From positions 1 to 64,000 of the forward strand of contig CDMY01000345.1 of NCBI GenBank assembly GCA_001179505.1: a DNA stretch of 64,000 nucleotides, read 5' to 3'. Of this stretch, positions 1-64,000 are shown piece by piece. How positions within the stretch are numbered: position 1 is the first letter of the stretch; each line of letters begins with the position of its first letter. This DNA is from Vitrella brassicaformis CCMP3155 (taxonomy: Eukaryota; Protista; Chromerida). Both the position numbers and the translations under genes were made by a program. The notes beneath the pieces are model-generated. The model saw only the letters and a program-made list of their open reading frames with translations, ran no database searches and was not told where the DNA came from.

Positions 1-2957
1 CGCGGCCGGGTCAGCGGCTGCCCACTGCCGCCTCATCAGCGTCAGTAACCACCGTGAGGGCCCATTTGCACCGTCAGCCCCACCCGTCAGGTTCGGCCTG
101 CCTGCGCCCCACGCAGGACCGTTCCACCCCCACCTCCCCATCAGAGGACTGCCATACGTCCATTTCACCGGTCATCACAAGAAATATGCCCTTGGCTTCC
201 ACATGCCGTGGCATCACATCGCCCCCAACTCGCATCCTGAGGGCACCAGGGCCAGCAGTAATGGGCAGCAGGACCATGTGACCACTCCCAAGCTCACGGA
301 CATGTCGGCCATGCATGGTAGCATCGTTCGTAACGGCAGCAGGATCATTCCCACACCGACACTTGTGCCGCTGGGGGGTTGTGAGAAAGATGGCCTGGCG
401 CGGGGACGACTGGGCATCGTAAAGGGCAGCCACTGCGCACACAAACAGAGCCAACAGGTCAGCCAGTCAGTGGATGGATGAAGACGCAGCATCAGGGAAT
501 GTACGGTATTGTGTGGGTCATGATGCATGCAGGTTTGCAGTGCGTCACCGCCAATGGTGCCCCCCCGCATCAGGCATCTGGACCCTGCTCCAGCTCCGGG
601 GTCTCGCATGCCCCGGCTGTGTGCCGAGGAGAAGGCCCCTGCAGACAATACTATCATCACCACCACACAGATGGTTAGACAGACAGACAGACAGACAGAG
701 AGGCTGGTACGCACCCATGGCTGTGGCTGTGTGCGTGGGTGGGGTTTCTCTTTGACAGGTTGACCAACGTGTCAGCACTGAGATCGCATCCTGCCTGGTC
801 CACCCTGTCGTCCAAAGCATGAGCCGTCTCGCCAGCCGTGCGACGCAATCGCAGCATCCCCCCACCGCCCCACCGCCCATCGATCCCACCACCACTATCA
901 CCACCACCACTGCCAAGGATAAGGTCATCTTCCTCGACTTGGACGACACACTCATCCCCAGCCACTATGTGGAGTCGCTAGGCGTCCATCGGCTTCTCTG
1001 TGAGTACGTGGACAATGGCGGGGCCAGCGGCGGCCGGGCCACGTTCGGTGGGGGGCAGGGAGAGAGGGGGAGGGTGGATGAGATCATCAGGGTGTTCGAG
1101 GAGACTGGTAGGGAGGCGGCGAAGGTTGTCCAGACCTGCAAGGAGGCAGGCTGGGATCCCATCCTCATCATTAACGGCAGCCAACGATGGTCAGCTGACT
1201 GGTCCACCTTCCTCCCTGTTCATGTCTCATTCTGTCCTGCCTCTGTGTGTGTATGTGTGCAGGCTGGACGCCACTCTGCAGCCCGGGGCATTCGAGCGGC
1301 TAAGCCGCGCTCTCGCGGATAATAACGTGCCGGTGGTCAGCGCCCGCCAACGGGCGAGGGACAGGCTCATCCGCCCCCATATGGACGCCCCCACCCAGAC
1401 AAAACACGACAAGGAGGGCCACCAGGAGGTTTCGAAGGTAAACAAACGGGCCGGCACCGTAGTGAGCGTCAGTCGAGATGGATGGATGGATGGATGTCTG
1501 CAGACGATCGCTTTACTGGAGGAGGTGGGCAAGAGGCCCGGCATCACCCACGTGGCCACTGTGGGGGACAATGTGTGGGATCTCATGCCGGTGGATGAGA
1601 TCAAGAGGTGACAAGATGATGACCAAACAAACACACCTGTCTCTGCATGTCTCTCTGTCGCCTTTTCTTTTTGCAGACGGCGCCCTGACGTTTCGGCATG
1701 CAAGATACGCATGGCGCACCGACTAGGACCGACACCTTTCATCAACGTGAGCACCCCCTTACCCTCCACCCCGTTTCCCCACCATTGTTTTCATTGACTC
1801 CTCCGTGCTGTGCAGCAATTGCGCTGCCTCAACGAAGCCCTTCCAGCCATCTTATCAGCCACAGAGGAGGGACGCACCCCCACAGACCACAATTATGTCC
1901 TGGTACGCAACGCATCCCTCTCTCACAGAGAGAGAGAGAGTGAGAGAGAGCAAAGGAACGGGTTTTTCTTTCTGTTGGCTTGGGTACGTCTCGCTCTGCA
2001 GAGGCCGGTGGGTCCTGGCTCGGGTGGTGAGTTTGAGGCCCACCGAGAGGTCGATGGGGTCGCACCAGGGCACCAGGAGTATGTTGCTTGCCTACGAAAG
2101 CACCGACCAAACAGACTGGACTACACGGTGAGTACCGTACTTCTAGGTCACTCACAACCAAACCCAAGACAGACCGGCACTTAGGGCCTTTACCCCTCTG
2201 TGCACTGTGTGCTCTGTGTGTGTGTGTGTGTGCAGTGTCTCGACGAGTACATGGACCTCAACGCGCCGCCAGACCATCACCCCCTCCCCCCCACCGACCC
2301 CCACAAGCCGCCCACATGCGGGAAACTCGTCAAGAGAGCCCTCGCCACCCACACCCACAGGATGTCAAGAGGCGGGTCGGCATGGCCCATGAGGACGACC
2401 AACAATGGCGTCACAGGGAGGCCTCCATCGACAAGGCCATCGAGGCACTCATCGGCCAAGAAGGGCCTGAGAGCCTCAGCGACCAGGGCCAGCGCGGAGG
2501 CACAAAGCTTGTGGGATTGGCTGGGGCGGGGAGTGGGGGTGCCGGTGGGGGCGGGTCGGCTCACCGCCGAGTCGGCATGTCCCGTGAAGACGCCGACAGA
2601 CCCGCCGAGGCCACCAAGGTGGCGACGGGCAGTGCCGTCCGCCACCCTGGTGGCTTTGTTGCGGTGCATGTCCACCACCCGATGGTGCACATGGGCATGC
2701 AGCAGCAACGACATGCCCCAGCCACAGCCACAGCAAGGCTCGTGCCGCACAGGGGGACACTGGCCGCCGTGGGAAACAACACCAACTGGGTGAGGAAGAA
2801 AGACATACATTCCTTCCTTGATATGAATGTGTGTGTGTCTGTCTGTGTCTTCGTGTCTCCTCTGTCGCTCCCTCAGGTGACGCCTTACGTAGTGATGCGG
2901 CCCCCAGCCGGCCTGCCTGTCTGGCCGCCCTTGCCGTGCCGCACACGGGAGCCGTGA
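1..2957 (+). CDS. HAD-superfamily hydrolase-like protein, 5' end outside window, multi-exon
   Basis: Frame open from base 2; GT-AG introns 419-532 and 674-758 join in phase. Motif I KVIFLDLDDTLIPS, motif II-like LIINGSQRW, motif IV-like ATVGDNVWD. Low-complexity C-terminal exons, with an apparent 1-nt frame change near 2350-2360. Confidence 0.7.
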
Positions 2958-3099
2958 GGGGCGGCCCGAGGAGAAATGGGTGTGTGTTGATGTCTAGACG
3001 CGACACATACCGGGGGCGCCCGACAGGGTGCGTGTCTGTCGATGGACGCTCAACATATGCGACTGCTTAGCATTACCGGTTGACGATGCCGAGATTCGA

Positions 3100-3513
3100 T
3101 TTGGAGGAAGAGCCGAACGAGACACAAAAGGATGGCATTGCATCCCTGCCTTCTGAGGCCGGCGGGAGGGAGAGAGGGAGACACAGACAACTGGATGGAT
3201 GGATGGATGGATGGATGGATGGATGGATGGATGCATGGATGGCTGAAAGATTGGTTGGAAGGACACGACCATCCGACATACGACAACTTTGACCCCATGT
3301 TGGCCAAAAGGAATTCACTCATCATCGCATATGAGGTCGTCTGTCCAGAACCATCGGCTGTGGTGCACAGCCGGTCACTCAAGCCAGTCCACCCACATCC
3401 CTCCCTCTGTGCCGCCTCTGAGGGCCGGGGCGGCTTCGCCAAACCACGCCAGCAGGGCCGCACACACCGCCAGCAGCACACACGGACGCGAGAAAGACCA
3501 ACAGGCACCAGGC

Positions 3514-3551
<38 letters not shown>

Positions 3552-3600
3552 GGAAGGAACGAGCCAGGCGAGGGGGTTATTTCTGGGTCTCAAACCCGTC
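3100..3600 (-). repeat. Inverted, internally deleted duplicate of the 21.3-24.9 kb region
   Basis: Reverse complement of ~3410-3600 matches ~21330-21630 (including the [21 protein letters not shown] coding stretch). Reverse complement of ~3100-3410 matches ~24620-24910. Confidence 0.85.
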
Positions 3601-3611
3601 ACCCAAACCCT
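3591..3611 (+). promoter_or_regulatory. Candidate promoter motif CAAACCCGTCACCCAAACCCT (tandem telo-box-like)
   Basis: About 50 bp upstream of ATG 3660; a 20/21 identical copy lies upstream of the minus-strand ATG at 8572. Confidence 0.35.
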
Positions 3612-3659
3612 TCAGATGGATGAGTTATCGCGTCTTCTGTTTTTGGAAGAAGCAGAGGG

Positions 3660-5993
3660 ATGGATATCGACGAAGGAGCAGAGGATGATGCCGCCGCTGT
3701 GCAATTAGCCGAGGCAGCTGCCGCTGCTGCACATGACGATGCTGAGATGGAAAATGGCACCATCTCTGGCGAGGCAGATCACTACGACATTGATCTCGTT
3801 GCTCTCTTCACACGGATCCCTCTGGTAAGTGCCAAAGAGCGCTCCCCTCTCCCCCTGCACACACAACACACGCCCGCTGCATAGATCTGACTGACGCGTT
3901 TTGTCGTGTGTGCGATGGTGCGTGTGTGTTGGTTCAGCCCATCCTTCTCACTTCCCTCTTCGCGTACATGCCGCTGCGGCAGCTCGTCGGCCTCCCCCGT
4001 CGCGTGTGGAGCGCACTGGCGCCCAACGTGACGCATCTGATCATCGACGGTCGGTTCGAGCCGGACAGGGCATTCTGGAGGAGAATGCCCTTTGAAGCGG
4101 CACGGTCATGGGGCAGGAGGCTCACCCACCTGACGTCAATCACACTGAGATACACTCTGACACTCTCGTGAGCCTTACCTTCAGACACACACGGGGATGC
4201 TCTGAGATATGTGTGTGTGTGTGTTCGTGTGTGTGTGTGTGTGTCTGGTTCAGGAACTATGCCATGGTCGCATTCGCCGGGGTGGTCGACGGGCACGCAG
4301 AGGGGCGAGCCGAGATGCTGGACAAAGCACGGGCCGCCGCCGAGGCGGCGAACCAGCAGCCCCCGAACATCCCGGCCGGCACGCTGAGGACCATCACGTT
4401 CGAGCAGGCTGACAGAACCGACATGAAGCGCGCAGAGATCATCCTGCTGCCCACCCTCCGCGCACAAGAGCCGACCATCCCGCCATCGGCTGGAGGTGAA
4501 CCGGGGGCCGCCGAGAACACCACCATGCCCCCTCGGCTGGCCCTCCCGTCCCTCCAGACCATCAGGGGTCTCCGCCCCGGCCACAGTGTGGTGGCGGCAA
4601 GGTGGAAGATGCCGGCGTTGCAGGACGTGTTGGACGCGAGAGCGGAGCCGGAGAGGAGTGCGCCGCCGCTGTCGGACCCCCTGCGGCTCCGGTTTTGGGT
4701 GTCGACATCGACCTCACTGCGGCGACTGGACGTCTGCTCGTCGCCGCGGCACAAGGCCATGGTGTTGGACAATGTGGGCGGCCGTTACAGTGGTGGTGGT
4801 GGTGGTGCCGGTGGTGATAAGGCCCGGCTGCTGGCCAACTTGGAGGATATTGGGACCATAGAGGTGAGTCATCGGCGCACACACAGTCACTTCATCACGG
4901 GTTCCTCTACTTGTGTGTGTGTGTGTGTGTGTGTTGGTGCAGTTTAGCCCTCACACACCTGTGGCACACGGCCTCAGTAGACTGGAGGCAAGCCGCAGAA
5001 TGAAATGCAACACGCCCCACTCTGCCACAATCACCTTTCTGTCTGTCTGTCTGTCTGTGTGTGCCGCCCTTCAGAGCGTCCTAGTTTCGCGCGGCTGCGA
5101 CGGCGTGCAGGGCCGTGGACTGACAAGCGTCAAGGTGGACATCACTGGGCGGCACACGAGAGCCGCTTCGACCACAGTAGAGGTGAGCAACACCCCACAG
5201 AGACACACACTCAGACACAGACACACCTCTCCTGACGCTGTCTGTGATGGTGCAGATGCTCGTCGCGTTGGAGAGATTCGTTGAGATGGTCTGGCGGTCT
5301 CGCACCGTCCAGATCACCCCAGGCGCCATCCCCCAGCCCCACATCAGCGCCTTCGACCTCACGGCCCTCCTCCGTCTGCCCCCAAATGCGACCCCATTCA
5401 TCAAGCAGACCATCACCCGCCTCGCCAAAGTCGCCCTCACAGTCGAGTGGCGCGTCAGCAATGCCGATCTGACCGACCAGCAGCCCCTCGAGTCGCCGAA
5501 CGAGGCTGTCAAAGAGGTCGCCGCCGCCATATCCTTCGCCAATACCGAAACCGTCTCCATCCAGTCAAACAGCCATTTTAACAACAACCAGCAGCAGCAG
5601 CAGCAGCAGATTGTTTCCCCCCGGCCCAATGCACTCGAGCACCTGGACGGCAGCCATGCCTTCCCAAAGGCCAAGGCCCTGTTGATCGACACGCCCTTCG
5701 GCTGCCACGCCGTGGGGCCTCTCATGCGGGCGATGCGCAGCACTGTGGAGAGGGTGGAGATGCTCTCGACGGGGGAGATGCCGTTGCCGGCGGAGGCCTG
5801 GGGCGTGTACCTGGCTGGCATGGGACCCCACACCACCCTCTCAGGCACCCTTAAGATGCGGGTCGAGGGCTGGGGAGAGCCCATCGACTGGGGCGACAGG
5901 GCCCACAAGATGCCCACTGTCAAAGGCATCGAACTCTACCTGACAGGTACACTTGTAGGTCAGCCACAGAGGGACGCACTGCACCGCACCCCA

Positions 5994-6033
<40 letters not shown>

Positions 6034-6377
6034 TGTGTGGTGCAGTGCCTGGCAATGTGGCTCATTCCCTGGCCGAGGAGGACGACTACTTCTATGCCTT
6101 CATCCAGCAGCTCATCAAGCTGCGGGGCCTCGACAGGTGAGAGAGACAGCAGCGCTGTGTGCCACTCCCTCATTTGTGTGCCCATCCATCCATCCATATG
6201 TGTGTGTGTGTCTGTGCATCGCCTCGGCCTATCAGGGTGGAGATAATGGAGCCGGTGGGCACCAGCCGCCGAGTGCTGCGCACCAGGTGCCCCAACAAGA
6301 CCATCGGCGACTTCACGATAGACTTCCACGGCTCACTGCGGCTCATCCGGACGACATGGACGAGCCGTGGCAGATAA
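3660..6377 (+). CDS. Hypothetical protein resembling the Vitrella lineage-expanded family (F-box-like N-terminus, LRR-like solenoid)
   Basis: Spliceable exons MDIDEG..TRIPL / PILLTSLFAYMPLRQLV.. / LPSLQTIRGL..WKMPAL..LRRLDV..LANLEDIG / ..FPKAKALLID.. / ..TTWTSRGR*. Family assignment is from memory. Confidence 0.65.
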
Positions 6378-7254
6378 TAACGAGTGTGTGAGTGCTGTGT
6401 GGTGCCCGACAGTCTGTTTGATTAACGTAGGCAGCTCGACGGCTGGATGCGGTCCGTCGGTCGCATGTGACTTGTACAGAAAGGGACGGACGGACTATGA
6501 GTGTGATTTCTGCTGCGTGTGTGATGCGATGCTTGTCGTGCGTGTGATGATGGTGGGTATCATAATAGAGGACTCATGGTATCATCATAGTCATTTGTAT
6601 GTCTTCTGGTATTCACTATTGACCCAGAAGACGTGACGTCTGTTCTGTGAGACCCACAAATACACACACATACACACACACACATATACACACATCACAG
6701 CCAGCGACATACATGAAGCTCGTGTCTGTCTGTCCGTCTGTCTCTGTCATGGTGTCCCCCACCCATCCCTCATCGCCCCTCCAGCCCCTTGGTCGAGCAG
6801 CTGGCCTACTTGGTCGAGCAACAGACCAATGCCTCAGGCCAGCTACCCTACCACTAAGCAAGAGTTGCTACGAAGAATGGCGGCAACTCGCAAGACGCAA
6901 CCACCTGCAGCGACGCCAGCTCTCTTCCCGGTAATCAGAATCAGTGTGTGGCGTCTTCACTCGGCCAATCGTGCTGTCTGGCTCAATCCCGACGACTGAG
7001 GATGGAGCCATGCAGCACAATCGCAGGACTGAACACGCCACCCAGCGGTCCAATGAGACAACAACCACACACGCACGAAACATCCACCCCTTCATCCGTT
7101 TGTCTGCCTGCCTGGGTGTGTCGACAAAGATACCCCCCCATCCGTATACACACTCACTGACCGACCGATTAGGCCACACACCGAAAAAGCCATATATCCG
7201 TCCATCTACTACCTCTGCACACTCATATTCGCCTCGCGGCCCTCCCTCCCTCTG

Positions 7255-8572
7255 TCATGTGCCATCGTCCAGGAAGCGCATAAAGGCCGTCTGGTCCCAC
7301 TCGCGCGCCAGTGTGCGCGGCTTCATGACCACCATGCCCCCCACTCGGCTGACCGTCTCGTAGAACTGACCGTCCATGCAAAGGCAAGCGACACACAGAC
7401 GCTCGTGTGTGTGTGTGTGTGTCTGTGTCTGTGTGATGGCTTCCCAGCCCCTAAACCCCACCTCGAATATGGGAGCGTAAGCCTCTCTGTCAGCGTCACG
7501 CAGCACCACCCGAGAGCGGTCATCGACGAACTTGAGGGCGTACAGCGCGGTTGCCACCCGGAAGCGGCCGTCGACAAAGATCACATCGAAGCGAGGGAGG
7601 CCGGGCTGCTCGATGGCCTGGATATAGGGCGACATGTCAACCCCGCTTGACGTCGGATAACCTGACAGACAGAAAGCAGACACACACAACCACAACCACT
7701 GCACTCTCCCTCCCTCCCTCTCTCCCTCTCCCTCTCTGTGGCCCACCCACCAGCCCACCCACCATAGGGATCGGTTTTGCCGGTGTTGGTGCAGATCAGC
7801 GTCAGGCGCCCCTGCCTCTCGTAGCACAACCACCGTGGCTCCTCCCTCATCAGCTGGCAGATCTCGGCCTTGTTCTCGGCCGACCAGACGTGCCTGGCCG
7901 AAGCCGCAGCGGCGAGGGTGCTCCAGCCGGACCCCCACTCGAAGTAGGTGAGGGTCCCTTTGGGCAGCAGCAGCTCGGTGAAGGCGCTCACCTCTCCAGG
8001 GGACATGTTGATGGGATCCCGCGAGCTGGGGACGGACTCGCAGTCCTCCACACCACTGATGCCAACCTGCGAAGAAGAGTTGTTGTTGCTAATGTTAATT
8101 AGGGATGATGTTGCGGCTGATGACGCAGCGGACAGCCTGCCGAACACTGATAAACCACACACAGCAGGCGCACACACAGGCAGAAAGAAGGCCTGTCCGT
8201 CTGTCTGTCTGTCTGTCCGCCTGTCGGTTCACCTGTCTTCTCCACATAGTTGCGAATGGCCGAGTAGTCCTGCAGTGTCAGCTGTGCCCTCCTGGTTATC
8301 TCAGCAGCCGTCCCCTGCAGCTCAACCAGGCTCTCGAGCAGCTCCCGCAGCTGCCGCGGCACACCACCAGACCTCCCGACGCCAGCAGCAGCGGCGGGGC
8401 GGAGAAACCGCCTCCTTCCCTCGCTGCTGCTGGCGTGCACCTGCACCTGCTGGTCGAGATCATGGTGCCAGCTGCTTGTTGAGGAGATCTGCATGAGGCC
8501 CAGGATGACGGCCGCCGAGCCCACACAGGCAAGCAGGTGGGCGAGCCGGAGAGAACAGACAGAGTGCTTCAT
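7255..8572 (-). CDS. Type II membrane class I SAM-dependent methyltransferase (Methyltransf_24 / DUF579-like)
   Basis: N-terminal anchor LAHLLACVGSAAVILGLM, stem region, motif I YFEWGSGWST, FDVIFVDGRFRVATAL and VVLRDADREAY. Four exons; stop at 7255. Confidence 0.75.
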
Positions 8573-8633
8573 TGTCAGCGGGATATGCGGGATATGAGGA
8601 CTCTCATCGCCAGAGTGCCCTCAGCGGCATGAC

Positions 8634-8654
8634 AGGGTTTGGGTGAAGGGTTTG
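8634..8654 (-). promoter_or_regulatory. Second copy of the candidate motif, CAAACCCTTCACCCAAACCCT
   Basis: Lies in the 117-bp gap between divergent ATGs 8572 and 8690; matches 3591-3611 at 20 of 21 positions. Confidence 0.35.
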
Positions 8655-8689
8655 GAACCCCACTCCTCATGTAAACATACCGTTCCCGG

Positions 8690-8976
8690 ATGACGCGTGC
8701 GTGGCTGGCCCTGTCCTCCTTTGTAGCGCTACGGTCCCTCCCGCTGGCCAGCAGCGGTGGCAGCCGCTGCATCGACCGGGACGACCTGCCTGTCAGGTAC
8801 TTGAGAGGAAGTGACTCACACACACGTGCACGCAGAGAGGGTGTGCCCTGTGTGTGCGTGTGTTTGTGCGTGTGCGTTGATCAGTGACATCTCGCAGCTG
8901 TTCAAGAGGTCCAAAAAAGAGCTGGACGCCATCTTCACCAGAGGCAAGTGCCAGCCAACCAGCCACACACACACAA

Positions 8977-9011
<35 letters not shown>

Positions 9012-9846
9012 CAGTGACACGTCTGTCTGTCTGTCTGTCTGTCTGCTGCGGGCCGTTCGTCGATCAGGGTGCATAGAGCAAGGCCAGTTCCCCATGGGCG
9101 TGACGAAGGGGGAGCTGGTGTGGGCCACCGGCGTCCTGCCGCCGGTGGCGCAGCTTTTGTACGGAGAGGCGTTCGAGCTCGTCTGGGAGGGCTCCTTCCT
9201 GCAGAAGACCGTCTGCGATGGGAGGGACTTCTTTTTCTATTTCTCGCTGCTCAACCCACTTGTCGATGGAGCAAAGGTCGGTCGGGTCGCTCGCCTCTGA
9301 GCCACGCACAGAGGGACAGAGAGAGAGAGAGATAGAGAGAGAGAGCGAGGGACCCACCATCTGTCCATCTCCATCTGTGTGTGTGTGTGTTGTGTTGGGC
9401 TGCAGCTGGGTGTGGGGCAGGTAGTGGCTATGCCCGCCAAGGCTGGAGTAGGGCGGCTGGCTGACCCCAAGGTGCGGCTGGACGACCAGCTCTCGTATGT
9501 CTATGACTTCGGCATCTCCAAGACAGAGGACTGCCTTGACCAAGTCTCGCCCTTCGGCCGACAGGTCACGTGCACCCGCACCAGAAACCACACACACACA
9601 CACACACACAAGAGAGAGAGACAGAGACTGACTCTTACACACTGGGTGCTTTGCTTGGTGCAGAGGTATCCGTTCGATAACGTCTTCCCCATAAATCTGG
9701 TACGCGAGGAGGGCAGGATAGTGGGGGTGGACGACACGGGCAGGACGATCGAGCTGCAGCGCGACTTCTTCGAGGTCCTCGACGGCATGCTCGTGCCGTT
9801 CCAGTACGAGGCGATGCTCGCCGGCCCTGGCGCCATTACACGGTGA
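8690..9846 (+). CDS. Secreted hypothetical protein, about 5 exons
   Basis: Signal-like MTRAWLALSSFVALRSLPLASS, with spliceable exons ..LVWEGSFLQKTVCDG.. / ..DDQLSYVYDFG.. / YPFDNVFPINLVREEGRIVG..AITR*. Confidence 0.65.
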
Positions 9847-10584
9847 CGACAAGACACATAGGCTCTCTCTCTCGGTGCGTGTGTGTGTTTGGAGCGGGCG
9901 TGATTGATGTGTCGCGAGAGGGCCCTCTAGGGGTCTGTGTGTGTGGGGGGCGGGGGGGAGAGAGGTGGTGGTGGTTTGGCAACACGTGACTTTGCCTGAA
10001 CTACTCGGCAGCCTCTCGTGTGTCCGTCTGTCTGTCTACGATCGACTGCACTGCACCTCATTCGCCATAAGACATGTGGGTGTGGTGTGTCTATAGAATG
10101 GCTGGCCAATTAATGACACATGGATGGATGGATGGAGGGAGGGAGGCAGGCAGGCAGAGAGGGAGGGAGAAACTGTCTGCTGCGCTTTCGGCTCACCCAT
10201 AATCAATAGGTACCGATCCATAAGCTGATGGTAGCAGGTAGCATTAACAGGGAGTCTGGCTGCAAACAGTCGTAGCAGCAGGTAGGGGCAGCTTACACAC
10301 ATTCCCACACACAATCTCACACACTCTCACACACAGGTAAGTAAGCAGTCATTCTTTCTTGTCCGGCCGGCACGAAAAAGACTCCCTGGCTGGCAGATCG
10401 ATGACAATGACATGACAGGTGCGTGCGTGGGAACGAGGACAGCATAGCGGAGCATAGCAGAGAGAGTCCACACCCACACACAGAAGGGTCGGTCGACAGG
10501 TGGGCAGGTCGTTTCGGTCGGTCTGGCTGCCTGTCTGTCTGTGCTGCCTCGGACAAAAAGGAGAGCACGCAATGACCCCCCCCC

Positions 10585-10884
10585 NNNNNNNNNNNNNNNN
10601 NNNNNNNNNNNNNNNNNNNNNNNNNNNNNNNNNNNNNNNNNNNNNNNNNNNNNNNNNNNNNNNNNNNNNNNNNNNNNNNNNNNNNNNNNNNNNNNNNNNN
10701 NNNNNNNNNNNNNNNNNNNNNNNNNNNNNNNNNNNNNNNNNNNNNNNNNNNNNNNNNNNNNNNNNNNNNNNNNNNNNNNNNNNNNNNNNNNNNNNNNNNN
10801 NNNNNNNNNNNNNNNNNNNNNNNNNNNNNNNNNNNNNNNNNNNNNNNNNNNNNNNNNNNNNNNNNNNNNNNNNNNNNNNNNNNN
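10585..10884. other. Assembly gap (300 N)
   Basis: Run of n. Confidence 1.
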
Positions 10885-11662
10885 CCCCCAAGACCCCTTC
10901 CCCTCTCCCCCCCTCCCCACACACACAGACACTCTCCCTCTCTGTCTGTCTGCCTGTCTGCCTCTCTGCGTCACTTGTCGACGCAGCAACCACCAACCAC
11001 CCCCCTGAGTGAGTGAGTGAGACAGCCCATATGCTCGCCTGCCTCACTGCCTGCCTTCAGGTCCATGCTTCATCCGGAGGTAGGTAGGTAGGTAGCCACA
11101 CATCCATGGATAAATGTCAGTCAACCAGGGTCAGGGGCACTCATGGATGGATGGAGGGAGGGATGGATGTGTCAGACAGTGTCTAGGTACTCGAGGTACC
11201 ACACACGCCCGCAAGCACACACGCACCAGTGAGGACCATCACCACCACCACCACCGGCAGCAGCAGCAGCAGCAGACAACGGCAGGAAGACGCAACGCAC
11301 GAGTGCGAGTGACAGCCACCAGGGGAATTGCCTCCCCTCCCTCACAAGCACACGCTCGCACACTCATGCATGGACGGCGAATGAATGTCTATGTCGCTAC
11401 GCTACGCTACGCTACCAGCCAGTCAGTCGGCATCAAGGAATGCAATGCCCCCTCTCTCCCTTGCTACCTGAGAAGGTGTGACGCCCACCCACGCTCTGGA
11501 CATAGATCGGGAGAGAGAGGGAGAGAGGGAGGGAGGGACTGGCCAGGCCACTAGTGACGCGCACACACACGGGAAGACAGATAAAGGGGCCGTTAGAGAG
11601 GGGGGGAGGGAGTGGGGTTAGAGAGAGAGAAGAACCGAGGATCGTCTCGTCTCGCCGGTCGG

Positions 11663-12585
11663 TCATTGTATACAGCAGCCACACCCTGGTTGAGTTGATT
11701 GAAGCATGGACATCACAACACACACACAAGGGGACAAGGGGACAGAGAGGAGAGCAAGAGATAATTTCATGCATGCAGACAGGCATTCGTGGGGGGATAT
11801 AACGGCTTCTCTCTGGCTCATTCGCTCATTCGCGCTCTCTCTCTCTCTCTCTTGCTCACTTGGCTGGAAATACATCTCTTGGTTGTATTCCTGAGCGACC
11901 AAACACACAACCACAGACAGACAGACAGACAGACAGACACACACAAACAGACGCATGCAGTCATCCGTCCGTCCGTCCGTCAGTGTCCGTCAGTCACTGT
12001 CAGCTGACTGACCTTGAACGACTCCACTTCATGGATCTCGGCCACCTTGCAGTCCTGCTTGACCTCGTCCACAAAGGCGATTGAGTGCTTCTTGCTCCCC
12101 CGCGAGATCGGCTGCCCCCTGGCGTCACGCCGCATCTTCTCGCTGTAGGTCGGGCTGATGGCCTCCATCGACGGCATCACACTCACCGACGTCACCAGAC
12201 CGTGGTGGCCGTTCTCCTTCCACAGCTGCGGGTGGTGGCCGTTGCTCGGGTGGTGGTGCGCGTGTGTGAGGTCTGTCCACTCCTGCGGGCTGTCGGCGGT
12301 GTCGCCACTGACGGGGGCGGGGGGAGGCTGGGGCTGTGGGGAGGGGTTATTGTTGTCGTCAGTGGTGCGGAGCGGCCGAATGACGCCCAACTTGGAGGGC
12401 GATGTGGCCTCTTCTGGGCTGGGAGGCGCCACGGGGTGGTCTTCTGTCGTGTGGCTGCTGCTGCTCTGGCTGCTGCTTGGATGTTGGGGAGGGTGGTGGG
12501 GATTGTGGCCATTGCTCGCGTGTGAGTGTTGAGCGTCGGTCCCATTGCTGGTGCTGATGCTGCTGCTCCCGTTGGTCTCGGCCAT
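11663..12585 (-). CDS. Disordered protein with RVxF-like motif and C-terminal CaaX box (putative membrane-anchored PP1 interactor)
   Basis: Three exons: MAETNG..KKHSIAFVDEVK..HEVESFK / EYNQEMYFQP / RCGCCIQ*. GT-AG junctions are in phase (second donor at 11859). Confidence 0.75.
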
Positions 12586-12917
12586 CGCTGGCTGAGCGTC
12601 GGTCGTCGATAGTAGGCTGGCTCAGCTCAAGGCTCAGCTGGGGGTCAATCGATTCACAGCCGCCACGAGACTCTCCCAGTGTCCATCAAAGGGAAGTCTG
12701 GTCGATAAATGACTGTCGCTGACTGACTCGCCATGAGGCCTTCTTTCTTGGCAGCAATGAGAATAGCTCGCACATGCCGTCGCGAGCTATAGCGCGCAAA
12801 GGAGAGATGGACAACAACTTCTCTCTCTCACCCAGAGCGCCCTCCTGTGTGATGCCGAGGGCCTAGCCACCGCAGATCTGTCACCGTCCCAACAGATCTC
12901 TTCTCACCAAACCCAGA

Positions 12918-13957
12918 ATGAGGAACACGCGGCCCCTCCTGCTGCCGCCAGTGCTGCTGGTGTGGTGCTTGCTGGCGGGAGTGGCGCATGGCGGCTGGTT
13001 CGGGTACCACGAGTCGCCCGACACGCCCAACATCAGGTACCTGGCGCAGTTCACGCCGCTGGAGTTCATGAGGGACATGAAGGCCCCGCCCAACGGCACG
13101 AGCAACAATGCCACTCTGCCCTTGGTGACGGCCGCTGCTGGGCGGCTGTCGACGGCCACTGTCGAGACAATGCCCTCGCTGAGTCAGGAGGGCATCGCTG
13201 CGCAGGTCAGATGAGGCTCACCGGACCACGCCACACCACACCACATCTGTGTGTGCATCTGTCCCAAGTGACTCTCTCTCTCTCTCTCTGTGTGTGTGTC
13301 TGTGTGTGTGTGTGTGCAGGTGGTGACGCTCGAGGCGTGCTCCGAGTATGCCCCGCACTACCATCCCCGAGCGGCCGAGCTGCTCAACGTCATGGATGAC
13401 CCGGAGGGCAAGGGCCTGATGGTGGGCTTCATCGACGAGAATGGCGGCAAGAAGGTCGTCAACGTGCTGAGGCAGGGGCAGGTGGCTCTCACCCCTGAAG
13501 CCCTCGTCCACTGGCAGGCCAACTTAGGCTGCGGCACTGTCGAGTACCTGGTCTTTTTGAACAACGAGGGTGCCTCACGCACAGATACACACATAGGGAG
13601 AGAGAGAGGGGGGGGGGGGAGAGAGAGAGAATGGCAGAGGGACCCCTCTCCTCTATGTATTATGGCTGATAACTGTCCGTGTGTGTGTGTGTGTGCAGAT
13701 CCCGGCGAAGTGGCTTTGGCCCCGGCGCTTCTGTCGATCCCCACCGCGCACATTGAGACGGCCATCCACAGCGACCTCGACATCATCGAGACCCTCCGCC
13801 GGGCGCAGCACAACCAGACTCATGGGCTCGTCCAAGGCCTCGCCGACTGCCGCAAGAAATGCCAGATGGCCACACCTCGCCCGCCCTCTGGTAAGTAGCT
13901 TCACCGACACAAACACCAAACACACACACACGGAAAGGTAATCGTCATCCGCTCAAC

Positions 13958-13991
<34 letters not shown>

Positions 13992-15637
13992 ACGCCTTGC
14001 AAGTGCTGGGGTACTGCCCAGAGGGCGACCCTGGTATCGACGGGCTCAGAATGTGGCAGAGCGAGGTCAACAAGCAGGGCGGCGTGCAGGCGTCCGACGG
14101 CAGCCAGCACCGCATCGACCTCACTGTCACGGATAGCCCTCCGAGCAATCCCTCCGAGTACATCGCCGTGATCTCCTGCAAGGGGAGCGAGGAGGAGATT
14201 GGCCAGGCCATGGGTGGGCAGAAGGTGGTCAACATCGACTGTGGCGAGGGGCGGGAGAGGAGAGGCCGGAGTAGGTACTCCTACTCGGTGGTGCCGCCGC
14301 CCTCGGAGCGGCTTATCCAGTTCATGGACAAGGCTGCAAGCGCGCGCCTCGGCAAGAGCGTCATAATGGTGAGATGACCTCCCCTCCCCTCCCCCACACA
14401 CACGCCCCATCGAGACACTCACTCTCGCTCCCCCCCTCTGTGTGTGTGTGTCTGTCAGGTGATAGAGAAAGACGGAGATGCAGCCGCACAGGAGGCCGCC
14501 TCGGCCTGCTCGGACACCGAGTCCCTGGCCCGCTTCGGCGCGTCCATCCAGAAGCTCACCATAACCAGCGCCGAAGCCTCCCCTCCGTCTGAGAAGCTCA
14601 TGTCCTTCCTGCAGGACAACCGCGGCGACATCCTGGTGCTCTGCACGGGGGCGTCGGCCGCCGAGGAGATCGTCGACAGGGTGATTGCCACACCCTTCAA
14701 CTACCAGGCTGTGGTGCTGACGGCGAGCGATGTGGATGCCGAGCGGATGGCCGAGCGGTTTGGCAATGAGGCCGATGAGCTGTTTGCCCTGGCCTTCTGG
14801 CACCCTGCTCTGAGATACAAGACGACCCTGTTTGCAGACCCCCAGTCCTTCGCCGACCTGCACGCATCCCTCCCGACAAAGTCGTCTCAGAGGCCCACGC
14901 ACAAGACGGCGGCCTGTGCGGCAGCGGGTGTGGCCCTGCAGCAGTCTTTGTCTGCGCTGCGGTCCCCCTCTCTGCTGAGGGAGGGCGGGGAGGTGCTGGC
15001 CAATGAGCTGACGACCGAGGTCGGGGATGTCCGTGTGGAGACGGTCTTCGGCCCAGTTAACTTCCAAAAAAGGTGAGCAGACAGACAGACAGACAGACAA
15101 CGGTGTGAGCATGAGTGACTGAGTGTGTGTATGTGTGTATGTTGGTGTGTCTCAGTCACAGCGAGCTGGAGCTCCCCGTGCTGCAGCTCTCGCAAGGCTC
15201 TCTTGACCCCGTCCTCCCCGCCAAGTACGCCGTTGGACAGCATGTCCTGCCCGCCACAACCTGGGCCACCCGAGGCGGCTGCCCCCCCGGCACCAAGCAA
15301 CAAGACGGCACCTGCACAGTCTGCCCACGCGACACATACTCGTCGTCTCGCGACTCCCGCGAGTGCACGCCCTGTGGGGAGGGCACCACGAGCGAAGAGG
15401 GCAGTGCTGCGTGCGTCGATGTGGCTGGCGGGGCGATGATGGGGGCGGTCATCGGGGGGGTAGTGGGTGGGGTGGCGGTGCTGGTGGGGCTGTGCCTGGG
15501 GGGGTGGTTCGTGTGGCGGAGGAACAAGAAGGGGCCTAAAGGTCCGTTTGAGAATTTACGTGAGTGTAGTCAGCTCAGCCACACAGACCCAACAGGCCCA
15601 ACACAATAATGGGCCCACAACAACACGGTCCCACACA

Positions 15638-15671
<34 letters not shown>

Positions 15672-16681
15672 CTCATAGCAGGCACAGCAAAGTCGCATCA
15701 ACAGACGGCTCAGCAGGAGATTATCGACCCCGAGAAGTACGCCAACGGCGTCTCGTCGACAGCCATGACCGCCACGCCCATCAACATCAACATACCCAGC
15801 CAAACCAGCATGGGGTGAGGTGACCACACACACACAGAGAGACACCGACACACACAGGGCACAAACCGTTTCTCTGTGTGTGTCTGTGTTGTGTGGCAGT
15901 TCTGGTGGGACGCCGAGAGGTGTGGCCAACATTCAGATCCCCAGCGACCTGTCGGGCCTTAGTGGCGGTGAGAGCACGAGTAGATCAGACAGACAGACAA
16001 CGGCGTGAGCATGAGTGTGTGTGTGTGTGTAGGTGCCGGTGGAGGCAGCAACGTGCCCCCGCTGATGCCGCACCCCCGCAGCAGAGAGAACAGAGAGGCG
16101 GCTGGCGGGGGCAACCAGCGTCTCAACATCAACTCTCTCGGATCAGGTAAAGAAGGGCCAAACCCAACACACCAAACACACTCTGACGACCATCCGACCT
16201 CTCTCTCTCTCTCTCCCTCTGTGTGTATGTGTGTGTGTGCAGCTGGTGGCTACGCCAACACCAACAGCGAGGCAAGAAGCGACGGCTCGCGGGGCTCCAT
16301 GAGCATCAACACGGAGTCGCTGCAGAGGTACGTCCCTCTGCAGTGGCTCCAGACGTACGTCTGTGTGTGTGCTTAAGCTGGCTCTGTGTGTGTGTCATCT
16401 GTGTGTCGTGTGTGTGTGTTTGGCAGGGACTACAACTTCACCTGGATCAAGCCCGAGGACATTGATTGCCAGTTTGACGAAGACGAGCTCATCGGCCAGG
16501 GCGGCACGTGAGCAGAAGCACCCACACACACACACACACACACTCCAGCAACCGACGAACGACACACCGGATGACACCTGCTTGCCCTCTCTCTCTCTGT
16601 GTGTGTGTGTGTGTTAGGTGTCCCGTGTACCTCGGCTCGTGGCATGGCAACAAGGTGACCACACACACACACACACGCACA

Positions 16682-16713
<32 letters not shown>

Positions 16714-16964
16714 GGGAGAGAAAGACGTCTGTGTGTGTGTGTGTGTGTGCCACACCCACTCAGGTGGCCATCAAGCGGTTCCCTTCAAAGGTGGTGGAGA
16801 GCGGCGATATGATGAAGACGTTCGTCACCGAGGTGGCCGCCTTTGAGACCTTCAGACACCCCAACATCGTCAACTACTTCGGATGCCATCCTAAACGACC
16901 TTATCTGTGGGCCACACACACACACAAACACACACTCTCTCTCTCGTCTGTGTGTCTCTCTGAA

Positions 16965-16998
<34 letters not shown>

Positions 16999-18273
16999 TC
17001 AGGATTATAATGTCTTATGCCAACGGCGGCAGTCTCTATGAGCTGCTCCGCGACTCGCGGCAGAAACTGTCATGGCGCGAGCGAATCAGACTGCTGCTCG
17101 GCATCTCGGCTGGCATGACCGTACTGAGGGCACACACATACACACACAGAGAGAGAGGGGCAGGGGCAGATTCACAAACAAGACGCCCCTCTGTCTGTCT
17201 GTCTGTCTGTGTGCCTTTTGTCTGTCAGTATCTCCACGGCGACTCGGCCACCAAGCGCCCCGTGTGCCATGGCGACATGAAGAGCGGCAATGTGCTGCTG
17301 CACTGGGAGGGCATGGAGCGCATCGCCAAGCTGACCGACTTCGGCTTCAGCACCATCAAGATCGCCTCCTCCACCGCACAGAGCGTCAAGGGCTGCACTC
17401 TCAGATGGGCCGCGCCGGTCAGACAGACGAAGAGAGACACACACAGAGACAGAGAGGGAGAGGGGCAAGAGGCACACACCACCAAAGGCAGCCACACGAA
17501 GATCTGTTCTGTGTGTGTGTTGTGTGTCTCAGGAGATAGTTGACATGTCGACGGGCCGGACGACGGAGACGCTCAAGCAGGCCGACGTCTTCTCCTTCGC
17601 CGTCGTCATGTACGAGGTGCTCACCCGACGGCTGCCCTACGCCGACCTCGACGACCTCGCTGTCATCTTCTTTATCCAGCAAGGAGGTATTTGTTTCATC
17701 TTTTCACACACACACACACACACAGACAGAGAGGGAGGGAGAGAAAGATGGGCACACACAGGGAGAGGAAATGGCGCACACAGACAGACAGACAGACACA
17801 CGGACGGCCAATCAGACAGCCATAGAGACTGCAGCATCACACGCCTCCCTCTCCCTCTCCCTCTCCCTCTCTGTGTGTGTGTTTAGGCCGCCCCACGACG
17901 CCCTACTTCAAGGACCGTCACGGCAACAACCACCCCCGCCACCCCGACGCCTATTCCGTCCCATCCGAGTGCCCCCAAGAGGTCGTGCAGCTCATGGAGG
18001 AGTGCTGGCACGAGCAGGCCACCAAGCGGCCCAAGTTCCCGGAGATCACGCGACGGCTGGAGGTGCGGTGGGTGGGCTGTGTCAAGTTGTATCTGGTGGG
18101 TGGATGGATGTGTGTGTGTGTGTTTTTTTTTTTTTTGTGTGTGTGTGGTCCAGAGGATTTTTAAGGACATAGAGGCAGCAACTCCTGAGCGTCGCGTGAC
18201 CTTGTCTGAGGCCGAAGCGGTCAGAGAGAGAGAGAGAGGAGCGTCTGTCTCTTTCTGTGGTTCAATGCGTCCC

Positions 18274-18304
<31 letters not shown>

Positions 18305-18755
18305 TGCAGGGTGGGTTGATCAACACAAGCGCCCACGGCCATCAGCCCAACAGCACCGCCAGCAACGACTCCAAGAACGACGTCTCTTCCGAAATCCAAA
18401 AACGACTCGTAAGTGACCCTTGAGCAAACCACCACCCACCCCTGTGTGTGTGTGTGTGTGTGTTGGTCAGGCGCAGCAGGCAATGGGCGACAGCGTGGTG
18501 TCCGGCGTGTCGGACGATTCGATGGGCCGCGACAGCTACCTGGGTCCTGGAGGGCTGCCGCCACCCGGCTCGTCGGCCGTGAGCAGCAACTCGCAGGGCA
18601 GAGAGCGGAAGGGCAGCATTGGGAAGGGACGCTTTGAGGTAATCAATGCGGCTGTCTGCCCTCATGGATGGATGGATGGAGTGGCACACGCGGAGAGGGA
18701 CGTGTGTGTGTGTGTTTGTCTGCAGACGGTGCACGAGCACGACGAGGAGGAATGA
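12918..18755 (+). CDS. Receptor-like TKL protein kinase: signal peptide, type-1 periplasmic-binding (Venus flytrap)-like ectodomain, Cys-rich GCC/ephrin-receptor-like repeat, TM helix, kinase
   Basis: Signal LLLPPVLLVWCLLAGVAHG. LivK-like NKQGGVQ..HRIDLTVTD, FWHPALRY, VETVFGPVNF. Cys repeat CPPG..CTVCPRDTYS..CTPCGEG. TM AVIGGVVGGVAVLVGLCLGGWFVW-RRNKK. Kinase motifs IGQGGT, VAIK, HPNIV, HGDMKSGN, DFG, RWAAPE, DVFSF, CW..RP.F. Confidence 0.9.
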
Positions 18756-20652
18756 TTGGTTGGTGGAGTGAGTGCAGCGGCCCCGCACACATCGCAATGC
18801 TTGCACGGCGCGAGTCAGCGGCGCTGTGCACCACACAGACAGACAGACAGACTGTATATCGTGTGTGTGGTGTTGTGTATGTGCCCCTACCCCCCCCCCC
18901 GGTCCTCCGTCCGAGAAGAAGAAAACCTTTTTGGTTCTCTCTCTCTCTGTCTCTCTGTGTGTGCGTGTGTGTCGCCCGACAGATATTTATACGTTCTGCC
19001 TACTGGCTGGCTCGGCTGCTGCTCGCTACTCGCCGTCTCTCTGTGTGTGTGTGTGTGAAGTGAAGTCAATGTGCCTTACTGCCTGCCTGCCTGCCATTGC
19101 CTTACCTCTCATCGTTTTTATCCATCCATCGATCCATCGCATCTCTCTCTGTCTCTCTGTCTCTCTGTCTGTCGGGCTGTCGGGCTATCTGGGTGTGTGT
19201 GTGTGTGAATCGTCCGTCCAATCGCTGAGTGCGCGAGAGAAATGCGTGTTGAGAGAGAGGGAGAGGGAGGGAGGGAGTGAGTGAGGGAGAAGGCGGCACA
19301 CAGCCCCGCCACCCGCCTCATCCGTCTGTGTGTCTGTCTGTCGGACAATACTCGACTTTAGTGAGTGAACGTGCAGCGTGTTGCCGTTGTTGTGAGACCC
19401 TACTCCCCTCCCCTCCCCTACCCTGTCGTCGATCGGTCCTGCCTTCGTCGCCACCCTCCATAGCATTCACGCCGCAGAGCAGCCCCTCTTGCGGCGTGAC
19501 TGCTCCGGGGGGCGGTGTGCCGATGAAGGCCGGACCGGACGCCAGAGAGAGAGGGAGAGGGTGTCCACGAGTGGCGCCCATTGTGCTTTATTTAATGGTG
19601 GTGGTCTGCATGGCCGCCATTCAAGGAGAGAGGGAGGGCAGGGCAGAGAGAAGTCGATCGTGCTTCTGACGCCCCGCCCGTCCGTCTCCATCTGTGTCAG
19701 TCCCCTCTGTGGCAGAAGAGAGTGACTATATTATTATGAGGGGGCGGCGTCGACGAGTGAGTGAGTGGTTCGGGCGAGAGAGGGGTGTGTGTGTCGTTGG
19801 TGCTCTGCTTTTCTTGCCATGGCATCCGAGTGGGACGGCTCGTGGCTTCCTGCCTGCCTGCCTGCACTGTGCAGGCACCTGTGTGTCTCCTGTCTCTGTA
19901 TCGCAGCGCCCCGTCCACCCCACCGACCATCCATATCTCTGTGTGTGTGTGAGAGTGTACACTGACTGGCACGGCTGCATTCAGGTTTTGTACGTTGAAT
20001 GCCTGCAAAGGATGATCGTGGACCCGAGCCCGCCCGGCCTGGCCTGGCTGGGTGTCCACATGGCGGGGGTAGTTGTGGGAGGGGGCTCTCAGACAGACAG
20101 CTTTTTTCTCAGACAGCCGTTCTGCGCATGCATTATAGAGGTGGGTCGGGTGAGTGAGTGGCGCGGGGGTGGTGTGTGTGTGTGTGTGATGATGATCTAT
20201 GGGACAACAGGCATCGCAGCTAAGGAGAGAGATGCAGCAATCAAATCAACCGAATTTGGTCACAACGAAGGAGAAAGCCTAGCAGGCGCATGTGTATGTT
20301 GAGCGTTATTCTGGCAACAAAAACTCAAATATCGCGTAGAAGGGTTTCTGATGAGGCTGTAGTTGGATTTCTTGTGCTCTGCTCAGACCATCCGAAGGGG
20401 ATGGTCTAGATCAACACAGGTTGACTCAAGCGTGGGGACTCGAGAGCGATTGAATGAATGAATGAACGTCTGTCGTGAAAGTCCTCAGACAGTGCCGGTC
20501 ATGCAGCGAGCTCAACCAATGGGCGCTGTGAGCGTTGACAAGGCAGGGAACTGCCGCTGCCAAACTCGCAGACGACCGGCAAAAGCAAATACCACGTCTG
20601 AGGACATCGCATGCACAGCCAAACAGCCACACAGACAGTGTGGTGTGCGTGG

Positions 20653-20952
20653 NNNNNNNNNNNNNNNNNNNNNNNNNNNNNNNNNNNNNNNNNNNNNNNN
20701 NNNNNNNNNNNNNNNNNNNNNNNNNNNNNNNNNNNNNNNNNNNNNNNNNNNNNNNNNNNNNNNNNNNNNNNNNNNNNNNNNNNNNNNNNNNNNNNNNNNN
20801 NNNNNNNNNNNNNNNNNNNNNNNNNNNNNNNNNNNNNNNNNNNNNNNNNNNNNNNNNNNNNNNNNNNNNNNNNNNNNNNNNNNNNNNNNNNNNNNNNNNN
20901 NNNNNNNNNNNNNNNNNNNNNNNNNNNNNNNNNNNNNNNNNNNNNNNNNNNN
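20653..20952. other. Assembly gap (300 N)
   Basis: Run of n. Confidence 1.
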
Positions 20953-21531
20953 CCATCCAGTCAGTGTGTGCGCTTGCCAACCAGATAGTAGTGTACAGCG
21001 CACCCAAACGGAACAGCGAGGCAACAGAAAAGTGCGAAAAACAACCTGCCATGCCATACCACACCACAACAGCACATCGACGACGCACAGACCCACACAC
21101 GAACACACACATATGCGTCCCTTTCCGTGCCCTCGTTCCCTTTTCCGTGTCCGCACGCATGCATACCAGGAAGGCAGATGGGCGATTCAGGTGTGTGAGA
21201 GACGATAGCCAGGCCCTTGGCAGTGTTGTACAGCAGCACTGGGCCGAAAAAGCAAACTGAGAAGGCAAGGCGCGATCCACGAGACGCAAGATCACAAGCA
21301 CGCAGCCAAAACGTCAGGCCCGGTTGTATTTGGCTTTGAAACCCCAAAGACAGAAATAGCACACGCTTCCGTTGCCAACGCCACGGGCGGGTTGCGGGGC
21401 GCTTCGCCTGGTTGTTTGGTTTTTTTCTTTCTCGGCGGGCGCTTCGGCTTCCTTCCTGCTGGCTGTCTGTCTGTCTGGCCTGGTTCCTGTTGGTCTCTCT
21501 GTCGTGTGTGTGTGTGTGTGGGTCCGTAGTC

Positions 21532-23084
21532 ATGATGTCGTGTGTGCGCGGCCTGTGTGTGCTGCTGGCGGCGTGTGCGGCCCTGCTGGCGTGGTTTGGC
21601 GAGGCCGCCCCGGCCCTCAAAGGCGGCACGGACTCCGAGGGGAAGGACAAGCTGAAGCCGTTGGCAATCCCAGACGCTTGCGTGAGCGCCGGGGTGACAT
21701 GTCCCACGGACACGGAAGTAGAGTCTGGCCCCTTCAACAGCCAGCAGACGGTGCGGCGGGGCAATTGCCGTGTGTTCGACGACGCCAGGCTCAATGGCGG
21801 CCTGCGAGTGTTGGGTACGGACTCGATAGCTATCATCCTGAACAGCGTGGTCAGCAACAGCATCGAGGCCGACAACGGCGCTGGCAGGATCTGTATCGTG
21901 GACACCTCAGGTGGGAGGGAGGGAGGGAGGGAGGTTTGGCTGCCTGGGTGCGACATCCGTGTGTGTGTGTGTGTGTTATTTGTGTGTTCCAGTTTCTGGG
22001 AGCGTGCTTTTCAAAGAGGGCGGCGAACTCGTTGTGTCAGGCGGCATCCTCGGAAGTGAGCTGTCTGGCTGGGGCTGGCTGGTCTTCTGTGGGTGGGGTC
22101 ACTGTCGTGCATCGCTTCCCTCTGTCCATCAGCCATCAGCATAGAGGGCGGTGACGGCTCGGTGACCATCGGCGACGGCAGCATCATCAAGGACGTCGAG
22201 CTCAAGGGCCCTGCTGAGATCCCGTTGTTGATCAGCGACACCACCGGGCCTGTGGACGGTGGCACAACAACGGGGTTCACTCTCAAGATAGAGCTCATTG
22301 CCGGTGAGAAGACCATCACCTCCAGCACTGTAGACGGTGTTGAAATCAAGGAGGGTCTGGAGACCTCAGCATTACGAAGCCGAGAGGGTCCGAAGGCTTC
22401 GATTTCTTGGTTGACAATCTCGACGGTAAGGCGTCAGTCGACGGCTGTGCACCGACTTGACTCGACTTGATTCGATTCGATTTGTGTGTGCAGGAAGTGT
22501 CACAGTGGAAGGAACTGACACCAGTGCTGCTCCCCTGAGCGACATCAACATCTCGGGAGACGACATCAAAGGCGTCACACTGACTAAGGTCGGTGTGGAC
22601 AGCGACGTCTCCATCAGCGGCGTGTCGGCATCCGTCACGATCACGGCCTTGGGGGGCGAGGGCGACATCAAGCTCGAGGAGATCAGCGGACCTATCACCC
22701 ATCACGGATGTGCAGGGAGGCGGCGAGACGTTCGAGATCACCAAGAGCGATGGGTCGACGATCGAAATCCGCCAAGTCACGGATGTCAGCCTCGCCATCA
22801 GCGAGAGCGGACCCGTGACTGTGCAGGACAGCACCCTCATCGCTGGTGGGTGGGTGGCTGGCGGACATGACATGCATCCCCTGTGCGTGTATTTATGTGT
22901 GTCTGGTGCAGGGGACTTCAGCAAGCAGGGTGCGGGCGTCATTCTCGAGAGTGTCAACTTCATTGAGGAGCTCAAGTGTGATTCCGAAAGCGATGTGACG
23001 TGCACCGACGTCACATTTACGCCGCCGCCGGGGGAGACGGCCACATCGGACTGCGCCGTTGGTGGCCCCGCCTGCGCCGCGTAG
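21532..23084 (+). CDS. Secreted beta-solenoid/adhesin-like protein with an apparent 1-bp frameshift at ~22700
   Basis: Signal [27 protein letters not shown]; V/I/T/S/D/G-rich alternating repeats (SVTIGDGSIIKDVELKG, DINISGDDIKGVTLTK). Frame changes at atc-acc-C-atc-acg. Confidence 0.7.
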
Positions 23085-24912
23085 ACACACCAAGACACAA
23101 GCAGAGAGAGAGAAGGTGTGGTGCACCGGCGAATGGCGAATTACAAAAAGGCCCCCACACTGCTGCATGTGTGTTGTCATCTTTCATCAGATTGACCGAT
23201 GCGGTCGCATGGGGGATGGTGTGTCTTTCTTTCCGCTGCCCTGTTCACGGCAAGGCAGCGTTCGTTCGTTTGTCTGTTTGCTTGCTTGTGCGGTCGGTCG
23301 TTCACTCGACCGGCCGACTCGCACAAAGGATTCTCTCGCCCTTTTCCTTACTGAATGCGTGGCTTTTGGATGACCGTATCCTTTTGTTTCGTTGCGGCCC
23401 GTCTGTCTGTCTGTCTGTCTGTGTCTGGCCTGTGGTGCGTGTCGATTGGGTGTGACGTGTTCATTTGGGTGCCGTGTGTTGGTCGGTCGATCTGCATGGA
23501 TGTGGCCCGGCACTGTGCGCATCTGTGTGGCCGTGAGAGTGATAATATGAGCTATACTCTTTGCCCGTCTCCCTGCCCCCTAGTCTAGTCTAGTCTAGTC
23601 CCCCTCCCTCCCCTCTCTCTAGTGCTAGTCTGATCGTCCACTCGATCTGCGAGTCATGTGCGTGCCTGTCTGTGGTCCTAGTCCCTGGCTGCATATATAC
23701 CCATTTGTATCGTTTTCTAAGCTGCCGCTCTGGGCAGTGAAGTGTGTGGGGGTGCCGACCTCCCTGTCTGCCTGTCTGCCGGCCCGCAGCCCGCAAGGCG
23801 TGTGTGAGGGAGTGGCCAATTCCTCACACACGCCTGCTGGCTGCAGCCAGGCCGGCGGGCAGGGAGGCAGGCGGGCGGCCAGACCCCCCGAGTGTCTTCA
23901 TGGGCGTGAAGTTTTTCTAAGGGCGACAAATCACCGTAGGTGTTTTTAATATAGGCCGATTCTCCTAGTGGCCGGGCTGTCTGTCTGTCTGGTGTGTAGT
24001 GCCTTCTCTCGCCGTGCTGAATGGCTGTCTGGCTGTCTGGCTGGCTGGCTGGCTGGCTGAGGGGAATGGATGGATGGATGTGTGCCGTTCGTTTCGTTGA
24101 TGAGTCATGTAGACAGCGATCGATCTTCACACATATATATACACACGCAACTAGTTCCATAGCTGACAAGGGAGAGGCGATCGATTGCGCAGTCTGTTTG
24201 CCGCTCCCTGAGGGGACAGACAGATATGGGAGAGAGAGAGAGCGAGAAAGAGAGAGAGGAAGCACTGACTGGGTTCGGTTTTGCCTTACCTGAGAGGGGG
24301 AGAGAGGGAGAGAGCAATGTCTCGTGTGCGTGCCATGCATGCATCGAGTCCGGTCGCAACGGTGGTTCTCACCCTAGTGGACTCGTAATCGTAATATCGA
24401 CGGCATCGCATGCAGCAGGCAGTTGGTAGGGTAGGCAGGACTTGTCCTTTTCGTTTGTCATTCTTTGCTTCATGCTTTTCGTTCAGCCTGTCTGTGTATG
24501 ACGCCAGCCAAGTCGCCCACACGTCAGATGACGACCGGTGGCGCTGATTTTATTCACACGTTTGCTGCTGCTGTAACGCTTCTCGGAGGAAGGGAGGGAG
24601 GGGGGAAGGGGGCCTTTTCGGCCGTTGATGTATGTGGATGTGGGTGGACAGGTTTGAGTGACCGGCTGTGCACCACAGACAGCCGATGGTTCTGGACAGA
24701 CAACCTAATGTGCGATAATGAGTGAATTCCTTTCGGCCAACATGGGGTCAAAGTTGTCGTATGTCGGATGGTCGTGTTTCTCCGCCACATCTTTCAGCCA
24801 TCCATCCATTTGTCTTTTTCTCTCTTTCGACCACCTTCTCCCCTTCTCACCACCACGCAATCAAGTGAAGGCACAGGGATGCGATGGCGTCCTTTTGTCT
24901 CTCGCTCAGCTC

Positions 24913-26116
24913 TCAATAGTAGTCGTAGTAGTCGCCTTCGTCCTCCTCGGTTTCATCCTCCCCTCCCTCAGGGGCGACAGCGGGTCGAACCGCGGACAGT
25001 GGCGGCATGACATGAGGGGCGACAGCGGGTCGAACCGCGGTCATTCCCGGAATGGCAATCCCACCTTTGGGGGGTGGTCGGTGCGGCGCTGCTGCTGGTT
25101 GACGCGTCTCGACAGCCTTCTTTTTGGTCTCGACGGCCTTCTGTGTGGTTTTCTTGGCTTTGGGCTTCTCCTCGGGCGGCTGTTTCTGTGTCTTGGGTGT
25201 GTCTTGGGGGCCCAGGTACTTGGTCAGCACGTACAGAATCTTGGGCACACTCGTGTATCTGCACACATACAGAGAGAGAGAGAGAGAGATATCTATTGGT
25301 CATGTCGACGCAGGGCAAACAAAGCAGACACCCTTTTGACCGACTGATTGACTAAGTTCTCACACACTTGATCTCGGCGATGTTTCCCGGGACGGCCTTC
25401 TTGGGTGTGCGGCCGACCGCTTCGAAGGCGTCTTGGAAGTGCTTGACGTCTTCGGCGGACGTCAGGGGGCGGCAGCGGATGTGTCCCATCTCTTTCCGCA
25501 GCTCCGTGGTGCAGGGGGGGCACTTCCTGACGTCAGTGCACTTGGCTCCGGAGTCCGGATGCCGGGCGACCTTCGCAGCCATGTGCATGCACTGACACAG
25601 AGCGTGCAGAGAGAGAGACACCGAAAATGGCGCGTGCGTGAGTGAGTGCCGCCTCTCTGCCTTGCCCACAGCTGACTGTCACACTCATTGTTGTGAGTCA
25701 CCCTTCCGGCTGTCCAGCAGCTGTTGACGCCTTGCTTGGTTTTGGCGGCCGCCCCCTTGCCCTTGGCCGCTTCAACGAGCTTCAGTGAGTAAAAGTAGCT
25801 GTAGTCGCTGTTGAAGAGCGTCTTGCACATGACCCTGCAGTCCTTTTTCTTGAACGAGCTGCCGACTCCCGTCCGCGGCGCTTTGCCCTCTTGAACGGGC
25901 CTGAAGGTTGGGACCATGATGCAGTGGCGATCTTCCAGGGGCACGGTTTTGATGGGCGCCTGAAAGTCCTTGTCGCCGCCCTTGACTCTCTTTTCTTTTG
26001 CGTCTACGCACACACAACACCTGGTAGAAACACACGCATACACCAACCGAGAGACACAGACAGACAGACAGACAGACAGAGAGAGAGACAGAGAGCAGAG
26101 AGACAGACAGAGAGAT

Positions 26117-26148
<32 letters not shown>

Positions 26149-26976
26149 CGTTCGTGTACTTCTGCGGCATGCCTGGCTCGTATCGTTTCTTCCTTACTGG
26201 GGGAATGGCTCCCCGGACTTTTTCCACACCCTGGCGGTGTCCTGCATGAGCTGGGTGGCCTTGTAGTCCGTGTACTTCATCGCCTTGATCAGATCGCTGT
26301 TGGCGGGTTCCTTAGCGGGGATTTCTTTTTGGTGCCGCTCGTTCCGCTCCTCCTCGGTCTCGGTCTCCTCCTCGGTCTCGTACCCCGGTGAGCTGGCGTC
26401 ACGGATGTGATACTCCCACCCGACGAAGTCGTCCGTATCGTCGTACTCGACCTCCGGGTCTTCGGGGGAAGAGGGGTCTCCTCTAAAGTAGAAATCCCCG
26501 GCAGCCTTGGGCTGCTTCCTGTACGGCGTCACGGGGGGCTCCTTGCCCTCGTCTTCGTCATTTTCGTATTCGCCTTCGTCGTCCGAATACTCAGCCTCAG
26601 TCTCAGTTTCAGTCTCAGTCTCAGTCTCATTGTCGTATGGGCCGTCCGTGGGCTGGTTCCAGCTGCAGAGAGCCAGAGAGCCAGACAGCGAGACAGCGAG
26701 ACAGCGAGACAGACAGACAGCCAAAGGGCAGTCGTGTCGACTTCGCGGTGGGCGAGTCTCTGTCTGTCTTGCCTGTCGTCGAAGAGGGCGCAAGAGTGGT
26801 TGGCAGACTGAGAGAGGTGACCGTCCCGCTCAAGCCTGCACACGCATGAATCAATGCAATTGCATCGATGTGGGTGTCTCTCCGACTCACTGGATGTCGT
26901 GTGCAAGAGCCAGGCTGGCCACCACCACCACCACCAGCAGCAGCAGCGGCAGCAGCGGGGCCGCTGATTTCGCCAT
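24913..26976 (-). CDS. Secreted acidic protein with novel 8-Cys domain (paralog A)
   Basis: Signal MAKSAAPLLPLLLLVVVVVASLALA, E/T/D-rich linker, DRHCIMVP..DCRVMC..NSCWTAGRC..CPPC..HIRC..LYVLT, then a K/P-rich tail ending DYYDYY*. Confidence 0.8.
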
Positions 26977-27261
26977 CAGTCCGGGAAGAAGAGAGAGTCA
27001 GAGCAACAGTGAGATCTGGTGGGTGAGGGGTGAGATGCCTCGAGCGATGTGGTCCTTAGACACTGCAGAGCAACGCCGTTTCCTCTGATCAAGCACACAT
27101 TCACGTCAGGATCTCATGAGGATTGTCGCACAGGGAGCCCAACGCAACGCACGGAAGGCGAAGCCCCCAGTCTGCATGCGCCCCCCTTCCACAGCTCGCA
27201 GTTCGGCGGGACGAGATCTCCCGTCTTCAAGTGCTTCCCGCGGACACCATCGGTGTACGGC

Positions 27262-30249
27262 GAATCAATAAGCAGAGAATCCCACAGCTCACTGACAGTT
27301 CATCTCGTCGCTCTCTCCCCGCTGTGTGTGCACGTTGCTTCAAACAGGCTGTTTCGTCCCATCCCTGACAGAATGACGGTCCGCTGCATGCCTCCCCGAG
27401 TCCATCTTGTCGCCTTCTCTCGCCTCATCTCTATGGCGTTGCTGCTTCTGCCGCTGAACACGACGCAGACTGCCGCTGCCATCGGCAGCGACAGAGCGGC
27501 GAGTGGGCTCCAGCTGATGCGCATGCGTCCGCACAGAGGGAGGGGAGGCCCTCTAGAAGCCTTCCTGCCAAGTGTGCCGAGGGAGATGCCCCTGAGGGGC
27601 TTTGGGATGCGTCGAGATGAGTCTGTGAGGGCCATCCATGCCGGCAAGAGCCGAGAGGTGAGCTGACTGGACAGATCGACGGGGATCCACGCCATTCGTA
27701 CGAACGATTCCTTCTCTGTGCTTCTGCCTGTGTGTGTTTCGTTCAGCTGCGCCATCCATCCACTCCTTCTCCATCCCTGGGCACAATCAACAGAATGCGG
27801 CCTTCAGCTGCAACAGCCAGGTACATGAATGCACACAGACGGACAGGCAGATGGGATGCCGTCCATATGTGTGTGGCTTTCAGATGGCCGTCCATGCGGC
27901 GTCACACAGCGCTGCTCTCTGCCGTCGCCACACAGGCGGAAACGGCCGGCGATTCATCGGAGGCAGTCGGCAAGCCATCGCTGGAAGGTGGGCACACGTT
28001 CATCTCCCCATTGCCGACCACGCAGCAAGACTCATCGTGTGTGGTTCGTCTGCAGGTCGCGTGGAGCTGACAGTGGATGATCTGTTGCCCACGGCTGACG
28101 TGCCGCTCCCTCGAGTGGACTTGACGACAGAGCCTGAGGTGTTCATTGGGAGCGATTATATGGACAAGGCCTATTCGCTGCTGCTGCGCGAGTACGGGAG
28201 GTATGACGATTCGAGCGCGCGAGTGATGCCAATGTCATTCGTCGGCTTCCAAGGGGCTGGCAAGACCAGGATGCTGAAAGAGCTGTCTAAGAAGCTGCGA
28301 CAGGAAGGCATCCCCGCCATCTTTATCCCTTTTGGTGACGAGACCGAGTACAACATAGACACCGAAGGCGCCTCTACGCCGTTGTTCGACTCACTCAATC
28401 TGCGGCTGGCGTGGGCGGCGGCGACCGACGAGGCGCGAGCAAGGGTCGCACGGGCAGCCAATGTGGATGTCGACAAGCTGAACTTTACGATGTGGCTCAG
28501 GCACGCATTCATCAGCGAGCGCACCGCTCGTGAGTGGCTTGACTATCACCCGTGTCTGCTGCTTATCGACGATCTTCACCGCTTTGCGACTCTGCAGGGC
28601 GACGAACGCTATGAAGCGGAGGGCAAAGTGGGCAGATACCTCAAGTGCAATTTCCTTAATCGTCGTGACCGGCATTTCGTCTTCGCTGAGCCCAACAATG
28701 CGACCACTGTCAGCGGCGATTTTCTCTCCTTCCTCGATCCAATGTTCCGGAAGTGGCGTGACCTGCTCCGACCAGAGCTGCCTTTGATCGAGGGAAAAGG
28801 ATCTGGAGCACCTTCTGGACAGCAATGTGACTCGTGGGACGATTTGCTGGGCCGGGCGATCTCCTGGACTGGTATGGGAGATGTGTCAACACGGTGGCTC
28901 TCTGGAGGCCAAAGTCGGCAACGTCAGTTGTGTCGATCCACGGAGAAGATTTGGAGCGATTGGGGTATTATGCGATTTTCTGGCTACGGCGATGGAAGGG
29001 ACCAGCGGCTCTTTTGGGCCTAATATCGGCAACTGGACGGCATTGCTGAATGTGTTTGACGAAGTGAGGACTTCTCAGATTTGGCATGGACGACTGGCGT
29101 GGCACAGAACATACTCACTGCCTCCTTGCTATCTGGCCGGTATGTGCGCTTCTCTGGCGCAATGGGACTCTCTCAAGGAGAAAGCTGGCGAGTCGTTTTG
29201 TGAGGGCCTGAATGCTGTTGCCAGCAGCCTGCGGATGCTCAATCATGCTGAGGAGGGACGCCAGTGGGTCGGGCCGTGTACAGCGGCGATGCTCATACGA
29301 TTGCTGCAAGGCGAAATAGAGAGGCTGACCCGATGGAGCCTCCGCCCCCGCGAAGCTAACGAGGTCCCACCGCAGGTCGGCAATGTGCTTCCCGGCTCTC
29401 TCGTGATACCGTTGAGCGGGGACACACAGTCGATGGGCTGCAAATTTGGCAGGTACTTGAGCTCGGAGTGGAGAAACACTGAGGATGTCATTAAGGCGTT
29501 TGTCCGAAGGAGCGGACCTCCCTCTGAAAGATCCAGATGGGATCCTGACACCGTCTTCTTCTATCAGCCCAAGCCTGATGCCTTCGAGGACAAATATGAC
29601 TTTCTTGTCTTCGTGGTGGACAAGGATGGCAAGCTGAGCGATGTGTGGGGCTACAAGTGTGTCCGCGGCGACGCCTTACCGCCAGGAGAGGACGAGCCTT
29701 TTATCGACTATGAAGATCGCCGGCAGCAGTGGATGGAAACCAATGTGTGGCCGCCTCTGCCGGGCAATCCGCTGCCGGGCGCGGCCGATCTCTTCAGTGA
29801 TCCCGATATGCGGTCGATGGAGATCAAGTCAGTGTGGCTGCGAGGGGGTGGGGGGCGGGGAGAGAAGGCATTTGTGAGGAGGCAGGAGGATGGCCATGCG
29901 TGGATTGTGCCATGTCGAGACGATGTTGATGCACTACTCGGTCTGACACTGAACAGAACCTGTTCCTTTGTACGTTCGAGTGCTTGAGGCATGTGTGTTG
30001 TGTAAGGGGATGTAGATGGACATTTGGGTGTAGACCGGTTGTGTTGTCATTTGTAGTCAAGACGGAGACTTTTCATGTGTGAGAATGTAGACGTGAGACG
30101 CCTGGATGAGAGGATGAATCGTGTTCCTCCAAATCGATAGATCTCACATCAAGGTCACCTGCTGGAGCCAATGCAACTGCAAATGCGCCTTCCCTTCGCC
30201 TCCCTCGAGGAGGAGCGATCCCGCTCAAGCTCGCGAGTGAAGAACAAGG
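27262..30249 (+). repeat. Left arm of a ~3 kb inverted duplication (partner ~36300-39520)
   Basis: Colinear reverse-complement similarity covering the whole NTPase-REase gene, its 3' flank and the ~170 bp upstream of the PPR-TGM ATG. Confidence 0.9.
27373..29987 (+). pseudogene. Crinkler/RHS-like NTPase-REase paralog CR1 (signal+transit-like leader; +1 frameshift at ~28793)
   Basis: Walker A GFQGAGKT, Walker B LLLIDDL, C-terminal FFYQP..KYDFLVFV..VWGYKC. Three leader exons precede GRVELTVDD. Extra G (GAGGGAAAAGG versus GAGGAAAAGG in paralogs); a sequencing error cannot be excluded. Confidence 0.75.
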
Positions 30250-30265
30250 ACAGGTGTCAAAAGCC

Positions 30266-32685
30266 ATGAAGAGACAACGGGACTCACAGCCCCGAGCCAA
30301 CCAGAGGCAAAAAAGACGACGCTTCGCATCCGCGTCACGTTCCGACGAGCGGCATCACCGCGGGCGTGAGCAGCAGCAGCTGATTCACATCAACCAGCAG
30401 ATCAGTGCGTGCACGCGCAAGGGGAGACTCGGAGAGGCATTCCAGGTACAGGCAGGCAGACATGAGCAAAGACAGACAGACAGATGAGTGAATCCCGAGC
30501 GCGTGTCCTTGTATGGCGTTGCAGCACTTCGCCCGGATCAGTGAGCTCAACCTGAAGCCCACGGTAGGCAACACACACGCCGGACGGACACACACAAAAG
30601 CCACCCGCCACACGCATGGGAGTGGATGAATGTGACAACTGATGCGTGAATGACGTCATTCCTTTTGCCCTTTTCCTTCAGATAGTGGCCTACTCGTCGC
30701 TCATCAACTGCTGCGTTCGGTGCGGCGAGATGCAGCGGGCGGCTCACTTGTACGAGCGCATGCAGAATCAGGACGGCATTGCCCCGAACCTGATTGTCTA
30801 CACGACCATGGTCAAGGGGTACAGCAACCAGGGAAACATGGCAGAGGCAGAGAGACTCATGGACGCCATGACGGCCGCCGGCGTGCAGCCGAACATCCGG
30901 ACGCTCTCTGCTCTGATGAGAGGCTACCTCAGGACAGGCCAGCTCGACAGAGCCCTCAAAAATGCCAAGTAAGGTGGGCACGGCCAGGGGCCAGCAGACA
31001 CACACGGACACAGACACACGGATACTGCTGTCGATCTGGGCTTCTCTCTGCGTGTATCTCCAGGCATTTGGTAGAGGCCCAATCGGCAGGACTAATCGAT
31101 GGACAGCTGGCCCCTGAGGAGCATTCCGACAGCGGCGGCGGCGGCATAGCGGCCTGCCAGTCGTCTCTCGCCGCTTTGGTGCAGCTGCTCGCGCAAGCTC
31201 ACCTCATGAGCGACGCAGAGGGCCTGGTGCAGCTGATGGGCCGTCTGGTGGACAGCAGCAGGGCCACAGCAGAGGAGGGAGCCGTCAGCATCCTCCTGGC
31301 CGAGACTTACCACAACATCGCCGTCGCACATGCGCTCTTCGGCGAGAGGAAACGGGCGAGAGACTGCATCGGCAAGGCTCGAGCACTGTCCGGCTCTTCA
31401 CCCACACCACGATCAGCAGCGGCAGCGTCAGCTACCGCCAGCCAAGGCGGCGGTCAGCAGAGGAGTCAGCAGCTCTTCTTGAAGCATCGTGGCAAGGAGC
31501 TGAGGAGAGACCTGGACCATCTCGACAACAAGCTCACCACAGAGTCCGCCGTCACGGTCACACCAGACCAGCTCTTTTCCGCTTTCCGGCGCCTTGTCTG
31601 GACAGAGGGAAATGACGACAGCACACAAGACATAATGGTGGCGGAAGAGCGCGGCACGCACTATGGCCGTCGTCTGTCGTCCTTCGGTCTCACGGACTTC
31701 CTTCGCCGCCACACTCTTCGCGAGCTGAAAGGCACCGACACGTTGTCTGTGAGGGCGTCGGAGTTCTTTCGTGTGTATGGCGGCCAGCTGAGCCGACGGC
31801 AGCACCGGTTCAGGTGGGGGAGGGTGTTCGGTGAGGGGGGCGGGCTGCCCGTGAAGGTCGAGGTGTGCAGTGGGGGCGGCGAATGGGTCACTGCAAAGGT
31901 GGGCGTTCGATCAGGAGAGAGAGAGAGAGAGATGCCCAGTTGTTTGATTGTTTGCTTCCCCCTTGTGTTGTGTGTTACAGGCGAGTTCTGAGGTCGGTGT
32001 GAGCAACTGGGTGGCCATGGAACTCAGACACGACAGGTGCTACCAGGTATGTATGCCACACACGCCCACACGCACGCACAGCAAGCGAGCCGCCCGCCTG
32101 CCTCCATCTATGTGTGTGTGTGTGTCTCTGTCTGCAGATGTTCAGCCGCGGCAGCCTGGCCGCCTTGCCCAATCTGTGCATCGTGGGGGGCGATGCGCAC
32201 GCCGCCATGGTGCGGCACTTCTCTTCCGACAGTGTGGCCGAGGTGTGGGTGACCTTCCCGCAGCCGCCTCTGTGGTCAGGGGGGTCGGGCCACCTCCTCA
32301 CAGGCGACTTCTTCAACCAAATACGGCGGTGAGCGAGCTGAGCCAAAACATCAGACACGCAATACACCCACCCAAGTGTCTGTGTGTGTGTGCGTGTGTG
32401 TGTGTCAGGGTGCTGTGTGTTGGAGGAGTGGTGACGGTCGTGTCGGACAGTCTGCCCTACTGCCACACCATCCACCAGCAGCTGAGCTCTGCCACACAGC
32501 TGGTCTCGACGCACCCACACGAGCCGTGTGTGCGCGGCTGGCCGGACGGCTATGCGCCTCTGTCTGACACTGGAGAGGGGGCTGGAGAGGGAGAGGGAGA
32601 GGGAAGTGGCAGCAGCTATTTCGATCGCTTCTGGAGCGGCGGCAAGAGGACCAGCCGATACTTTGTGCGATGGAGGAAGGAATAA
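30266..32685 (+). CDS. PPR-TGM: pentatricopeptide-repeat protein with C-terminal tRNA (guanine-N7) methyltransferase (TrmB-like) domain
   Basis: About 4 PPRs (AYSSLINCCVRCGEMQRA, VYTTMVKGYSNQGNMAEA, TLSALMRGYLRTGQLDRA). TrmB-like motifs KVEVCSGGGEW, AMELRHDR, NLCIVGGDA, VWVTFPQPP, GGVVTVVSD. Confidence 0.85.
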
Positions 32686-33003
32686 TGTGGTGCGTGTGAG
32701 TGGTATTGCCGACATTGAGCAGCAGTCAGTTGATGGGGGATTGGTGGGAGGGGAGAGGGTCTCTATGCACATGTTGTTTGCACAGACAGACAGACAGACA
32801 TAAACCATAGAGAATGAACGTCAAGATTTTCACACACAGAAGAGCGGTATAATACCCACACACAGACTATGCACCCCCAGCCAGCACATCACATACACCC
32901 CCCGCCAGCACAAATAAATCAACATGTCAACAAGCATCCCGTCGCCGGCCAGACAGACAATGAACGACACAGCGCACAGCCGTCCACACACGCATAAACC
33001 CTC

Positions 33004-35382
33004 TCAGCAACACCAAATTGGCTTGAGGTCCGTTGTCTGGCTCTCAGCGCCCCCGTAGTCGATGACCGCCAGCCATCTGGCCGTGCCGCTTGCTATGGTG
33101 ACGCCAAACAGGGGGAACCAACACGACGATATGATAGACCTGACGACACACACAAAAAGCAAATTGCTCTGTGACATTTGCCCGTGGGCCAGCCGTCAGT
33201 GCTCTCACTCACAGTATGGGCATTGCGGGAAGGGCCATGTAGAGGTTCGTCCAGAGAGCCAGTGCCGCCACGCTGCCCGCCAGCACACACGTGGCCCTCA
33301 CGACCTGCGGCCCATCCGTCTTAGCACCACTGCTTGCCAAAGACACCAGCACCACCGTCAGCCAGCCGCTGCGCACATCGCATCCATCAGAGACAACAGA
33401 CAACACAACGGAGTGAGTCATGAGCGACCCATGTGGCCGTCTGTATGGTTCGGCGTACCTAATGAGAGTGGCCGTCTGTGTGATTGCAGCATCGCCACAC
33501 GTCATGAAGGTGGCCACGATGATGGTCATGATGAGGCCCCCGAGCGGCACAGCCGACAGGAGCGGCCGTGAGGTGGGCGGCAGGGCAAGCGTAAACACCA
33601 CCAACAGCAATGCCTGAGGGAACCAAGCAGCAAACACACACGCTGTCCATCCGGCTAGGCTGTCGGCCCATGTGTTTGTGCATGCCGTGTTCACCCACCT
33701 GTATGGGCTGCCAGATGCCGCTCAACAGGAGCACATACGCCGCCAGATAGGCGGCCTCAAACAAACAGGCCGAAGCCGCACTGCAGCCCTCACTAACCCC
33801 CCCATCTGCACACTTGCCCTCCTGATCGGTGACGGCCTCCTCACTCACGCCACCCTCCAGCTCGCTCTCACTGATGCTGTCGACCGTATTGGCGTCGCAC
33901 CATACACCGCCCCCTCCGCCGCCCATAGGTGTCACCGAGCCAGCCGTGTCCACCTCCCTAGGGGTCTTGTGGTCATGCTCCCGCTTCTCCTGGGCCACCA
34001 TACCCAATGCCACCAAGCCGACCGACTCGGCAGGCAGCGTGAGCGTGCTGTCGATGCACCCAGTTTGGCGCAGGATTGTGTGCCACATCGATCTTATGCT
34101 GCGCCTGGGGCGGGCGGATGGTGCGGTGGGTGGCGTGACGATGGCCGACAGAAGATGGGCGTCATGATAAATGTGGGTGTGCAGTGGGGAGGGGAAAATG
34201 GCGGCCATGTCGATGGCAGTCAGCGGCAGCAGACCCACCAGCAGGCACCTGTGGTCCTCCTGAGATACGAAGGAAGATAAAGACACACATACAAACATCA
34301 CTCATAGAAGAGGATATTTATGTGACCGGTGCTGACCTCCTGGATCGCTTGTGCCATCTCCTTGATAACCTCTCTCTCGCAGTCCCGGACTTTCCGCTCC
34401 CACTCGACAAAGACGCCCAGCCGAGAAGCGCGGCTGCATGACACACACACCACACCACACCACACCACAACACACCACACCACACACAATGGACGAATGA
34501 AATCGGCACCATCCATCCATCCACCCACTGTCTTGGCCTACTTACCCGACGTGGCCCACACCATTGATGAGCCTCTCCGGGGTGCCGATGACAATGCCGC
34601 AGTGGGTGGCCTCTCTCTTGCCCCCACCCATCCCCCGCTGCATGCTCATGCCACCGAAGCTGCCTTTAGTGAGCAGAGGATACACCGAAACCCCCCAGCC
34701 ACGCGCCTCATCGAATGGTAGGGCGAGCAGGCACTGGTCGGCCTGGACTGTGTGGGCGAGGATCGGCGATTCCTCGACGAACCGCATCAGTGAGGGGCAG
34801 ATGTCGATGGGGCCGCACTGCAACGCTCCCAGCAGCGTGTGCAGTGCCTGCCCCATGATGCAACTGGCGGCGATCTGCGTGTCCGCGTAATTAATGCTGG
34901 TGTGGTGATCCTGATTGTCAGTGATGAGGTAGACGCCATCTTGCATGGGCGTGAAGCCGATGGGCACCACGTCCCGCGCCTTGCTGGTGCAGCAGAAAGG
35001 CGCCTGTCGGGCCGACTGATCGTTTGGCGGCCTCAGCAACGGGAAAAGAACGTTGGTAGAGAGCGATGCCTCCTGAAGGCAAACACGCAAGGACAGCAAG
35101 AGAGACGACAGACAGGAAAGGCCATTCATCCACTTGGTTGCTCGCCACATGCACCCAGTCGCTCACCCGCGCTCCGTCTTGTTGCTCGTTTGTTGCCTTG
35201 GTGATGCTCGCCGCTGCAGCAGGAGTGCTGGCGGGGCTGTCTGCCTTTGCGAGTGTCGTTGTGGATGGCTGTTGCTGCTGGCCAGGGATGGGCGTGAGGC
35301 GAGTGGCGATGCGGCACAGCACATCCACCAAACAGAGGAGCTGTATCAGCCCCGTCAGCATGACCTGCGGGGGTTTCACACA

Positions 35383-35431
<49 letters not shown>

Positions 35432-36203
35432 GTTCATTGATGTACTGAATGAATGAGGCGTTGGGAAGGTGCATACCGATGCAGTCGATTTGTCCCGCAG
35501 ATGCTCATTCGCCAACAGCAGAGCCATCCTCACGACCTGCACGAATGAGTCACATCACATACACAGGTACATACAAGAGATGCAAGCACAGAGGATTTCG
35601 TTCACAGCGCACCTGCCAGCCTCGTCCGTGCAGCCCGACATGCGCCATGCCCAGTGCGGTCGTAGCAACCAGTAGCTGCCACTCCTGCCGGGCGACACAC
35701 ACGGACGCGAGGACGGCGACAGCACAGAGGGCCAGGCCGCGGCGCCAGACTGCAGGGCTGGTCATGCTGAGGAAGAGGCCCGCTGCACAAAGCAGCTGCA
35801 GCAAGTTGCTGAGCAGCCCCTGCAACCATGTCACACAGACGTCGCACGCGCGATATCGCCCCTCTCGTGTCCCTTTGCAGAGGTACCGAAGCAGTCGACT
35901 TGTCCGTCAGCATATCTTTGGCCACCAGCAGCGCCACTCTGACCACCTGAACGAACAGCACGAGAAATACAAGACACATGCATTCCCGCAGATGTGCACT
36001 GATTTCCTTGGAAGGACCTGCCAGCCAAGCCCTTTGAGGCGCAGATGCATCATGACTGAAGCCGCTCCCACGCACACACATGGGCCTATTATCGCTCGTT
36101 TGGCGTGCGTCATGAACCAATAAAGGGCGACAGCGCAGCCGATGACTGGCAGCAACATTCGCCGCACCGAGGCGGATGATACTGTGGGCCTCGCGGCAGC
36201 CAT
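33004..36203 (-). CDS. Hypothetical multi-pass membrane protein (gene model uncertain)
   Basis: Hydrophobic exons at both ends (LLPVIGCAVALYWF.., LLLVVFTLAL..GGLIMTIIVATF, VLAGSVAALALW), an internally duplicated N-terminal segment and a soluble middle. No family recognised. Confidence 0.45.
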
Positions 36204-36864
36204 TGGATGGCTGCGCAGCGGCTGAGCAGCTATGCGCAGGTTGTTAAGCCTTTAAGGCACTCGGGACTTGTCAAGGTCTGAACGGAATGCCTCCAGTAAC
36301 TTGTTTTTTCACTTGCGAGCTTGAGCAGGGATCGCTCCGCCTTTCGGAAGGGAGGCGAAGGGAAGGCGCATTTGCAGTTGCATTGGCTCCAGCAGGTGAC
36401 CTTGGTGTGAGATCTATCGACTTGGAGGAACCCTATTCATCCTCTCATCCAGGCGTCTCACGTCATGGACCACGTTGCCTGCCGATTTTCGCGTGGACGT
36501 CGTGTGCCAATTGTTGTGAGAGAGGTGAGCCTCAGCACGTCATGAACGGAACACCCACTCGCACGGCAAGCCACGACAACTGTATATAGGGACATGTTCT
36601 TGCTCAGTGTCACCTCTTGCTGTGTGTGCATGTTTACGTGGCTATGCGTTGGCCATAAGGGCCTCTGGTGGAAAAGGGCCGCAAAAATCACCCACACCCA
36701 CCCACATGTCCACACAAATCATTTCACACGGCATAGGGCTTGACCGACAGTGTGATAGCGCATCATGAGCAAACACTGAAAAGTCTCCGTCTTGACTACA
36801 AATGACAACACAACCGGTCTACACCCACATGTCCATCTACATCCCCTTACACAACACACATGCC

Positions 36865-39408
36865 TCAAGCACTCGAACGTACAAAGGAACAGGTTCTGTT
36901 CAGTGCCAGACCGAGTAGTGCATCAACATCGTCTCGAGATGGCACAATCCACGCATGGCCGTCCTCCTGCCTCCTCACAAATGCCTTCTCTCCCCGCCCC
37001 CCACCCCCTCGCAGCCACACTGACTTGATCTCCATCGACCGCATATCGGGATCACTGAAGAGATCGGCCGCGCCCGGCAGCGGATTGCCCGGCAGAGGCG
37101 GCCACACATTGGTTTCCATCCACTGCTGCCGGCGATCTTTATAGTCGATAAAAGGCTCGTCCTCTCCTGGCGGTAAGGCGTCGCCGCGGACACACTTGTA
37201 GCCCCACACATCGCTCAGCTTGCCATCCTTGCCCACCACGAACAGAAAAAAGTCATACTCATCGTTGAAGGCATCAGGCTCAGGCTGATAGAAGAAGACA
37301 GTTCGAGGATCCCATGTAGATCTTTCAGAGGGAGGTCCGCTCCTTTCGACAAACGCCTTGACGACATCCTCAGTGTTTCTCCACTCCGAGCCGAAGTACC
37401 CGCCAAATTTGCAGCCCGTCGACTGTGTGTCCCCGCTCAACGGTATCACGAGAGAGCCGGGAAGCACATTGCCGACCTGCGGTGGGACCTCGTTAGCTTC
37501 GCGGGGGCGGAGGCTCCATCGGGTCAGCCTCTCTATTTCGCCTTGCAGCAATCGTATGAGCATCGCCGCTGTACACGGCCCGACCCACTGGCGTCCCTCC
37601 TNNNNNNNNNNNNNNNNNNNNNNNNNNNNNNNNNNNNNNNNNNNNNNNNNNNNNNNNNNNNNNNNNNNNNNNNNNNNNNNNNNNNNNNNNNNNNNNNNNN
37701 NNNNNNNNNNNNNNNNNNNNNNNNNNNNNNNNNNNNNNNNNNNNNNNNNNNNNNNNNNNNNNNNNNNNNNNNNNNNNNNNNNNNNNNNNNNNNNNNNNNN
37801 NNNNNNNNNNNNNNNNNNNNNNNNNNNNNNNNNNNNNNNNNNNNNNNNNNNNNNNNNNNNNNNNNNNNNNNNNNNNNNNNNNNNNNNNNNNNNNNNNNNN
37901 NCCAGGAGATCGCCCGGCCCAGCAAATCGTCCCACGAGTCACATTGCTGTCCAGAAGGTGCTCCAGATCCTTTTCCTCGATCAAAGGCAGCTCTGGCCGG
38001 AGCAGGTCACGCCACTTCCGGAACATTGGATCGAGGAAGGAGAGAAAATCGCCGCTGACAGTGGTCGCATTGTTGGGCTCAGTGAAGACGAAATGCCGGT
38101 CACAACGATGAAGGAAATCGTACTTGAGGTATCCACCCACTTTGGCATCCGCTTTAGAGCGTTCGTCGCCCTGCAGAGTTGCAAAGCGGTGAAGATCGTC
38201 GATGAGCAGCACACATGGCTGACGGTCCAGCCACTCACGCGCAGTGCGCTCGCTAATGGATGCGTGCCTGAGCCACATCGTAAAGTTCAGCTTGTCCACG
38301 TCCACATTGGCTGCCCGTGCGACCCTTGCTTGCGCCTCGTCGGTCGCCGCCGCCCACGCCAGCCGCAGATTGAGTGAGTCGAACAACGGCGTAGAGGCGC
38401 CTTCGGTGTCTATGTTGTACTCGGTCTCGTCACCAAAAGAGATAAAGACAGCGGGGATGCCTTCCTGTCGCAGCTTTTTAGACAGCTCTTTCAGCATCAG
38501 GGTCTTGCCAGCGCCTTGGAAGCCGACGAGTGACATTGGCATCACTCGCGCGCTCGAATCGTCATACCTCCCGTACTCGCGCAGCAGCAGCGAATAGGCC
38601 TTGTCCATATAATCGCTCCCAATGAACACCTCAGGCTCTGTCGTCAAGTCCACTCGAGGGAGTGGCACCTCAGCCGTGGGCAACAGATCATCCACTGTCA
38701 GCTCCACACGACCTGCAGACGAAAGTGACACACCAGACAAGATGAGTCTTCCTGCCTGGTCGTCAATGGGGAGATGAACGTGTGCCCACCTTCCAGCGAT
38801 GGCTTGCCGGCTGCCTCCGGTGAATCGCCGGCCGTTTCCGCCTGTGTGGCGACGGCAGAGAGCAGCGCTGTGCGACGTCGCATGGACGGCCATCTGAAAG
38901 CCACACACATATGGACGGCATCCCATCTGCCTGTCCGTCTGTGTGCATTCATCTACCTGGCTGTTGCAGCTGAAGGCCGCATTCTGTTGATTGGGCCCAG
39001 AGATGCAGAATGAGTGGATGGATGACGCAGCTGAACGAAACACACACACACAGGCAGAAGCACAGAGAAGGAATCGTTCATGCGAATGGCGTGGATGCCC
39101 GTCGATCTGTCCAGTCAGCTCACCTCTCGGCAAGTGCCGGCATGGATGGCCCTCACAGACTCATCTCGACGCATCCCAAAGCCCCTCAGGGGCATCTCCT
39201 TCGGCACACTTGGCAGGAAGGCTTCTAGAGGGCCTCCCCTCCCTCTGTGCGGACGCATGCGCATCAGCTGGAGCCCACTCGCCGCTCTGTCGCTGCCGAT
39301 GGCAGCGGCAGTCTGCGTCGTGTTCAGCGGCAGAAGCAGCAACGCCATAGAGATGAGGCGAGAGAAGGCGACAAGATGGACTCGGGGAGGCATGCAGCGG
39401 ACCGTCAT
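36865..39408 (-). CDS. Crinkler/RHS-like NTPase-REase paralog CR2 (signal+transit-like leader; spans an assembly gap)
   Basis: Same exon structure as CR1, GFQGAGKT, VLLIDDL, EYDFFLFV..VWGYKC. No lesion is visible outside the gap. Confidence 0.75.
37602..37901. other. Assembly gap (300 N) inside CR2
   Basis: Run of n; the equivalent stretch in CR1 is about 380 bp, so the gap size is nominal. Confidence 1.
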
Positions 39409-40135
39409 TCTGTCAGGGATGGGACGAAACAGCCTGTTTGAAGCAACGTGCACACACAGCGGGGAGAGAGCGACGAGATGAACTGTCAGTTAACTGTGTG
39501 ATTCTGTGCTTGTTGATCCGTCCTTGCGAACCTGCGTGAGCGAAGCCGTGCTTGTAGAGGCACGGTTTGCGCACCGTGCTCGTGCAAGCTCAGCTGCGAT
39601 CCCTGCTTGAAAAGGGTGTGAAAACGGTGCAATTAGTTGAAGTAGGTCGTATGGTCAACTGATGTGAAATACATCGACTTGGAGCGGCAGCATTCATCAC
39701 TTCCCTCAGCACAGCGGCCACACATCTGACGCATCTGCCTGTACATGTCGCACTGAGGCAGGCAGGCAGGCAGGCAGGGAGAAAAGAGCTTGATCATTGA
39801 AGTTGGATGCAACCATCGGCCATTCACATTCACACAGCTCATTCCAAACACAGACAGCTGGAGCCGATCACAGTGGCCCCGCCGGTTTAATTTCTACCGA
39901 CTCACAGACAACACGCACGACCACATCCTTATAGTTTGTCCATCTACTAATTCCTTCATTTGGCTACACAGAGACTTGAAAAACAACACAGACACCCGAA
40001 AAAAGCCACTAATGAATGGTCTGTCTGTTTGTCTGTTTGTCTGTCTGTCTGTCTAGCCGCATGCATGAACGTCAGGCAGCCATCCATCCATCCATCCATC
40101 CATCCACGCAGCTATGGAGATGTCTACACACATAT

Positions 40136-41756
40136 CTACAGCTCATCTTTGCTTCCTTTCTGTCCTCCATCGCCCTCCCCCGGCCGCATCCCCTCGTCAA
40201 GCGCACCGAAGCCGTCATGGTCACTGTGCCCGTTGTGCGCATCTCTGAAGGCAACGAGGAACGTCTCAGCGGGGCTTGATCGGAACTTGCTCGACCTGGC
40301 CCAGAAGACCAGATTCTGTCTGCGGCCGCTCTCCAAGGGGTGTGCGCCGTGCCAGTGCTGCCCCACGTGCAGCAGCGCTCCTCCAGGCAGGTGAGCCACC
40401 GACGGCTGGCGGGCCTTCTCGTCCTTCTCGTGTGGGTGGTCTCTCTGGCCTTTGAAGTAGACCTTGCCGCCGGTGAAGGTCTCGTCGCCCAGACAGATAT
40501 TGAGTGTAACCTCGGACAGATCCATGTGTTTGTCGAGGTGGATGTCCTCCTTGGCCGAGTAGGCTATGGTGAAGGCGTGATGGCTGTCGAGCGAAGAGCC
40601 GCCCCAGTCGGGAAACGCCGCACTGGCCAGTGGGCGGACGACGGAGGTCATCAGGCCGTCGAGCCACTCCCGCATCCCGAGCTCCTCGAGCACAAAGCCG
40701 TAGTTGTTCATCGTGTTGGGCCGCGTGAAGTTGAGCTGCCCGCTCTGCTGCTGGTACGCGTGGGAGAGTTCCTCGGTGATCAGTCGCCTGAACGTCGGCG
40801 TCAAGACCTCTGGGATGTAGTAGACATCACTGGCGCCCTCCACCGGCTGAAGCGCCGCCATGACGGCCTCGTTGCTGCCACTGCTGAGCGCGCCTCTCAG
40901 GTCAGCCGATATGTCCCGCTCGTAGTCGAAGTGGCGCAGCTGCTCGTGCAGGGGCTGGTACTGGGCGGCGATGAGGGCCTTCTTGTCTTCAAGAGCGGCC
41001 TCTTCCTCTGACCTGTGGTGGGCCTCCTTCCACTGTCTGTGCTTGGCCAGGCTGCGCAGGTGGGATGACGGGAGGGGCGGGGAGCCGCCTTGTTCATCGT
41101 CGGTGTGTCTGGGGGTCAGCAAGATGTGGGTCTGCCGCTCCGTGAGCGGCACGCCAGCAGGGGTGACGAGCCGGAAGGTCAGCTCGTGGAAGCCCTGCTT
41201 CAGAATGATGCTGTCATCGATCACCACCTGCACGCATCCACCCATCCATCCATCCATCCGTCAGGCATGAGAGCATACAGGCTGTGGTCGGCCGACCTGC
41301 TGTGTTGGGTGTCTGTCGGCTGCTGGTCGTTGTGCCTTTGCCCGGCATTCACTCGCGTCGCTCCTGGTGGGGCAGAAGGCGTGCTTGTGGACTGACTTGT
41401 GGGGCGTGGGCGGCACATCGTACAGCCAGATGTCCGAATAACCACCTGAGTGACAAGAGAAAGACAGACAGGGAAGAAGACGCGAATCAATCACACGCAC
41501 ACTATGGTGCATCCAATGGCCATTTTCCCGTCCACGGCTATTCACCTGATCTGACGGCGACCTCCAGATGTGCGCCATGCGGCACACTGAGCCCTCTCTC
41601 CAGCCGCACTACAATCGGAACGTGTCGGCCCAGCCCAGGAACATCTCGGATGACCTCGAACGGTCGCGGATGAATGATCTCCATGTTGGCGCCAGCGGAC
41701 GAGGCAAGGTGGACGAGAACCCACAGGATAAGCACCATACAGCAGGAAAGGCCCAT
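40136..41756 (-). CDS. OGFOD2-like 2-oxoglutarate/Fe(II) dioxygenase with signal peptide and C-terminal KDEL
   Basis: Signal MGLSCCMVLILWVLVHLASSAGA; RPNTMNNYG, LDSHHAF, HMD..EVTLNICLG..FTGG, HWHGA, GRRQNL; ends GSKDEL*. Confidence 0.85.
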
Positions 41757-42111
41757 GGAATTGTCGTCTTTGCTGCAATCTTCACTGGCGTGCCAGCGTG
41801 GATGCTGCACAGATCCACGTAAGTCTACTCTTGCGTGCGCACCGGATGACGTGGGAATGATTGGGATTTGTGACGTCATCGCGATCCACTCAGCAGCTCG
41901 CAGTGAAATCTCCTCCGAGTCTGAAACCGCTCTCTGTCGCCAGACGGCGCATACACGTGCCTCTACAAGCACAGCTTCGCTCACGCAGGTTCGCAGGCAT
42001 GGATCAACAAGCACAGAATCACACAGTTCAGTTCATCTCGTCGCTCTCTCCCCGCTGTGTGTGCACGTTGCTTCAAATAGGCTGTTTCGTCGGACTCCCA
42101 TCCCTGACAGA

Positions 42112-44721
42112 ATGATGGTCCGCTGCATGCCTCCCCGAGTCCATCTTGTCGCCTTCTCTCGCCTCATCTGTATGGCGTTGCTGCTTCTGCCGCTGAACAC
42201 AACGCAGGCGGCCACTGCCATCGGCAGCAACAGAGCGGCGAGTGGGCTCCAGCTGATGCGCATGCGTCCGCACAGAGGGAGGGGAGGCCCTCTAGAAGCC
42301 TTCCTGCCAAGTGTGCCGAAGGAGATGCCCCTGAGGGGCTTTGGGATGCGTCGAGATGAGTCTGTGAGGGCCATCCATGCCGGCAAGAGCCGAGAGGTGA
42401 GCTGACTGGACAGATCGACGGGGATCCACGCCATTCGAATGGTTCCTTCTCATTCAGCTGCGCCATCCATCCACTGCTTCTCCATCCCTGGGCCCAATCA
42501 ACAGAATGCGGCCTTCAGCTGCAACAGCCAGGTAGATGAATGCACACAGACGGACAGGCAGATGGGATGCCGTCCATGTGTGTGTGGCTTTCAGATGGCC
42601 GCCCATGCGGCGTCACACAGCGCTGCTCTCTGCCGTCGCCACACAGGCGGAAACGGCCGGCGATTCATCGGAGGCAGCCGGCAAGCTATCGCTGGAAGGT
42701 GGGCGAACATTCACTCACGCAAAGTTGACATAGGCAGAGACAGTCATCTTGTCTGTGTTATCACTTTTCGTCTGCAGGTCGCTTGAAGCTGACAGAGGAT
42801 GATCTGTTGCCCACGGCTGACGTGCCGCTGCCTCGAGTGGACTTGACGACAGAGCCTGAGGTGTTCATTGGGAGCGATTATGTGGACAAGGCTTATTCGC
42901 TGCTGCTGCCCGAGTACGGGAGGATGGACTCGTCGAGCGAGCGAGTGATGCCAATGTCATTCGTCGGCTTCCAAGGGGGTGGCAAGACCAGGATGCTGAA
43001 AGAGCTGTCTAAGAAGCTGCGACAGGAGAGCATCCCCGCTATCTTTATCCCTTTTGGTGACGAGACCGAGTACAACATAGACACCGAAGGCGCCTCTACG
43101 CCGTTGTTCGACTCACTCAATCTGCGGCTGGCGTGGGCGGCGGCGACCGACGAGGCGCGAGCACGGGTCGCACGGGCAGCCAATGTGGACGTGGACAAGC
43201 TGAACTTTACGATGTGGCTCAGGCACGCATCCATCAGCGAGCGCACCGCGCGTGAGTGGCTCGACCGTCAGCCATGTGTGCTGCTCATTGACGACCTGCA
43301 CCGCTTTGCGACTCTGGAGGGCGGCGAACGCTCTGAAGCCGAGGGCGAAGTGGGTGAATACCTCAAGTACGATTTCCTCAATAATTCTGACCGGCACTTC
43401 GTCTTCACTGAGCCCAACAATGCGACCACTGTCAGCCGCAAGTTTCTTCGGTTCCTCGATCCAATGTTCCAAAAGTGGCGTCACCTGCTCCGGCCAGAGC
43501 TGCCTTTGATCGAGGAAAAGGACCTCAAACACTTTCTGAACAATAATGTGACTCGTGGAACGATTTGCTGGGCCGGGCGATCTCCTGGACTAGTGTGGGA
43601 GATGCGTCAGCACGGTGGCTCTCTGGAGGCCAAAGTCGGTAACGTCTCTCGTGTCGATCGGAGAAGATTTGGAGCGATTGGGGTATTATGCGATTTTCTG
43701 GCTACGGCGATGGAAGGGACCAGCCGCTCTTCTGAGCCTAATATCGGCAACTGGACGGCATTGTTGAATGTGTTTGACGAAGTGAGGACTTCTCATATTG
43801 GGCATGGACGACTGGCGTGGCACAGAACATACTCACTGCCTCCTTGCTATCTGGCCGGTATGTGCGCTTCTCTGGCGCAATGGGACGCTTTGAAGGAGAA
43901 AGCTGGCGAGTCGTTTTGTGAAGGACTGAATGCTGTTGCCAGCAGCCTGCACATGCTCAATCATGCTGAGGAGGGACGCCAGTGGGTCGGGCCGTGTGCA
44001 ACGGCGGTGCTCATACGATTGCTGCAAGGCGAAATAGCGAAGCTAACCCACTATGGCCCCCGCGATGCTGACGAGGTCCCACCGCAGGTCGGCAACGTCC
44101 TTCTCGGTTCTCTCGTGATACCGTTGAATTACGACAAAGAGGCGATGGGCTGCAAATTATATATATATTCTTTTTGGCGGGTACTTCAGTAGCTCGGAGT
44201 GGAGAAACACTGAGGAAGTCATTAAGGCGTTTGTCGAGAGGAGCGCACCTCCATGCTCTGCACGATTCGAATGGGATCCTGACACCGTCTTCTTCTATCA
44301 GCCTGAGCCCGATGCCTTCGAGGGTATCTATGACTTTTTTGTGTTCGTGGTGGACAACGATGGCAAGCTGACCGATGTGTGGGGCTACAAGTGTGTCCGC
44401 GAAGACGTCTTACCACCAGGAGAGGACGAGCCTTTTATCGACTATAAAGATCGCCGGCAGCAATGGATGGAAACCAATGTGTGGCCGCCTCTGGCCGGGG
44501 ATCCGCTGCCGGGCGCGGCCGACCTCTTCAGTGATCCCGATATGCGGTCGATAGAGATCAAGTCAGTGTGGCTGCCAGGGGGTGGGGGGCGGGGAGAGAA
44601 GGCATTTGTGAGGAGGCAGGAGGATGGCCATGCGTGAATTGTGCCATCTCGGGACGATGTTGATGCACTACTCGGTCTGGCACTGAACCGCACATGCTCC
44701 TCTGTGCGTTGCAGTGCTTGA
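42112..44721 (+). pseudogene. Crinkler/RHS-like NTPase-REase paralog CR3, C-terminal domain disrupted
   Basis: Intact leader and NTPase (GFQGGGKT). 16-bp AT-rich insertion at ~44159-44174 causes a frameshift, and TGG>TGA creates a nonsense codon at 44635-44637. Confidence 0.8.
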
Positions 44722-45469
44722 ATCTTTGTGGGTCAAGTTTTGCTGTGGTGTAAAAAACGGGTATGCTTATGTGGGTGGGTGAGGATGAGTTTTGCCGTCT
44801 TTTACCAGTGAGGATAGATAAGTAGCGCATGTCCTCACATTGATGACTTTTGTCTTCCCGTCACGTGACTTTTTCATACTGCTACAGTCTCGTGACAGTC
44901 CAGCAGATGACACTCGTATTCAGTCAATGCGTATATTGCGTTTATTGCGTGTTCCCCTACTCGGGCATCTGTCTGTGCTAGTTGACAACCCACTCGTGTG
45001 CTTCACCTATAAGATGGCTGGCTGGTGCAAATGGGCTGGCTCATGCGAACCAACACGAAATGTCGGCAGCACAGAGTACAGACACCCATCCCCTCATTCA
45101 GGCATAGTTTCAGCTTCAGAAAATAACGAATTAATGTATGCAAAACATGCAGGCCGCCAGGCACACACACACACACACATAAACACATAAACACCCATTC
45201 GTTCATGCAGATGGGTGCTTAGCACCCCTCCCACCACAGCACAGCACAGCACAGCACCAAAAAGACCCACAGCACAGCCCAGCCACACAAAGATATGTAT
45301 GTGTATATGTGGACACACAACACGCACGAGTGACGTCCATCCAGTGACTGACACGTATGTCTGTACGTGTCTGTCCACACGGGTGGGTCAACCGACGCGA
45401 TGTATCTGAGCACAGGTAGTTACTGACATCAACTTAACACACACAGCACGCACACACAGATGGCCTCCC

Positions 45470-46479
45470 TCACGGCATGTTGACCTGCTCCACCCCAGCC
45501 ACACTCATGAGTTCAATCTCGTAGCGCACCACATGCAGCACCTCGAGCTCATCGGCCACGAAGGTCCCGTTGCCACCGAACACACCGTCGCCGTACGCAT
45601 CCCTCACGCCCACATAGCCCGCAGGGACGCGGTCTTTGGTAATGTACTGGAGACACCTGCGGATGTCGGCAGCCGGGCGGTCTTGGCCGGAGGGGCGGTC
45701 AAGGCCCCCGTAGCCGAGCCACAGGCGCCCCCCCACCACCACATTAGCACCCACACCCGAAGCTTTCCTCCCCGCCACCTCGATGTACCTCCGGCGCTCG
45801 TCGACGGGGATCTTGGTCGCATTCGAAAAGTGCCCGGCCAGCGAGAAGTGCCAGGTCTCTCCGGACCAGTACACCCTGTAGTCTTCGGGCACGGCGGGGA
45901 GGTAGAGGCCGGTCCCGACGAAGGCGCCAAAGACGTAATCGTCCTTGCGGATGAGAAACACCAGGCCGTCCTTGGTGTTGACCCTTCGCAGCATGTTGCT
46001 GTAGCTGCTCCCGTGCACAGACGACCTACAGGTCAGTCACAGTCACACAGACACACACACAGCTGGTCAATGCCTCCTCTGGTCGATGTGTGTGTGCGTG
46101 TTGCCTGGCTGCCTACACAGATCACATCACATGTGCTTGTGCACACCTGTAGACCGATTCGACGCGCGTTTCGTTGACCAGCAGGCGACGCAGGTCGTCA
46201 TACTCCGACTGCGACAGGGAGGAGCCAACCGGCACACGGTCAACTGCCTGCACACGACGAACCTACAGGCAAGGCAAGGCAAGGCAAGGCAAGGCCAATC
46301 AACACACACGTGAGCGCCATTTGAAGGGGGGAGTGCACCACAGCAAGATCTGGCCAGATCACGGGTGTGTGCGCTTGCATGGTACACACCTGTGGACGAC
46401 ACGCCACGAAGGGGGTGAGGGTAAGGACGAGGGTGAGGGAGAAGGCCAACAGCATGGTGATCTCACGCACAGTCACCAT
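45470..46479 (-). CDS. TLDc-domain protein with signal peptide
   Basis: Exon 1 MVTVREITMLLAFSLTLVLTLTPFVAC, exon 2 GSSLSQSEYDDLRRLL..VYR, exon 3 SSVHGSSY..LVFLIRKDDYVFGAFV..FVADELEVLHV, resembling the chromerid-expanded TLDc type. Confidence 0.8.
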
Positions 46480-46713
46480 GTCGCGTCGAGGGAGGAAGGA
46501 CGGCTGACGAGTGAGGTAAGTGATGCGGAGGGGCTGAATATCAGAGATCTGGCCTTCACGCGTGGCAGGGGGTGAGGAGGAAGCCGGAAGGGATGGGAGG
46601 GGAGAGTGAGGACAGTTTCAAGCGCAGAGCCCTAAGCGTAAAACTTTGTGCCTTCTGTGAAACGCTTTATGCTGCAGCCTAGGCAAGATAACCAACCAAC
46701 CAACACAGCCGCC

Positions 46714-47856
46714 ATGTCTGCTGCTGCGTGTGTGTTTGCCCTTCTCCTCGCATGCCCTGCCTCCCTCGTGAGCGTGTCAGCTCAGGACCTCAGTGCCGTC
46801 CAGCAGAACTATAAAGGGGCCTTCGATGGCAAAGTAAGCACAGATCTGGCTCATCATGGGCAACCGCAACCAACACGCGGCACAAGAGATGCACGCACTG
46901 GTATGTGCTTCCTTTCATCAGCTGCAGTTTGGCTCTTCCCCCTGCCTGCTTGTGGTCGACCTCGTCAACGCATACCTGTAACTTGCACTCTCTCTCTTCC
47001 CCTCTCTCGGTGTCACTCACTCCCCGTCTGCCTGTCTGTCTGTCTGTTTACGTCCGTGCAGTCGAGAGGGTTCGCCTTTGTATGCGGCAGAGGGCGGCAA
47101 ACAGGCCCTAGCAGGCACAGAGCGGCTGCTGACATCGGCCAGGCAGCTGGGCATCCCCGTCGTCTTCACGGCCGTCAAGTACGCCAAGAAGGCAAACGGC
47201 AAAGACGCTGGCGTCTGGTGGCGCAAGGTGCCCGCACTATCGGCTTTCGTCGAAGGACAGGTGGGCACACACACACACGCATTTCTTATTAGATGGATAC
47301 CAGATTAGATACCAGATTAGATGGACACGACCACGATTGTCCTATTTAGAGTAGATGTGAGCTTTCTTTTTGAATGCGTGTGTGCAGGAGCTGGCCGAGT
47401 TCCCGCCCTCCCTCACTCCGCTGCCGAGTGAGGTCGTGTTGACCAAGCAGTACGCCTCGAGCTACTTCGGGACGTCGCTGGCCAGCATGCTCACCGCCAT
47501 GAAGGTCGACACGGTCGTCATCGCAGGCGTCAGCACCTCTGGATGGTCAGTCAGCCAGCCAGGCGGGCAGGCAGCCGACATGGCTCAGACAGACCAAGCT
47601 TGCACCCCTCCCTCTGTGTCGGTCTATGTGTCTTTGTAGCATCCGTGCGACAGCGCTCGACACTCTTCAGAGCGGCTTTGTTCCAGTGGTGGTGCGTGAT
47701 GCGGTCGGCGACCGGCGCCCAGAGGTGCACGAGGCCAATCTGTTCGACATACAGGCCAAGTACGGGGAGGTTCGCATGGCTGATCAAGTGCTGGCGTACT
47801 TCGAACAGGTGGCCGGCACCAAGAAGGCGCCGCCCACACGAGCAGAGGAGCTGTGA
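46714..47856 (+). CDS. Isochorismatase-family cysteine amidohydrolase (N-carbamoylsarcosine/maleamate amidase-like) with signal peptide
   Basis: Triad LLVVD, VLTKQYASSYFGT, GVSTSG|CIRATALD (Cys codon formed across an intron), VVRDAVGDR, ANLFDIQAKYGEV; ends AEEL*. Confidence 0.88.
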
Positions 47857-48355
47857 GCGGCCGACGTGGTATGAGCGGTGACTACACGCCATGTATGTAT
47901 GTGCATGTGTGAGGAATACATTTATGTCCGCGCTGCGTTGATGAGAGCGAATCGAGCAGAGTGGCGAATCAGTCAGAGAGTGCATAGAGAGTGCATGGCC
48001 TGAGTGAGGGGGAAGACGTTTGTCCTGCCTATGAGTGCGAGTCAGTGATAGTGCTTCGAAGACAGGTCACAGGCAAGCATTTGGAGGAGAGAGGATGCAT
48101 GTACATGTATTCATCTGTGAGTGAGTCATAAGACAGATGCCCTTTTTCTGGCCATTGTCTGTCGGCCAACTTTATTAGTACATCTCGAACAGCGTGTTTT
48201 GAGTGGCTCTGCGTTTGTCGTAACGGCCCCTACGACTTACAGCCACCCACATGCGCATATGAATCATCATACACCATATTCGGCTTGACCGACAAGCAAA
48301 CACAGGCAAGTATCAGCCTTGAAAACTACACACTACAAATGACGACACAACTAAT

Positions 48356-50448
48356 CTACACCTGCATGCCTGAAGCACTCGAACGGACAAGTGAGCATGT
48401 ACGGTTAAGCGCCACGCCAAGTAAGGCATCAACATCGTCCCGAGATGGCAGAATCCACGCATGGCCATCCTCCTGCCTCCTCACAAATGCCTTCTCTCCC
48501 CGCCCCCCACCCCCTCGCAGCCACACTGACTTGATCTCCATCGACCGCATATCGGGATCGCTGAAGAGGTCGGCCGCGCCCGGCAGCGGGTTGCCGACTA
48601 GAGGCGGCCATACCTCAGTTTCCATCCACTGCTGCCGGCGATCTTTATAGTCGATGAAGGGCTCGTCCTTTCCTGGCGGTAAGGCGTCGCCGCGGACACA
48701 CTTGTAGCCCCACACATCGCTCAGCTTGCCATCGTTCTCCACCACGAAGACAAGAAAGTCATATTTGTCCTCGAAGGCTGCATCAGGCTCAGGCTGATAG
48801 AAGAAGACAGTTCGAGGATCCCATATGGATCCTTCAGAGGGAGATTCGCTCCTATCGACAAACGCCTTGACGACATCTTCAGTGCTTCTCCACTCCGAGC
48901 TGAAGTACCCGCCAAATTTGCAGCCCATCTGCTGTTTGTCGTATTTCACCGGTATCACGAGAGAACGGGGAAGAACGTTGCCGACCTGCGGTGGGACCTC
49001 GTCAGCATCGCGGGGGCCATGGTGGGTCAGCCTCTCTATTTCGCCTTGCAGCAATCGTAGGAGCACCGCCGCTGCACACGGTCCGACCCACTGGCGTCCC
49101 TCCTCAGCATGATTGAGCATCCGCAGGCTGCTGGCAACAGCATTCAGCCCCTCACAAAACGACTCGCCAGCTTCCTCCTTCAAAGCGTCCCATTGCGCCA
49201 GCCTCGTGCACATACCGGCCAGATAGCAAGGAGGCACTAAGTATGTTCTCTGCCGCGTCAGTCGTCCTGGCCGTTTATATGAGGTCCTTTCTTCGTCAAA
49301 CACATTCAAGAGTGCCGTCCAGTTGCCGATGTCAGGAACTGACCAGCCGAAGGTCGCTTCTCCTTCCATAGCCGTAGCCAGAAAATCGCATAATACCTCA
49401 ATCGCTCCAAATATAATCGATGGATTGACACGAGAGACGTTGCCGACTTTGGCCTCCAGAGAGCCACCGTGCTGACGCATTTCCCACACTAGTCCAGGAG
49501 ATCGCCCGGCCCAGCAAATCGTTCCACGAGTCACATTGCTGTCCAGAAGGTGCTCCAGATCCTTTTCCTCGATCAAAGGCAGCTCTGGCCGAAGCAGGTC
49601 ACGCCACTTCCGGAACATTGGATCGAGGAAGGAAAGAAAATCGCCGCTGACAGTGGTCGCATTGTTGCGCTCAGTAAAGACGAAGTGCCGGTCACGACGA
49701 TTAAGGAAATTGCACTTGAGGTATTCACCCACTTCGCCCTCGGCTTTACAGCGCTCGCCGCCCTCCAGAGTCGCAAAGCGGTGAAGATCGTCGATAAGCA
49801 GCAGACACGAACGATAGCCAAGCCACTCACGCGCGGTGCGTTTGCTGATGGATGCGTGCCTGAGCCACATCGTAAAGTTCAGCTTGTCGACGTCCACATT
49901 GGCTGCCCGTGCGACCCTTGCTCGCGCCTCGTCGGTCGCCGCCGCCCACGCCAGCCGCAGATTGAGTGAGTCGAACAACGGCGTAGAGGCGCCTTCGGTG
50001 TCTAAGTGATACTCGGTCTCGTCACCAAAAGAGATGAAGATGGCGGGGATGCCCTCATGCCGCAGCTTCTTGGACAGCTCTTTCAGCATCCTGGTCTTGC
50101 CAGCCCCTTGGAAGCCGACAAATGACATTGGCATCACTCGCGAGCTCGACGAGTCCATCCTCCCGTACTCGCGCAGCAGCAGCGAATAGGCCTTCTCGAC
50201 ATAGTCGCTCCCAATGAACACCTCAGGCTCTGTCGTCAAGTCCACTCGAGGGAGCGGCACGTCAGCAGTGGGCAACAGATCATCCACTGTCAGCTCCACG
50301 CGACCTGCAGACGAAAGTGACACACCAGACAAGATGAATCTGCTGCCTGGTCGTCAATGGGGAGATGAACGTGTCACGAACCGTCTGCTTCTTGTGGCCT
50401 TTTGTGTGCCTGCTGGTCTTGTGTCTCGAACTCCTGTGGCCTCTTCAT
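48356..50448 (-). CDS. Crinkler/RHS-like NTPase-REase paralog CR4 (intact; short basic header exon)
   Basis: Uninterrupted ORF 48356-50332. Upstream exon ATG 50448 encodes MKRPQEFETQDQQAHKRPQEAD-G, with a phase-1 GT donor at 50381 joining GRVELTVDD. Confidence 0.8.
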
Positions 50449-50675
50449 GGCTGTCACGGGATGTGCTTCCGCGATGAATCAAACCGCGCGGCGAGATGAA
50501 AAGCGATGAACCTGCAGAAAGGAAGTGCGAGCTTCTCTATTAGCTCGCCGAGGGAAGGGGGCCTGAGTGAACGGGGATGGTTCGGTTTCGTGCTTAGCGG
50601 CTGATACCAGTGAGAAGCTTGAACAGAAATACCGTTCGTGGTGGATAGATCACTCCCACTCATCCATCTGTCGGC

Positions 50676-53600
50676 ATGAGTTCAAGCACCGACAGCCGCA
50701 CCGAATGGTGGCGCAAACACGCGCCGCAGACCGAGGTAACGCAGCACACACCATACAGACACGCATGGATGCATCCACAAGCCACCATCCACACGGGCAT
50801 GTGTGTGTGTGCGTGCGTGCGTGTGTGTGTGTTTGCCTGCATGTTGCTGCACTCATCATTGATCAATCAATCAGGGCGAGTTGATAGTTCACAAGGCCAA
50901 GATCCGGGAGCTCAAGCACGCCCTCATGCAGACCCACCTGCCGCTCCACTCGTCCAGGGATGCAAACAAATGGGACGCCATCGCCGACGAGTACGCCGTC
51001 CCCGTGCGCGTCCTGGTCATCACTGGGCCGCCTGGGTGCGGCAAGGAGACCACTCTGCGGGTGCTGTGCAGCGAGATGGGCATGGCCGTCAAGGATTGGG
51101 TCGACATGCCCACTGGCGCCAGTGGCTCGTCGTCGCACTTCTCGCGAGGCAGTGAGGACGACGGCTTCAGTCGCGAGGAGGGCTTCGAGCATGGCGGGCT
51201 GGGCACACAGTTCCTGTCCTTCTTGCAACAGGCGCAGCGGTACGGGTGGATGGATTCGTCAGAGGGAAGGAGAGAGGGTGGCAGTGAAGTGACAGGTGCG
51301 TGCGTGTGTCGGTGTTCATGTTGGTGTGTCAGGTTCCCCCGCATCCCCACCGCCTCCAAGGCGCCGCCCAAGAAGACCCCCTCCCAGGGCTCCTCAGTCG
51401 ACGCCAGCCGGGCCGCCAAGCTCTCCCAACCATCGGTACTGCCGTCCATGCCGGCCAAACGACCACCTGTAGGCGCAGCGCAACAGCAATGCGGGCCACC
51501 CCCTCTCCCTCCCCTTTTGTCTGCATCCATCCCATCGGTCCTGTGTGTGGTGTTGCATGCAATGCAGCAGCGGATGTTCCAGCCGCGCATGGCACAGAGG
51601 AAGCCCGCCAAGCCACCCGGCCCCTCCCAGCCGTCATCGCAGCAGCAGGCTGGCCTTGGCCCCCCCCAGACGGCCAAGGCGCCACCACCACCGCCACCAC
51701 CACCACCGCCGCCGCCCGCTCCCAGCAACAAAGCGGACAAGAAGGGGGCCGCACTGATATCGGCACCGGAGGATGGCGGCCATGGCGACGACACGACGGC
51801 CATGCCGCACGTGACGCTCATCAAGGACTTTCCCTACTCGCTTGTCGACCACTCGCCCGGCTTCGTCGAAAAGATGCAGGCCGCCCTCCAGCAGTGTCTG
51901 CGGCAGCCCGTCCCCACCAAGCAGCTCGTGACTCGCAAGCCCAAACAGCCCCGCGTGCAGCAGCCGACGTCGCCCACAGACAGCGACGAGACCGAGGTCA
52001 TTCCCATCCCCGACCCTGACGAGGAAATCGTAGCCGTGGGAGGCGGTGAGGTCGGTCTGCAGGAGGCGCCGGAGCCGGTGGTGCGTCGCCATGTGAACCT
52101 GCTGGTGTTCATCCTGACCGAGTCGGCGCGCGACCGGATGCTCATCAACAAGGTGCTGCCGCCCACGCTGTTCAGTACATCGTCGTTTCACCGCAGTGCG
52201 TCGGGTGGGTCGGGCTTCGGGCGGGGGAGGGCGGCGGCGAGCTACCAGCAGCAGCAGACGGCCGACAGTGACGCGCCGTCTCAGATACAGAAGATCAGGT
52301 GAGATGGATGGATGGATGAATAGATGGATGTGCCACATGTGTCATCGGAATGGTGGCTCTGTGTCTGCGTCTGTGTCTGTGTCTGTGTAGCTTCAATGGC
52401 ATCCCTCCGGTGACGATGAAGCGTGCGCTGACCGCCATACTCACCGAGGAGGGCATCCCGTCCACCGCCGTCGACACAGAACTCATCGTGGTCAGCCACC
52501 ATCACACACACCACACACAGACACACAGTGGATCCCTCTCTCTGTCTGTCTGTAGGATGGCTGCAACGGCGACCTGTTGAATGCGATCAACTCCATCGAG
52601 ATGGTCTGCATCGGCGCCCACGAGCCACTGGCGCCGCCAACAGCAGCCAAGGGCGGCCGGTCGCGCGCCAAGAGCAAAGCCAAGGCCAAGGCCAAGGCGG
52701 CCGCGCGCAAGAGTGAGGGCCTGGGCGTCGTGGCGGCCACGCAGCGTGACACCAAGTGGGGGCTCTTCCACGCACTGGGCAAGTTCCTCTACAACAAGCG
52801 CATCCCGCCCGATCCTTCCAACACCGAGGACAGCGACGAGGTGGCCGCCCAGCCACAGCCACAGCCCCAGCCGTCTGCGTCGGCCTCCCAGGCCTCCATT
52901 CAGCTGCCACTGATCATGCACCAGCAGCAACAGCACCAGCCGAAGGGCAACAACGGCAAGCGAAGCGCCCACGACGACCAGGAGGATGACATCGACGACA
53001 TACTCGACGACTTTGACGACGCGCAGCCGTCCAAACGCCCCAAGGTGGAGGAGGCCATCGACCTCACTGACGAGCACCAGGACATGCCCATGGCCACATC
53101 GGCCGCCATGTCGGCTGCACCGTCCAAGTGGAAGGCTCTCAAGGGGCGCGCCAAGGCCAAGGGCAAGGCCAAGGGCAAAGCTGCTGGTGGTGGTGGGCGG
53201 GGCAAGGGCAAGACTGGCAGCAAGGAGAAGGAGGCGGTGCAGCTGCCGTATGAGTTGCTGTGCGACAAGACCAAGCGGCCGCGGCTGTACTTCTCGCCGG
53301 AGGAGGTCCTCGAGAGCACTGCGTGTGAGGGGGACGCCTTCGTCGAGTGGATCCAGGAGAACTACCCACTCGTAGGCCGAGACGAAAATATGACAGCAAG
53401 CATTCCTTGTCTCAGACGTTTCAGTCATTTCCGTCTGCCTGTCTGTCTTTGTGTGTGACCGATCAGTTCTATGGTGACATAGAGGACATCAGCAACTGTG
53501 CCAGAGAGGTGACGCAAACACGGGTCCGGCCCGGAGCCAGAAGAGGACGCGCAAACACATCTTGCTTCTCAAAGTGTGTGTAAGGTTGCCTGTGCGTGTG

Positions 53601-54755
53601 TGTGTGTGTTCCGTCAGATAGCTGAGGCGGACGGCCTGTACGGTCAGTGGCGAGGCGGGGAGGCGGAGCAAGACCACGTAAGTCAGCCACGCCGCCACAC
53701 AAAGGCCGTCCATCCATCCATCCATCCATTCATTCGGCCATTCATGTGTGTTTGTGTGCAGTCAGCCGCCGTGTCGAGTGAGTTGAGTCGCTTCGGGAGC
53801 ATCATTATGAGCAGGGGGGTGAGTGGGGCGGTGCGGTCGACCTACTACGCCGTCATTGTGGGCCGGGCAGTGCTTGACGCCAACCTGCACCCCACACAGC
53901 CGCCCAAAGGCAGACACAGACAGGCAGCAGAGGATGGCGAGTTTGAGGGCTTTGGGGGCGGCGGAGGGGGGGCGGGGTCGGGGCTGCACCAGCACAAGAA
54001 GTGTCCCCGCAAAGAGGTCATCGACGACTGCATCAAGCGCAAAGGGGACATCAAAGGCCACGTCACACGTAAGCATCCTTCGACAGATAGAGGCACAGCG
54101 AGAGGGACGACAGACAGACAGACAGACAGACAGACGTGTGCGCGCGCGATGGCGTGTTTGTTCTTGTGTGTGTGAAGGTTTCATTGTGGATGCGCTGAGC
54201 CGCGCTGGCCGAGAGCAGCCCGACCAGCAGCAGCAGTTGGTGCCCTGGAACTGGAGCCCTCTGCGCATCGACATGGTCGTGACGGACGTGCTGCCATACC
54301 TTCACCGGGTCATGGAGGCCACACAAGGTGTGTGAGTGAATGGATAGATCAGCAGACACACACACACACTGTGGTGTACGTGGGGTGGCGCACTCACTCT
54401 CTCATCCATATGTGTGTTGGTTGGTCGACCGCTGCCTACAGGGACGTACTTGCCATTGCCCTGCGACTTTCTCACCAGTGTGGTCGAGGCCAACGACCTG
54501 CCCATCGACCCATCGCACTACACAATGCCCCCTCCCCCTCCCCCTCCCCCGTCCTCCACACACGGTGGCGGTGGCGGCAAAGGATTCATCGGCATGCCGC
54601 CGCCCAACAAGACCAACAAGGGCCGCCCACCTGCAAACATACACTCACAGCAACAGCCGGCAGCAGCAGCAGCAGCCCCGGACGACGCCGATCTGGACGC
54701 CTTGCTGGACGACATTGACAACATAGTAGAGGGGGACGATATCGAGGAGGTCTGA
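50676..54755 (+). CDS. RAD17: Cell-cycle checkpoint clamp loader RAD17
   Basis: WWRKHAPQTE|GELIVHKAKIREL, VLVITGPPGCGK, LIKDFP, IQKIRFNGIPPVTMK, GDLLNAINSIE, RDTKWGLFHALGKFLYNKR, WIQENYP. Confidence 0.88.
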
Positions 54756-55437
54756 TGGAGGGAGGGGCGGGCAGAGGGGAGAGATACAGGCAGACAGACA
54801 GACAGAGAGGCATCTTGGTAGCTGTGACCAGCGGGGCCGAGGAGGGCGGAGAGAGAGCCTGTGTGTATGGTAGATCTAGCCCATTGATTTGATTGCAGAA
54901 ACACTTGCATGGCATGGAATATCTACTTTGTGTGTGCGAGTGTCTATGAGGGTGACTCTCCATCGCTCGGCGTTTCGGCTGGCCGGCCGCCGATTGACAG
55001 ATGCGATGCGATGCAGATCAGGGACTTTTACAGACAGACCGACCTCAAACCCTCTCAGTGAATGCAGTCATCTGACCCACCACTTCCCCGACGACGCCCT
55101 CCTGTGGGTCAGATGGGCTCTCGAGGGCAATTTACGTGGCCCGCGTCGCCCACTCAGCCCCCCGGCCTTGCCAGAGGCATCATAGGTGTGCATCTGACAC
55201 CCGATATCACTGCAAATGACGGCGGGAGAAACTCAAGCTCGCAAATGGATCAGGGAGAGACGGCGAAAATCTGTAGACGCTGTCTGCGTCTGCCGTCTGT
55301 TGACATCCGTTGAGCCTAATCCGATCGCAATCAGTCGATGTTCGTCGATTCGAGATTGTCGAGACACCGTGTCTTCCGCGTCGTCCACCCCTTCCACCAT
55401 TCGGAGCGTTGATTGGAGGTACTTACGTTGAGTGAGA

Positions 55438-57444
55438 ATGGCGACCACCAGTGAGGGTCCCTCTATGACCACCGGCGAGGCCGTCAATCCCGCCGAGCTG
55501 ACGAGCAACCCCACGATGGCGACTGACACGCACCCCATCGGTGCAGGAGGTGCCGAACTTGCCCAGGGCGGCCACACAGGCTCTGGGCTGACCAACGGGG
55601 AGGTCCAGCAGCCCAAGGGCAGCGACCAGCAGTCAGCCGGGGTCGGTGTGGACGGCGAGCAGCGGCCTTCTGCCTTTGGGTCATCGGCTGCTGCAGGCAT
55701 GTCGTTCTTCCCCCCGCTGCCCTTCCTGCCCCACTACACGGCCACGGCCGCTGCTGGGGAGTACTCGAACGGAGCGGCGGCAGGGCTGCCGAGCTTCTAC
55801 CCTCCCCCTCCCCTGCAGCCGCTCACGCTACCCCTCCCCAATGGGGACGCCACCAGCAGCCAGACGGGAGCAGCACTCAGCAGCAGCAGCGGCGCGGCCA
55901 AGCGCACCGCGGCTGCGTCGCGCGTCAAGGTGGCGGGAGTTGGTGCTATGGGGGGTGTGGGGGGTGTGAGTGAGAAGGACCGCCGCCGTCTGCAGATGGC
56001 CATCCAGAACGAGGACACCTACGCGCAGATCCTGGCTCGTGTGCTGCTGCGTCAGCTCAAGGAGAAGATGCCGGGCGGCAACCCCCAGCAGCTGCGCATA
56101 TCCCTCAAGGGCAAACCCGACCGCTTTGTCGTCAAGTCCGACGACCGCCCCGCCGCGGCCTTCGCCATCCACACGGGCGTCACGAACGCGCTGCAGCAGG
56201 CCATCGACGAGCGCAACACCCGTGCGGCCGCGCTGGAGCTGCCGCCGTGGGACAACTACCAGTCGATTCTGGCGGTGTCAGCCGACGAAAACGAGCGCAA
56301 GAGTGAGGGCGAGGAGGGCGTGGGCGACCCCCTGGCCGGCGACATGTCGCTCTGCCACGGGCTGGAGGAGATCAGCGGCACCGCCAACGGCGAGGGGGCG
56401 GGCGACGCCATCTACCCCTTCTTGCTGCCTGTGGGCAGCAACACCGGTGCGGGCGAGGCCGCTGGTGGTGGGCAGGGGGGGAGGAACGGCAGCTTGTATG
56501 TGAGCGAGACCGAGACGGCCGCCATCCGCACCATGATTCAGGAGATCTCAGGCCGCCTGAGTTCGCTGCTGCCGCCCAGCCCGTCGAGCTCGCCCCGCCT
56601 CGTCATGAAACTCCTCTGGGAGAGCGAGACCCAGTCGCTCATCGCCCAGTACGGCTTCAAGGGCGTCACGGCCGCCGGTCAGCCATTCCGCCTCACCAGG
56701 GCCGCAGAGGTGCCCCGGGTGATGCGCCAGATCATCACGACCCGCAACCAGCTGGCGCAGCGGCTGGGGCAGCCGCTCATTGAGGGCTTTGACGGCATCC
56801 TGGACCAGTTCACCCTCGCCATGAGCGCTCCCAGTGTCACCCATCCCCTCACCCACCACACCACCGGGGGCAGTGGCGGGGGCACACGGGGCCGCAGGGG
56901 GTCAAAGGGCGGCGGGGGGCTGTCGCGGGGGCACAGGCAATTCCCGGCTGGCGCTGTGTGTGGGTACCCGTCGGAGGGCGGGGGTCTGTTTGAGTCGCTG
57001 ATGGATTTCCACGCCGACATGCCGCTGAAGGTGGAGCAGATTCACATGGTGGCGGCCACGCTGCTCAAGCAGCTCGAGAAGCACTACGTGGCCGTGCAGC
57101 GGCGGAGGGGCGATGCTGGCGCCATGTTCCCCTTTGGCATCACCTGGGACCCTGTGTAAGCCAAAAGCCAAGCCAACAAACCGCACACATGCACTCACAC
57201 ACACACAGGACACAGAGGGGGGAGTGGTTTATGTGTGTTCTGCTGTGTGTGGATGTGTGTGTGGTTCATTCAGTCGTTGTAGAGTTCGTTGGAAGGTTGG
57301 CCACGGCCACTCACGGAAGCACTGCGAGAAGCGCGTGTCGCGCAACGGAGGCGGCGACGGACTGAGAGAGGCCATACAGGCAACACACACACACACACAC
57401 AGAGGGCAAATACCAGCAACACCATGCCCTCAGCCCCTCTCACC

Positions 57445-57477
<33 letters not shown>

Positions 57478-58167
57478 CGTGTGTGTGTGTGTGTCTTGTG
57501 ACTGTCCTTTATTCAGTATGCCATAGACAACCGCAACGCGTGGGCGCGCACCGAGGGGCTGCCTGAGGTGACGGGGTACGAGGACATTCTGCAGACCGAC
57601 AACGCCACTCTGCTGCTGTCCGCCGACCACCGTGACTTCGACAGCCACCTGCTCACGCACCAGCAGGCCCACACCAGCCACTCGGTCGGGAGGGACCGGC
57701 CGGCCGACCTGCTCGCCCGTATCAAGCAGGACACCGATCAGGATTTCATGCTCATGAACACCGCCGATGGCAGCAGCTACGGGGCCGCCGCTGCTGCTGC
57801 TGGCTATGGCGACACGGACCTCATGCAGATGCACCACACACCCACCGGACACGGCCAGGGGGGAGGCAGGAAGCGCAAGAACTCCGGCGCCGGCAGCGAT
57901 GCCGATAAGCCGGGCGGCAAGAAGGCCAAGCGCACCACCAAGAAGCAGCAGCAGCAGCAGCAGATGGCAGCAGAGGCCTTCGAGGCACCAACACACAACG
58001 ACCAGCAGCAGCAGGAGCAGCAGCAGCAGCAGGTCATCGACAACATGCCCGACGTGGCCATGAAGCAGCCAGAGGAGGAAGCAGCACCGGCCGACATCGA
58101 CCCGGTGGCCGTGGACGTCAGTGCCGCTGCTGCTGCTGCTGCTGGTGGTGAGCAGGAGGCCGCATGA
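55438..58167 (+). CDS. Putative nuclear protein with three internal repeats (divergent AP2-like DNA-binding domains?)
   Basis: Repeats end ALQQAIDERN..LPPWDNYQSIL, VMRQIITTRN..QPLIEGFDGIL and AIQYAIDNRN..LPEVTGYEDIL. Basic NLS-like GRKRK..KKAKRTTKK; Q-rich tail. Middle exon at ~57280-57378 is inferred. Confidence 0.65.
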
Positions 58168-58891
58168 ATGGATGGATCGATGGCTGGATGGATGGCCGAC
58201 TAGCTAGATACTACCCACCTACCTACTGAGTGGATGTGTGTGTGTGTGTATGTGTAATGGAACACACCAACGACCGACCGATCGACCGACCCAAGGATGC
58301 ATCCGTGGAGACGGACCTCTATCTGTCGATCTTTCTTTTTGCGTTTGAAGCACTCGCATGGGCAGTCGGTCGCGCAGTAAGCACTTGTAAGGTCACTTTC
58401 ATCATGACTCAACGCGCACACACAGAGGGAGGGAGGGAGGGAGGGAGGGATTCGGGGAGAGAGGGATGGGTTTCTCACAATGCCCCCTCACTTCACGAAC
58501 CCACCATGTACACTTACTTGTACGCCATCCATCCATCCATGTGTATCAGTGTGTGCGCGTTGGCTGTGGTTCTCCATGGCAAGAGTAAAGGGAGAGAGAG
58601 AGGGAGAGAGAGAGATGACTGGAGGGGGAGGGAGAGGGAGAGGGGGAGGGGTGGTTGGCTGCAGCTACGGTAGGCGGTCACCCCCCACCTGTGACCCTGC
58701 ATGCATGTAGTTCATGTCACGTGTGGTCGGTTGGTTCTTCGTAGAGAGACCCGTAACTGACTGACTGACGACTCGACTCACTCATCGCCTTCAGGCAAGA
58801 AGTGAATGCAATGCACTCGTTCGTTCCGCTGCACAATACCCCCACCCGGCACCCACGCCACACAATGTCTCTCTCCATCTGTCTGTCTGTC

Positions 58892-60506
58892 TTATCGGTC
58901 AAAGCGCGTCAACACATACAGAGTAGACGGCACATTCTCATACAGAGCAGCCACAACCGTCCCCTCTCTCAGTTCCTTGTCCGTGCCCCTCTGAAATATC
59001 TGCAGCCACTCGCCACTCAGCCGCCTACACCGCACATGTGCCCACACACCGCCGGCAGCCATGCCCTCCCTCCCACACACACTGCAATCCTTCACGTCAG
59101 CTGAGGGGCAATCCACACGCTGTCCCCCCACCCACTGGTGCGCCTTGATCCACTTGATCTTCGCACATCTCCCGGCCGTCTCGCATCGATTGACGCCGTG
59201 TTTGTAAGGGTGTGATGGGGACTCGTCGGCCTCGGCTTGGCGAGTGAGGTCGGAGCTGTATAGGTAGCTCATGTGGCCTCCGAGGGAGTGGCAGACGGCG
59301 ATGCAGTCGGCGGCCGAGAGAGAGAGGGGGGCGGTCGGTGTCTTGATGCAGCGACGGTCTCTGAAGGGCACGTTATTGATGTTGTCCTCCTTGCTCAGGG
59401 AACATACGCAGCACCTGAACTCACAGACACATCCACACACAAGGGATGGAAGGATGGATGGATGGATGTCTCTAGTCAGCTTCACTCGGGAAAGAGCTCC
59501 TTCTGCCCTGATGTGCTCTTGATCTTTCGGTAGGCCTCGCTCTTTTGGAAGGTACCCCATGGCTCAACGGCGATGCCCTTTGTGGCCGGCAGTGTCGTGT
59601 TCTCAAAGCCAGGCGAAGAGGACCAGGGTTCGTAGTCACTGGGGATGAATATCCGGGGGTCCACCTTAATCACCTTTGTTGGCTCTTCTGCATGACACAC
59701 AGAAACACACAGAGACACAGACAAACGTCTGTCTACCCACCCCAACCCCCCCACCCTTTGTCTCCGTCACGAGCACATCCAACGGCACAAAGTCCTTCCT
59801 GAGATGACCCGCATTCATGGCCACATAGCCGTCGTAGCACCAGCCCACATCTTGACAGCTCCTGTCGACGTAGAAGGCGTATTGCGCCATGTGTCGCTTC
59901 GTGCTGCACACGCCATTGCACGTCTCGGCAGCAGCAGAAGGCGGCAGGAAGGTGCAGGAGCGGTGGGCGGGACGGGCTTGTCCTCCCTCAGCTCTCGACT
60001 GGCAGTGGCAGCAGCTGCGTACATGCCAGTGGATGGACAGAACAGAAAAGGCTCGAAAGTGGCCATCAGGGAGGGGAGGATAGTAGGGGTGCCTAGGTCC
60101 CTTACCCGGTGTATTCGGATTCGTTGTCGTCAGTGAGGGGTTTGACAGTGACTTGCCTGGCCGATTTGGCATGATCGACGCTCTGCAGGCGTACTACATC
60201 CTCCTTTTGCTGAGGCCTGATTGCATATAATTAGAGACGTGTGAGCAGAGAGGAGAGCACGTGCCGCGTCGCACATGCGTGGCTGCCGCTCACCGCGGCG
60301 TTGGGGATACGACGGGGCCGCTGCAGTGAAGTGCAACCATTCATCCACCCCCACCAAGCACAGACAAAGCCTCTGACAAGTTGGCCCGGTCTCCACTTCT
60401 GTGTGCGGGTACAGAGGCCACCTTACCTGCCCGGTTTGTTCGCTGACGCTCGATTGGACACGGCCAGCAGAGGCAGGCTGCACACCAGCAGGATTTGCAA
60501 TGCCAT
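58892..60506 (-). CDS. Secreted protein with novel 8-Cys domain (paralog B) plus an extra PAN-like Cys segment
   Basis: Signal MALQILLVCSLPLLAVSNRASA; ETCNGVC..QYAFY; PWGTF..ELFP; DRRCIKTP..DCIAVC..NRCETAGRC..CSVC..HVRC..LYVLTRF. Confidence 0.78.
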
Positions 60507-60593
60507 CGATGACTCACGGAACCACGACCAACTCGAGCTCGCACAACTTCCCCCACGCCCCCCAGTCTGCATGCCAGTGTCGTCTCCCCCGAG

Positions 60594-62323
60594 ATGCATT
60601 TGTTCGCAGTAGTCTCCCTTGTCGTGGCTGCTGCCACGGCCACCAAGATGACCATGCGGCATGGCGTCCTCTCCTCCATGAGAAACGCCCCCTCGGCGGT
60701 GCGCCTCACCCGAATGGTGCTCCGCGGCCTCTCAGGTGCATGAGGCCGGTGGTGTGTAGTCTGCAGGCAGAAACATGACTGCGTCTCTCTGCCCTTCTGC
60801 TTTGCAATGTTTTGCAATGCACTGCACTGCAGGGCGAGACCGACTCCGCCAGCCAGTGTGCCGCCAGCTGCCGAGATTGAGGAGTCATCCGAATCTGAGC
60901 CGTGGACGGGTGGGTCTGTGCCAGGCCCCAACGGTGAGGATGACATTGACGACGACGAGACTGAGGAGGAGGAGGAAATGTCTGTGCAAGATGAGGTACA
61001 TATGTAAAGGGTGGCACCGCATGGGTAGACAGACAGACAGACAGACAGACAGCCAGACCATTCTCGAATACATGCACCGCTGCACACAGGGCAGGGCATG
61101 CAGCCGATGCTGCACGCCGCGCACTTTTGTTCATTCACGTTGGATGATGGGTACAGGAGGACGAGGAGCTCGAGAGGGATCTCAGAGCCATCGCCGCAAA
61201 GAAGCAGACGCCAATCGACGTCAGCAAGCAGCAGTTTGGGGCAAACATGTATGAATTCAACAAGGACATCGACGTGCCGCCGGACGCCGAGCGGGAAAAC
61301 CCCTCTATGGAGGAGGACGGTGTGTGTGTGCGAGATGATACTCATGAGACAGGCAGGACTTCTTCTTCCATCCACTGCGCTGGTTTCGTGTGCAGAGGTG
61401 TTTCCGTACGTGAGCAAGAGAATGGATCCGCTGCTCACCCTTCGGACCTACGATGTCACCGTGGTGCCGTGGGACGTTTTCCTGCAGAGCGGCTCGTCGC
61501 AGTGGCTGAGAGACGCCGAAGAGCAGGGAACCCGGCAAGAGAGCTTCTACCCTATGTGAGGGCGTGCGTGTGTGCATCCACACCATAAGGCATCCATGTC
61601 TCCCTCCCTCTCTCTCTCTTTGTAGGTGTTGCGTGTGCTCCTCTGCCGCCAAGGCGGAAGACATCGACTTGCCCAACACCAGATGCATCAAGGTGGGCAG
61701 ACACCGATGATGTCGCACCACTGTGGATCGACTTCACTGGTTGATCGGGCCGCATACCTCGCAGGTAGGGCCCTACATTCCGCCGCCCCCCTCCGGCCCC
61801 AGGCCCCGCATGTTTGGTCAAACCGACTGCCTCGTCGTCTTCGACAAGCAGGACCACCTCTGGGCGATCTTTTACGGCAGTGTGGATGATGAGTTGGACC
61901 CGCAACACGAAATTCCTGGCGTGCGTGTTGCGGAGAGATCGGCATGTGAAAGGGTGGAGCAGTGCAACAAGAAGAACGTGCATCTGGCGGTGAGAAAGGC
62001 GGAGAGTGGGGTCTGGACAAAGTGCTCAAAATCGGACCCGCCCGGCTCTTGTGGCTTGTGCTCGGGGAAAGAGCTGCCATCCCATATGGGCTTCATCCGG
62101 TGTGAGGAGGTCAGTGAAGAGACAGAGAGAGAGAGAGAGAGAGAGATAAGTGTCTGTTTGTATGCAGGTCGATGAGCCTCTGCTGGAGATTCTGAGGCAT
62201 GGGAGCAATATGGGGCTGACTCCAGAGGTTGGGGACCTCGCCGCCGTCAGGTATTCGCTAGTCAGGGAGAATATCTATGTGCTGACCCAATTCGACGAAC
62301 ACATGCTTCACCGCACGAGCTGA
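60594..62323 (+). CDS. Secreted acidic protein with novel Cys domain (paralog C)
   Basis: Signal MHLFAVVSLVVAAATA; D/E-rich linker; PWDVF..SFYP; NTRCIK|V..DC..ACERVEQC..CGLC..FIRC..AAVRY..IYVLTQF. Confidence 0.78.
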
Positions 62324-62511
62324 TGCGTGGCACTGTTAGCTGAAATACGTACGGGACTCTTGGCACTCTCTTGGCCCCCGCTATGTCACTCTGCTGATGT
62401 GAATTGCTGGATACTCTCTGGTGTGTGAGCCTTCAAGACCTCATACATACGATGACATACACATACATGTGTTCGACGATATGTCTCTCTCCCTGCTCAT
62501 AATATTGACAC

Positions 62512-64000
62512 CTATACCAGCTGTGTAAGCACCCACACGCACTCGCTCTCCAAGTTGTACCGAAAGGCAACCACATCGTGGACATGGATGCCCCCTGACG
62601 GCGGCGGCGTGCCTGTGCGCTCATACAGCCGATATACGTCGTCCACCTGCCTCTGGCTTTGCAGCCGATCACATCTGACGTACCTGATCAAAGCTCATAC
62701 ATCCATGGGTTACATGGCAGAGACACAGACACGATGATCGTCTTGTCTCGCCCACCATTTTCCCTTGGGGTCTCTCTGCCCGCATAGGGGACATTCGATG
62801 AGGTCCCCCGGGTCTCTGCACCGCTGTCTGCCACTCTTGTCCAAGACGGGCATGGCGAGAAAATGCCTCATGCACCGACCGGCCGTCTCGCACTTGTTGA
62901 AAGGCTGGCCTGTCTGTGGGTCGTGCTTCCAATAGTGCTGCGGCTGTACTTGACCCGAGTGGTAGAACCACGTGTGGTCACTCCCAAAGGCAACACGACA
63001 CACATGATAGCAGTCGCCGGTCTGCGAGGAGAACAAGCGCACGATGGAAAAGGGCATACACACATGCAGCTATCGGGCCTCTGTGTGCATACCCACCCGC
63101 CCCATAGGCGGTCCGCCGTCGAAAAGCCGCACCCCCGGGCCAGTCCTTCCCACCGGTGGGCCACTATGTTCATCGAAAGGGACAAACCTGGGCACCTTGA
63201 CGCAGTGCCGCTCTTTCCAAGGGATCCTTGTGATGGCGTCTCCCGACCCCCCAATGCCCTGGTCTTCTCCCTCCGGGCTGTCAACGCACACGCAGCAGCT
63301 GATCGACCACACGCAAGTCACCACGAGCAATGTGTCTCTCTCTCAGGTGTCTGTCATATGCAAAGCCTGGGCACCTTGCGCCCACCCACTTTGGGAACGG
63401 CTCTCTGGCCATTGCTGTCTGGGCGTGTGAGAATGTCGTCAGCACTCTTCGGTGGTCTGGCGATCCCTCGAATGCGTCCCATCTCCTGACGATGACGTAC
63501 ACGCCATCCCCTCGCACCGTGTCATCAGGCGGTGGCCGCGGCGGAGGAAGGGTGTGCGGCTTGCGGGTGGGCGCTGGGGGTTCCTCTTTCCTGATCTCTG
63601 GTGTTGGAGTCGTCTGAGGCTCTTCTTCCGGCTTTTCTTGGTCATATATCGTGGCGCCTGGTGAGCTGGCATAAGCCATGTGGTCCATTTCTCTCGCATC
63701 AGCAAAGAGCCCGAGCCTGCAATATCATCAGAGATGTTGCAGCCTTCTCCCGTGCCGTGCCGGTGTCTCTGTCTGTCAAGCTCCCCACTTCTACCATTCC
63801 ATGTCATCTGCCCTCTGGGGAAGTGAAGGTGAGGAGCTCGTGGCCCCGAGATGGGTCTCGTTCCAGTGGGAGTCATCCTCCCCCTCGTCGCCAGGCAGCA
63901 CGTACACATCCTTCCTGCACGTCACAAGCACTCATTCGGACATGTCGCGCTGTGTGGGTAGTATCCTACTTGTTGTCTTCCTCTCCGGTGATGGGCTGAC
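62512..64000 (-). CDS. Protein with novel 8-Cys domain (paralog D), 5' end outside window
   Basis: RWDAF..EPFP; ERHCVKVP..DCYHVC..FGSDHTWFY..NKCETAGRC..CPLC..|YVRC..VVAFRY..VWVLTQLV*. Confidence 0.78.

What the first reader, a model, noticed from the sequence alone, without database searches (positions are those of the whole stretch)
24913..64000. Unrecognised secreted 8-cysteine domain family with four paralogs in the window
Genes at 24913-26976(-), 58892-60506(-), 60594-62323(+) and 62512->64000(-) share an ordered motif series: W-x2-F..[FY]P followed by an intron at the same site (the W-x2-F part is not evident in A); [RH]C[IV]x[VT]; DC-x3-C..[SW]-x-Y; C-[EW]-TAGRC (CERVEQC in C); C-x(5-8)-C-x2-C; [HFY][IV]RC; A-x-x-Y..[LIV][YW]VLT. 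Variable acidic linkers precede the domain. The CxxxC..xFY..C core hints at a remote PAN/apple fold, as in apicomplexan microneme adhesins. I recognise no named family.
Basis: partly seen in the sequence, partly recalled or inferred. Interest (0 to 1): 0.75.

Follow-up and report, generated by a model that had tools for sequence, protein, structure and literature searches.

The report
Vitrella-only secreted 12-cysteine domain family
Four neighbouring genes of the alga Vitrella brassicaformis, plus three elsewhere in its genome, encode secreted proteins ending in a roughly 210-residue, 12-cysteine domain that matches no described family or solved fold and was found in no other organism.

Summary
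Each member scores E <= 1e-21 against a profile built from the others.

Corrections:
- The exon after the shared intron begins with an invariant CCVC. The domain therefore has 12 conserved cysteine columns, 11 of them invariant, not 8.
- It starts at V-x-x-W before the intron and is always C-terminal.
- The genome is Vitrella brassicaformis CCMP3155.
- There are three more members: E (contig C738), F (C770) and G (C323). G carries the domain behind TSP1 and VWA modules.

The PAN/apple idea is not supported. No member matches a PAN model, and hhalign against Vitrella's own PAN domains gives probability 0.07%.

Best reading: a lineage-specific, disulfide-rich extracellular module of unknown ligand, probably acting in adhesion or in the wall matrix.

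The assembly gap is more than 10 kb from every gene. The scan had already noted the B-C-D cluster on an overlapping window (s1-242771).

The parts
24916..26976 (-). Gene A (CEM03586.1, 500 aa). Exons 26890-26976, 26775-26834, 26197-26664, 25702-26019, 25367-25591, 24916-25257; stop codon at 24913-24915. Layout: hydrophobic leader, D/E/T-rich linker, the 12-Cys domain, then a 102-aa K/P/A-rich tail ending in an acidic stretch.
   Evidence: Exon map. An MMETSP transcript ORF (P0002) is identical to the last 323 aa, so the three introns inside that stretch, including FPQ|CCVC, are confirmed by RNA.
25201..26250 (-). Domain-coding part of A, from R-V-W...EPFPQ through CCVC to LYVLTKY. It is split by introns at 26020-26196, 25592-25701 and 25258-25366.
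   Evidence: Alignment A4; leave-one-out E 3.7e-36.
58895..60506 (-). Gene B (CEM03599.1, 400 aa). Exons 60429-60506, 60293-60322, 60105-60215, 59756-60013, 59485-59688, 58895-59413; stop codon at 58892-58894.
   Evidence: leave-one-out E 2.6e-39.
58895..59413 (-). Last exon of B, which encodes the domain from CCVC to YVLTRFDR in one piece. It was the query for most searches.
59756..60013 (-). Extra cysteine-containing exon of B (CCHC...C-x3-C...YAFY...C). It looks like a half copy of the domain by eye but is not statistically related to it.
   Evidence: HMM score 0.4 bits while shuffles reach 14.5; Smith-Waterman z<=1.8; no Pfam match.
60594..62320 (+). Gene C (CEM03600.1, 353 aa), the most diverged member. 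It has CERVEQC in place of CETAGRC and F in place of the second Cys of DC-x3-C. Annotated exons: an 8-nt first exon 60594-60601, then about 60833-60995, 61157-61318, 61395-61556, 61627-61698, 61771-62112, 62171-62320.
   Evidence: leave-one-out E 8.8e-23.
62515..64000 (-). Gene D (CEM03601.1, 403 aa). Exons 62515-62682, 62755-63021, 63097-63297, 63392-63715, 63794-63913 and 63969-64034. The first exon, 64111-64170, lies beyond the window end.
   Evidence: leave-one-out E 4.7e-40.
59414..59484 (-). The shared intron between FP-x and CCVC in B. The equivalent introns are A 26020-26196, C 61557-61626 and D about 63298-63391.
   Evidence: Phase 0 in A, B, C and E; shifted by 1 nt in the annotated model of D; absent in G.
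60507..60593 (.). An 87-bp spacer between the divergently oriented start codons of B and C. It is a candidate shared promoter region.
   Evidence: Sequence; not tested further.

Best explanation
Shown. A, B, C and D belong to a seven-gene family of Vitrella brassicaformis, with E on contig C738, F on C770 and G on C323. The proteins share a C-terminal domain of about 200-220 residues. The order of its conserved elements is V-x-x-W, [FY]P-x-CCVC, R-x-C-[IV]-K-x-P, DC-x3-C, F-Y, N-x-C-E-T-x-x-R-C, C, C-P-x-C, R-C, G-[DE]-x-x-A-x-x-Y and [YW]-[VA]-L-T. It has 12 conserved cysteine columns. Paralogs are only 24-35% identical and give a star-like tree.

Strongly inferred. The proteins enter the secretory pathway through a hydrophobic N-terminal leader. 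The domain is an extracellular globular module held together by about six disulfides. It sits behind a variable, probably disordered, acidic or Pro/Ala-rich linker.

Inferred, less securely. The domain is a binding or anchoring module of the cell surface or the sporangial wall matrix. It would tie the linker (or, in G, the TSP1 and VWA adhesive modules) to a wall polymer or to a partner protein. The strong divergence around a fixed cysteine frame would then reflect a diversifying surface or recognition role. The ligand is unknown.
For: Family. Leave-one-out profile E-values run from 8.7e-22 to 4.7e-40, and pairwise z reaches 15. Eleven Cys columns are invariant in all 7 members and the twelfth in 6 of 7, at 24-35% identity. 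Six of the seven members share the intron before CCVC.

Real genes. A is transcribed and spliced as annotated.

Secretion. All seven ORF starts have a hydrophobic stretch, with maximum Kyte-Doolittle(12) of 2.3-3.5. G carries TSP1 (1.6e-13) and VWA (9.3e-6) modules ahead of the domain. Woo et al. 2015 curate secreted TSP1/vWA proteins in chromerids (PMC4501334).

C-terminal position. Only 1-14 residues follow the LT motif in six members, and 102 in A.

Restricted distribution. Among 1.84e9 representative proteins the profile found only Vitrella proteins. G was not in the profile, yet it came back at 6e-12, which serves as a control of sensitivity. A metagenome scan found nothing.
Against: - No signal-peptide predictor was available. 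The leader of C is dropped in the annotated model, which has an 8-nt first exon, and the leader of E is dropped too.
- Disulfide bonding is inferred from cysteine conservation and context, not shown. I could not read the model's coordinates.
- C has 11 cysteines, so one would be unpaired.
- The structural models rest on alignments of 7 sequences (mean pLDDT 61 and 67). The fold searches effectively tested only the C-terminal half.
- Nothing here bears directly on the ligand, the location in the cell or the life stage.
- Absence from Chromera rests on predicted proteins in the library, not on a search of its genome.
Confidence: 0.5

Rival explanations
1. The domain is a very remote PAN/apple module, as in microneme adhesins such as MIC4.
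For: The segment DC-x3-C followed by an aromatic strand (SYFY) resembles PAN's C-x3-C...C-x-x-F-x-Y on a helix followed by a strand. The AF2 model places a helix (residues 86-97) and then a strand (101-105) there. Vitrella makes heavy use of PAN, with at least 123 sites.
Against: No PAN family matches any member even at E<=10, and none of the PAN_1 sites in the genome lies in these genes. hhalign of family profile A4 against Vitrella PAN profile A5 gives probability 0.07%, E 0.69, and aligns a different segment. The invariant third PAN cysteine is absent. The domain is three times the length of PAN. No PAN chain is among the listed fold matches.
Confidence: 0.05
2. The conserved cysteines bind metal, in a zinc-ribbon or treble-clef-like arrangement, and the proteins act inside the cell.
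For: C-P-x-C...[IV]-R-C looks like a zinc knuckle. The best PDB sequence matches include the zinc ribbon of TiaS (E 0.57) and a Tim10-type twin-Cx3C protein (E 0.11).
Against: Both matches are insignificant. All seven ORFs open with a hydrophobic leader. G is fused to the extracellular modules TSP1 and VWA. Twelve cysteines spread over about 210 residues of mixed alpha/beta structure are typical of disulfide frames. There is no second C-x2-C knuckle after R-C.
Confidence: 0.07
3. The family is older and wider, for example shared with Chromera, colpodellids or apicomplexans, but has diverged beyond what these searches can detect. In that case it would be a fast-evolving branch of a family that already exists.
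For: The paralogs are saturated, with terminal branches of 0.9-5.7 substitutions per site. Close relatives of Vitrella are barely sampled. Intron-rich eukaryotic genes are poorly called in metagenomes. F itself is missing from the protein library.
Against: The profile recovered G, which was not in it, at 6e-12 among 1.84e9 proteins. A homologue as distant as the paralogs are from each other should therefore have been seen.
Confidence: 0.2
4. The motif series is chance, or an artefact of translating GC-rich, repeat-rich non-coding DNA.
For: None beyond the general risk of reading cysteine-rich frames in GC-rich sequence. One such case did turn up: the extra CCHC exon of B looks like the domain but does not score.
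Against: The leave-one-out E-values, transcript support for A, independent annotation of six members and the shared intron all argue against it.
Confidence: 0.01

Closest known systems
PAN/apple domain (Pfam PF00024, PF14295), as in apicomplexan microneme adhesins
   Same: Both are secreted, disulfide-bonded modules. Both have a C-x3-C segment predicted as a helix, followed by an aromatic strand. PAN is abundant in the same genome.
   Different: There is no HMM match and no profile-profile match. The third PAN cysteine is lacking. This domain has 12 cysteines in about 210 residues, against 4-6 in about 75. It carries specific CCVC, CETAGRC and YVLT motifs and is always C-terminal and single-copy, not arrayed.
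TRAP/MIC2-type adhesins of Apicomplexa (VWA + TSP1 + transmembrane segment + tail)
   Same: Member G (CEM02327.1) has a leader, TSP1 and VWA modules. This is the extracellular adhesive pairing that Woo et al. 2015 noted in chromerids.
   Different: G ends in the 12-Cys domain, where TRAP has a transmembrane segment and a cytoplasmic tail. The other six members have neither TSP1 nor VWA. Woo et al. found no orthology between chromerid TSP1/vWA proteins and TRAP.
Other alveolate cysteine-rich extracellular domains known in chromerids (oocyst wall protein, CPW-WPC and LCCL domains)
   Same: They are of the same general kind: lineage-restricted, cysteine-framed secreted modules linked to walls or surfaces (PMC4501334).
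   Different: No Pfam model of these families matches any member. The motif series and the domain length are different.

Membership tests
PAN/apple (PF00024 PAN_1 and related) | A significant match to a PAN family HMM | tested here: not met
   hmmscan of all members at E<=10 shows no PAN family. A six-frame PAN_1 search of the genome gives at least 123 sites, none in A-G.
PAN/apple (PF00024 PAN_1 and related) | The cysteine frame C-x3-C-x5-6-C-x2-F-x-[YF]...C-x-L within about 75 residues | tested here: not met
   Vitrella PAN domains show it, with invariant C23, C27, C33 and C45. The family has DC-x3-C but no cysteine before the FY strand, and C also lacks the second Cys.
PAN/apple (PF00024 PAN_1 and related) | Profile-profile similarity to PAN | tested here: not met
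   hhalign of A4 against A5 gives probability 0.07% and E 0.69 over 18 columns on a different segment.
PAN/apple (PF00024 PAN_1 and related) | The PAN fold: a central helix packed on a five-stranded sheet | tested here: inconclusive
   No PAN chain is listed by Foldseek or VIA-align.
TRAP/MIC2-like adhesin (member G only) | VWA and TSP1 extracellular modules | tested here: met
   TSP1_spondin 1.6e-13, TSP_1 1.5e-7 and VWA 9.3e-6, all above the curated cut-offs.
TRAP/MIC2-like adhesin (member G only) | A C-terminal transmembrane helix and a short acidic cytoplasmic tail with a penultimate Trp | tested here: not met
   G ends 14 residues after the LT motif of the 12-Cys domain, and its last residues are polar. 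No transmembrane predictor was run.
Zinc ribbon / zinc knuckle | Two C-x2-C knuckles and a significant match to a zinc-ribbon family | tested here: not met
   There is only one C-P-x-C, and the following cysteine is a lone R-C. The best PDB match, TiaS, has E 0.57. Pfam Zn_clus scores E 0.12, below its cut-off.
The family defined here (Vitrella C-terminal 12-Cys domain) | The ordered motif series with 12 Cys columns and a significant score against a profile of the other members | tested here: met
   A, B, C, D, E and G score E from 8.7e-22 to 4.7e-40 leave-one-out. The exons of F align in register and score 4.2e-10 in the genome search, though F was itself in the profile used there.

The most novel reading that the evidence does not exclude
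The domain is a new disulfide-rich fold invented in the Vitrella lineage. It would serve as a C-terminal wall- or matrix-anchoring or adhesive module. That would make it an independent, free-living-alga counterpart of the adhesive modules that apicomplexans deploy from micronemes, and G would show it being combined with the TSP1 and VWA modules that parasites later used for gliding and invasion.
Probability: 0.3. Interest if true: 0.55.

Novelty: new variant of a known kind. Interest (0 to 1): 0.4.

Why it matters
Chromerids are the free-living reference point for how apicomplexan parasites built their extracellular adhesion repertoire. This is a seven-member secreted domain family with no detectable relatives, and in one member it is already joined to TSP1 and VWA modules. 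That adds a concrete, testable piece to the picture of lineage-specific surface modules being invented and shuffled before and alongside parasitism.

It is also a compact candidate for a new disulfide-rich fold and for a Pfam entry.

Its importance is limited, though. Orphan secreted families are common in protists, and nothing yet links this one to a phenotype.

Tried and rejected
- PAN/apple homology was rejected.
- The extra CCHC exon of B (59756-60013), and the N-terminal FPDCCCV segment of G, as half copies of the domain. This is not supported: 0.4 bits against shuffles reaching 14.5, and z<=1.8.
- Weak genome hits on C209, C791 (a polyketide-synthase-like ORF), C253, C442, C378 and C759 were inspected and do not carry the motif series.
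- P0007 (a repetitive, Thr-rich, bacterial-type protein) and P0008 (a Tc/RHS-type giant) from the big search are chance matches to the C...SYFY segment and lack the cysteine frame.
- The word-based protein search was uninformative. The first run fell foul of the length filter. In the second, low-complexity words filled the candidate list.
- The ESM Atlas gave no usable hit.
- The alignment was too diverse for the search for related loci, and a metagenome scan with the B domain alone found nothing.
- A maximum-likelihood tree of six members is star-like and saturated, so no order of duplications can be given.
- No paper mentions the six UniProt accessions.
- No hand-joined spliced sequence was sent to any tool. 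Exons were given by reference. The spliced proteins used were the public predicted proteins returned. F was never joined: its exons were used apart, and they were only tallied column by column.
Full report
**What the window is**

The sequence is GC-rich (about 58%) and has spliceosomal introns. The assembly has 72.7 Mb in 1,064 contigs. Those are the figures published for Vitrella brassicaformis CCMP3155 (PMC4501334). The proteins encoded here are deposited under that name.

**The assembly gap**

The N run at 37602-37901 is 10.6 kb from gene A and 21 kb from gene B. It touches none of the four genes. Whether the flanks are continuous does not bear on the finding and was not resolved.

**Checking the observation**

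Three-frame translations and exact mapping of the deposited proteins give:
- A at 24916-26976(-)
- B at 58895-60506(-)
- C at 60594-62320(+)
- D at 62515-64170(-), with its first exon beyond the window end

| Member | E-value |
|---|---|
| A | 3.7e-36 |
| B | 2.6e-39 |
| C | 8.8e-23 |
| D | 4.7e-40 |
| E | 8.7e-22 |
| G | 8.7e-27 |

**Corrections to the observation**

For A, an MMETSP transcript ORF identical to the last 323 residues confirms this. The next exon therefore begins with CCVC, which is CCAC in F.

With this, the domain has 12 conserved cysteine columns. Eleven are invariant in all seven members. The twelfth, the second Cys of DC-x3-C, is F in gene C.

The domain starts before the intron, at V-x-x-W, and ends at [YW]-[VA]-L-T. 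It spans about 200-220 residues and is always at the C-terminus. Only 1-14 residues follow it, except for the 102-residue tail in A.

The intron between FP-x and CCVC is at phase 0 in A, B, C and E. It is shifted by one nucleotide in the annotated model of D and is at the same place in F by my reading. It is absent in G, where one exon spans residues 392-604. The other introns are not shared.

**More members**

Searches of the whole genome found two further loci:
- E on C738 (CEM31944.1)
- F on C770

F has a hydrophobic leader and a Pro/Glu-rich linker, but it did not appear among the predicted proteins.

The profile search of 1.84 billion representative proteins returned A-E and a seventh protein, G. 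G is CEM02327.1, 697 aa, at C323:97868-100749. Pfam finds TSP1 and VWA modules in G ahead of the domain. A profile search of the genome found no further copy.

**What it is not**

- No member matches any Pfam family in the domain, even at E<=10. NCBIfam gives nothing either.
- Profile searches of PDB sequences give only insignificant rows, with a best E of 0.11.
- Two AlphaFold2 models were made. One is the last exon of B, with mean pLDDT 61. The other is the transcript-supported part of A with alignment A4, with mean pLDDT 67, core elements at 80-92 and pTM 0.57 despite a disordered tail.
- PAN/apple was tested directly. The PAN_1 model finds at least 123 sites in this genome, none in the family. 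Eight of those sites, aligned, show the canonical four-Cys frame. hhalign of the family against that profile gives probability 0.07%.

**Distribution**

All six significant hits among 1.84e9 representatives are from Vitrella. G was not in the query profile and still scored 6e-12, so a homologue as distant as the paralogs are from each other should have been seen. The two remaining hits lack the cysteine frame and are chance matches. A metagenome scan with the B domain found nothing. No paper cites the accessions. The chromerid genome paper's section on extracellular proteins does not describe the family.

**How it most likely works**

Shown: this is a seven-member family with an invariant cysteine frame and 24-35% identity between members. 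Its tree is star-like and saturated. Four members lie on one contig, and B, C and D are adjacent in alternating orientation.

Strongly inferred: the proteins are secreted. All seven ORFs open with a hydrophobic stretch, and G carries extracellular TSP1 and VWA modules. The domain is held by about six disulfides.

Inferred with less support: the domain is a binding or anchoring module of the surface or the sporangial wall matrix. It would be displayed on, or would tether, a variable disordered linker. The linker is D/E-rich in A and C, Pro-rich in D, and Pro/Ala-rich in E. The ligand is unknown.

**Verdict**

The family is real and undescribed, and as far as can be seen it is restricted to Vitrella. 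It is a new family within the familiar class of cysteine-framed extracellular modules. It may have a new fold, but function and fold are both unproven.

**How spliced sequences were handled**

No hand-joined spliced sequence was sent to any tool. Exons were passed by reference. The spliced proteins used were the public ones returned by the searches. F was never joined.

Noticed in passing
window 60506-60594: The start codons of B (minus strand, 60506) and C (plus strand, 60594) face away from each other with only 87 bp between them. This suggests a shared bidirectional promoter for two paralogs.
   Followed up: partly
window 60594-60840; L002:313-520: The deposited model of C (CEM03600.1) uses an 8-nt first coding exon (ATGCATTT|GT) and so drops the hydrophobic leader encoded by the ORF at 60594. 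It is the only phase-compatible donor for the annotated acceptor. The model of E (CEM31944.1) starts at an internal Met and drops the leader at L002:313. Both 5' ends need RNA evidence.
   Followed up: partly
L006 (G000:C770:193005-196184) and L043:7306-9400: Family member F has a leader, a Pro/Glu-rich linker, FPQ|CCAC and the rest of the domain in four exons. It was not among the predicted proteins returned by the library search, so it may be unannotated or wrongly modelled.
   Followed up: partly
window 59590-59640 (B) and L006:1110-1140 (F): B and F share a short extra motif, PWSSSPGF, upstream of the domain (EPWSSSPGFENTT in B, APWSSSPGFADP in F). It is not seen in the other members.
   Followed up: no
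G000, many contigs: The PAN_1 model finds at least 123 sites above its cut-off in this genome, often in tandem arrays (for example on C347, C573, C324 and C248). PAN/apple modules are greatly expanded in Vitrella.
   Followed up: no
L034-L039 (G000:C323:97868-100749): Member G combines a leader, a cysteine-containing N-terminal stretch, TSP1, VWA, a Pro/Ala/Lys linker and the 12-Cys domain. It lacks the family's otherwise shared intron.
   Followed up: partly

Follow-up and report, generated by a model that had tools for sequence, protein, structure and literature searches.

The window analysed here, a 64,000-nt stretch of contig CDMY01000345.1 from Vitrella brassicaformis CCMP3155, contains four homologous units, CR1 to CR4, which are placed by tblastn and self-blastn in the order + - + -. 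CR1, as delimited by these searches and by alignment, extends from 27261 to 30080 on the + strand, or to 30248 if measured against CR2. It is composed of a 5' region of about 800 nt that is common to CR2 and CR3 (27261-28050), a body (about 28046-29987) with homology to exon 2 of CR4, and a tail, reaching 30248, that is common to CR2 alone. CR2 lies on the - strand from 39572 to 36773 (36300 at its widest). CR3 (41947-44721, +) has the same 5' region, a body that is broken within the C-terminal domain, and a downstream stretch of 330 nt (to 45053) that it has in common only with a fifth copy. This copy, CR5, is present outside the window, at ~82.5-84.6 kb of the contig and about 18 kb beyond the window end. 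CR4 occupies 50448-48356 on the - strand. Each unit of 2.0-2.8 kb stands singly, in one orientation or the other, among genes that are single-copy and unrelated to it (PPR plus TrmB-type methyltransferase, a 730-aa unknown, OGFOD2-like, TLDc, isochorismatase, and Rad17-like). Thus, the preliminary description was correct in reporting four homologous units in alternating orientation, interleaved with ordinary genes.

CR4 is the sole uninterrupted gene of the four, encoding 671 aa in two exons. Exon 1 (50382-50448, -; gene model P0001 and reading of the sequence) specifies 22 basic residues with a doubled KRPQE motif and without a hydrophobic stretch. It is followed by a canonical GT..AG intron of 77 nt (50305-50381, -). 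The P-loop NTPase domain (residues 23-300; 49472-50304, -) includes the Walker A motif GFQGAGKT (50093-50116, -) and, at residues 190-195 on the same strand, the Walker B motif LLLIDD. A middle region (residues 301-420; 49112-49471, -), which consists of helices and a β hairpin in the AlphaFold model and is read as a winged-helix-like linker, then leads to the REase-fold domain (residues 421-671; 48359-49111, -). An exon 1 of the CR4 type is present in CR5 and absent from CR1-3. Since the homology of CR4 to CR1-3 begins at 50374, 7 nt inside the CR4 intron, the border between exon 1 and the intron appears to be the breakpoint of a 5' exon swap. At the other end, homology stops sharply at the stop codon in all CR copies. 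For CR4 and CR1, specific contigs of the RNA run show a depth of 9-14, compared with about 5 between annotated genes (46276-46472), and transcription of these two copies is weakly shown; the CR4 intron is crossed by no RNA-run contig.

At least two of the four local copies, CR1 and CR3, are broken, and CR5 is also counted as broken. In CR1 a surplus G at 28789-28793 (+; insertion after 28791) turns the GG of CR2, CR3, and CR4 into GGG and breaks the frame near the position of CR4 residue 268. A matching +1 letter appears in a DNA contig (run X2) that is placed on CR4 at 49566. CR3 carries an AT-rich insertion of 16 nt (44157-44172, +), which throws the sequence out of frame near residue 485, and a stop at 44635-44637 (+) in the codon register of CR4. 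CR2 contains an assembly gap of 300 N (37602-37901) that hides about 383-389 nt, corresponding to residues ~294-423. On both sides of the gap, CR2 aligns collinearly to CR1 and CR4, in which the hidden piece is 28868-29250 (383 nt) or 49105-49493 (389 nt), respectively. The two sequenced halves of CR2 each have an open frame (residues ~23-293 and ~424-667). If the gap is taken at its nominal 300 N, the frames of the halves (-1 and -2) differ by one; a gap of either 383 or 389 nt brings them into register. The gap data are compatible with an intact CR2, although continuity across the gap is not demonstrable. Consequently, the earlier view that all four units encode proteins stands for CR4 and is compatible with CR2, but does not hold for CR1 and CR3.

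The motifs used earlier to recognize the NTPase and the C-terminal domain (GFQG[AG]GKT, [LV]LLIDD, RHFVF, FFYQP, YDF, and WGYKCV) are found in all four copies, and both Walker motifs are also kept in CR5. The close relatives are all Vitrella brassicaformis proteins encoded on other contigs (30-40% identity), and in the tree this Vitrella clade (support 100/99) has Chromera as its neighbour. A link to Crinkler proteins is provided by P0090 of the diatom Nitzschia, which bears a PF20147 Crinkler header (29.6 bits; cut-off 24.6) and is homologous both to the CR NTPase (E 5.7e-8) and to the CR C-terminal domain. Full CR4 was modelled by AlphaFold at pLDDT 86, and over 522 residues this model is matched, with TM 0.59/0.55, by an Atlas cluster named Crinkler family. 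When the NTPase part is compared by Foldseek, it resembles Orc1/Cdc6, the STAND NTPases (Apaf-1, NLRs), 2qen, and MuB/TnsC/IstB; Pfam gives AAA_22, AAA_16, and ATPase_2 at sub-threshold scores (E 0.004-0.06).

The C-terminal domain is modelled at pLDDT 83, with an order of secondary-structure elements that fits an α-β-β-β-α-β core. PD-(D/E)xK nucleases make up about 30 of its best 50 VIA matches, each of them weak (Z ≤4.4), and TM is 0.36-0.43. The named Atlas structural neighbours are likewise mostly PD-(D/E)xK (PDDEXK_7, NotI, PDDEXK_4, PDDEXK_2, McrC, and Mrr_cat). No Pfam family covers the domain, and Foldseek against PDB returns nothing significant (best E 0.07). Modelling of the CR4 C-terminal domain, which follows the check suggested earlier, does find these nucleases to prevail, but in matches of low score, and the predicted REase fold is supported by many weak matches. 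The reading of the body as a Crinkler/RHS-type P-loop NTPase followed by a REase-fold domain, as originally proposed, is supported by the header-bearing homologue, the whole-body Atlas match, an E...D...QxK motif of the family on an α-β-β-β core, and a fold search rich in PD-(D/E)xK nucleases, whose matches are individually weak.

In the 36-row family alignment, the signature positions are occupied by E (31/36), D (36/36), Q (34/36), and K (31/36). CR1-4 instead have V429, D538, K557, and V559 (in CR4 at 49085-49087, 48758-48760, 48701-48703, and 48695-48697, -), a combination that CR4 alone shows among the rows of the alignment, and CR5 has V, D, K, and A. A C separates the last two positions both in CR1-4 (K557-C-V559) and in CR5 (K-C-A). 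Three of the four signature residues (E429, Q557, and K559 of the family) are thus replaced in every copy, with D538 kept, and the catalytic pattern of an acidic residue on helix 1, D on strand 2, and (D/E/Q)xK on strand 3 is not found in CR1-5. Because these replacements occur in all five copies, nuclease activity is doubtful. K557 lies two residues ahead of the usual lysine on the same strand face, and it could conceivably serve a rearranged but working catalytic site.

The CR units had been called near-identical and their amplification recent. The units are instead 84-96% identical, with pairwise nucleotide identity among CR1-CR4 of 86-96% overall (75-100% per 100-nt block), CR1 being the closest relative of CR2 (95-96%), and dS among the copies is 0.07-0.25, which does not fit a recent burst. 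The 800-nt 5' region of CR1-3 is well conserved (94-97% identity). Informative sites are divided 39/13/8 over the three quartet topologies and cluster along the gene in 12 runs, compared with 31.8 expected; none of 10,000 shuffles reaches this. Ancestry along the CR gene is thus mosaic, a pattern that is read as gene conversion. The extent of flank held in common also differs from one pair to another. Between CR2 and CR4, the two possibly intact copies, dN/dS is 0.3-0.5 (0.37 overall, 0.33 in the C-terminal domain). Comparisons with CR4 give 0.32-0.47 for the NTPase domain and 0.33-0.40 for the C-terminal domain; in the middle region, dN/dS reaches 0.66-0.78.

A recognizable Crinkler header is found in no CR copy. 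In CR4 only 22 residues precede the NTPase module, and PF20147 is not matched in a Pfam scan at E up to 10; the Vitrella and Chromera paralogue N-termini that were tested with Pfam have no such header either. Direct reading of CR4 shows no hydrophobic signal-like stretch, exon 1 being hydrophilic and basic. The annotated product of the 5' region of CR1-3 does begin with a short hydrophobic stretch. However, the variable sites of this possibly coding leader fall 4/2/3 by codon position, with no third-position excess.

Taken together, these features make it reasonably probable that CR1-CR4 and CR5 form a local cluster of headerless paralogues, within a chromerid-specific expansion of the Crinkler/RHS-type body, that arose by local duplication and gene conversion and whose product is a probable pseudo-nuclease working inside the cell. 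The nuclease signature would have been lost before amplification. The cluster would then have grown by successive local duplications in both orientations, followed by patchy homogenisation through gene conversion rather than by transposition. The surviving protein may act as an NTP-driven nucleic-acid-binding switch, in which the nuclease-fold domain binds and probably no longer cuts. Its location would be intracellular and probably nuclear, as judged from the basic KRPQE exon of CR4 and from a KKRK at the same place in the closest paralogue. Several copies would be heading toward pseudogenes.

Such decay might have gone further, leaving the whole cluster as non-functional debris in which dead paralogues are kept alike by gene conversion alone and CR4 has merely not yet been hit. 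The broken state of CR1, CR3, and CR5, the lost catalytic signature, the scant RNA evidence, and the high dN/dS of the middle region all agree with this, yet it is unlikely given the dN/dS below 0.5 in both flanking domains, the Walker motifs intact in all copies, the 671-codon frame and canonical intron retained by CR4, and the two open halves of CR2. At the other extreme, the CR proteins might be working Crinkler-like toxins or effectors, that is, NTP-regulated nucleases delivered to another cell or organelle via alternative 5' exons. Delivery is assigned in this proposal to the leader on CR1-3 and to an NLS-like exon on CR4. Homology of the body to header-bearing Crinkler proteins, the kept D538 with a lysine at 557 near the usual place, a dN/dS below 1 in the C-terminal domain, and the conserved 5' region of CR1-3 with its hydrophobic start can be cited in its favour. 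It is nevertheless improbable: neither CR4 nor the tested paralogues have a Crinkler header by Pfam, exon 1 of CR4 is hydrophilic, E429, Q557, and K559 are all replaced, the leader-bearing CR1 and CR3 are the broken copies, and the leader has no third-position excess. The absence of header and of a signal-like stretch on CR4, together with the altered signature, similarly speaks against the working nuclease conflict system that had been envisaged.

The preliminary description also suggested an active selfish element. By analogy with TnsC plus TnsA of Tn7, the NTPase and REase-fold domains would then be the transposition machinery of a mobile unit that spreads locally. The units are compact, single among unrelated genes, and present in both orientations; their NTPase fold resembles the transposition ATPases MuB, TnsC, and IstB; Crinkler/RHS proteins are held to derive from transposons by Zhang et al. 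2016 (as summarised in PMC5289972); and a homology that ends sharply at the stop codon also fits a small mobile unit with unrecognisable ends. However, comparison of the flanks reveals three 5' and three 3' limits, which differ between pairs, so that there are no common termini and no transposon ends are recognised. The best end-to-end inverted match is 8-12 nt, within the range of random window pairs, and thus no terminal inverted repeats exceed chance. Neither a transposase nor an integrase is found among the genes neighbouring the CR units, and there are no retroelement insertions in or next to the copies. With dS values unlike those of a recent burst, a nuclease signature replaced in every copy, and two or three of five copies broken (at least two of the four local ones), an active element is not supported and this explanation seems very improbable.

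If the preferred reading of a headerless paralogue cluster is correct, the CR genes are a decaying, gene-converting paralogue set and reveal no new kind of system. The new points are the lack of a recognizable header in any copy, the replacement of E/D/Q/K by V/D/K/V(A), the differing unit ends, and the mosaic ancestry. The chromerid algae, which among photosynthetic organisms are closest to the apicomplexan parasites, join the lineages with large headerless Crinkler/RHS NTPase-REase expansions. The cluster provides a clean natural example of an NTPase-REase body after signature loss, still duplicated, under some constraint, and homogenised by gene conversion, and it is useful for asking what Crinkler/RHS modules do in free-living eukaryotes. 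There is a slight chance that the CR subfamily consists of pseudo-nucleases derived from Crinkler-type toxins that have a new role, for example as NTP-switch sensors or as antidotes to those paralogues of the Vitrella expansion that are still canonical nucleases. Swapping of 5' exons at intron 1 would then send otherwise identical bodies to the nucleus (CR4 and CR5) or to a secretory/plastid route (CR1-3). If true, this would be a eukaryotic toxin-antidote or immune-sensor system from one gene family.

Crinkler (CRN)/CR effectors with an NTPase, HTH, and REase C-terminal module were defined by Zhang, Burroughs, Vidal, Iyer and Aravind 2016 (as summarised in PMC5289972). The CR body has the same three parts, a P-loop NTPase, a helical/winged-helix linker, and a REase-fold domain, and is linked to these effectors directly through its homology to PF20147-bearing P0090 and its Atlas match (TM 0.59). 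Unlike them, CR4 has only its 22-residue basic exon in place of a header, LxLFLAK-type motif, or signal peptide; the CR copies have kept only one of four nuclease signature residues; and Vitrella is a free-living photosynthetic alveolate rather than a pathogen. AACRNL, a header-degenerate Crinkler-like gene amplified in teleosts (PMC12957317), is a precedent: in these free-living eukaryotes a protein derived from Crinkler no longer has its delivery header and has multiplied in the genome. Its toxin domain is an ADP-ribosyltransferase, and adjacent hAT transposons are reported to spread it, whereas the CR body is an NTPase-REase with an eroded enzymatic signature, and no transposons are found flanking the CR units.

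Two other groups share parts of this picture. The trypanosomatid retrotransposon hot spot proteins (RHSP, PF07999), placed in the same CR superfamily by Zhang et al. according to the summary in PMC5289972, are similarly multicopy, partly pseudogenised, headerless, and intracellular. The sole link to the RHSP model is a PF07999-bearing Atlas cluster, which is among the nearest to the C-terminal part by language-model features (score 0.85, a lead only). However, Pfam gives no PF07999 match in CR4 at E up to 10, nor in 67 homologues at E up to 0.001, and neither the CR copies nor the sequence beside them shows retroelement insertions. Prokaryotic ATPase_2/AAA_14 proteins that end in a nuclease-fold domain of the DUF234, Mrr, or Hjc type, such as PABY2304 (PDB 2qen), have the same order of Walker ATPase, winged helix, and REase-fold. 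The relationship is remote; CR4, a eukaryotic gene, has an intron, and its Pfam scores are all sub-threshold. Foldseek ranks 2qen among its better matches (TM by target 0.45), and clusters of the ATPase_2/AAA_14 type occur among the Atlas neighbours.

A tblastn search that took the annotated CR4 protein (P0001, 671 aa) as query, and a self-blastn of the window, revealed four homologous units in the order + - + -. The window covers positions 1-64000 of contig CDMY01000345.1 (109,775 bp) from Vitrella brassicaformis CCMP3155. CR1 lies at 27261-30080 (+), CR2 at 39572-36773 (-), CR3 at 41947-44721 (+), and CR4 at 50448-48356 (-). Outside the window, ~18.5 kb beyond its end, contig positions 82,472-84,572 (L001:9970-12067) hold CR5 (gene model P0002), the fifth of the copies. 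The genes that lie between the units are unrelated, and each is single-copy. They encode a fusion of a PPR protein with a TrmB-type methyltransferase, an OGFOD2-like oxygenase, a TLDc protein, a Rad17-like protein, an isochorismatase (46669-48485, +), and an unknown protein of 730 aa. The preliminary description of this region is partly confirmed. Its four alternating units among ordinary genes stand, and all of the motifs it quoted are found in every CR copy. The copies are not, however, "near-identical"; their pairwise identity is 86-96% overall (75-100% across 100-nt blocks), and their dS is 0.07-0.25.

Only CR4 is an uninterrupted gene. On the minus strand, it consists of exon 1 (50448-50382), a 77-nt GT..AG intron (50381-50305), and exon 2 (50304-48356). 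CR1 contains a single surplus G after 28791, within a G run, which is also present in a contig of the DNA run X2. In CR3, 16 AT-rich nt are inserted after 44156, and there is a stop at 44635 (read in CR4's codon register). The frame of CR5 changes near residue 383-392. CR2 contains an assembly gap, 37602-37901; on both sides of it the frame is open and the sequence runs collinearly with that of the other copies. The counterpart of the hidden sequence is 383 nt long in CR1 and 389 nt long in CR4. The two halves of CR2 are one base out of frame at the nominal 300 N and in frame at either 383 or 389 nt, which would make an intact CR2 possible.

Scans of CR4 with Pfam and NCBIfam gave sub-threshold AAA matches only, and a PDB sequence search gave no match. 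An exhaustive phmmer search recovered 178 relatives. Each of the nearest is a Vitrella paralogue from another contig (30-40% identity), and several have MMETSP transcripts. In remoter relatives the NTPase is matched directly, and matches to the C-terminal domain came with one round of profile searching. A profile search among candidates preselected by a word filter recovered only the close Vitrella proteins. In the tree, the Vitrella sequences form a single clade (100/99) neighboured by Chromera velia, and the CR1-5 subfamily sits on a long branch. The family is a lineage-specific expansion in chromerids, and CR1-5 make up one young subfamily of it.

The AlphaFold model of CR4 (pLDDT 86, pTM 0.89) contains an NTPase that resembles Orc1/Cdc6, STAND NTPases, and the archaeal ATPase 2qen, as well as the transposition ATPases MuB, TnsC, and IstB; the Walker A and Walker B motifs of the CR copies are intact. 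The middle region is modelled as helices and a hairpin, in line with an NTPase + HTH + REase architecture reported by Zhang et al. 2016 according to the review PMC5289972. For the C-terminal domain, Pfam found no family in 36 such sequences, and a PDB sequence search with the domain profile had no match. A separate model of this domain has a pLDDT of 83. Foldseek of the model against PDB returned nothing significant; in a Foldseek-independent fold search the best Z was 4.4, and ~30 of the best 50 chains were PD-(D/E)xK nucleases, including SgrAI, Can2, Card1, McrC, NgoMIV, FokI, EcoRI, NucS, and VRR_NUC. Named Atlas neighbours of the domain are mostly PDDEXK_7, NotI, PDDEXK_4, PDDEXK_2, McrC, and Mrr_cat. 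A putative REase fold is supported by the consistency of these matches and of the signature positions in the family alignment, of which no single one is decisive. The body of CR4 as a whole also matches an Atlas cluster named Crinkler family (522 residues aligned, TM 0.59), and one remote homologue, P0090 of the diatom Nitzschia, scores above the gathering threshold for the Crinkler header of Pfam. Together with the fold matches of the C-terminal domain, these two observations support the NTPase-then-REase-fold architecture originally proposed.

CR4 and the chromerid paralogues that were scanned gave no match to a Crinkler header. The CR cluster belongs, without a header, to the known Crinkler/RHS type of NTPase-REase proteins. 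Exon 1 of CR4 encodes 22 hydrophilic residues in which a KRPQE motif is doubled; at this position the paralogue closest to it, P0006, carries KKRK. In CR1-3, the 5' region (27261-28050, 38788-39572, and 41947-42766) comprises 800 nt that are 94-97% identical, a conservation above that of the synonymous sites of the gene body. The annotation makes of this region an N-terminal leader of several exons beginning MALLLLPL. Its few variable sites fall 4/2/3 by codon position; it may be either a coding leader or a promoter/UTR held similar by conversion.

In the family alignment, the nuclease signature consists of an E on the first helix (31/36 rows), a D opening the second strand (36/36), and a QxK on the third (Q in 34/36, K in 31/36). 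CR4 is the only row with V, D, K, V instead (V429, D538, K557, V559). CR1-3 share this version; in CR5 it reads V, D, K, A, in the context WVGPC, YDF, and GYKCA. Since the replaced signature is present in CR1-5, the change would predate the amplification. Between CR2 and CR4, the two possibly intact copies, dN/dS is 0.37 overall and 0.33 for the C-terminal domain, which indicates that some constraint remained. Lys557 is located on the same strand face as the usual lysine; a rearranged active site is thus conceivable. A predicted loss of cleavage is nevertheless the simpler interpretation, as neither the acidic residue of helix 1 nor the Gln is left. A working nuclease, as part of the conflict system that was suggested initially, is not supported, because the signature is replaced in all of the CR copies.

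Informative sites of the copies divide among the three quartet topologies as 39, 13, and 8, and they fall into 12 runs versus 31.8 expected under shuffling, a value matched in 0/10,000 shuffles. Such clustering is the mark that gene conversion or recombination between copies leaves. The limits of homology vary from pair to pair: ~800 nt upstream are common to CR1, CR2, and CR3; CR4 and CR5 have another upstream region in common, containing exon 1, which in CR5 is of the CR4 type; an additional tail, reaching 30248/36300, is found in both CR1 and CR2; and 330 nt downstream are common to CR3 and CR5. The two 5' types become homologous 7 nt within the CR4 intron, and therefore the 5' exon was exchanged at the intron. 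Inverted matches between unit ends are only 8-12 nt, the same as for random window pairs, and no transposase was found near the units. A transposon with defined ends does not fit these pair-specific limits and random-level end matches, and the idea of an active selfish element is likewise not supported. An assembly artefact or haplotig origin is rejected because the copies differ by 4-14% and the flanks are unique to each; in addition, DNA runs of separate studies yield contigs that match the CR4 flanks exactly. The overall pattern agrees with successive local duplications plus conversion. The cluster is local, gene-converting, and partly decayed, with an eroded active site.

Evidence for transcription of CR4 and CR1 is weak. 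Four sequencing runs were compared with the window as Logan contigs; X1 and X3 behave like DNA, and only X11 is RNA-like. X11 contains a spliced contig for the isochorismatase gene beside CR4 (introns 47258-47384 and 47545-47638, GT..AG); the two genes converge, and their 3' ends overlap by ~125 nt. Also present in X11, at depth 9-14, are one CR4-specific contig of 220 nt and two others with CR1's private letters. The X11 depth over CR4 and CR1 is low and indistinguishable from DNA carry-over; depth is ~5 over 46276-46472, a stretch between annotated genes. No Logan contig spans the CR4 intron. Marine sediment metagenomes from 2023-2025 (X12, X14-X18) contain 5-25% of the sampled 31-letter words of CR4, and therefore Vitrella or a very close relative with the CR4 gene is present there.

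Several other features lie on the contig. At ~74.5-75.8 kb (L001:18801-20087) there are two adjoining ORFs, neither with a Pfam match; the first has a small N-terminal domain that by eye is beta-grasp-like, and the second has a GD...VVVEAK motif, typical of PD-(D/E)xK nucleases. A 125-nt segment in or beside the Rad17-like gene region (54946-55068) has an 87.5% identical copy just upstream of CR5 (L001:9677-9800). A low-complexity repeat of 45-55 nt recurs across the window in both orientations with 86-100% identity (5994-6039, 8964-9014, 13272-13316, 16660-16711, 35377-35428, and 57437-57491). Finally, an inverted repeat pair of 170 nt (3231-3400 / 24636-24809; 89% identity, 21 kb apart) is neighboured by a 150-nt match, 3406-3555 / 21484-21632.

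Follow-up and report, generated by a model that had tools for sequence, protein, structure and literature searches.

Where would a protein be sent whose body resembles a Crinkler-type effector and whose N-terminus reads like an organelle address? The question is raised by three neighboring paralogues (CR1, CR2, and CR3) in a window of 64,000 nucleotides from Vitrella brassicaformis CCMP3155, the whole stretch of DNA analyzed here. Crinkler/RHS-type NTPase-nuclease proteins, whose headers are ubiquitin-like or helical, are known as toxins that are delivered and are generally not seen as organelle enzymes. A signal-peptide or plastid-type leader on a Crinkler-type body is unusual. An earlier note had read their leader, 154 residues long, as a hydrophobic signal followed by a transit-like stretch, of the kind that serves complex red plastids. 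We put the probability of a plastid destination at about 0.4; judged by its sequence, the leader plausibly fits complex plastid import, and the same tests do not separate this from ordinary secretion. The three leader exons are tentatively regarded as the N-terminal address of a Vitrella-specific protein with a Crinkler/RHS-like P-loop NTPase and a REase-like part. A literature search returned no paper tying Vitrella to Crinkler proteins or citing the accessions used here.

Gene Model and Transcripts

The CR1 leader consists of three short exons (27373-27987), which connect in-frame (phases 0, 2, and 1) with the exon of the NTPase that begins at 28056 (Table 1). Two sequencing runs from two studies (X1 and X7) are RNA-like, with zero depth at 27204-27337 and GT..AG joints in their contigs; two further runs (X3 and X4) are DNA-like, with introns covered and joints absent. 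The joints in X1 and X7 coincide with all three introns of the leader, and one X7 contig of 397 nt reaches from exon 1 into exon 4. Transcripts thus contain the leader exons of CR1, joined by splicing to the exon of the NTPase, and the exon structure proposed in the earlier note, with its hydrophobic signal and its basic, R/S/A/P-rich stretch containing AFLPS, belongs to a real and expressed N-terminal extension.

Table 1. Coordinates of leader, body, and header features in the window
Feature	Position	Strand	Evidence and remarks
CR1 leader exon 1	27373..27657	+	95 codons, ATG start; covered by RNA-like contigs, which splice out at 27657
CR1 intron 1, GT..AG	27658..27746	+	joint 27655>27745 (cut +2) in X1 and X7; indels between copies located here
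CR1 leader exon 2 (LRHPSTPSPSLGTINRMRPSAATA)	27747..27820	+	translation and RNA-like contigs
CR1 intron 2, GT..AG	27821..27883	+	joint 27817>27881 (cut +3) in X1 and X7
CR1 leader exon 3 (WPSMRRHTALLSAVATQAETAGDSSEAVGKPSLE), ends in phase 1	27884..27987	+	translation and RNA-like contigs
CR1 intron 3	27988..28055	+	joint 27985>28054 (cut +2) in X1 and X7; paralogue alignment
CR1 body: P-loop NTPase, helical middle, REase-like C-terminal domain	28056..29999	+	motifs, profile and structure neighbors
CR2 leader, three exons and introns	38790..39408	-	exon 1 39124-39408, exon 2 38957-39030, exon 3 38790-38893
CR3 leader, three exons	42112..42698	+	exon 1 42112-42396, exon 2 42458-42531, exon 3 42595-42698; public model P0003
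Alternative CR4 header exon (MKRPQEFETQDQQAHKRPQEAD, phase 1)	50382..50448	-	stands in the leader's place before the common intron

The transcript start of CR1 was placed within a 134-base bin; a scan of metagenome and metatranscriptome contigs with exact patterns from exon 1, made for the 5′ end of the transcript, gave no match. Since no ATG occurs in any frame of 27200-27372, position 27373 is the first AUG, provided that transcription begins upstream of it. The public models P0005, P0007, and P0003 begin instead at the second Met, M21 (27433). For P0004, the contig begins at the edge of the gene. An Rfam search of 26000-31000 returned nothing.

The NTPase and Putative Nuclease Body

The body contains a P-loop NTPase module whose Walker A (GFQGAGKT) and Walker B (LLLIDD) motifs are conserved across all copies. 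It matches AAA_16 and AAA_22 with E values from 3e-5 to 4e-3, all Pfam matches lying below their gathering thresholds, and sequence and profile searches of the PDB gave nothing significant. Language-model and structure neighbors of the body, which are leads rather than alignments, are proteins of Mucoromycota, Rhodophyta, and Oomycota and a PF20147 Crinkler cluster. As leads of the same kind, a feature score of 0.94 connects the body to the PF20147 cluster and TM values of 0.63/0.79 to a Mucoromycota cluster, and the C-terminal part has an Oomycota (0.87) and an RHSP (0.84) cluster close by, again without alignment. Judged by these leads, the nearest relatives are of the Crinkler/RHS type, in keeping with the body assignment of the earlier note.

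For the C-terminal domain, Pfam and PDB sequence searches gave no match, and the neighbors of its Atlas model include PDDEXK_2, PDDEXK_4, PDDEXK_7, and DUF2130 at TM 0.35-0.49. Its candidate catalytic motif, YDF..DVWGYK, is not the canonical D..(D/E)xK, and a nuclease activity of this domain is inferred from these weak structural neighbors. AlphaFold2 models of the leader plus NTPase and of the C-terminal domain reached a pLDDT of 34; because the NTPase domain scored as poorly as the leader, the low value is not informative on disorder of the leader.

As assembled, the bodies of CR1 and CR3 shift frame and CR2 is interrupted by a 300-N gap; CR4 is intact. The CR1 shift lies near 28792-28798 in the window, and all four read sets, RNA-like and DNA-like, lack one base at 28792; the break is therefore probably an assembly error.

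A Signal-Peptide-Like Start and a Basic Extension

The CR1 translation holds VHLVAFSRLISMALLLLPL..AAA, AFLPS, and RRHTALLSAVAT. Exon 1 encodes an n-region with R4, R9, and R17, a core from L18 to L28, an AxA site at A34-A36, and then basic sequence with RGRGGPLEA↓FLPSVP in it. By heuristics, the N-terminus comprises a basic n-region, an 11-residue core (LISMALLLLPL, Kyte-Doolittle mean 2.6), and a polar c-region of eight residues leading to AxA. The flank N-terminal to the core is more positive than the C-terminal one, which favors translocation of the C-terminal side. Small residues occupy positions −3 and −1 in every copy, as A34-A35-A36↓I37 in CR1 and CR2 and A34-T35-A36↓I37 in CR3, and positions −5 to −1 score 3.55 on the Vitrella matrix. 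Residue +1 after the predicted cleavage is Ile, not Phe (or W/Y/L). From these features, residues 1-36 are probably a cleavable signal peptide for entry into the ER.

The 118 residues that follow are rich in R, S, A, and P and contain 19 R/K against 10 D/E (net +9), whereas every 118-residue window of the body carries a net charge of at most +5. The first acidic residue of the leader is D40, the preceding 39 residues being acid-free, and the first 22 residues after the signal contain five basic and one acidic residue (net +4). The description of this stretch as acid-poor holds relative to the body, with 8.5% D/E (10/118) versus 15% (97 D/E in 648 residues); it does not hold throughout, given 10 acidic residues and a net acidic end over the last 25 residues of the leader. 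Measured against the body windows, the extension is net positive and acid-poor. Its length of 118 residues and its 10 acidic residues count against a plastid reading.

If residues 1-36 act as an ER signal peptide, the protein would enter the ER during translation, and the following 118 residues would serve as a transit-peptide-like presequence that carries it from the ER to the red-type plastid with its four membranes, the route of other chromerid plastid proteins encoded in the nucleus. The destination might be the stroma or, in view of Ile in place of Phe at +1, only the periplastidial space. Once the protein is in the plastid, nucleic acid of the organelle would come within reach of the NTPase-nuclease body.

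Plastid Import or Secretion?

According to Fussy et al. 2019 (PMC6668581), Vitrella plastid import relies on a signal peptide plus a transit peptide, Phe at +1 has a frequency of ∼0.52 in the Vitrella reference matrix and is weakly conserved, and a Vitrella-specific ASAFind matrix, whose transit score covers only the 20 residues from +1 to +20, is used with a cut-off of 1.0. The CR1 leader scores 1.36 at its signal-peptide site, above this cut-off. Among the references listed there, 1.36 ranks near the 14th percentile of the plastid proteins (∼24 of 177 are lower) and is exceeded by 3 of the 15 "other" and 4 of the 7 mitochondrial references whose score is not zero. Falling in the overlap of plastid and non-plastid proteins, the score does not discriminate, with a likelihood ratio of ∼1. 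Windows of the CR1 body average 1.13 ± 0.26 on the same scale, and the position-specific log-odds of −2.5 bits is above 92% of body windows and below 99% of draws from the plastid model. The likeness to leaders of complex red plastids claimed in the earlier note is accordingly upheld in part: Ala at −1 and −3, the net charge of +9, and a score over the cut-off speak for it, and Ile at +1 and the overlap with non-plastid scores speak against it.

A higher transit score, 2.62, is reached by the window A63↓F64LPSVP, in a range populated, among the references listed, by plastid proteins only, the top non-plastid values there being 1.59 ("other") and 1.63 (mitochondrial). Because AFLPS lies 35 residues downstream of the hydrophobic core, it is not the signal-peptidase site. 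In three of five Vitrella plastid reference leaders, A↓F sits 13-21 residues past the hydrophobic core, in two of them after RGG, as in CR1. The total 25-column score is 4.91, owed mainly to Ala at −1 and −3, and values of 4.7-5.6 occur at many positions of the leader; since 5.2% of leader shuffles reach its best total score, the arrangement of residues adds little beyond composition.

The evidence for a signal peptide is held in common with a classical secretory leader, which would make the protein a toxin for other cells, secreted or stored in secretory organelles of the extrusive or apical kind, or would place it elsewhere in the endomembrane system, with the 118 residues serving as a disordered linker or pro-region. 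Such a fate accords with the body's Crinkler/RHS-type relatives, seen as delivered effectors (PMC5289972), with the overlap of the transit score with non-plastid signal-peptide proteins, with the missing Phe at +1, and with a leader pN/pS of ∼1. It is harder to square with the statement of Zhang et al., as relayed in PMC5289972, that hydrophobic secretion-type headers are almost absent from CR proteins, and with the long net +9 extension directly behind the signal peptide, which has the look of plastid presequences in this lineage. The 2.62 window, in a range that only plastid proteins reach among the listed references, also tells against it. In favor of the plastid, predictions for diatoms assign ∼60% of proteins with a signal peptide to that organelle. 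Secretion or another endomembrane location is possible, at odds well short of even.

Known headers and delivery motifs were sought in the leader as well. LxLFLAK and HVLVxxP are absent from its 154 residues (LEAFLPS fits three of the five fixed LxLFLAK positions), and no PEXEL or TEXEL motif was seen by eye; both results weigh against secretion. Searches of Pfam (E up to 10), NCBIfam, and PADLOC returned nothing, including no match to PF20147, so that the leader lacks a recognized Crinkler header, ubiquitin-like (PF20147) or helical, and stands in place of the usual one, in line with the earlier note. A ubiquitin-like header with the hydrophobic stretch as strand 1 and LEAFLPS as LxLFLAK was considered and rejected, there being no PF20147 signal and low-complexity sequence between the two. 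An exhaustive phmmer search with P0005:1-134 against 1.84 billion protein representatives recovered only its own cluster, and word-based searches recovered only P0005 and P0003. The leader thus has no homologue among these representatives, and the donor plastid-protein gene envisaged earlier was not found at detectable similarity.

Divergence of the Three Copies

CR1, CR2, and CR3 share the leader at 93-97% identity, and one X7 RNA contig carries CR2-type letters at 27957 and 27967. Indels between copies (at least five events) are confined to introns, and in each of the three the 154-codon frame stays open with no indel. Leader pN/pS is ∼1 to 2, on only 13-20 substitutions per pair, and lends no support to constraint on the amino-acid sequence. 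Synonymous divergence is 0.016-0.044 in the leader versus 0.09-0.16 in the body, and the leader cassette is thus younger than the body or has been homogenized.

These values would also be expected of a young, neutral 5′ cassette with little or no targeting function that duplication or gene conversion spread to three recent copies, with translation perhaps starting elsewhere or the copies decaying. The pN/pS of 1.0-2.0, the lower divergence of the leader, its lack of a detectable homologue, and the frame shifts and N gap in the assembled bodies all agree with such a history. It is nonetheless improbable: an open frame in 3/3 copies with intron-confined indels, correct splicing in transcripts, and a CR1 frame break that probably belongs to the assembly do not fit decay, and a random open 5′ extension has only a small chance of acquiring a signal-like core and an AxA site.

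Possible Membrane Anchoring or Mitochondrial Import

Golgi type II proteins combine a short tail, a hydrophobic segment, and a low-complexity stem, a likeness that would suit an uncleaved type II signal anchor in which residues 10-28 cross the membrane, the basic N-terminus stays cytosolic, the P/S/R-rich 118 residues form the stem, and the body lies in the endomembrane lumen. Over the 19 residues 10-28 the Kyte-Doolittle mean is 1.94 and exceeds 1.6, the customary transmembrane threshold, but R17 breaks the segment, the unbroken core of just 11 residues is followed by a good AxA site, and from a start at M21 the segment would be far too short to span a membrane, all of which makes an anchor very unlikely. 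A mitochondrial or dual-organelle presequence, in which the Arg-rich, acid-free first 39 residues are read by the mitochondrial import machinery, is least likely of all: the several Arg in the first 17 residues, the late first acidic residue, the basic extension, and the overlap of signals with the seven non-zero mitochondrial references of the Vitrella set are met by a low helical hydrophobic moment over the first 30 residues (≤0.32) and by a Leu-rich core followed by AxA, typical of a signal peptide.

An Exchangeable Header Cassette

From about its eighth base, intron 3 aligns as a homologue of the intron behind a KRP header exon in CR4 and at the P0002 locus. Both loci keep this intron and carry a KRP..KRP exon where CR1-CR3 have the leader. 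The header cassette boundary therefore lies at intron 3, the leader is bounded by that intron, and the shared intron with a different first exon marks the address as an exchangeable exon cassette. A third type of header, short and acidic, occurs on another contig. It is conceivable, if on the whole unlikely, that one and the same NTPase-nuclease body is re-addressed by such first-exon cassettes (the leader to the plastid, KRP..KRP to the nucleus, and the acidic header), so that a Crinkler-type module guards or manipulates the DNA of two compartments that contain a genome; such a module at work in a secondary plastid would be a first for the apicomplexan lineage.

Were the plastid destination true, a conflict-derived nuclease would have an organelle genome as its target in the phototroph most closely related to apicomplexan parasites, exchange of a first-exon cassette at a conserved intron would suffice to re-address an effector module, and the position of A↓F far behind the signal peptide would put in question how Vitrella reads its import signal. 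Were the protein secreted, a free-living alga would have one of the rare Crinkler-type proteins that carry a classical signal peptide, which would bear on toxin delivery.

Comparison with Known Systems

With STAND/AAA_16-type NTPases (NB-ARC and bacterial AfsR/SARP-like ATPases), CR1 shares the Walker A and B motifs, the weak AAA_16 and AAA_22 matches, and neighbors at TM ∼0.42; it differs in Pfam matches below gathering thresholds, the lack of a repeat sensor domain, and the C-terminal position of its effector-like domain. The architecture of header, P-loop NTPase, helical part, and REase-like domain is that of the oomycete CRN/CR class (Zhang et al. 2016, as relayed in PMC5289972), whose genes also swap headers at a fixed junction and form multi-copy clusters. 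Unlike in that class, the Vitrella header is neither ubiquitin-like nor helical and does not match PF20147, the junction is an intron, sequence homology to a named CR protein was not obtained, and the host is a phototroph that lives freely or with corals.

Compared with bipartite leaders of chromerids and apicomplexans, CR1 has Ile at +1 and its high-scoring A↓F 35 residues past the core, its extension is longer (118 residues) and more acidic (10) than in five Vitrella reference leaders, and its cargo is no metabolic or housekeeping plastid protein. It resembles them (reference set of Fussy et al. 2019, PMC6668581) in the hydrophobic signal with Ala at −1 and −3, in a basic, hydroxylated, proline-containing extension without fold or conservation, and in a transit score that exceeds the published cut-off. 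The internal RGG..A↓F-P/S motif of CR1 has counterparts in the reference leaders of Vitrella CPOX and LUT5.

Gene structure and transcripts

The Vitrella brassicaformis CCMP3155 contig from which the window comes measures 109,775 bp, and the public proteins P0001, P0003, P0005, and P0007 map to it. An N-terminal leader, ascribed in an earlier note to the gene copies CR1-CR3 and 154 residues long, was found at all three loci, and the three short exons that encode it in CR1 (P0005) are present in the sequence and confirmed by public reads. Two runs of separate studies, X1 and X7, are RNA-like: depth is zero across 27204-27337 and begins in bin 27338-27471, the contigs omit exactly the three leader introns, and a single X7 contig of 397 nt reaches from exon 1 to exon 4. 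In the DNA-like runs X3 and X4 the introns are covered and there are no joints. Because the X7 contig bears CR2-type letters at 27957 and 27967, where an X1 contig matches CR1, the leader form is expressed by at least two copies. Since the RNA-like contigs splice the leader exons and depth starts in the first-exon bin, transcription starting downstream of the leader, which the earlier note named as refuting its plastid-directed reading, was not observed in the X1 and X7 reads; minor isoforms are conceivable.

Coordinates of the leader copies, exons, header exon, and leader segments
Feature	Position	Strand	Remark
CR1 leader	27373-27987	+	Sequence comparison
CR2 leader	38790-39408	-	Sequence comparison
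CR3 leader	42112-42698	+	Sequence comparison
CR1 leader exon 1	27373-27657	+	Starts with ATG at 27373; GT..AG bounded
CR1 leader exon 2	27747-27820	+	GT..AG bounded
CR1 leader exon 3	27884-27987	+	In frame with exon starting 28056
CR1 P-loop NTPase exon	Starts 28056	+	Receives the three leader exons in frame
CR4 KRP..KRP header exon	50382-50448	-	
Basic N-terminus	Residues 1-17		R4, R9, H11, R17
Hydrophobic core	Residues 18-28		LISMALLLLPL; 11 residues, Kyte-Doolittle mean 2.6
Predicted cleavage region	Residues 29-36		NTTQTAAA; AxA site at end

Public models begin further in, at the next in-frame Met (M21, 27433; numbering from M1). Residues 1-20 were analyzed within the exon-1 translation and residues 21-154 through P0005. 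Position -3 is A for the first ATG and T for the second, and no ATG occurs in any frame of 27200-27372. M1 is the translation start if transcripts begin upstream of 27373, which depth in the bin 27338-27471 suggests without proving.

Leader anatomy and predicted destination

The N-terminus is hydrophobic with either start. The 118 residues after the AxA site include 19 R/K and 10 D/E (net +9; Arg 14%, Ser+Thr 17%, Ala 12%, Pro 9%), while the body, a P-loop NTPase with a REase-like C-terminal domain, reaches at most +5 in any 118-residue window. The first 22 of these residues contain five basic and one acidic, and the last 25 leader residues are net acidic. Judged by these classical features, the CR1-CR3 proteins would probably enter the ER, whichever start codon is used.

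In the chromerid alga Vitrella, whose red-type plastid has four membranes, nucleus-encoded plastid proteins carry a signal peptide followed directly by a transit peptide (PMC6668581). The ASAFind check proposed earlier was run as scoring with the Vitrella-specific matrix of Fussy et al. 2019 (PMC6668581; positions +1 to +20, cut-off 1.0). The A36↓I37 site passes at 1.36, a value that is non-discriminating because plastid and non-plastid reference scores overlap there: in the reference table of that study, about 24 of 177 signal-peptide-positive plastid references score below it, and 3/15 'other' and 4/7 mitochondrial references with non-zero scores lie above. Body windows average 1.13 ± 0.26. 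By position-specific log-odds, the leader (-2.5 bits) beats 92% of body windows (mean -10.4) and falls below 99% of plastid-model draws (mean +9.1). Residue +1 is Ile; Phe accounts for only about 52% at this position in the matrix.

The AFLPS motif to which the earlier note drew attention is present, and its window (A63↓FLPSVP...) scores 2.62, against 2.18 for the highest body window. Among the references listed in the available part of PMC6668581, only plastid ones reach this range, the top non-plastid scores being 1.59 ('other') and 1.63 (mitochondrial). F64 lies 35 residues past the core, however, and is therefore not exposable by signal peptidase; 5% of leader shuffles give a comparable total score. 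A↓F lies 13-21 residues past the core in three of the five Vitrella plastid reference leaders that the supplement of PMC6668581 prints, in two of these after RGG (compare RGRGGPLEA↓F here), an anecdotal basis which hints that Vitrella may accept a spacer ahead of the Phe motif. In Table S1 of PMC6668581, the CPOX (..LPRGGAFAAPTPS..) and LUT5 (..ERRGGAAFIFRPSSS..) plastid reference leaders resemble HRGRGGPLEAFLPSVP (residues 55-68), and argAB shares the pentapeptide RRHTA with leader exon 3 (residues 124-128); this may be due to chance (roughly 0.02-0.1, a rough estimate).

A plastid destination, periplastidial included, is tentatively preferred, at a probability of about 0.4. It is favored by the basic extension, the internal A↓F-P/S window, and the plastid share of signal-peptide proteins in diatoms (about 60%, by prediction); the cleavage-site score is neutral. 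Ile at +1, the acidic content of the extension, and the nature of the cargo weigh against it, and secretion or another endomembrane destination is a possibility only somewhat less favored. That the leader lacks any targeting role is unlikely, and its acting as a signal anchor more so. A mitochondrial destination is the least credible; the low helical hydrophobic moment of the N-terminus (at most 0.32) argues against a mitochondrial-type amphipathic presequence.

Origin and exchange of the leader

Leader residues 21-154, searched exhaustively against 1.84 billion representatives, matched only their own protein, and in word-based searches CR1 and CR3 were the sole matches; the donor plastid-protein gene expected earlier did not emerge from either. 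Pfam (including the Crinkler header PF20147), NCBIfam, and PADLOC gave no match on the leader, and the shallow alignment left the AlphaFold2 models unusable.

The leader copies are 93-97% identical, with all indels in introns or upstream and 0 in 463 coding bases. Between the copies, the NTPase exon (28058-28789; 0.09-0.16) has three to five times the synonymous divergence of the leader cassette (27262-27987; 0.016-0.044). Either the cassette has a more recent origin than the bodies or gene conversion has homogenized it, and the difference points to such conversion or to recent spread of the 5' cassette together with some 110 bp upstream of it. In the leader pN/pS is about 1-2 (few substitutions), in the body 0.41-0.56. 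At 27581 the window reads G but all four read sets read A, which turns R70 into the K of CR2 and CR3; the letter specific to CR1 is an assembly variant, or else the read contigs collapsed paralogues. Between the inverted CR1 and CR2, an ORF at 30646-30972 (+) resembles pentatricopeptide repeats (..YTTMVKGYSNQGNMAEAERLMDAM..), which are typically found in proteins that bind RNA in organelles. Assembly gaps of 300 N lie in CR2 (37602-37901) and at 10585-10884 and 20653-20952.

The leader is missing from CR4 (P0001) and from P0002, a paralogue at 82-84 kb of the same contig. Both begin with a single exon encoding MKRPQE..HKRPQEA, which ends in the same phase as the CR1-CR3 leader; the following intron is homologous to CR1-CR3 intron 3 from about its eighth base, and the upstream exons are unrelated. 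P0008, a paralogue on a separate 57-kb contig, has a third, short header (MSSSHDDSRPPG). One body family thus carries three header types: signal-plus-basic, KRP..KRP, and that of P0008, the first two sharing the downstream intron. With different first exons before a shared, conserved intron, the predicted N-terminal address is a cassette that can be exchanged. The Vitrella paralogue P0004, in one 90% cluster with P0008, is encoded on a 2.3-kb JGI contig with a second, downstream ORF (L001:1472-1984) that encodes a DNA-binding SAP domain (PF02037) at the place where one would expect the REase-like end.

Comparison of the body with known families

The body was represented by the intact paralogue CR4 (48359-50305), the only copy with one unbroken ORF in the assembly, in place of frame-broken CR1. 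An extra window base at 28792 divides the CR1 body into frames 28055-28798 and 28794-29999, and because of it the end of P0005 is out of frame. The four read sets, whether DNA-like or RNA-like, all have one base fewer there and G for A at 28771; the break probably stems from misassembly of an A/G run and does not mark a true pseudogene. In the CR3 body the frame shifts near 44173-44180.

As a lead, the body may be described as a 'Crinkler/RHS-like NTPase plus REase-like domain', a putative nuclease, a label of likeness rather than demonstrated membership. Walker A (GFQGAGKT) and Walker B (LLLIDD) are present in it, and AAA_16 and AAA_22 match it weakly. Its closest ESM Atlas clusters are uncharacterized Mucoromycota and Rhodophyta proteins (feature score 0.98-0.99, TM 0.63/0.79), with a PF20147 Crinkler cluster at 0.94 and STAND NTPases as more distant structural neighbors. 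For the C-terminal 230 residues, structural neighbors include several PD-(D/E)xK families (TM 0.35-0.49), and feature neighbors include an Oomycota cluster and a kinetoplastid RHSP cluster.

Follow-up and report, generated by a model that had tools for sequence, protein, structure and literature searches.

Crinkler headers have a Ubl fold with an LxLFLAK motif, end in HVLVVVP and are described by Pfam family PF20147. NTPase–nuclease modules of the Crinkler type are mostly discussed as pathogen toxins delivered into host nuclei. Crinkler and CR (Crinkler-RHS-type) proteins with a C-terminal module of NTPase, HTH and REase were described by Zhang et al. (2016; see the review PMC5289972). The Crinkler proteins localised so far are nuclear, and CR headers hardly ever contain signal- or transit-like regions, with a single case in Angomonas (PMC5289972). 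In red-alga-derived complex plastids, targeting relies on a signal peptide followed by a transit peptide with F, Y, W or L at position +1 (PMC8233740). Among the STAND/AAA+ NTPases, Avs and SAMD9 also pair an NTPase with a nuclease-type effector domain. Here we describe CR4, a gene in a 64,000-nucleotide (nt) window of the phototrophic alga Vitrella brassicaformis CCMP3155 (contig CDMY01000345.1), together with its local copies and distant paralogs. In our reading, to which we assign a probability of about 60%, CR4 is an NTPase–nuclease gene of an expanded Vitrella family, with an exchangeable address module upstream of a conserved phase-1 intron.

CR4 lies on the minus strand (50448 to 48356) and comprises two coding exons. 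Exon 1 (50382 to 50448) encodes MKRPQEFETQDQQAHKRPQEAD and supplies the first base of the Gly codon that follows; it runs from the ATG at 50448 to the G at 50382 (67 nt, 22 codons and 1 base, phase 1), contains two KRPQE units and ends at the donor G|GTTCGT. An in-frame TGA lies 33 nt 5′ of the ATG, and in the unspliced sequence the frame is closed by a TGA two codons past the donor. The phase-1 intron (50305 to 50381, 77 nt), placed by spliced mapping and by comparison with copies A, B, C and CR5, ends at the acceptor CAG|GT (50305/50304) and is followed by the core exon (48356 to 50304), an unbroken frame of 648 codons and a stop codon. The public protein P0001 (671 residues) is identical to this two-exon model by exact spliced mapping, and the first methionine within the core is residue 71 of the model. 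The 40 nt 5′ of the ATG (50449 to 50488) are common with CR5 (35/40 in BLASTN and MAFFT comparisons of CR4 with L001) and, as judged from these alignments, are the 5′ end of the duplicated block in the short-header lineage. The adjoining spacer (50489 to 50675), absent from CR5, separates CR4 from a divergent Rad17-like gene on the plus strand (ATG at 50676) and presumably holds the promoters of both genes, with 228 bp between the two ATGs.

In the CR4 core, a P-loop NTPase with Walker A GFQGAGKT and Walker B LLLIDD and a helical region precede a C-terminal domain, which, on the evidence of structural models, probably has a restriction-endonuclease fold. The core is a STAND/AAA+-like NTPase related to the Crinkler-type NTPase–nuclease modules, with which it has in common the P-loop NTPase and, if the fold is as predicted, the nuclease domain after it. 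In Foldseek, the full CR4 model best matches STAND/AAA+ NTPases, including ORC/Cdc6, Apaf-1, NLRs, SAMD9 and bacterial Avs (E values of 9e-6 to 1e-3, probabilities of 0.9–1.0). However, TM-scores are low (0.15–0.25 on the query) and sequence identities are 9–15%, and CR4 has no sensor repeats and carries its nuclease-like domain at the C terminus. Pfam AAA matches of the core are weak and all fall below the gathering score, and P0001 matches no Pfam family at E ≤ 0.001. Structural matches of the C-terminal domain reach Z scores of only 2.0–3.2 and are mostly restriction or related nucleases; the domain has no Foldseek match at E ≤ 0.001, and PDB sequence searches with the core and with a C-terminal profile returned nothing meaningful. 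Across the family, the nuclease domain has the consensus P..A.F..YD...GYQxKEG, in which the F and the D are invariant. CR4 and its cluster have GYKCV in place of GYQxK, so that throughout the CR1–5 cluster the Q-x-K motif is replaced by K-x-V, and Walker B has DD rather than DE, two differences from the Crinkler and CR proteins. At the C terminus of L002, a paralog that is transcribed, there is a SAP domain, which is a known motif of nuclear proteins that bind DNA; we found no SAP-domain exon downstream of any copy in the window.

The Crinkler N-terminal domain (PF20147) is found upstream of the same core in 2 of 50 relatives, one of them the Nitzschia protein P0094 (29.6 bits, cut-off 24.6). 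By contrast, CR4 has neither a Ubl fold nor a Crinkler header, just an N terminus of 22 residues with AlphaFold pLDDT values of 42–51; residues 1–20 lack secondary structure and are predicted to be disordered and exposed, and pLDDT exceeds 90 where the core starts. Vitrella is not known to be pathogenic and has no known target organism. The term 'effector', which a sequence-only reading of this DNA had applied to CR4, is therefore not retained: the core is related to Crinklers, but CR4 is without their header and its host is a phototrophic alga.

The window contains three further copies, whose cores start at 28056 (A, plus strand), 38712 (B, minus strand) and 42778 (C, plus strand) and to which CR4 is 88–92% identical (MAFFT and BLASTN). 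The identity sets in just ahead of the stop codon, spans the complete core exon and continues into the intron as far as 50374; neither program detects similarity between CR4 and A, B or C upstream of this position. The intron is accordingly divided into a segment specific to CR4 and CR5 (50381 to 50375, GTTCGTG) and a segment common to A, B and C (50374 to 50305), and the string ACACGTTCATCTCCCC recurs without change in A and B, whereas C has a diverged version. Copy-A DNA contigs from two public runs match CR4 up to 50374 and then continue as exon 3 of A, and their loose ends at 50374 place the breakpoint independently. Thus, the sequence-only reading was correct in that similarity between CR4 and its paralogs ends a few bases into the intron, and, because only GTTCGTG of the intron is unshared, the break may lie anywhere between the end of the exon and intron position +7. 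The same reading also stands, for this contig, in its statement that CR4 is the only copy with a demonstrably unbroken frame: in the assembled sequence, A is frameshifted near 28794–28798, C is frameshifted near 44173–44180 and has a stop at 44635, CR5 is frameshifted near L001:11227–11239, and B is interrupted by 300 N (37602 to 37901).

Where CR4 has a single 67-nt first exon, A, B and C each have three leader exons. The leader of A (27373 to 27987, plus strand) is encoded by 27373–27657 (phase 0), 27747–27820 (phase 2) and 27884–27987 (phase 1); that of B (38790 to 39408, minus strand) by 39408–39124, 39030–38957 and 38893–38790; and that of C (42112 to 42698, plus strand) by 42112–42396, 42458–42531 and 42595–42698. 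Leader-type N termini have a hydrophobic, signal-like stretch (LISMALLLLPL in exon 1 of A; Kyte–Doolittle values of 1.3–3.0 over 12 residues), then [AS]F[LM]x and then an Arg-rich, acid-poor region. The leader splices as predicted, in that exon 3 of A is joined directly to the core in an RNA-type contig, and a JGI transcript contig encodes the leader model of P0160. A and the older paralog P0008 have homologous leaders (blastp E value of 1.6e-8), with matching exon phases 0 and 2; the leader is therefore probably the older state in the cluster. With its length of 54–154 residues, its hydrophobic stretch, its [AS]F[LM]x motif and its Arg-rich tail, the leader looks like an ER or complex-plastid targeting sequence, and it shares these features with the bipartite targeting sequences of complex plastids (PMC8233740). 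However, AFL in A, B, C and P0008 is not at the likely cleavage site but 30–40 residues beyond the hydrophobic stretch. CR4 has no feature of such sequences. The two header classes, short and leader, are cleanly separable by hydrophobicity, length and motifs, and the hydrophobic signal and transit-like leaders of the paralogs set them apart from Crinkler and CR proteins.

The sequence-only reading had called the CR4 exon new. It is indeed a 67-nt phase-1 exon that replaces the leader, but it also occurs elsewhere. A fifth copy, CR5, 34 kb from CR4, carries the same exon 1 (62/68 nt identical) together with the donor and the 40-nt 5′ flank. Furthermore, three distant Vitrella paralogs (P0006, P0016 and P0162) have a basic first exon of 40–70 nt that ends in phase 1 at the same boundary, and the short-header model of P0162 is identical to an MMETSP transcript open reading frame (ORF). 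For a single copy, we estimate a chance of ~27% at the local base composition that the frame needed has an ATG ahead of any stop; what makes the CR4 exon credible is that it recurs in CR5 and three distant paralogs, and CR4 alone would not suffice. We infer that CR4 uses it as its first exon.

A phase-1 intron marks the header–core boundary in all ten Vitrella gene models that we mapped (CR4, CR5, A/B/C, P0006, P0016, P0162, P0010, P0160, P0153 and P0008). It lies 9–21 residues before a conserved DL of the core, and the other introns vary. The family is expanded in Vitrella, with at least about 15 divergent paralogs, and three well-supported clades of the core tree each mix short and leader types. 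For the local cluster, a DNA tree built from the five copies and a transcript outgroup is star-shaped: it does not resolve CR4 and CR5 as sisters, and it neither supports nor rejects a single origin of the short header there (AU P = 0.36). The proposal that one core is given two types of address by exon shuffling is thus supported by the conserved intron and by the interspersion of the two classes on the core tree. As in known retargeting of paralogs by exon shuffling, copies with the same coding core differ in their first exon or exons, and the modules, all of them ending in phase 1, meet the core at an intron. In contrast to the known cases, the exchange is recurrent in a single expanded family, whose tree implies at least two to four switches, and concerns a probable DNA-directed enzyme whose localisation is predicted. 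Crinkler and CR proteins are modular as well, and the exchange of N termini at a fixed junction resembles that in oomycete CRNs, where the HVLVVVP boundary is prone to recombination, although that junction is a protein motif, whereas the Vitrella junction is an intron of conserved phase.

Since the two modules are both old and share a phase-1 end, either could splice to a core; each copy might then hold both as alternative first exons, with dual targeting by promoter choice or splicing and no fixed swap. This arrangement is highly improbable, and we consider it largely ruled out. No hidden short exon was found near leader-type genes, with neither a copy nor a remnant near A, B or C, and no leader remnant was found near CR4, CR5, P0006, P0016 or P0162. 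In addition, only 228 bp separate the CR4 ATG from that of its neighbour, and the last leader introns (68–161 nt) are too short to contain another exon.

The contig layout draws on two RNA-type and two DNA runs. Zero-mismatch RNA-type contigs specific to CR4 cover 48801–49020, 49137–49322 and 48764–48962, and the CR4 core is thus transcribed. In the two RNA-type runs, no contig covers 50346–50479, which includes exon 1 and its junction, at a core depth of about 5–9; since Logan contigs drop rare variants and cover 5′ ends poorly, this gap proves nothing. Our search for contigs encoding P0001 returned the genome contig only, with no transcript-derived copy. Among metagenome contigs, 62 pattern matches to P0001 included no relative, and an exact 21-nt pattern from exon 1 had no match in the same contigs.

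The coverage hole could be taken to mean that CR4 is a dead-on-arrival duplicate, truncated at its 5′ end beside the Rad17-like promoter, and that 'exon 1' is a fortuitous ORF of the gene predictor. The donor (GTTCGT) is atypical, with a T at position +3 that is seen in 0 of 22 other mapped donors, a chance ATG is not rare by the above estimate, and the altered Q-x-K motif of the nuclease domain extends to the whole cluster. Moreover, exon 1 is no better conserved than the intron between CR4 and CR5 (91% and 94% identity, respectively), and its changes are mostly non-synonymous (4 of 5 changed codons). We nevertheless consider a dead copy unlikely, because the exon, its donor and the 40-nt flank are all kept in CR5, equivalent basic mini-exons in phase 1 exist in three other lineages, one of them confirmed by a transcript, and the coverage hole is uninformative for the reason given above. 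Furthermore, among the copies only CR4 retains an intact frame of 648 codons; its dN/dS values against the other copies are 0.36–0.51. It is similarly doubtful that the CR4 transcripts are low-level read-through and that any protein starts at an internal methionine.

If exon 1 is real, it may still have contributed a start codon and little else, so that removal of the leader would leave a cytosolic protein in which the KR pairs are incidental. We regard this as a possible, though secondary, reading. The exon had been described as NLS-like, a description that is overstated with respect to the classical importin-α patterns: a regex scan finds no monopartite K-K/R-x-K/R pattern in the headers of CR4 and CR5, and the bipartite pattern (K/R)(K/R)-x10–12 followed by 3 of 5 K/R is also absent, the closest CR4 segment, KR-x12-KRPQE, reaching 2 of 5. 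The CR4 header has two KR dipeptides only and a net charge of about −1; the CR4 and CR5 headers have 4–5 basic against 4–5 acidic residues and are net acidic. The predominance of non-synonymous changes between CR4 and CR5 also fits a mere donor of a start codon. On the other side, both KRPQE units are identical in CR4 and CR5, and the homologous mini-exons of the distant paralogs do match the monopartite pattern (KKRK in P0006, KRLK in P0016 and KRQK in P0162). In the wider family, basic clusters are also over-represented immediately upstream of the core (10 of 35 relatives have one within 20 residues, control windows giving 3.2 ± 1.7), L002 is transcribed and has its terminal SAP domain, and the localised Crinkler proteins are nuclear (PMC5289972). 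The CR4 header would thus be a weak NLS; by analogy with its cousins, nuclear import via basic residues is plausible, the analogy being weak for CR4 itself.

In the mechanism that we propose for the exchangeable address module, the folded core would begin right after the phase-1 intron, and the part upstream would be the module that is exchanged. Two old modules may circulate in the family: a leader of 54–154 residues, and a single first exon of 40–70 nt encoding a brief, hydrophilic, disordered peptide with a basic cluster. The lineages of CR4/CR5 and A/B/C, with cores that are ~90% identical, carry opposite modules, which would result from recombination (unequal exchange or gene conversion) that had one of its boundaries in intron positions 1–7. 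Given the homology of the A and P0008 leaders, the leader was probably replaced by the short exon before CR4 and CR5 split. Free of an ER or organelle leader, CR4 would stay in the nucleus–cytoplasm compartment; for all headers of the family, the localisation is predicted from sequence.

A phototrophic alga thus has a Crinkler-type core that carries, in place of the usual header, either of two address modules of an ordinary intracellular kind. If localisation agrees, the family would offer a clear natural case of paralogs retargeted by exchanging their first exons, and would suggest that its modules act inside the producing cell, on the DNA of particular compartments. More speculatively, and with little confidence on our part, Vitrella may send one Crinkler-derived NTPase–nuclease to separate DNA-holding compartments, by means of a plastid-type leader or a nuclear-type basic exon, as an internal, compartment-specific system of DNA surveillance or defence, or a selfish-element system, rather than as secreted effectors. 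The results also bear on annotation, as several of the family's Vitrella gene models have a wrongly placed start codon or divide one gene into two.

A tblastn search with the CR4 core (the folded NTPase and C-terminal domain of this NTPase–nuclease family gene) identified four core copies in the window: copy A (28058–29999, +), copy B (38710–36853, −, with 300 N inside), copy C (42780–44718, +) and CR4 itself (50302–48359, −). The protein P0001 (V. brassicaformis CCMP3155, 671 residues) showed 100% identity to the CR4 core in the protein match, and its gene occupies positions 48356–50448 of CDMY01000345.1, the coordinates of CR4; the window covers the initial 64 kb of this 109,775-bp contig. 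The minus-strand sequence of CR4 is ATG (50448)...GAC G (50382), GTTCGTG (50381–50375), ACACGTTCATCTCCCC...CAG (50305) and GT (50304), giving a 67-nt, phase-1 first exon and a 77-nt intron. An in-frame TGA lies 33 nt 5′ of the ATG, and reading without splicing meets a stop two codons past the donor. Pairwise BLASTN and MAFFT alignments revealed that about 800 bp 5′ of the core exon are common to copies A, B and C, and that the likeness of CR4 to these copies stops at 50374; the paralogs share all of the CR4 intron except its first 7 bases. Contigs derived from copy A in two DNA runs match CR4 up to 50374 and beyond it contain exon 3 of A, placing the breakpoint independently. The header exchange at an intron that the sequence-only reading had proposed is correct.

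Exon 1 (50382–50448, −) contains KRPQE twice at a spacing of 14 residues (AAGAGGCCACAGGAG and AAAAGGCCACAAGAA); a partial duplication of 42 nt may have enlarged a shorter basic exon to this size. At the other edge of the shared block (48365–48373), the likeness of CR4 to the other four copies ends 10–17 nt before the CR4 stop, and the edge thus coincides with the end of the reading frame. Copies A and B terminate five codons before CR4 (VRSSA*), and copy C and CR5, a fifth copy outside the window, remain alike for about 280 nt more.

CR5 (82472–84572) shares its contig with CR4, at a distance of 34 kb, and its product P0002 has the N terminus MKAMKRPQESEPQDQLAHKRPQEAG-GRVELTVDD. The CR4/CR5 likeness runs from 50488, 40 nt 5′ of the ATG, to the core end, with identities of 35/40 in the 5′ flank, 62/68 in exon 1, 63/67 plus a 10-nt gap in the intron and about 90% in the core. 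The GT donor and both KRPQE units are unchanged, and four of the five changed codons in exon 1 are non-synonymous, indicating that the exon is older than the CR4/CR5 split but shows no special constraint. In the CR5 locus sequence (L001), three degenerate telomere-like units (TTAGGGTTTAGGGTGTAGGGTTT) are located at 9895–9930, about 50 nt 5′ of the start of the likeness. A 124-bp stretch upstream of CR5 (L001:9677–9800) is 87.5% identical to window positions 54946–55068, 4.5 kb beyond CR4. The two stretches could be copies of a small dispersed repeat close to the two genes with short headers.

An exhaustive HMMER search yielded 177 relatives. The closest ones looked up are nearly all further, much more divergent Vitrella paralogs, and among the remoter ones are a Chromera protein and, from diatoms, named proteins of Seminavis, Mayamaea and Nitzschia. 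The N termini of the Vitrella family fall into two clean classes, so that the two address classes of the earlier reading are borne out more widely than it had envisaged. Short headers (CR4, CR5, P0006 MSEAAQSKKRKLD, P0016 MDSAQAPEPKRLKRDAQP and P0162 MADQNEGPPMKRQKAAETLIARA) are hydrophilic and comprise 13–25 residues with 4–5 K/R, whereas leaders (copies A, B and C, P0008, P0153, P0010, P0160 and P0015) span 54–154 residues, are rich in Arg and combine a hydrophobic stretch (Kyte–Doolittle 1.3–3.0 over 12 residues) with an [AS]F[LM]x motif. The copy A leader is encoded by exons 27373–27657, 27747–27820 and 27884–27987 (+; phases 0, 2 and 1) and, translated from the first ATG (MTVRCMPPRVHLVAFSRLISMALLLLPL...), has a hydrophobic stretch, after which come about 115 Arg-rich, acid-poor residues. 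For P0008, P0005 and P0003 (L011:3893–4000, in the P0008 locus sequence, and window 27373–27432 and 42112–42171), the annotated start seems too far 3′, as each protein gains a hydrophobic, signal-like segment from an in-frame upstream ATG. The P0008 gene is annotated as two genes (402 and 323 residues), and its core goes on at L011:5612–6580 in a different frame. Many distant diatom-type relatives (P0043, P0049, P0072, P0084, P0134 and others) have a 90–230-residue N-terminal extension, with a recurring (F/Y)xF..L.DGATYxL directly 5′ of the core and no Pfam match, which could constitute a further header domain in such proteins.

Alignment of each annotated protein to its own genomic locus revealed that in every mapped gene model a phase-1 intron separates the N-terminal module from the core, 9–21 residues before the conserved DL of (V/I)E(L/I)T(V/I)xDL; all remaining intron positions vary from paralog to paralog. 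The first exons of the short class measure 67 nt (CR4), 76 nt (CR5, owing to an extra upstream ATG), 40 nt (P0006), 55 nt (P0016) and 70 nt (P0162). An MMETSP transcript ORF matches the spliced P0162 model exactly, and the leader-type P0160 model equals the translation of a JGI transcript contig. Given this recurrence at one boundary and the transcripts for two models, the CR4 mini-exon represents an established gene structure of the family. Calling it new was an overstatement, since CR5 has the same exon and P0006, P0016 and P0162 have equivalents.

A protein tree built on the NTPase region has P0006 (short) and P0008 (leader) as a pair that forms the sister group of the local cluster; P0016 (short) clusters with P0160 and P0015 (leader), and P0058 (short; the representative of the P0162 cluster) joins the clade of P0153 and P0010 (leader). 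The header classes are thus interspersed, requiring several exchanges. The copy A leader is homologous to that of P0008 (blastp E = 1.6e-8), with exon phases 0 and 2 in both, and the leader therefore predates the local cluster. This favours the direction of the sequence-only reading, in which the short exon would have taken the place of the leader in the CR4/CR5 ancestor. Alternatively, gene conversion may have homogenised the cores of two old genes as far as the intron. The DNA tree of the local cluster is a star with A and B alone joined, and it neither favours nor excludes a CR4–CR5 clade (AU p = 0.36). Alternative first exons of a single gene are unlikely, because a search around the leader genes revealed no hidden short exon, and one around the short-header genes no leader remnant.

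The firm consequence of the exchange of leader for short exon is the loss of the leader. The CR4 and CR5 headers do not match K-K/R-x-K/R, fail the bipartite rule (KR-x12-KRPQE, 2/5) and contain as many acidic as basic residues, so that 'NLS-like' overstates the CR4 copy. In favour of an NLS, P0006, P0016 and P0162 match the monopartite pattern in the exon homologous to CR4 exon 1. At least three K/R in five residues, at most 20 residues upstream of the core, occur in 10 of 35 non-redundant relatives, and the same count in control windows was 3.2 ± 1.7 (maximum 10; 1000 draws). In the AlphaFold model of the CR4 protein (mean pLDDT 83, pTM 0.86), residues 1–20 are disordered and order begins at residue 21. 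Two further points in favour are the SAP domain at the C terminus of L002, a transcribed paralog described below, and the nuclear location of the Crinkler proteins localised to date (PMC5289972). Nuclear import is plausible for the short-header class; for CR4 itself it is uncertain, at slightly under even odds. From the proposal of an effector core readdressed by exon shuffling, the header exchange at an intron and the two address classes stand, and 'new', 'NLS-like' for CR4 and 'effector' are overstated.

The CR4 core contains Walker A (GFQGAGKT) and Walker B (LLLIDD; DE in the family, DD throughout the local cluster) motifs, and Foldseek matches of its model include ORC/Cdc6, Apaf-1, NLRs, SAMD9 and Avs (E down to 9e-6). 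The family motif P..A.F..YD...GYQxKEG lies in the last 200 residues. Folded alone, this domain gave no significant Foldseek match and weak structural matches (Z ≤ 3.2), most of them restriction-type nucleases (Bse634I, PaqCI, McrC, Bax1, Can2, MspJI and NotI). GYQxKEG, presumably an (E/Q)xK nuclease motif, is replaced by WGYKCVRG in all five local copies (CR4: 48690–48713, −) and in the transcript-like contig L002. As QxK reads KxV throughout the CR1–5 cluster, nuclease activity there is doubtful, and the residue changes suggest that the cluster may have lost or altered its catalytic activity. L002:1–2291 (JGI sample 3300017148) represents a transcribed paralog with 69% identity to CR4; its frame shifts twice near 1343–1481, and it extends beyond the CR4 stop by a C-terminal SAP domain (Pfam PF02037), a motif found in DNA-binding nuclear proteins; a SAP exon is absent downstream of all copies in the window.

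CR4 shares its core with the Crinkler-type NTPase–nuclease proteins but lacks their header; the Pfam Crinkler header exceeded threshold in 2 of 50 relatives. 'Effector' is accordingly too strong a term for CR4. A review of Zhang et al. 2016 describes hydrophobic, secretion-like headers as almost unknown in the Crinkler-type class (PMC5289972); the arrangement in Vitrella thus counts as a variant and not as a straightforward case of that class. As the sequence-only reading held, CR4 is intact, with 648 codons free of stops and frameshifts, whereas A, C and CR5 (near L001:11227–11239) are each frameshifted, C additionally carries an internal stop, and B contains an assembly gap. Pairwise dN/dS values of 0.36–0.51 for pairs with CR4, versus 0.50–0.56 among A, B, C and CR5, indicate moderate constraint.

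Transcription was assessed in two sequencing runs of uncertain type, treated as RNA on their behaviour and available as assembled contigs with rare variants dropped. Three contigs match the CR4 core without mismatch (48801–49020, 49137–49322 and 48764–48962), in stretches where 25–54 positions set CR4 apart from every other known copy, and the CR4 core is therefore transcribed. Its word depth is about 5–9, and that of the neighbouring isochorismatase-family gene 48–63. One contig fuses the end of A's exon 3 to the core exon without the intron, its loose end at 50306 being the reverse complement of ...ATCGGAGGCAGTCGGCAAGCCATCGCTGGA. In both runs, no contig covers CR4 exon 1 or its junction, and none falls within 50346–51800, which the DNA runs cover continuously; because assembly dropped rare variants, this gap is weak evidence against the exon and does not refute it. 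A high-depth contig spans 47800–48485 from the convergent isochorismatase-family gene (ending at 47856, +), the 3′ UTR of which thus lies antisense over the last 130 nt of the CR4 coding exon. P0012 (MMETSP Transcript_34945, 90 residues) has the CR4-specific C terminus (AWILPSRDD...SLVRSSASGMQV) and, further upstream, residues like those of A/B and of L002; it is either an assembly chimera that joins transcripts of different paralogs or a further copy or allele.
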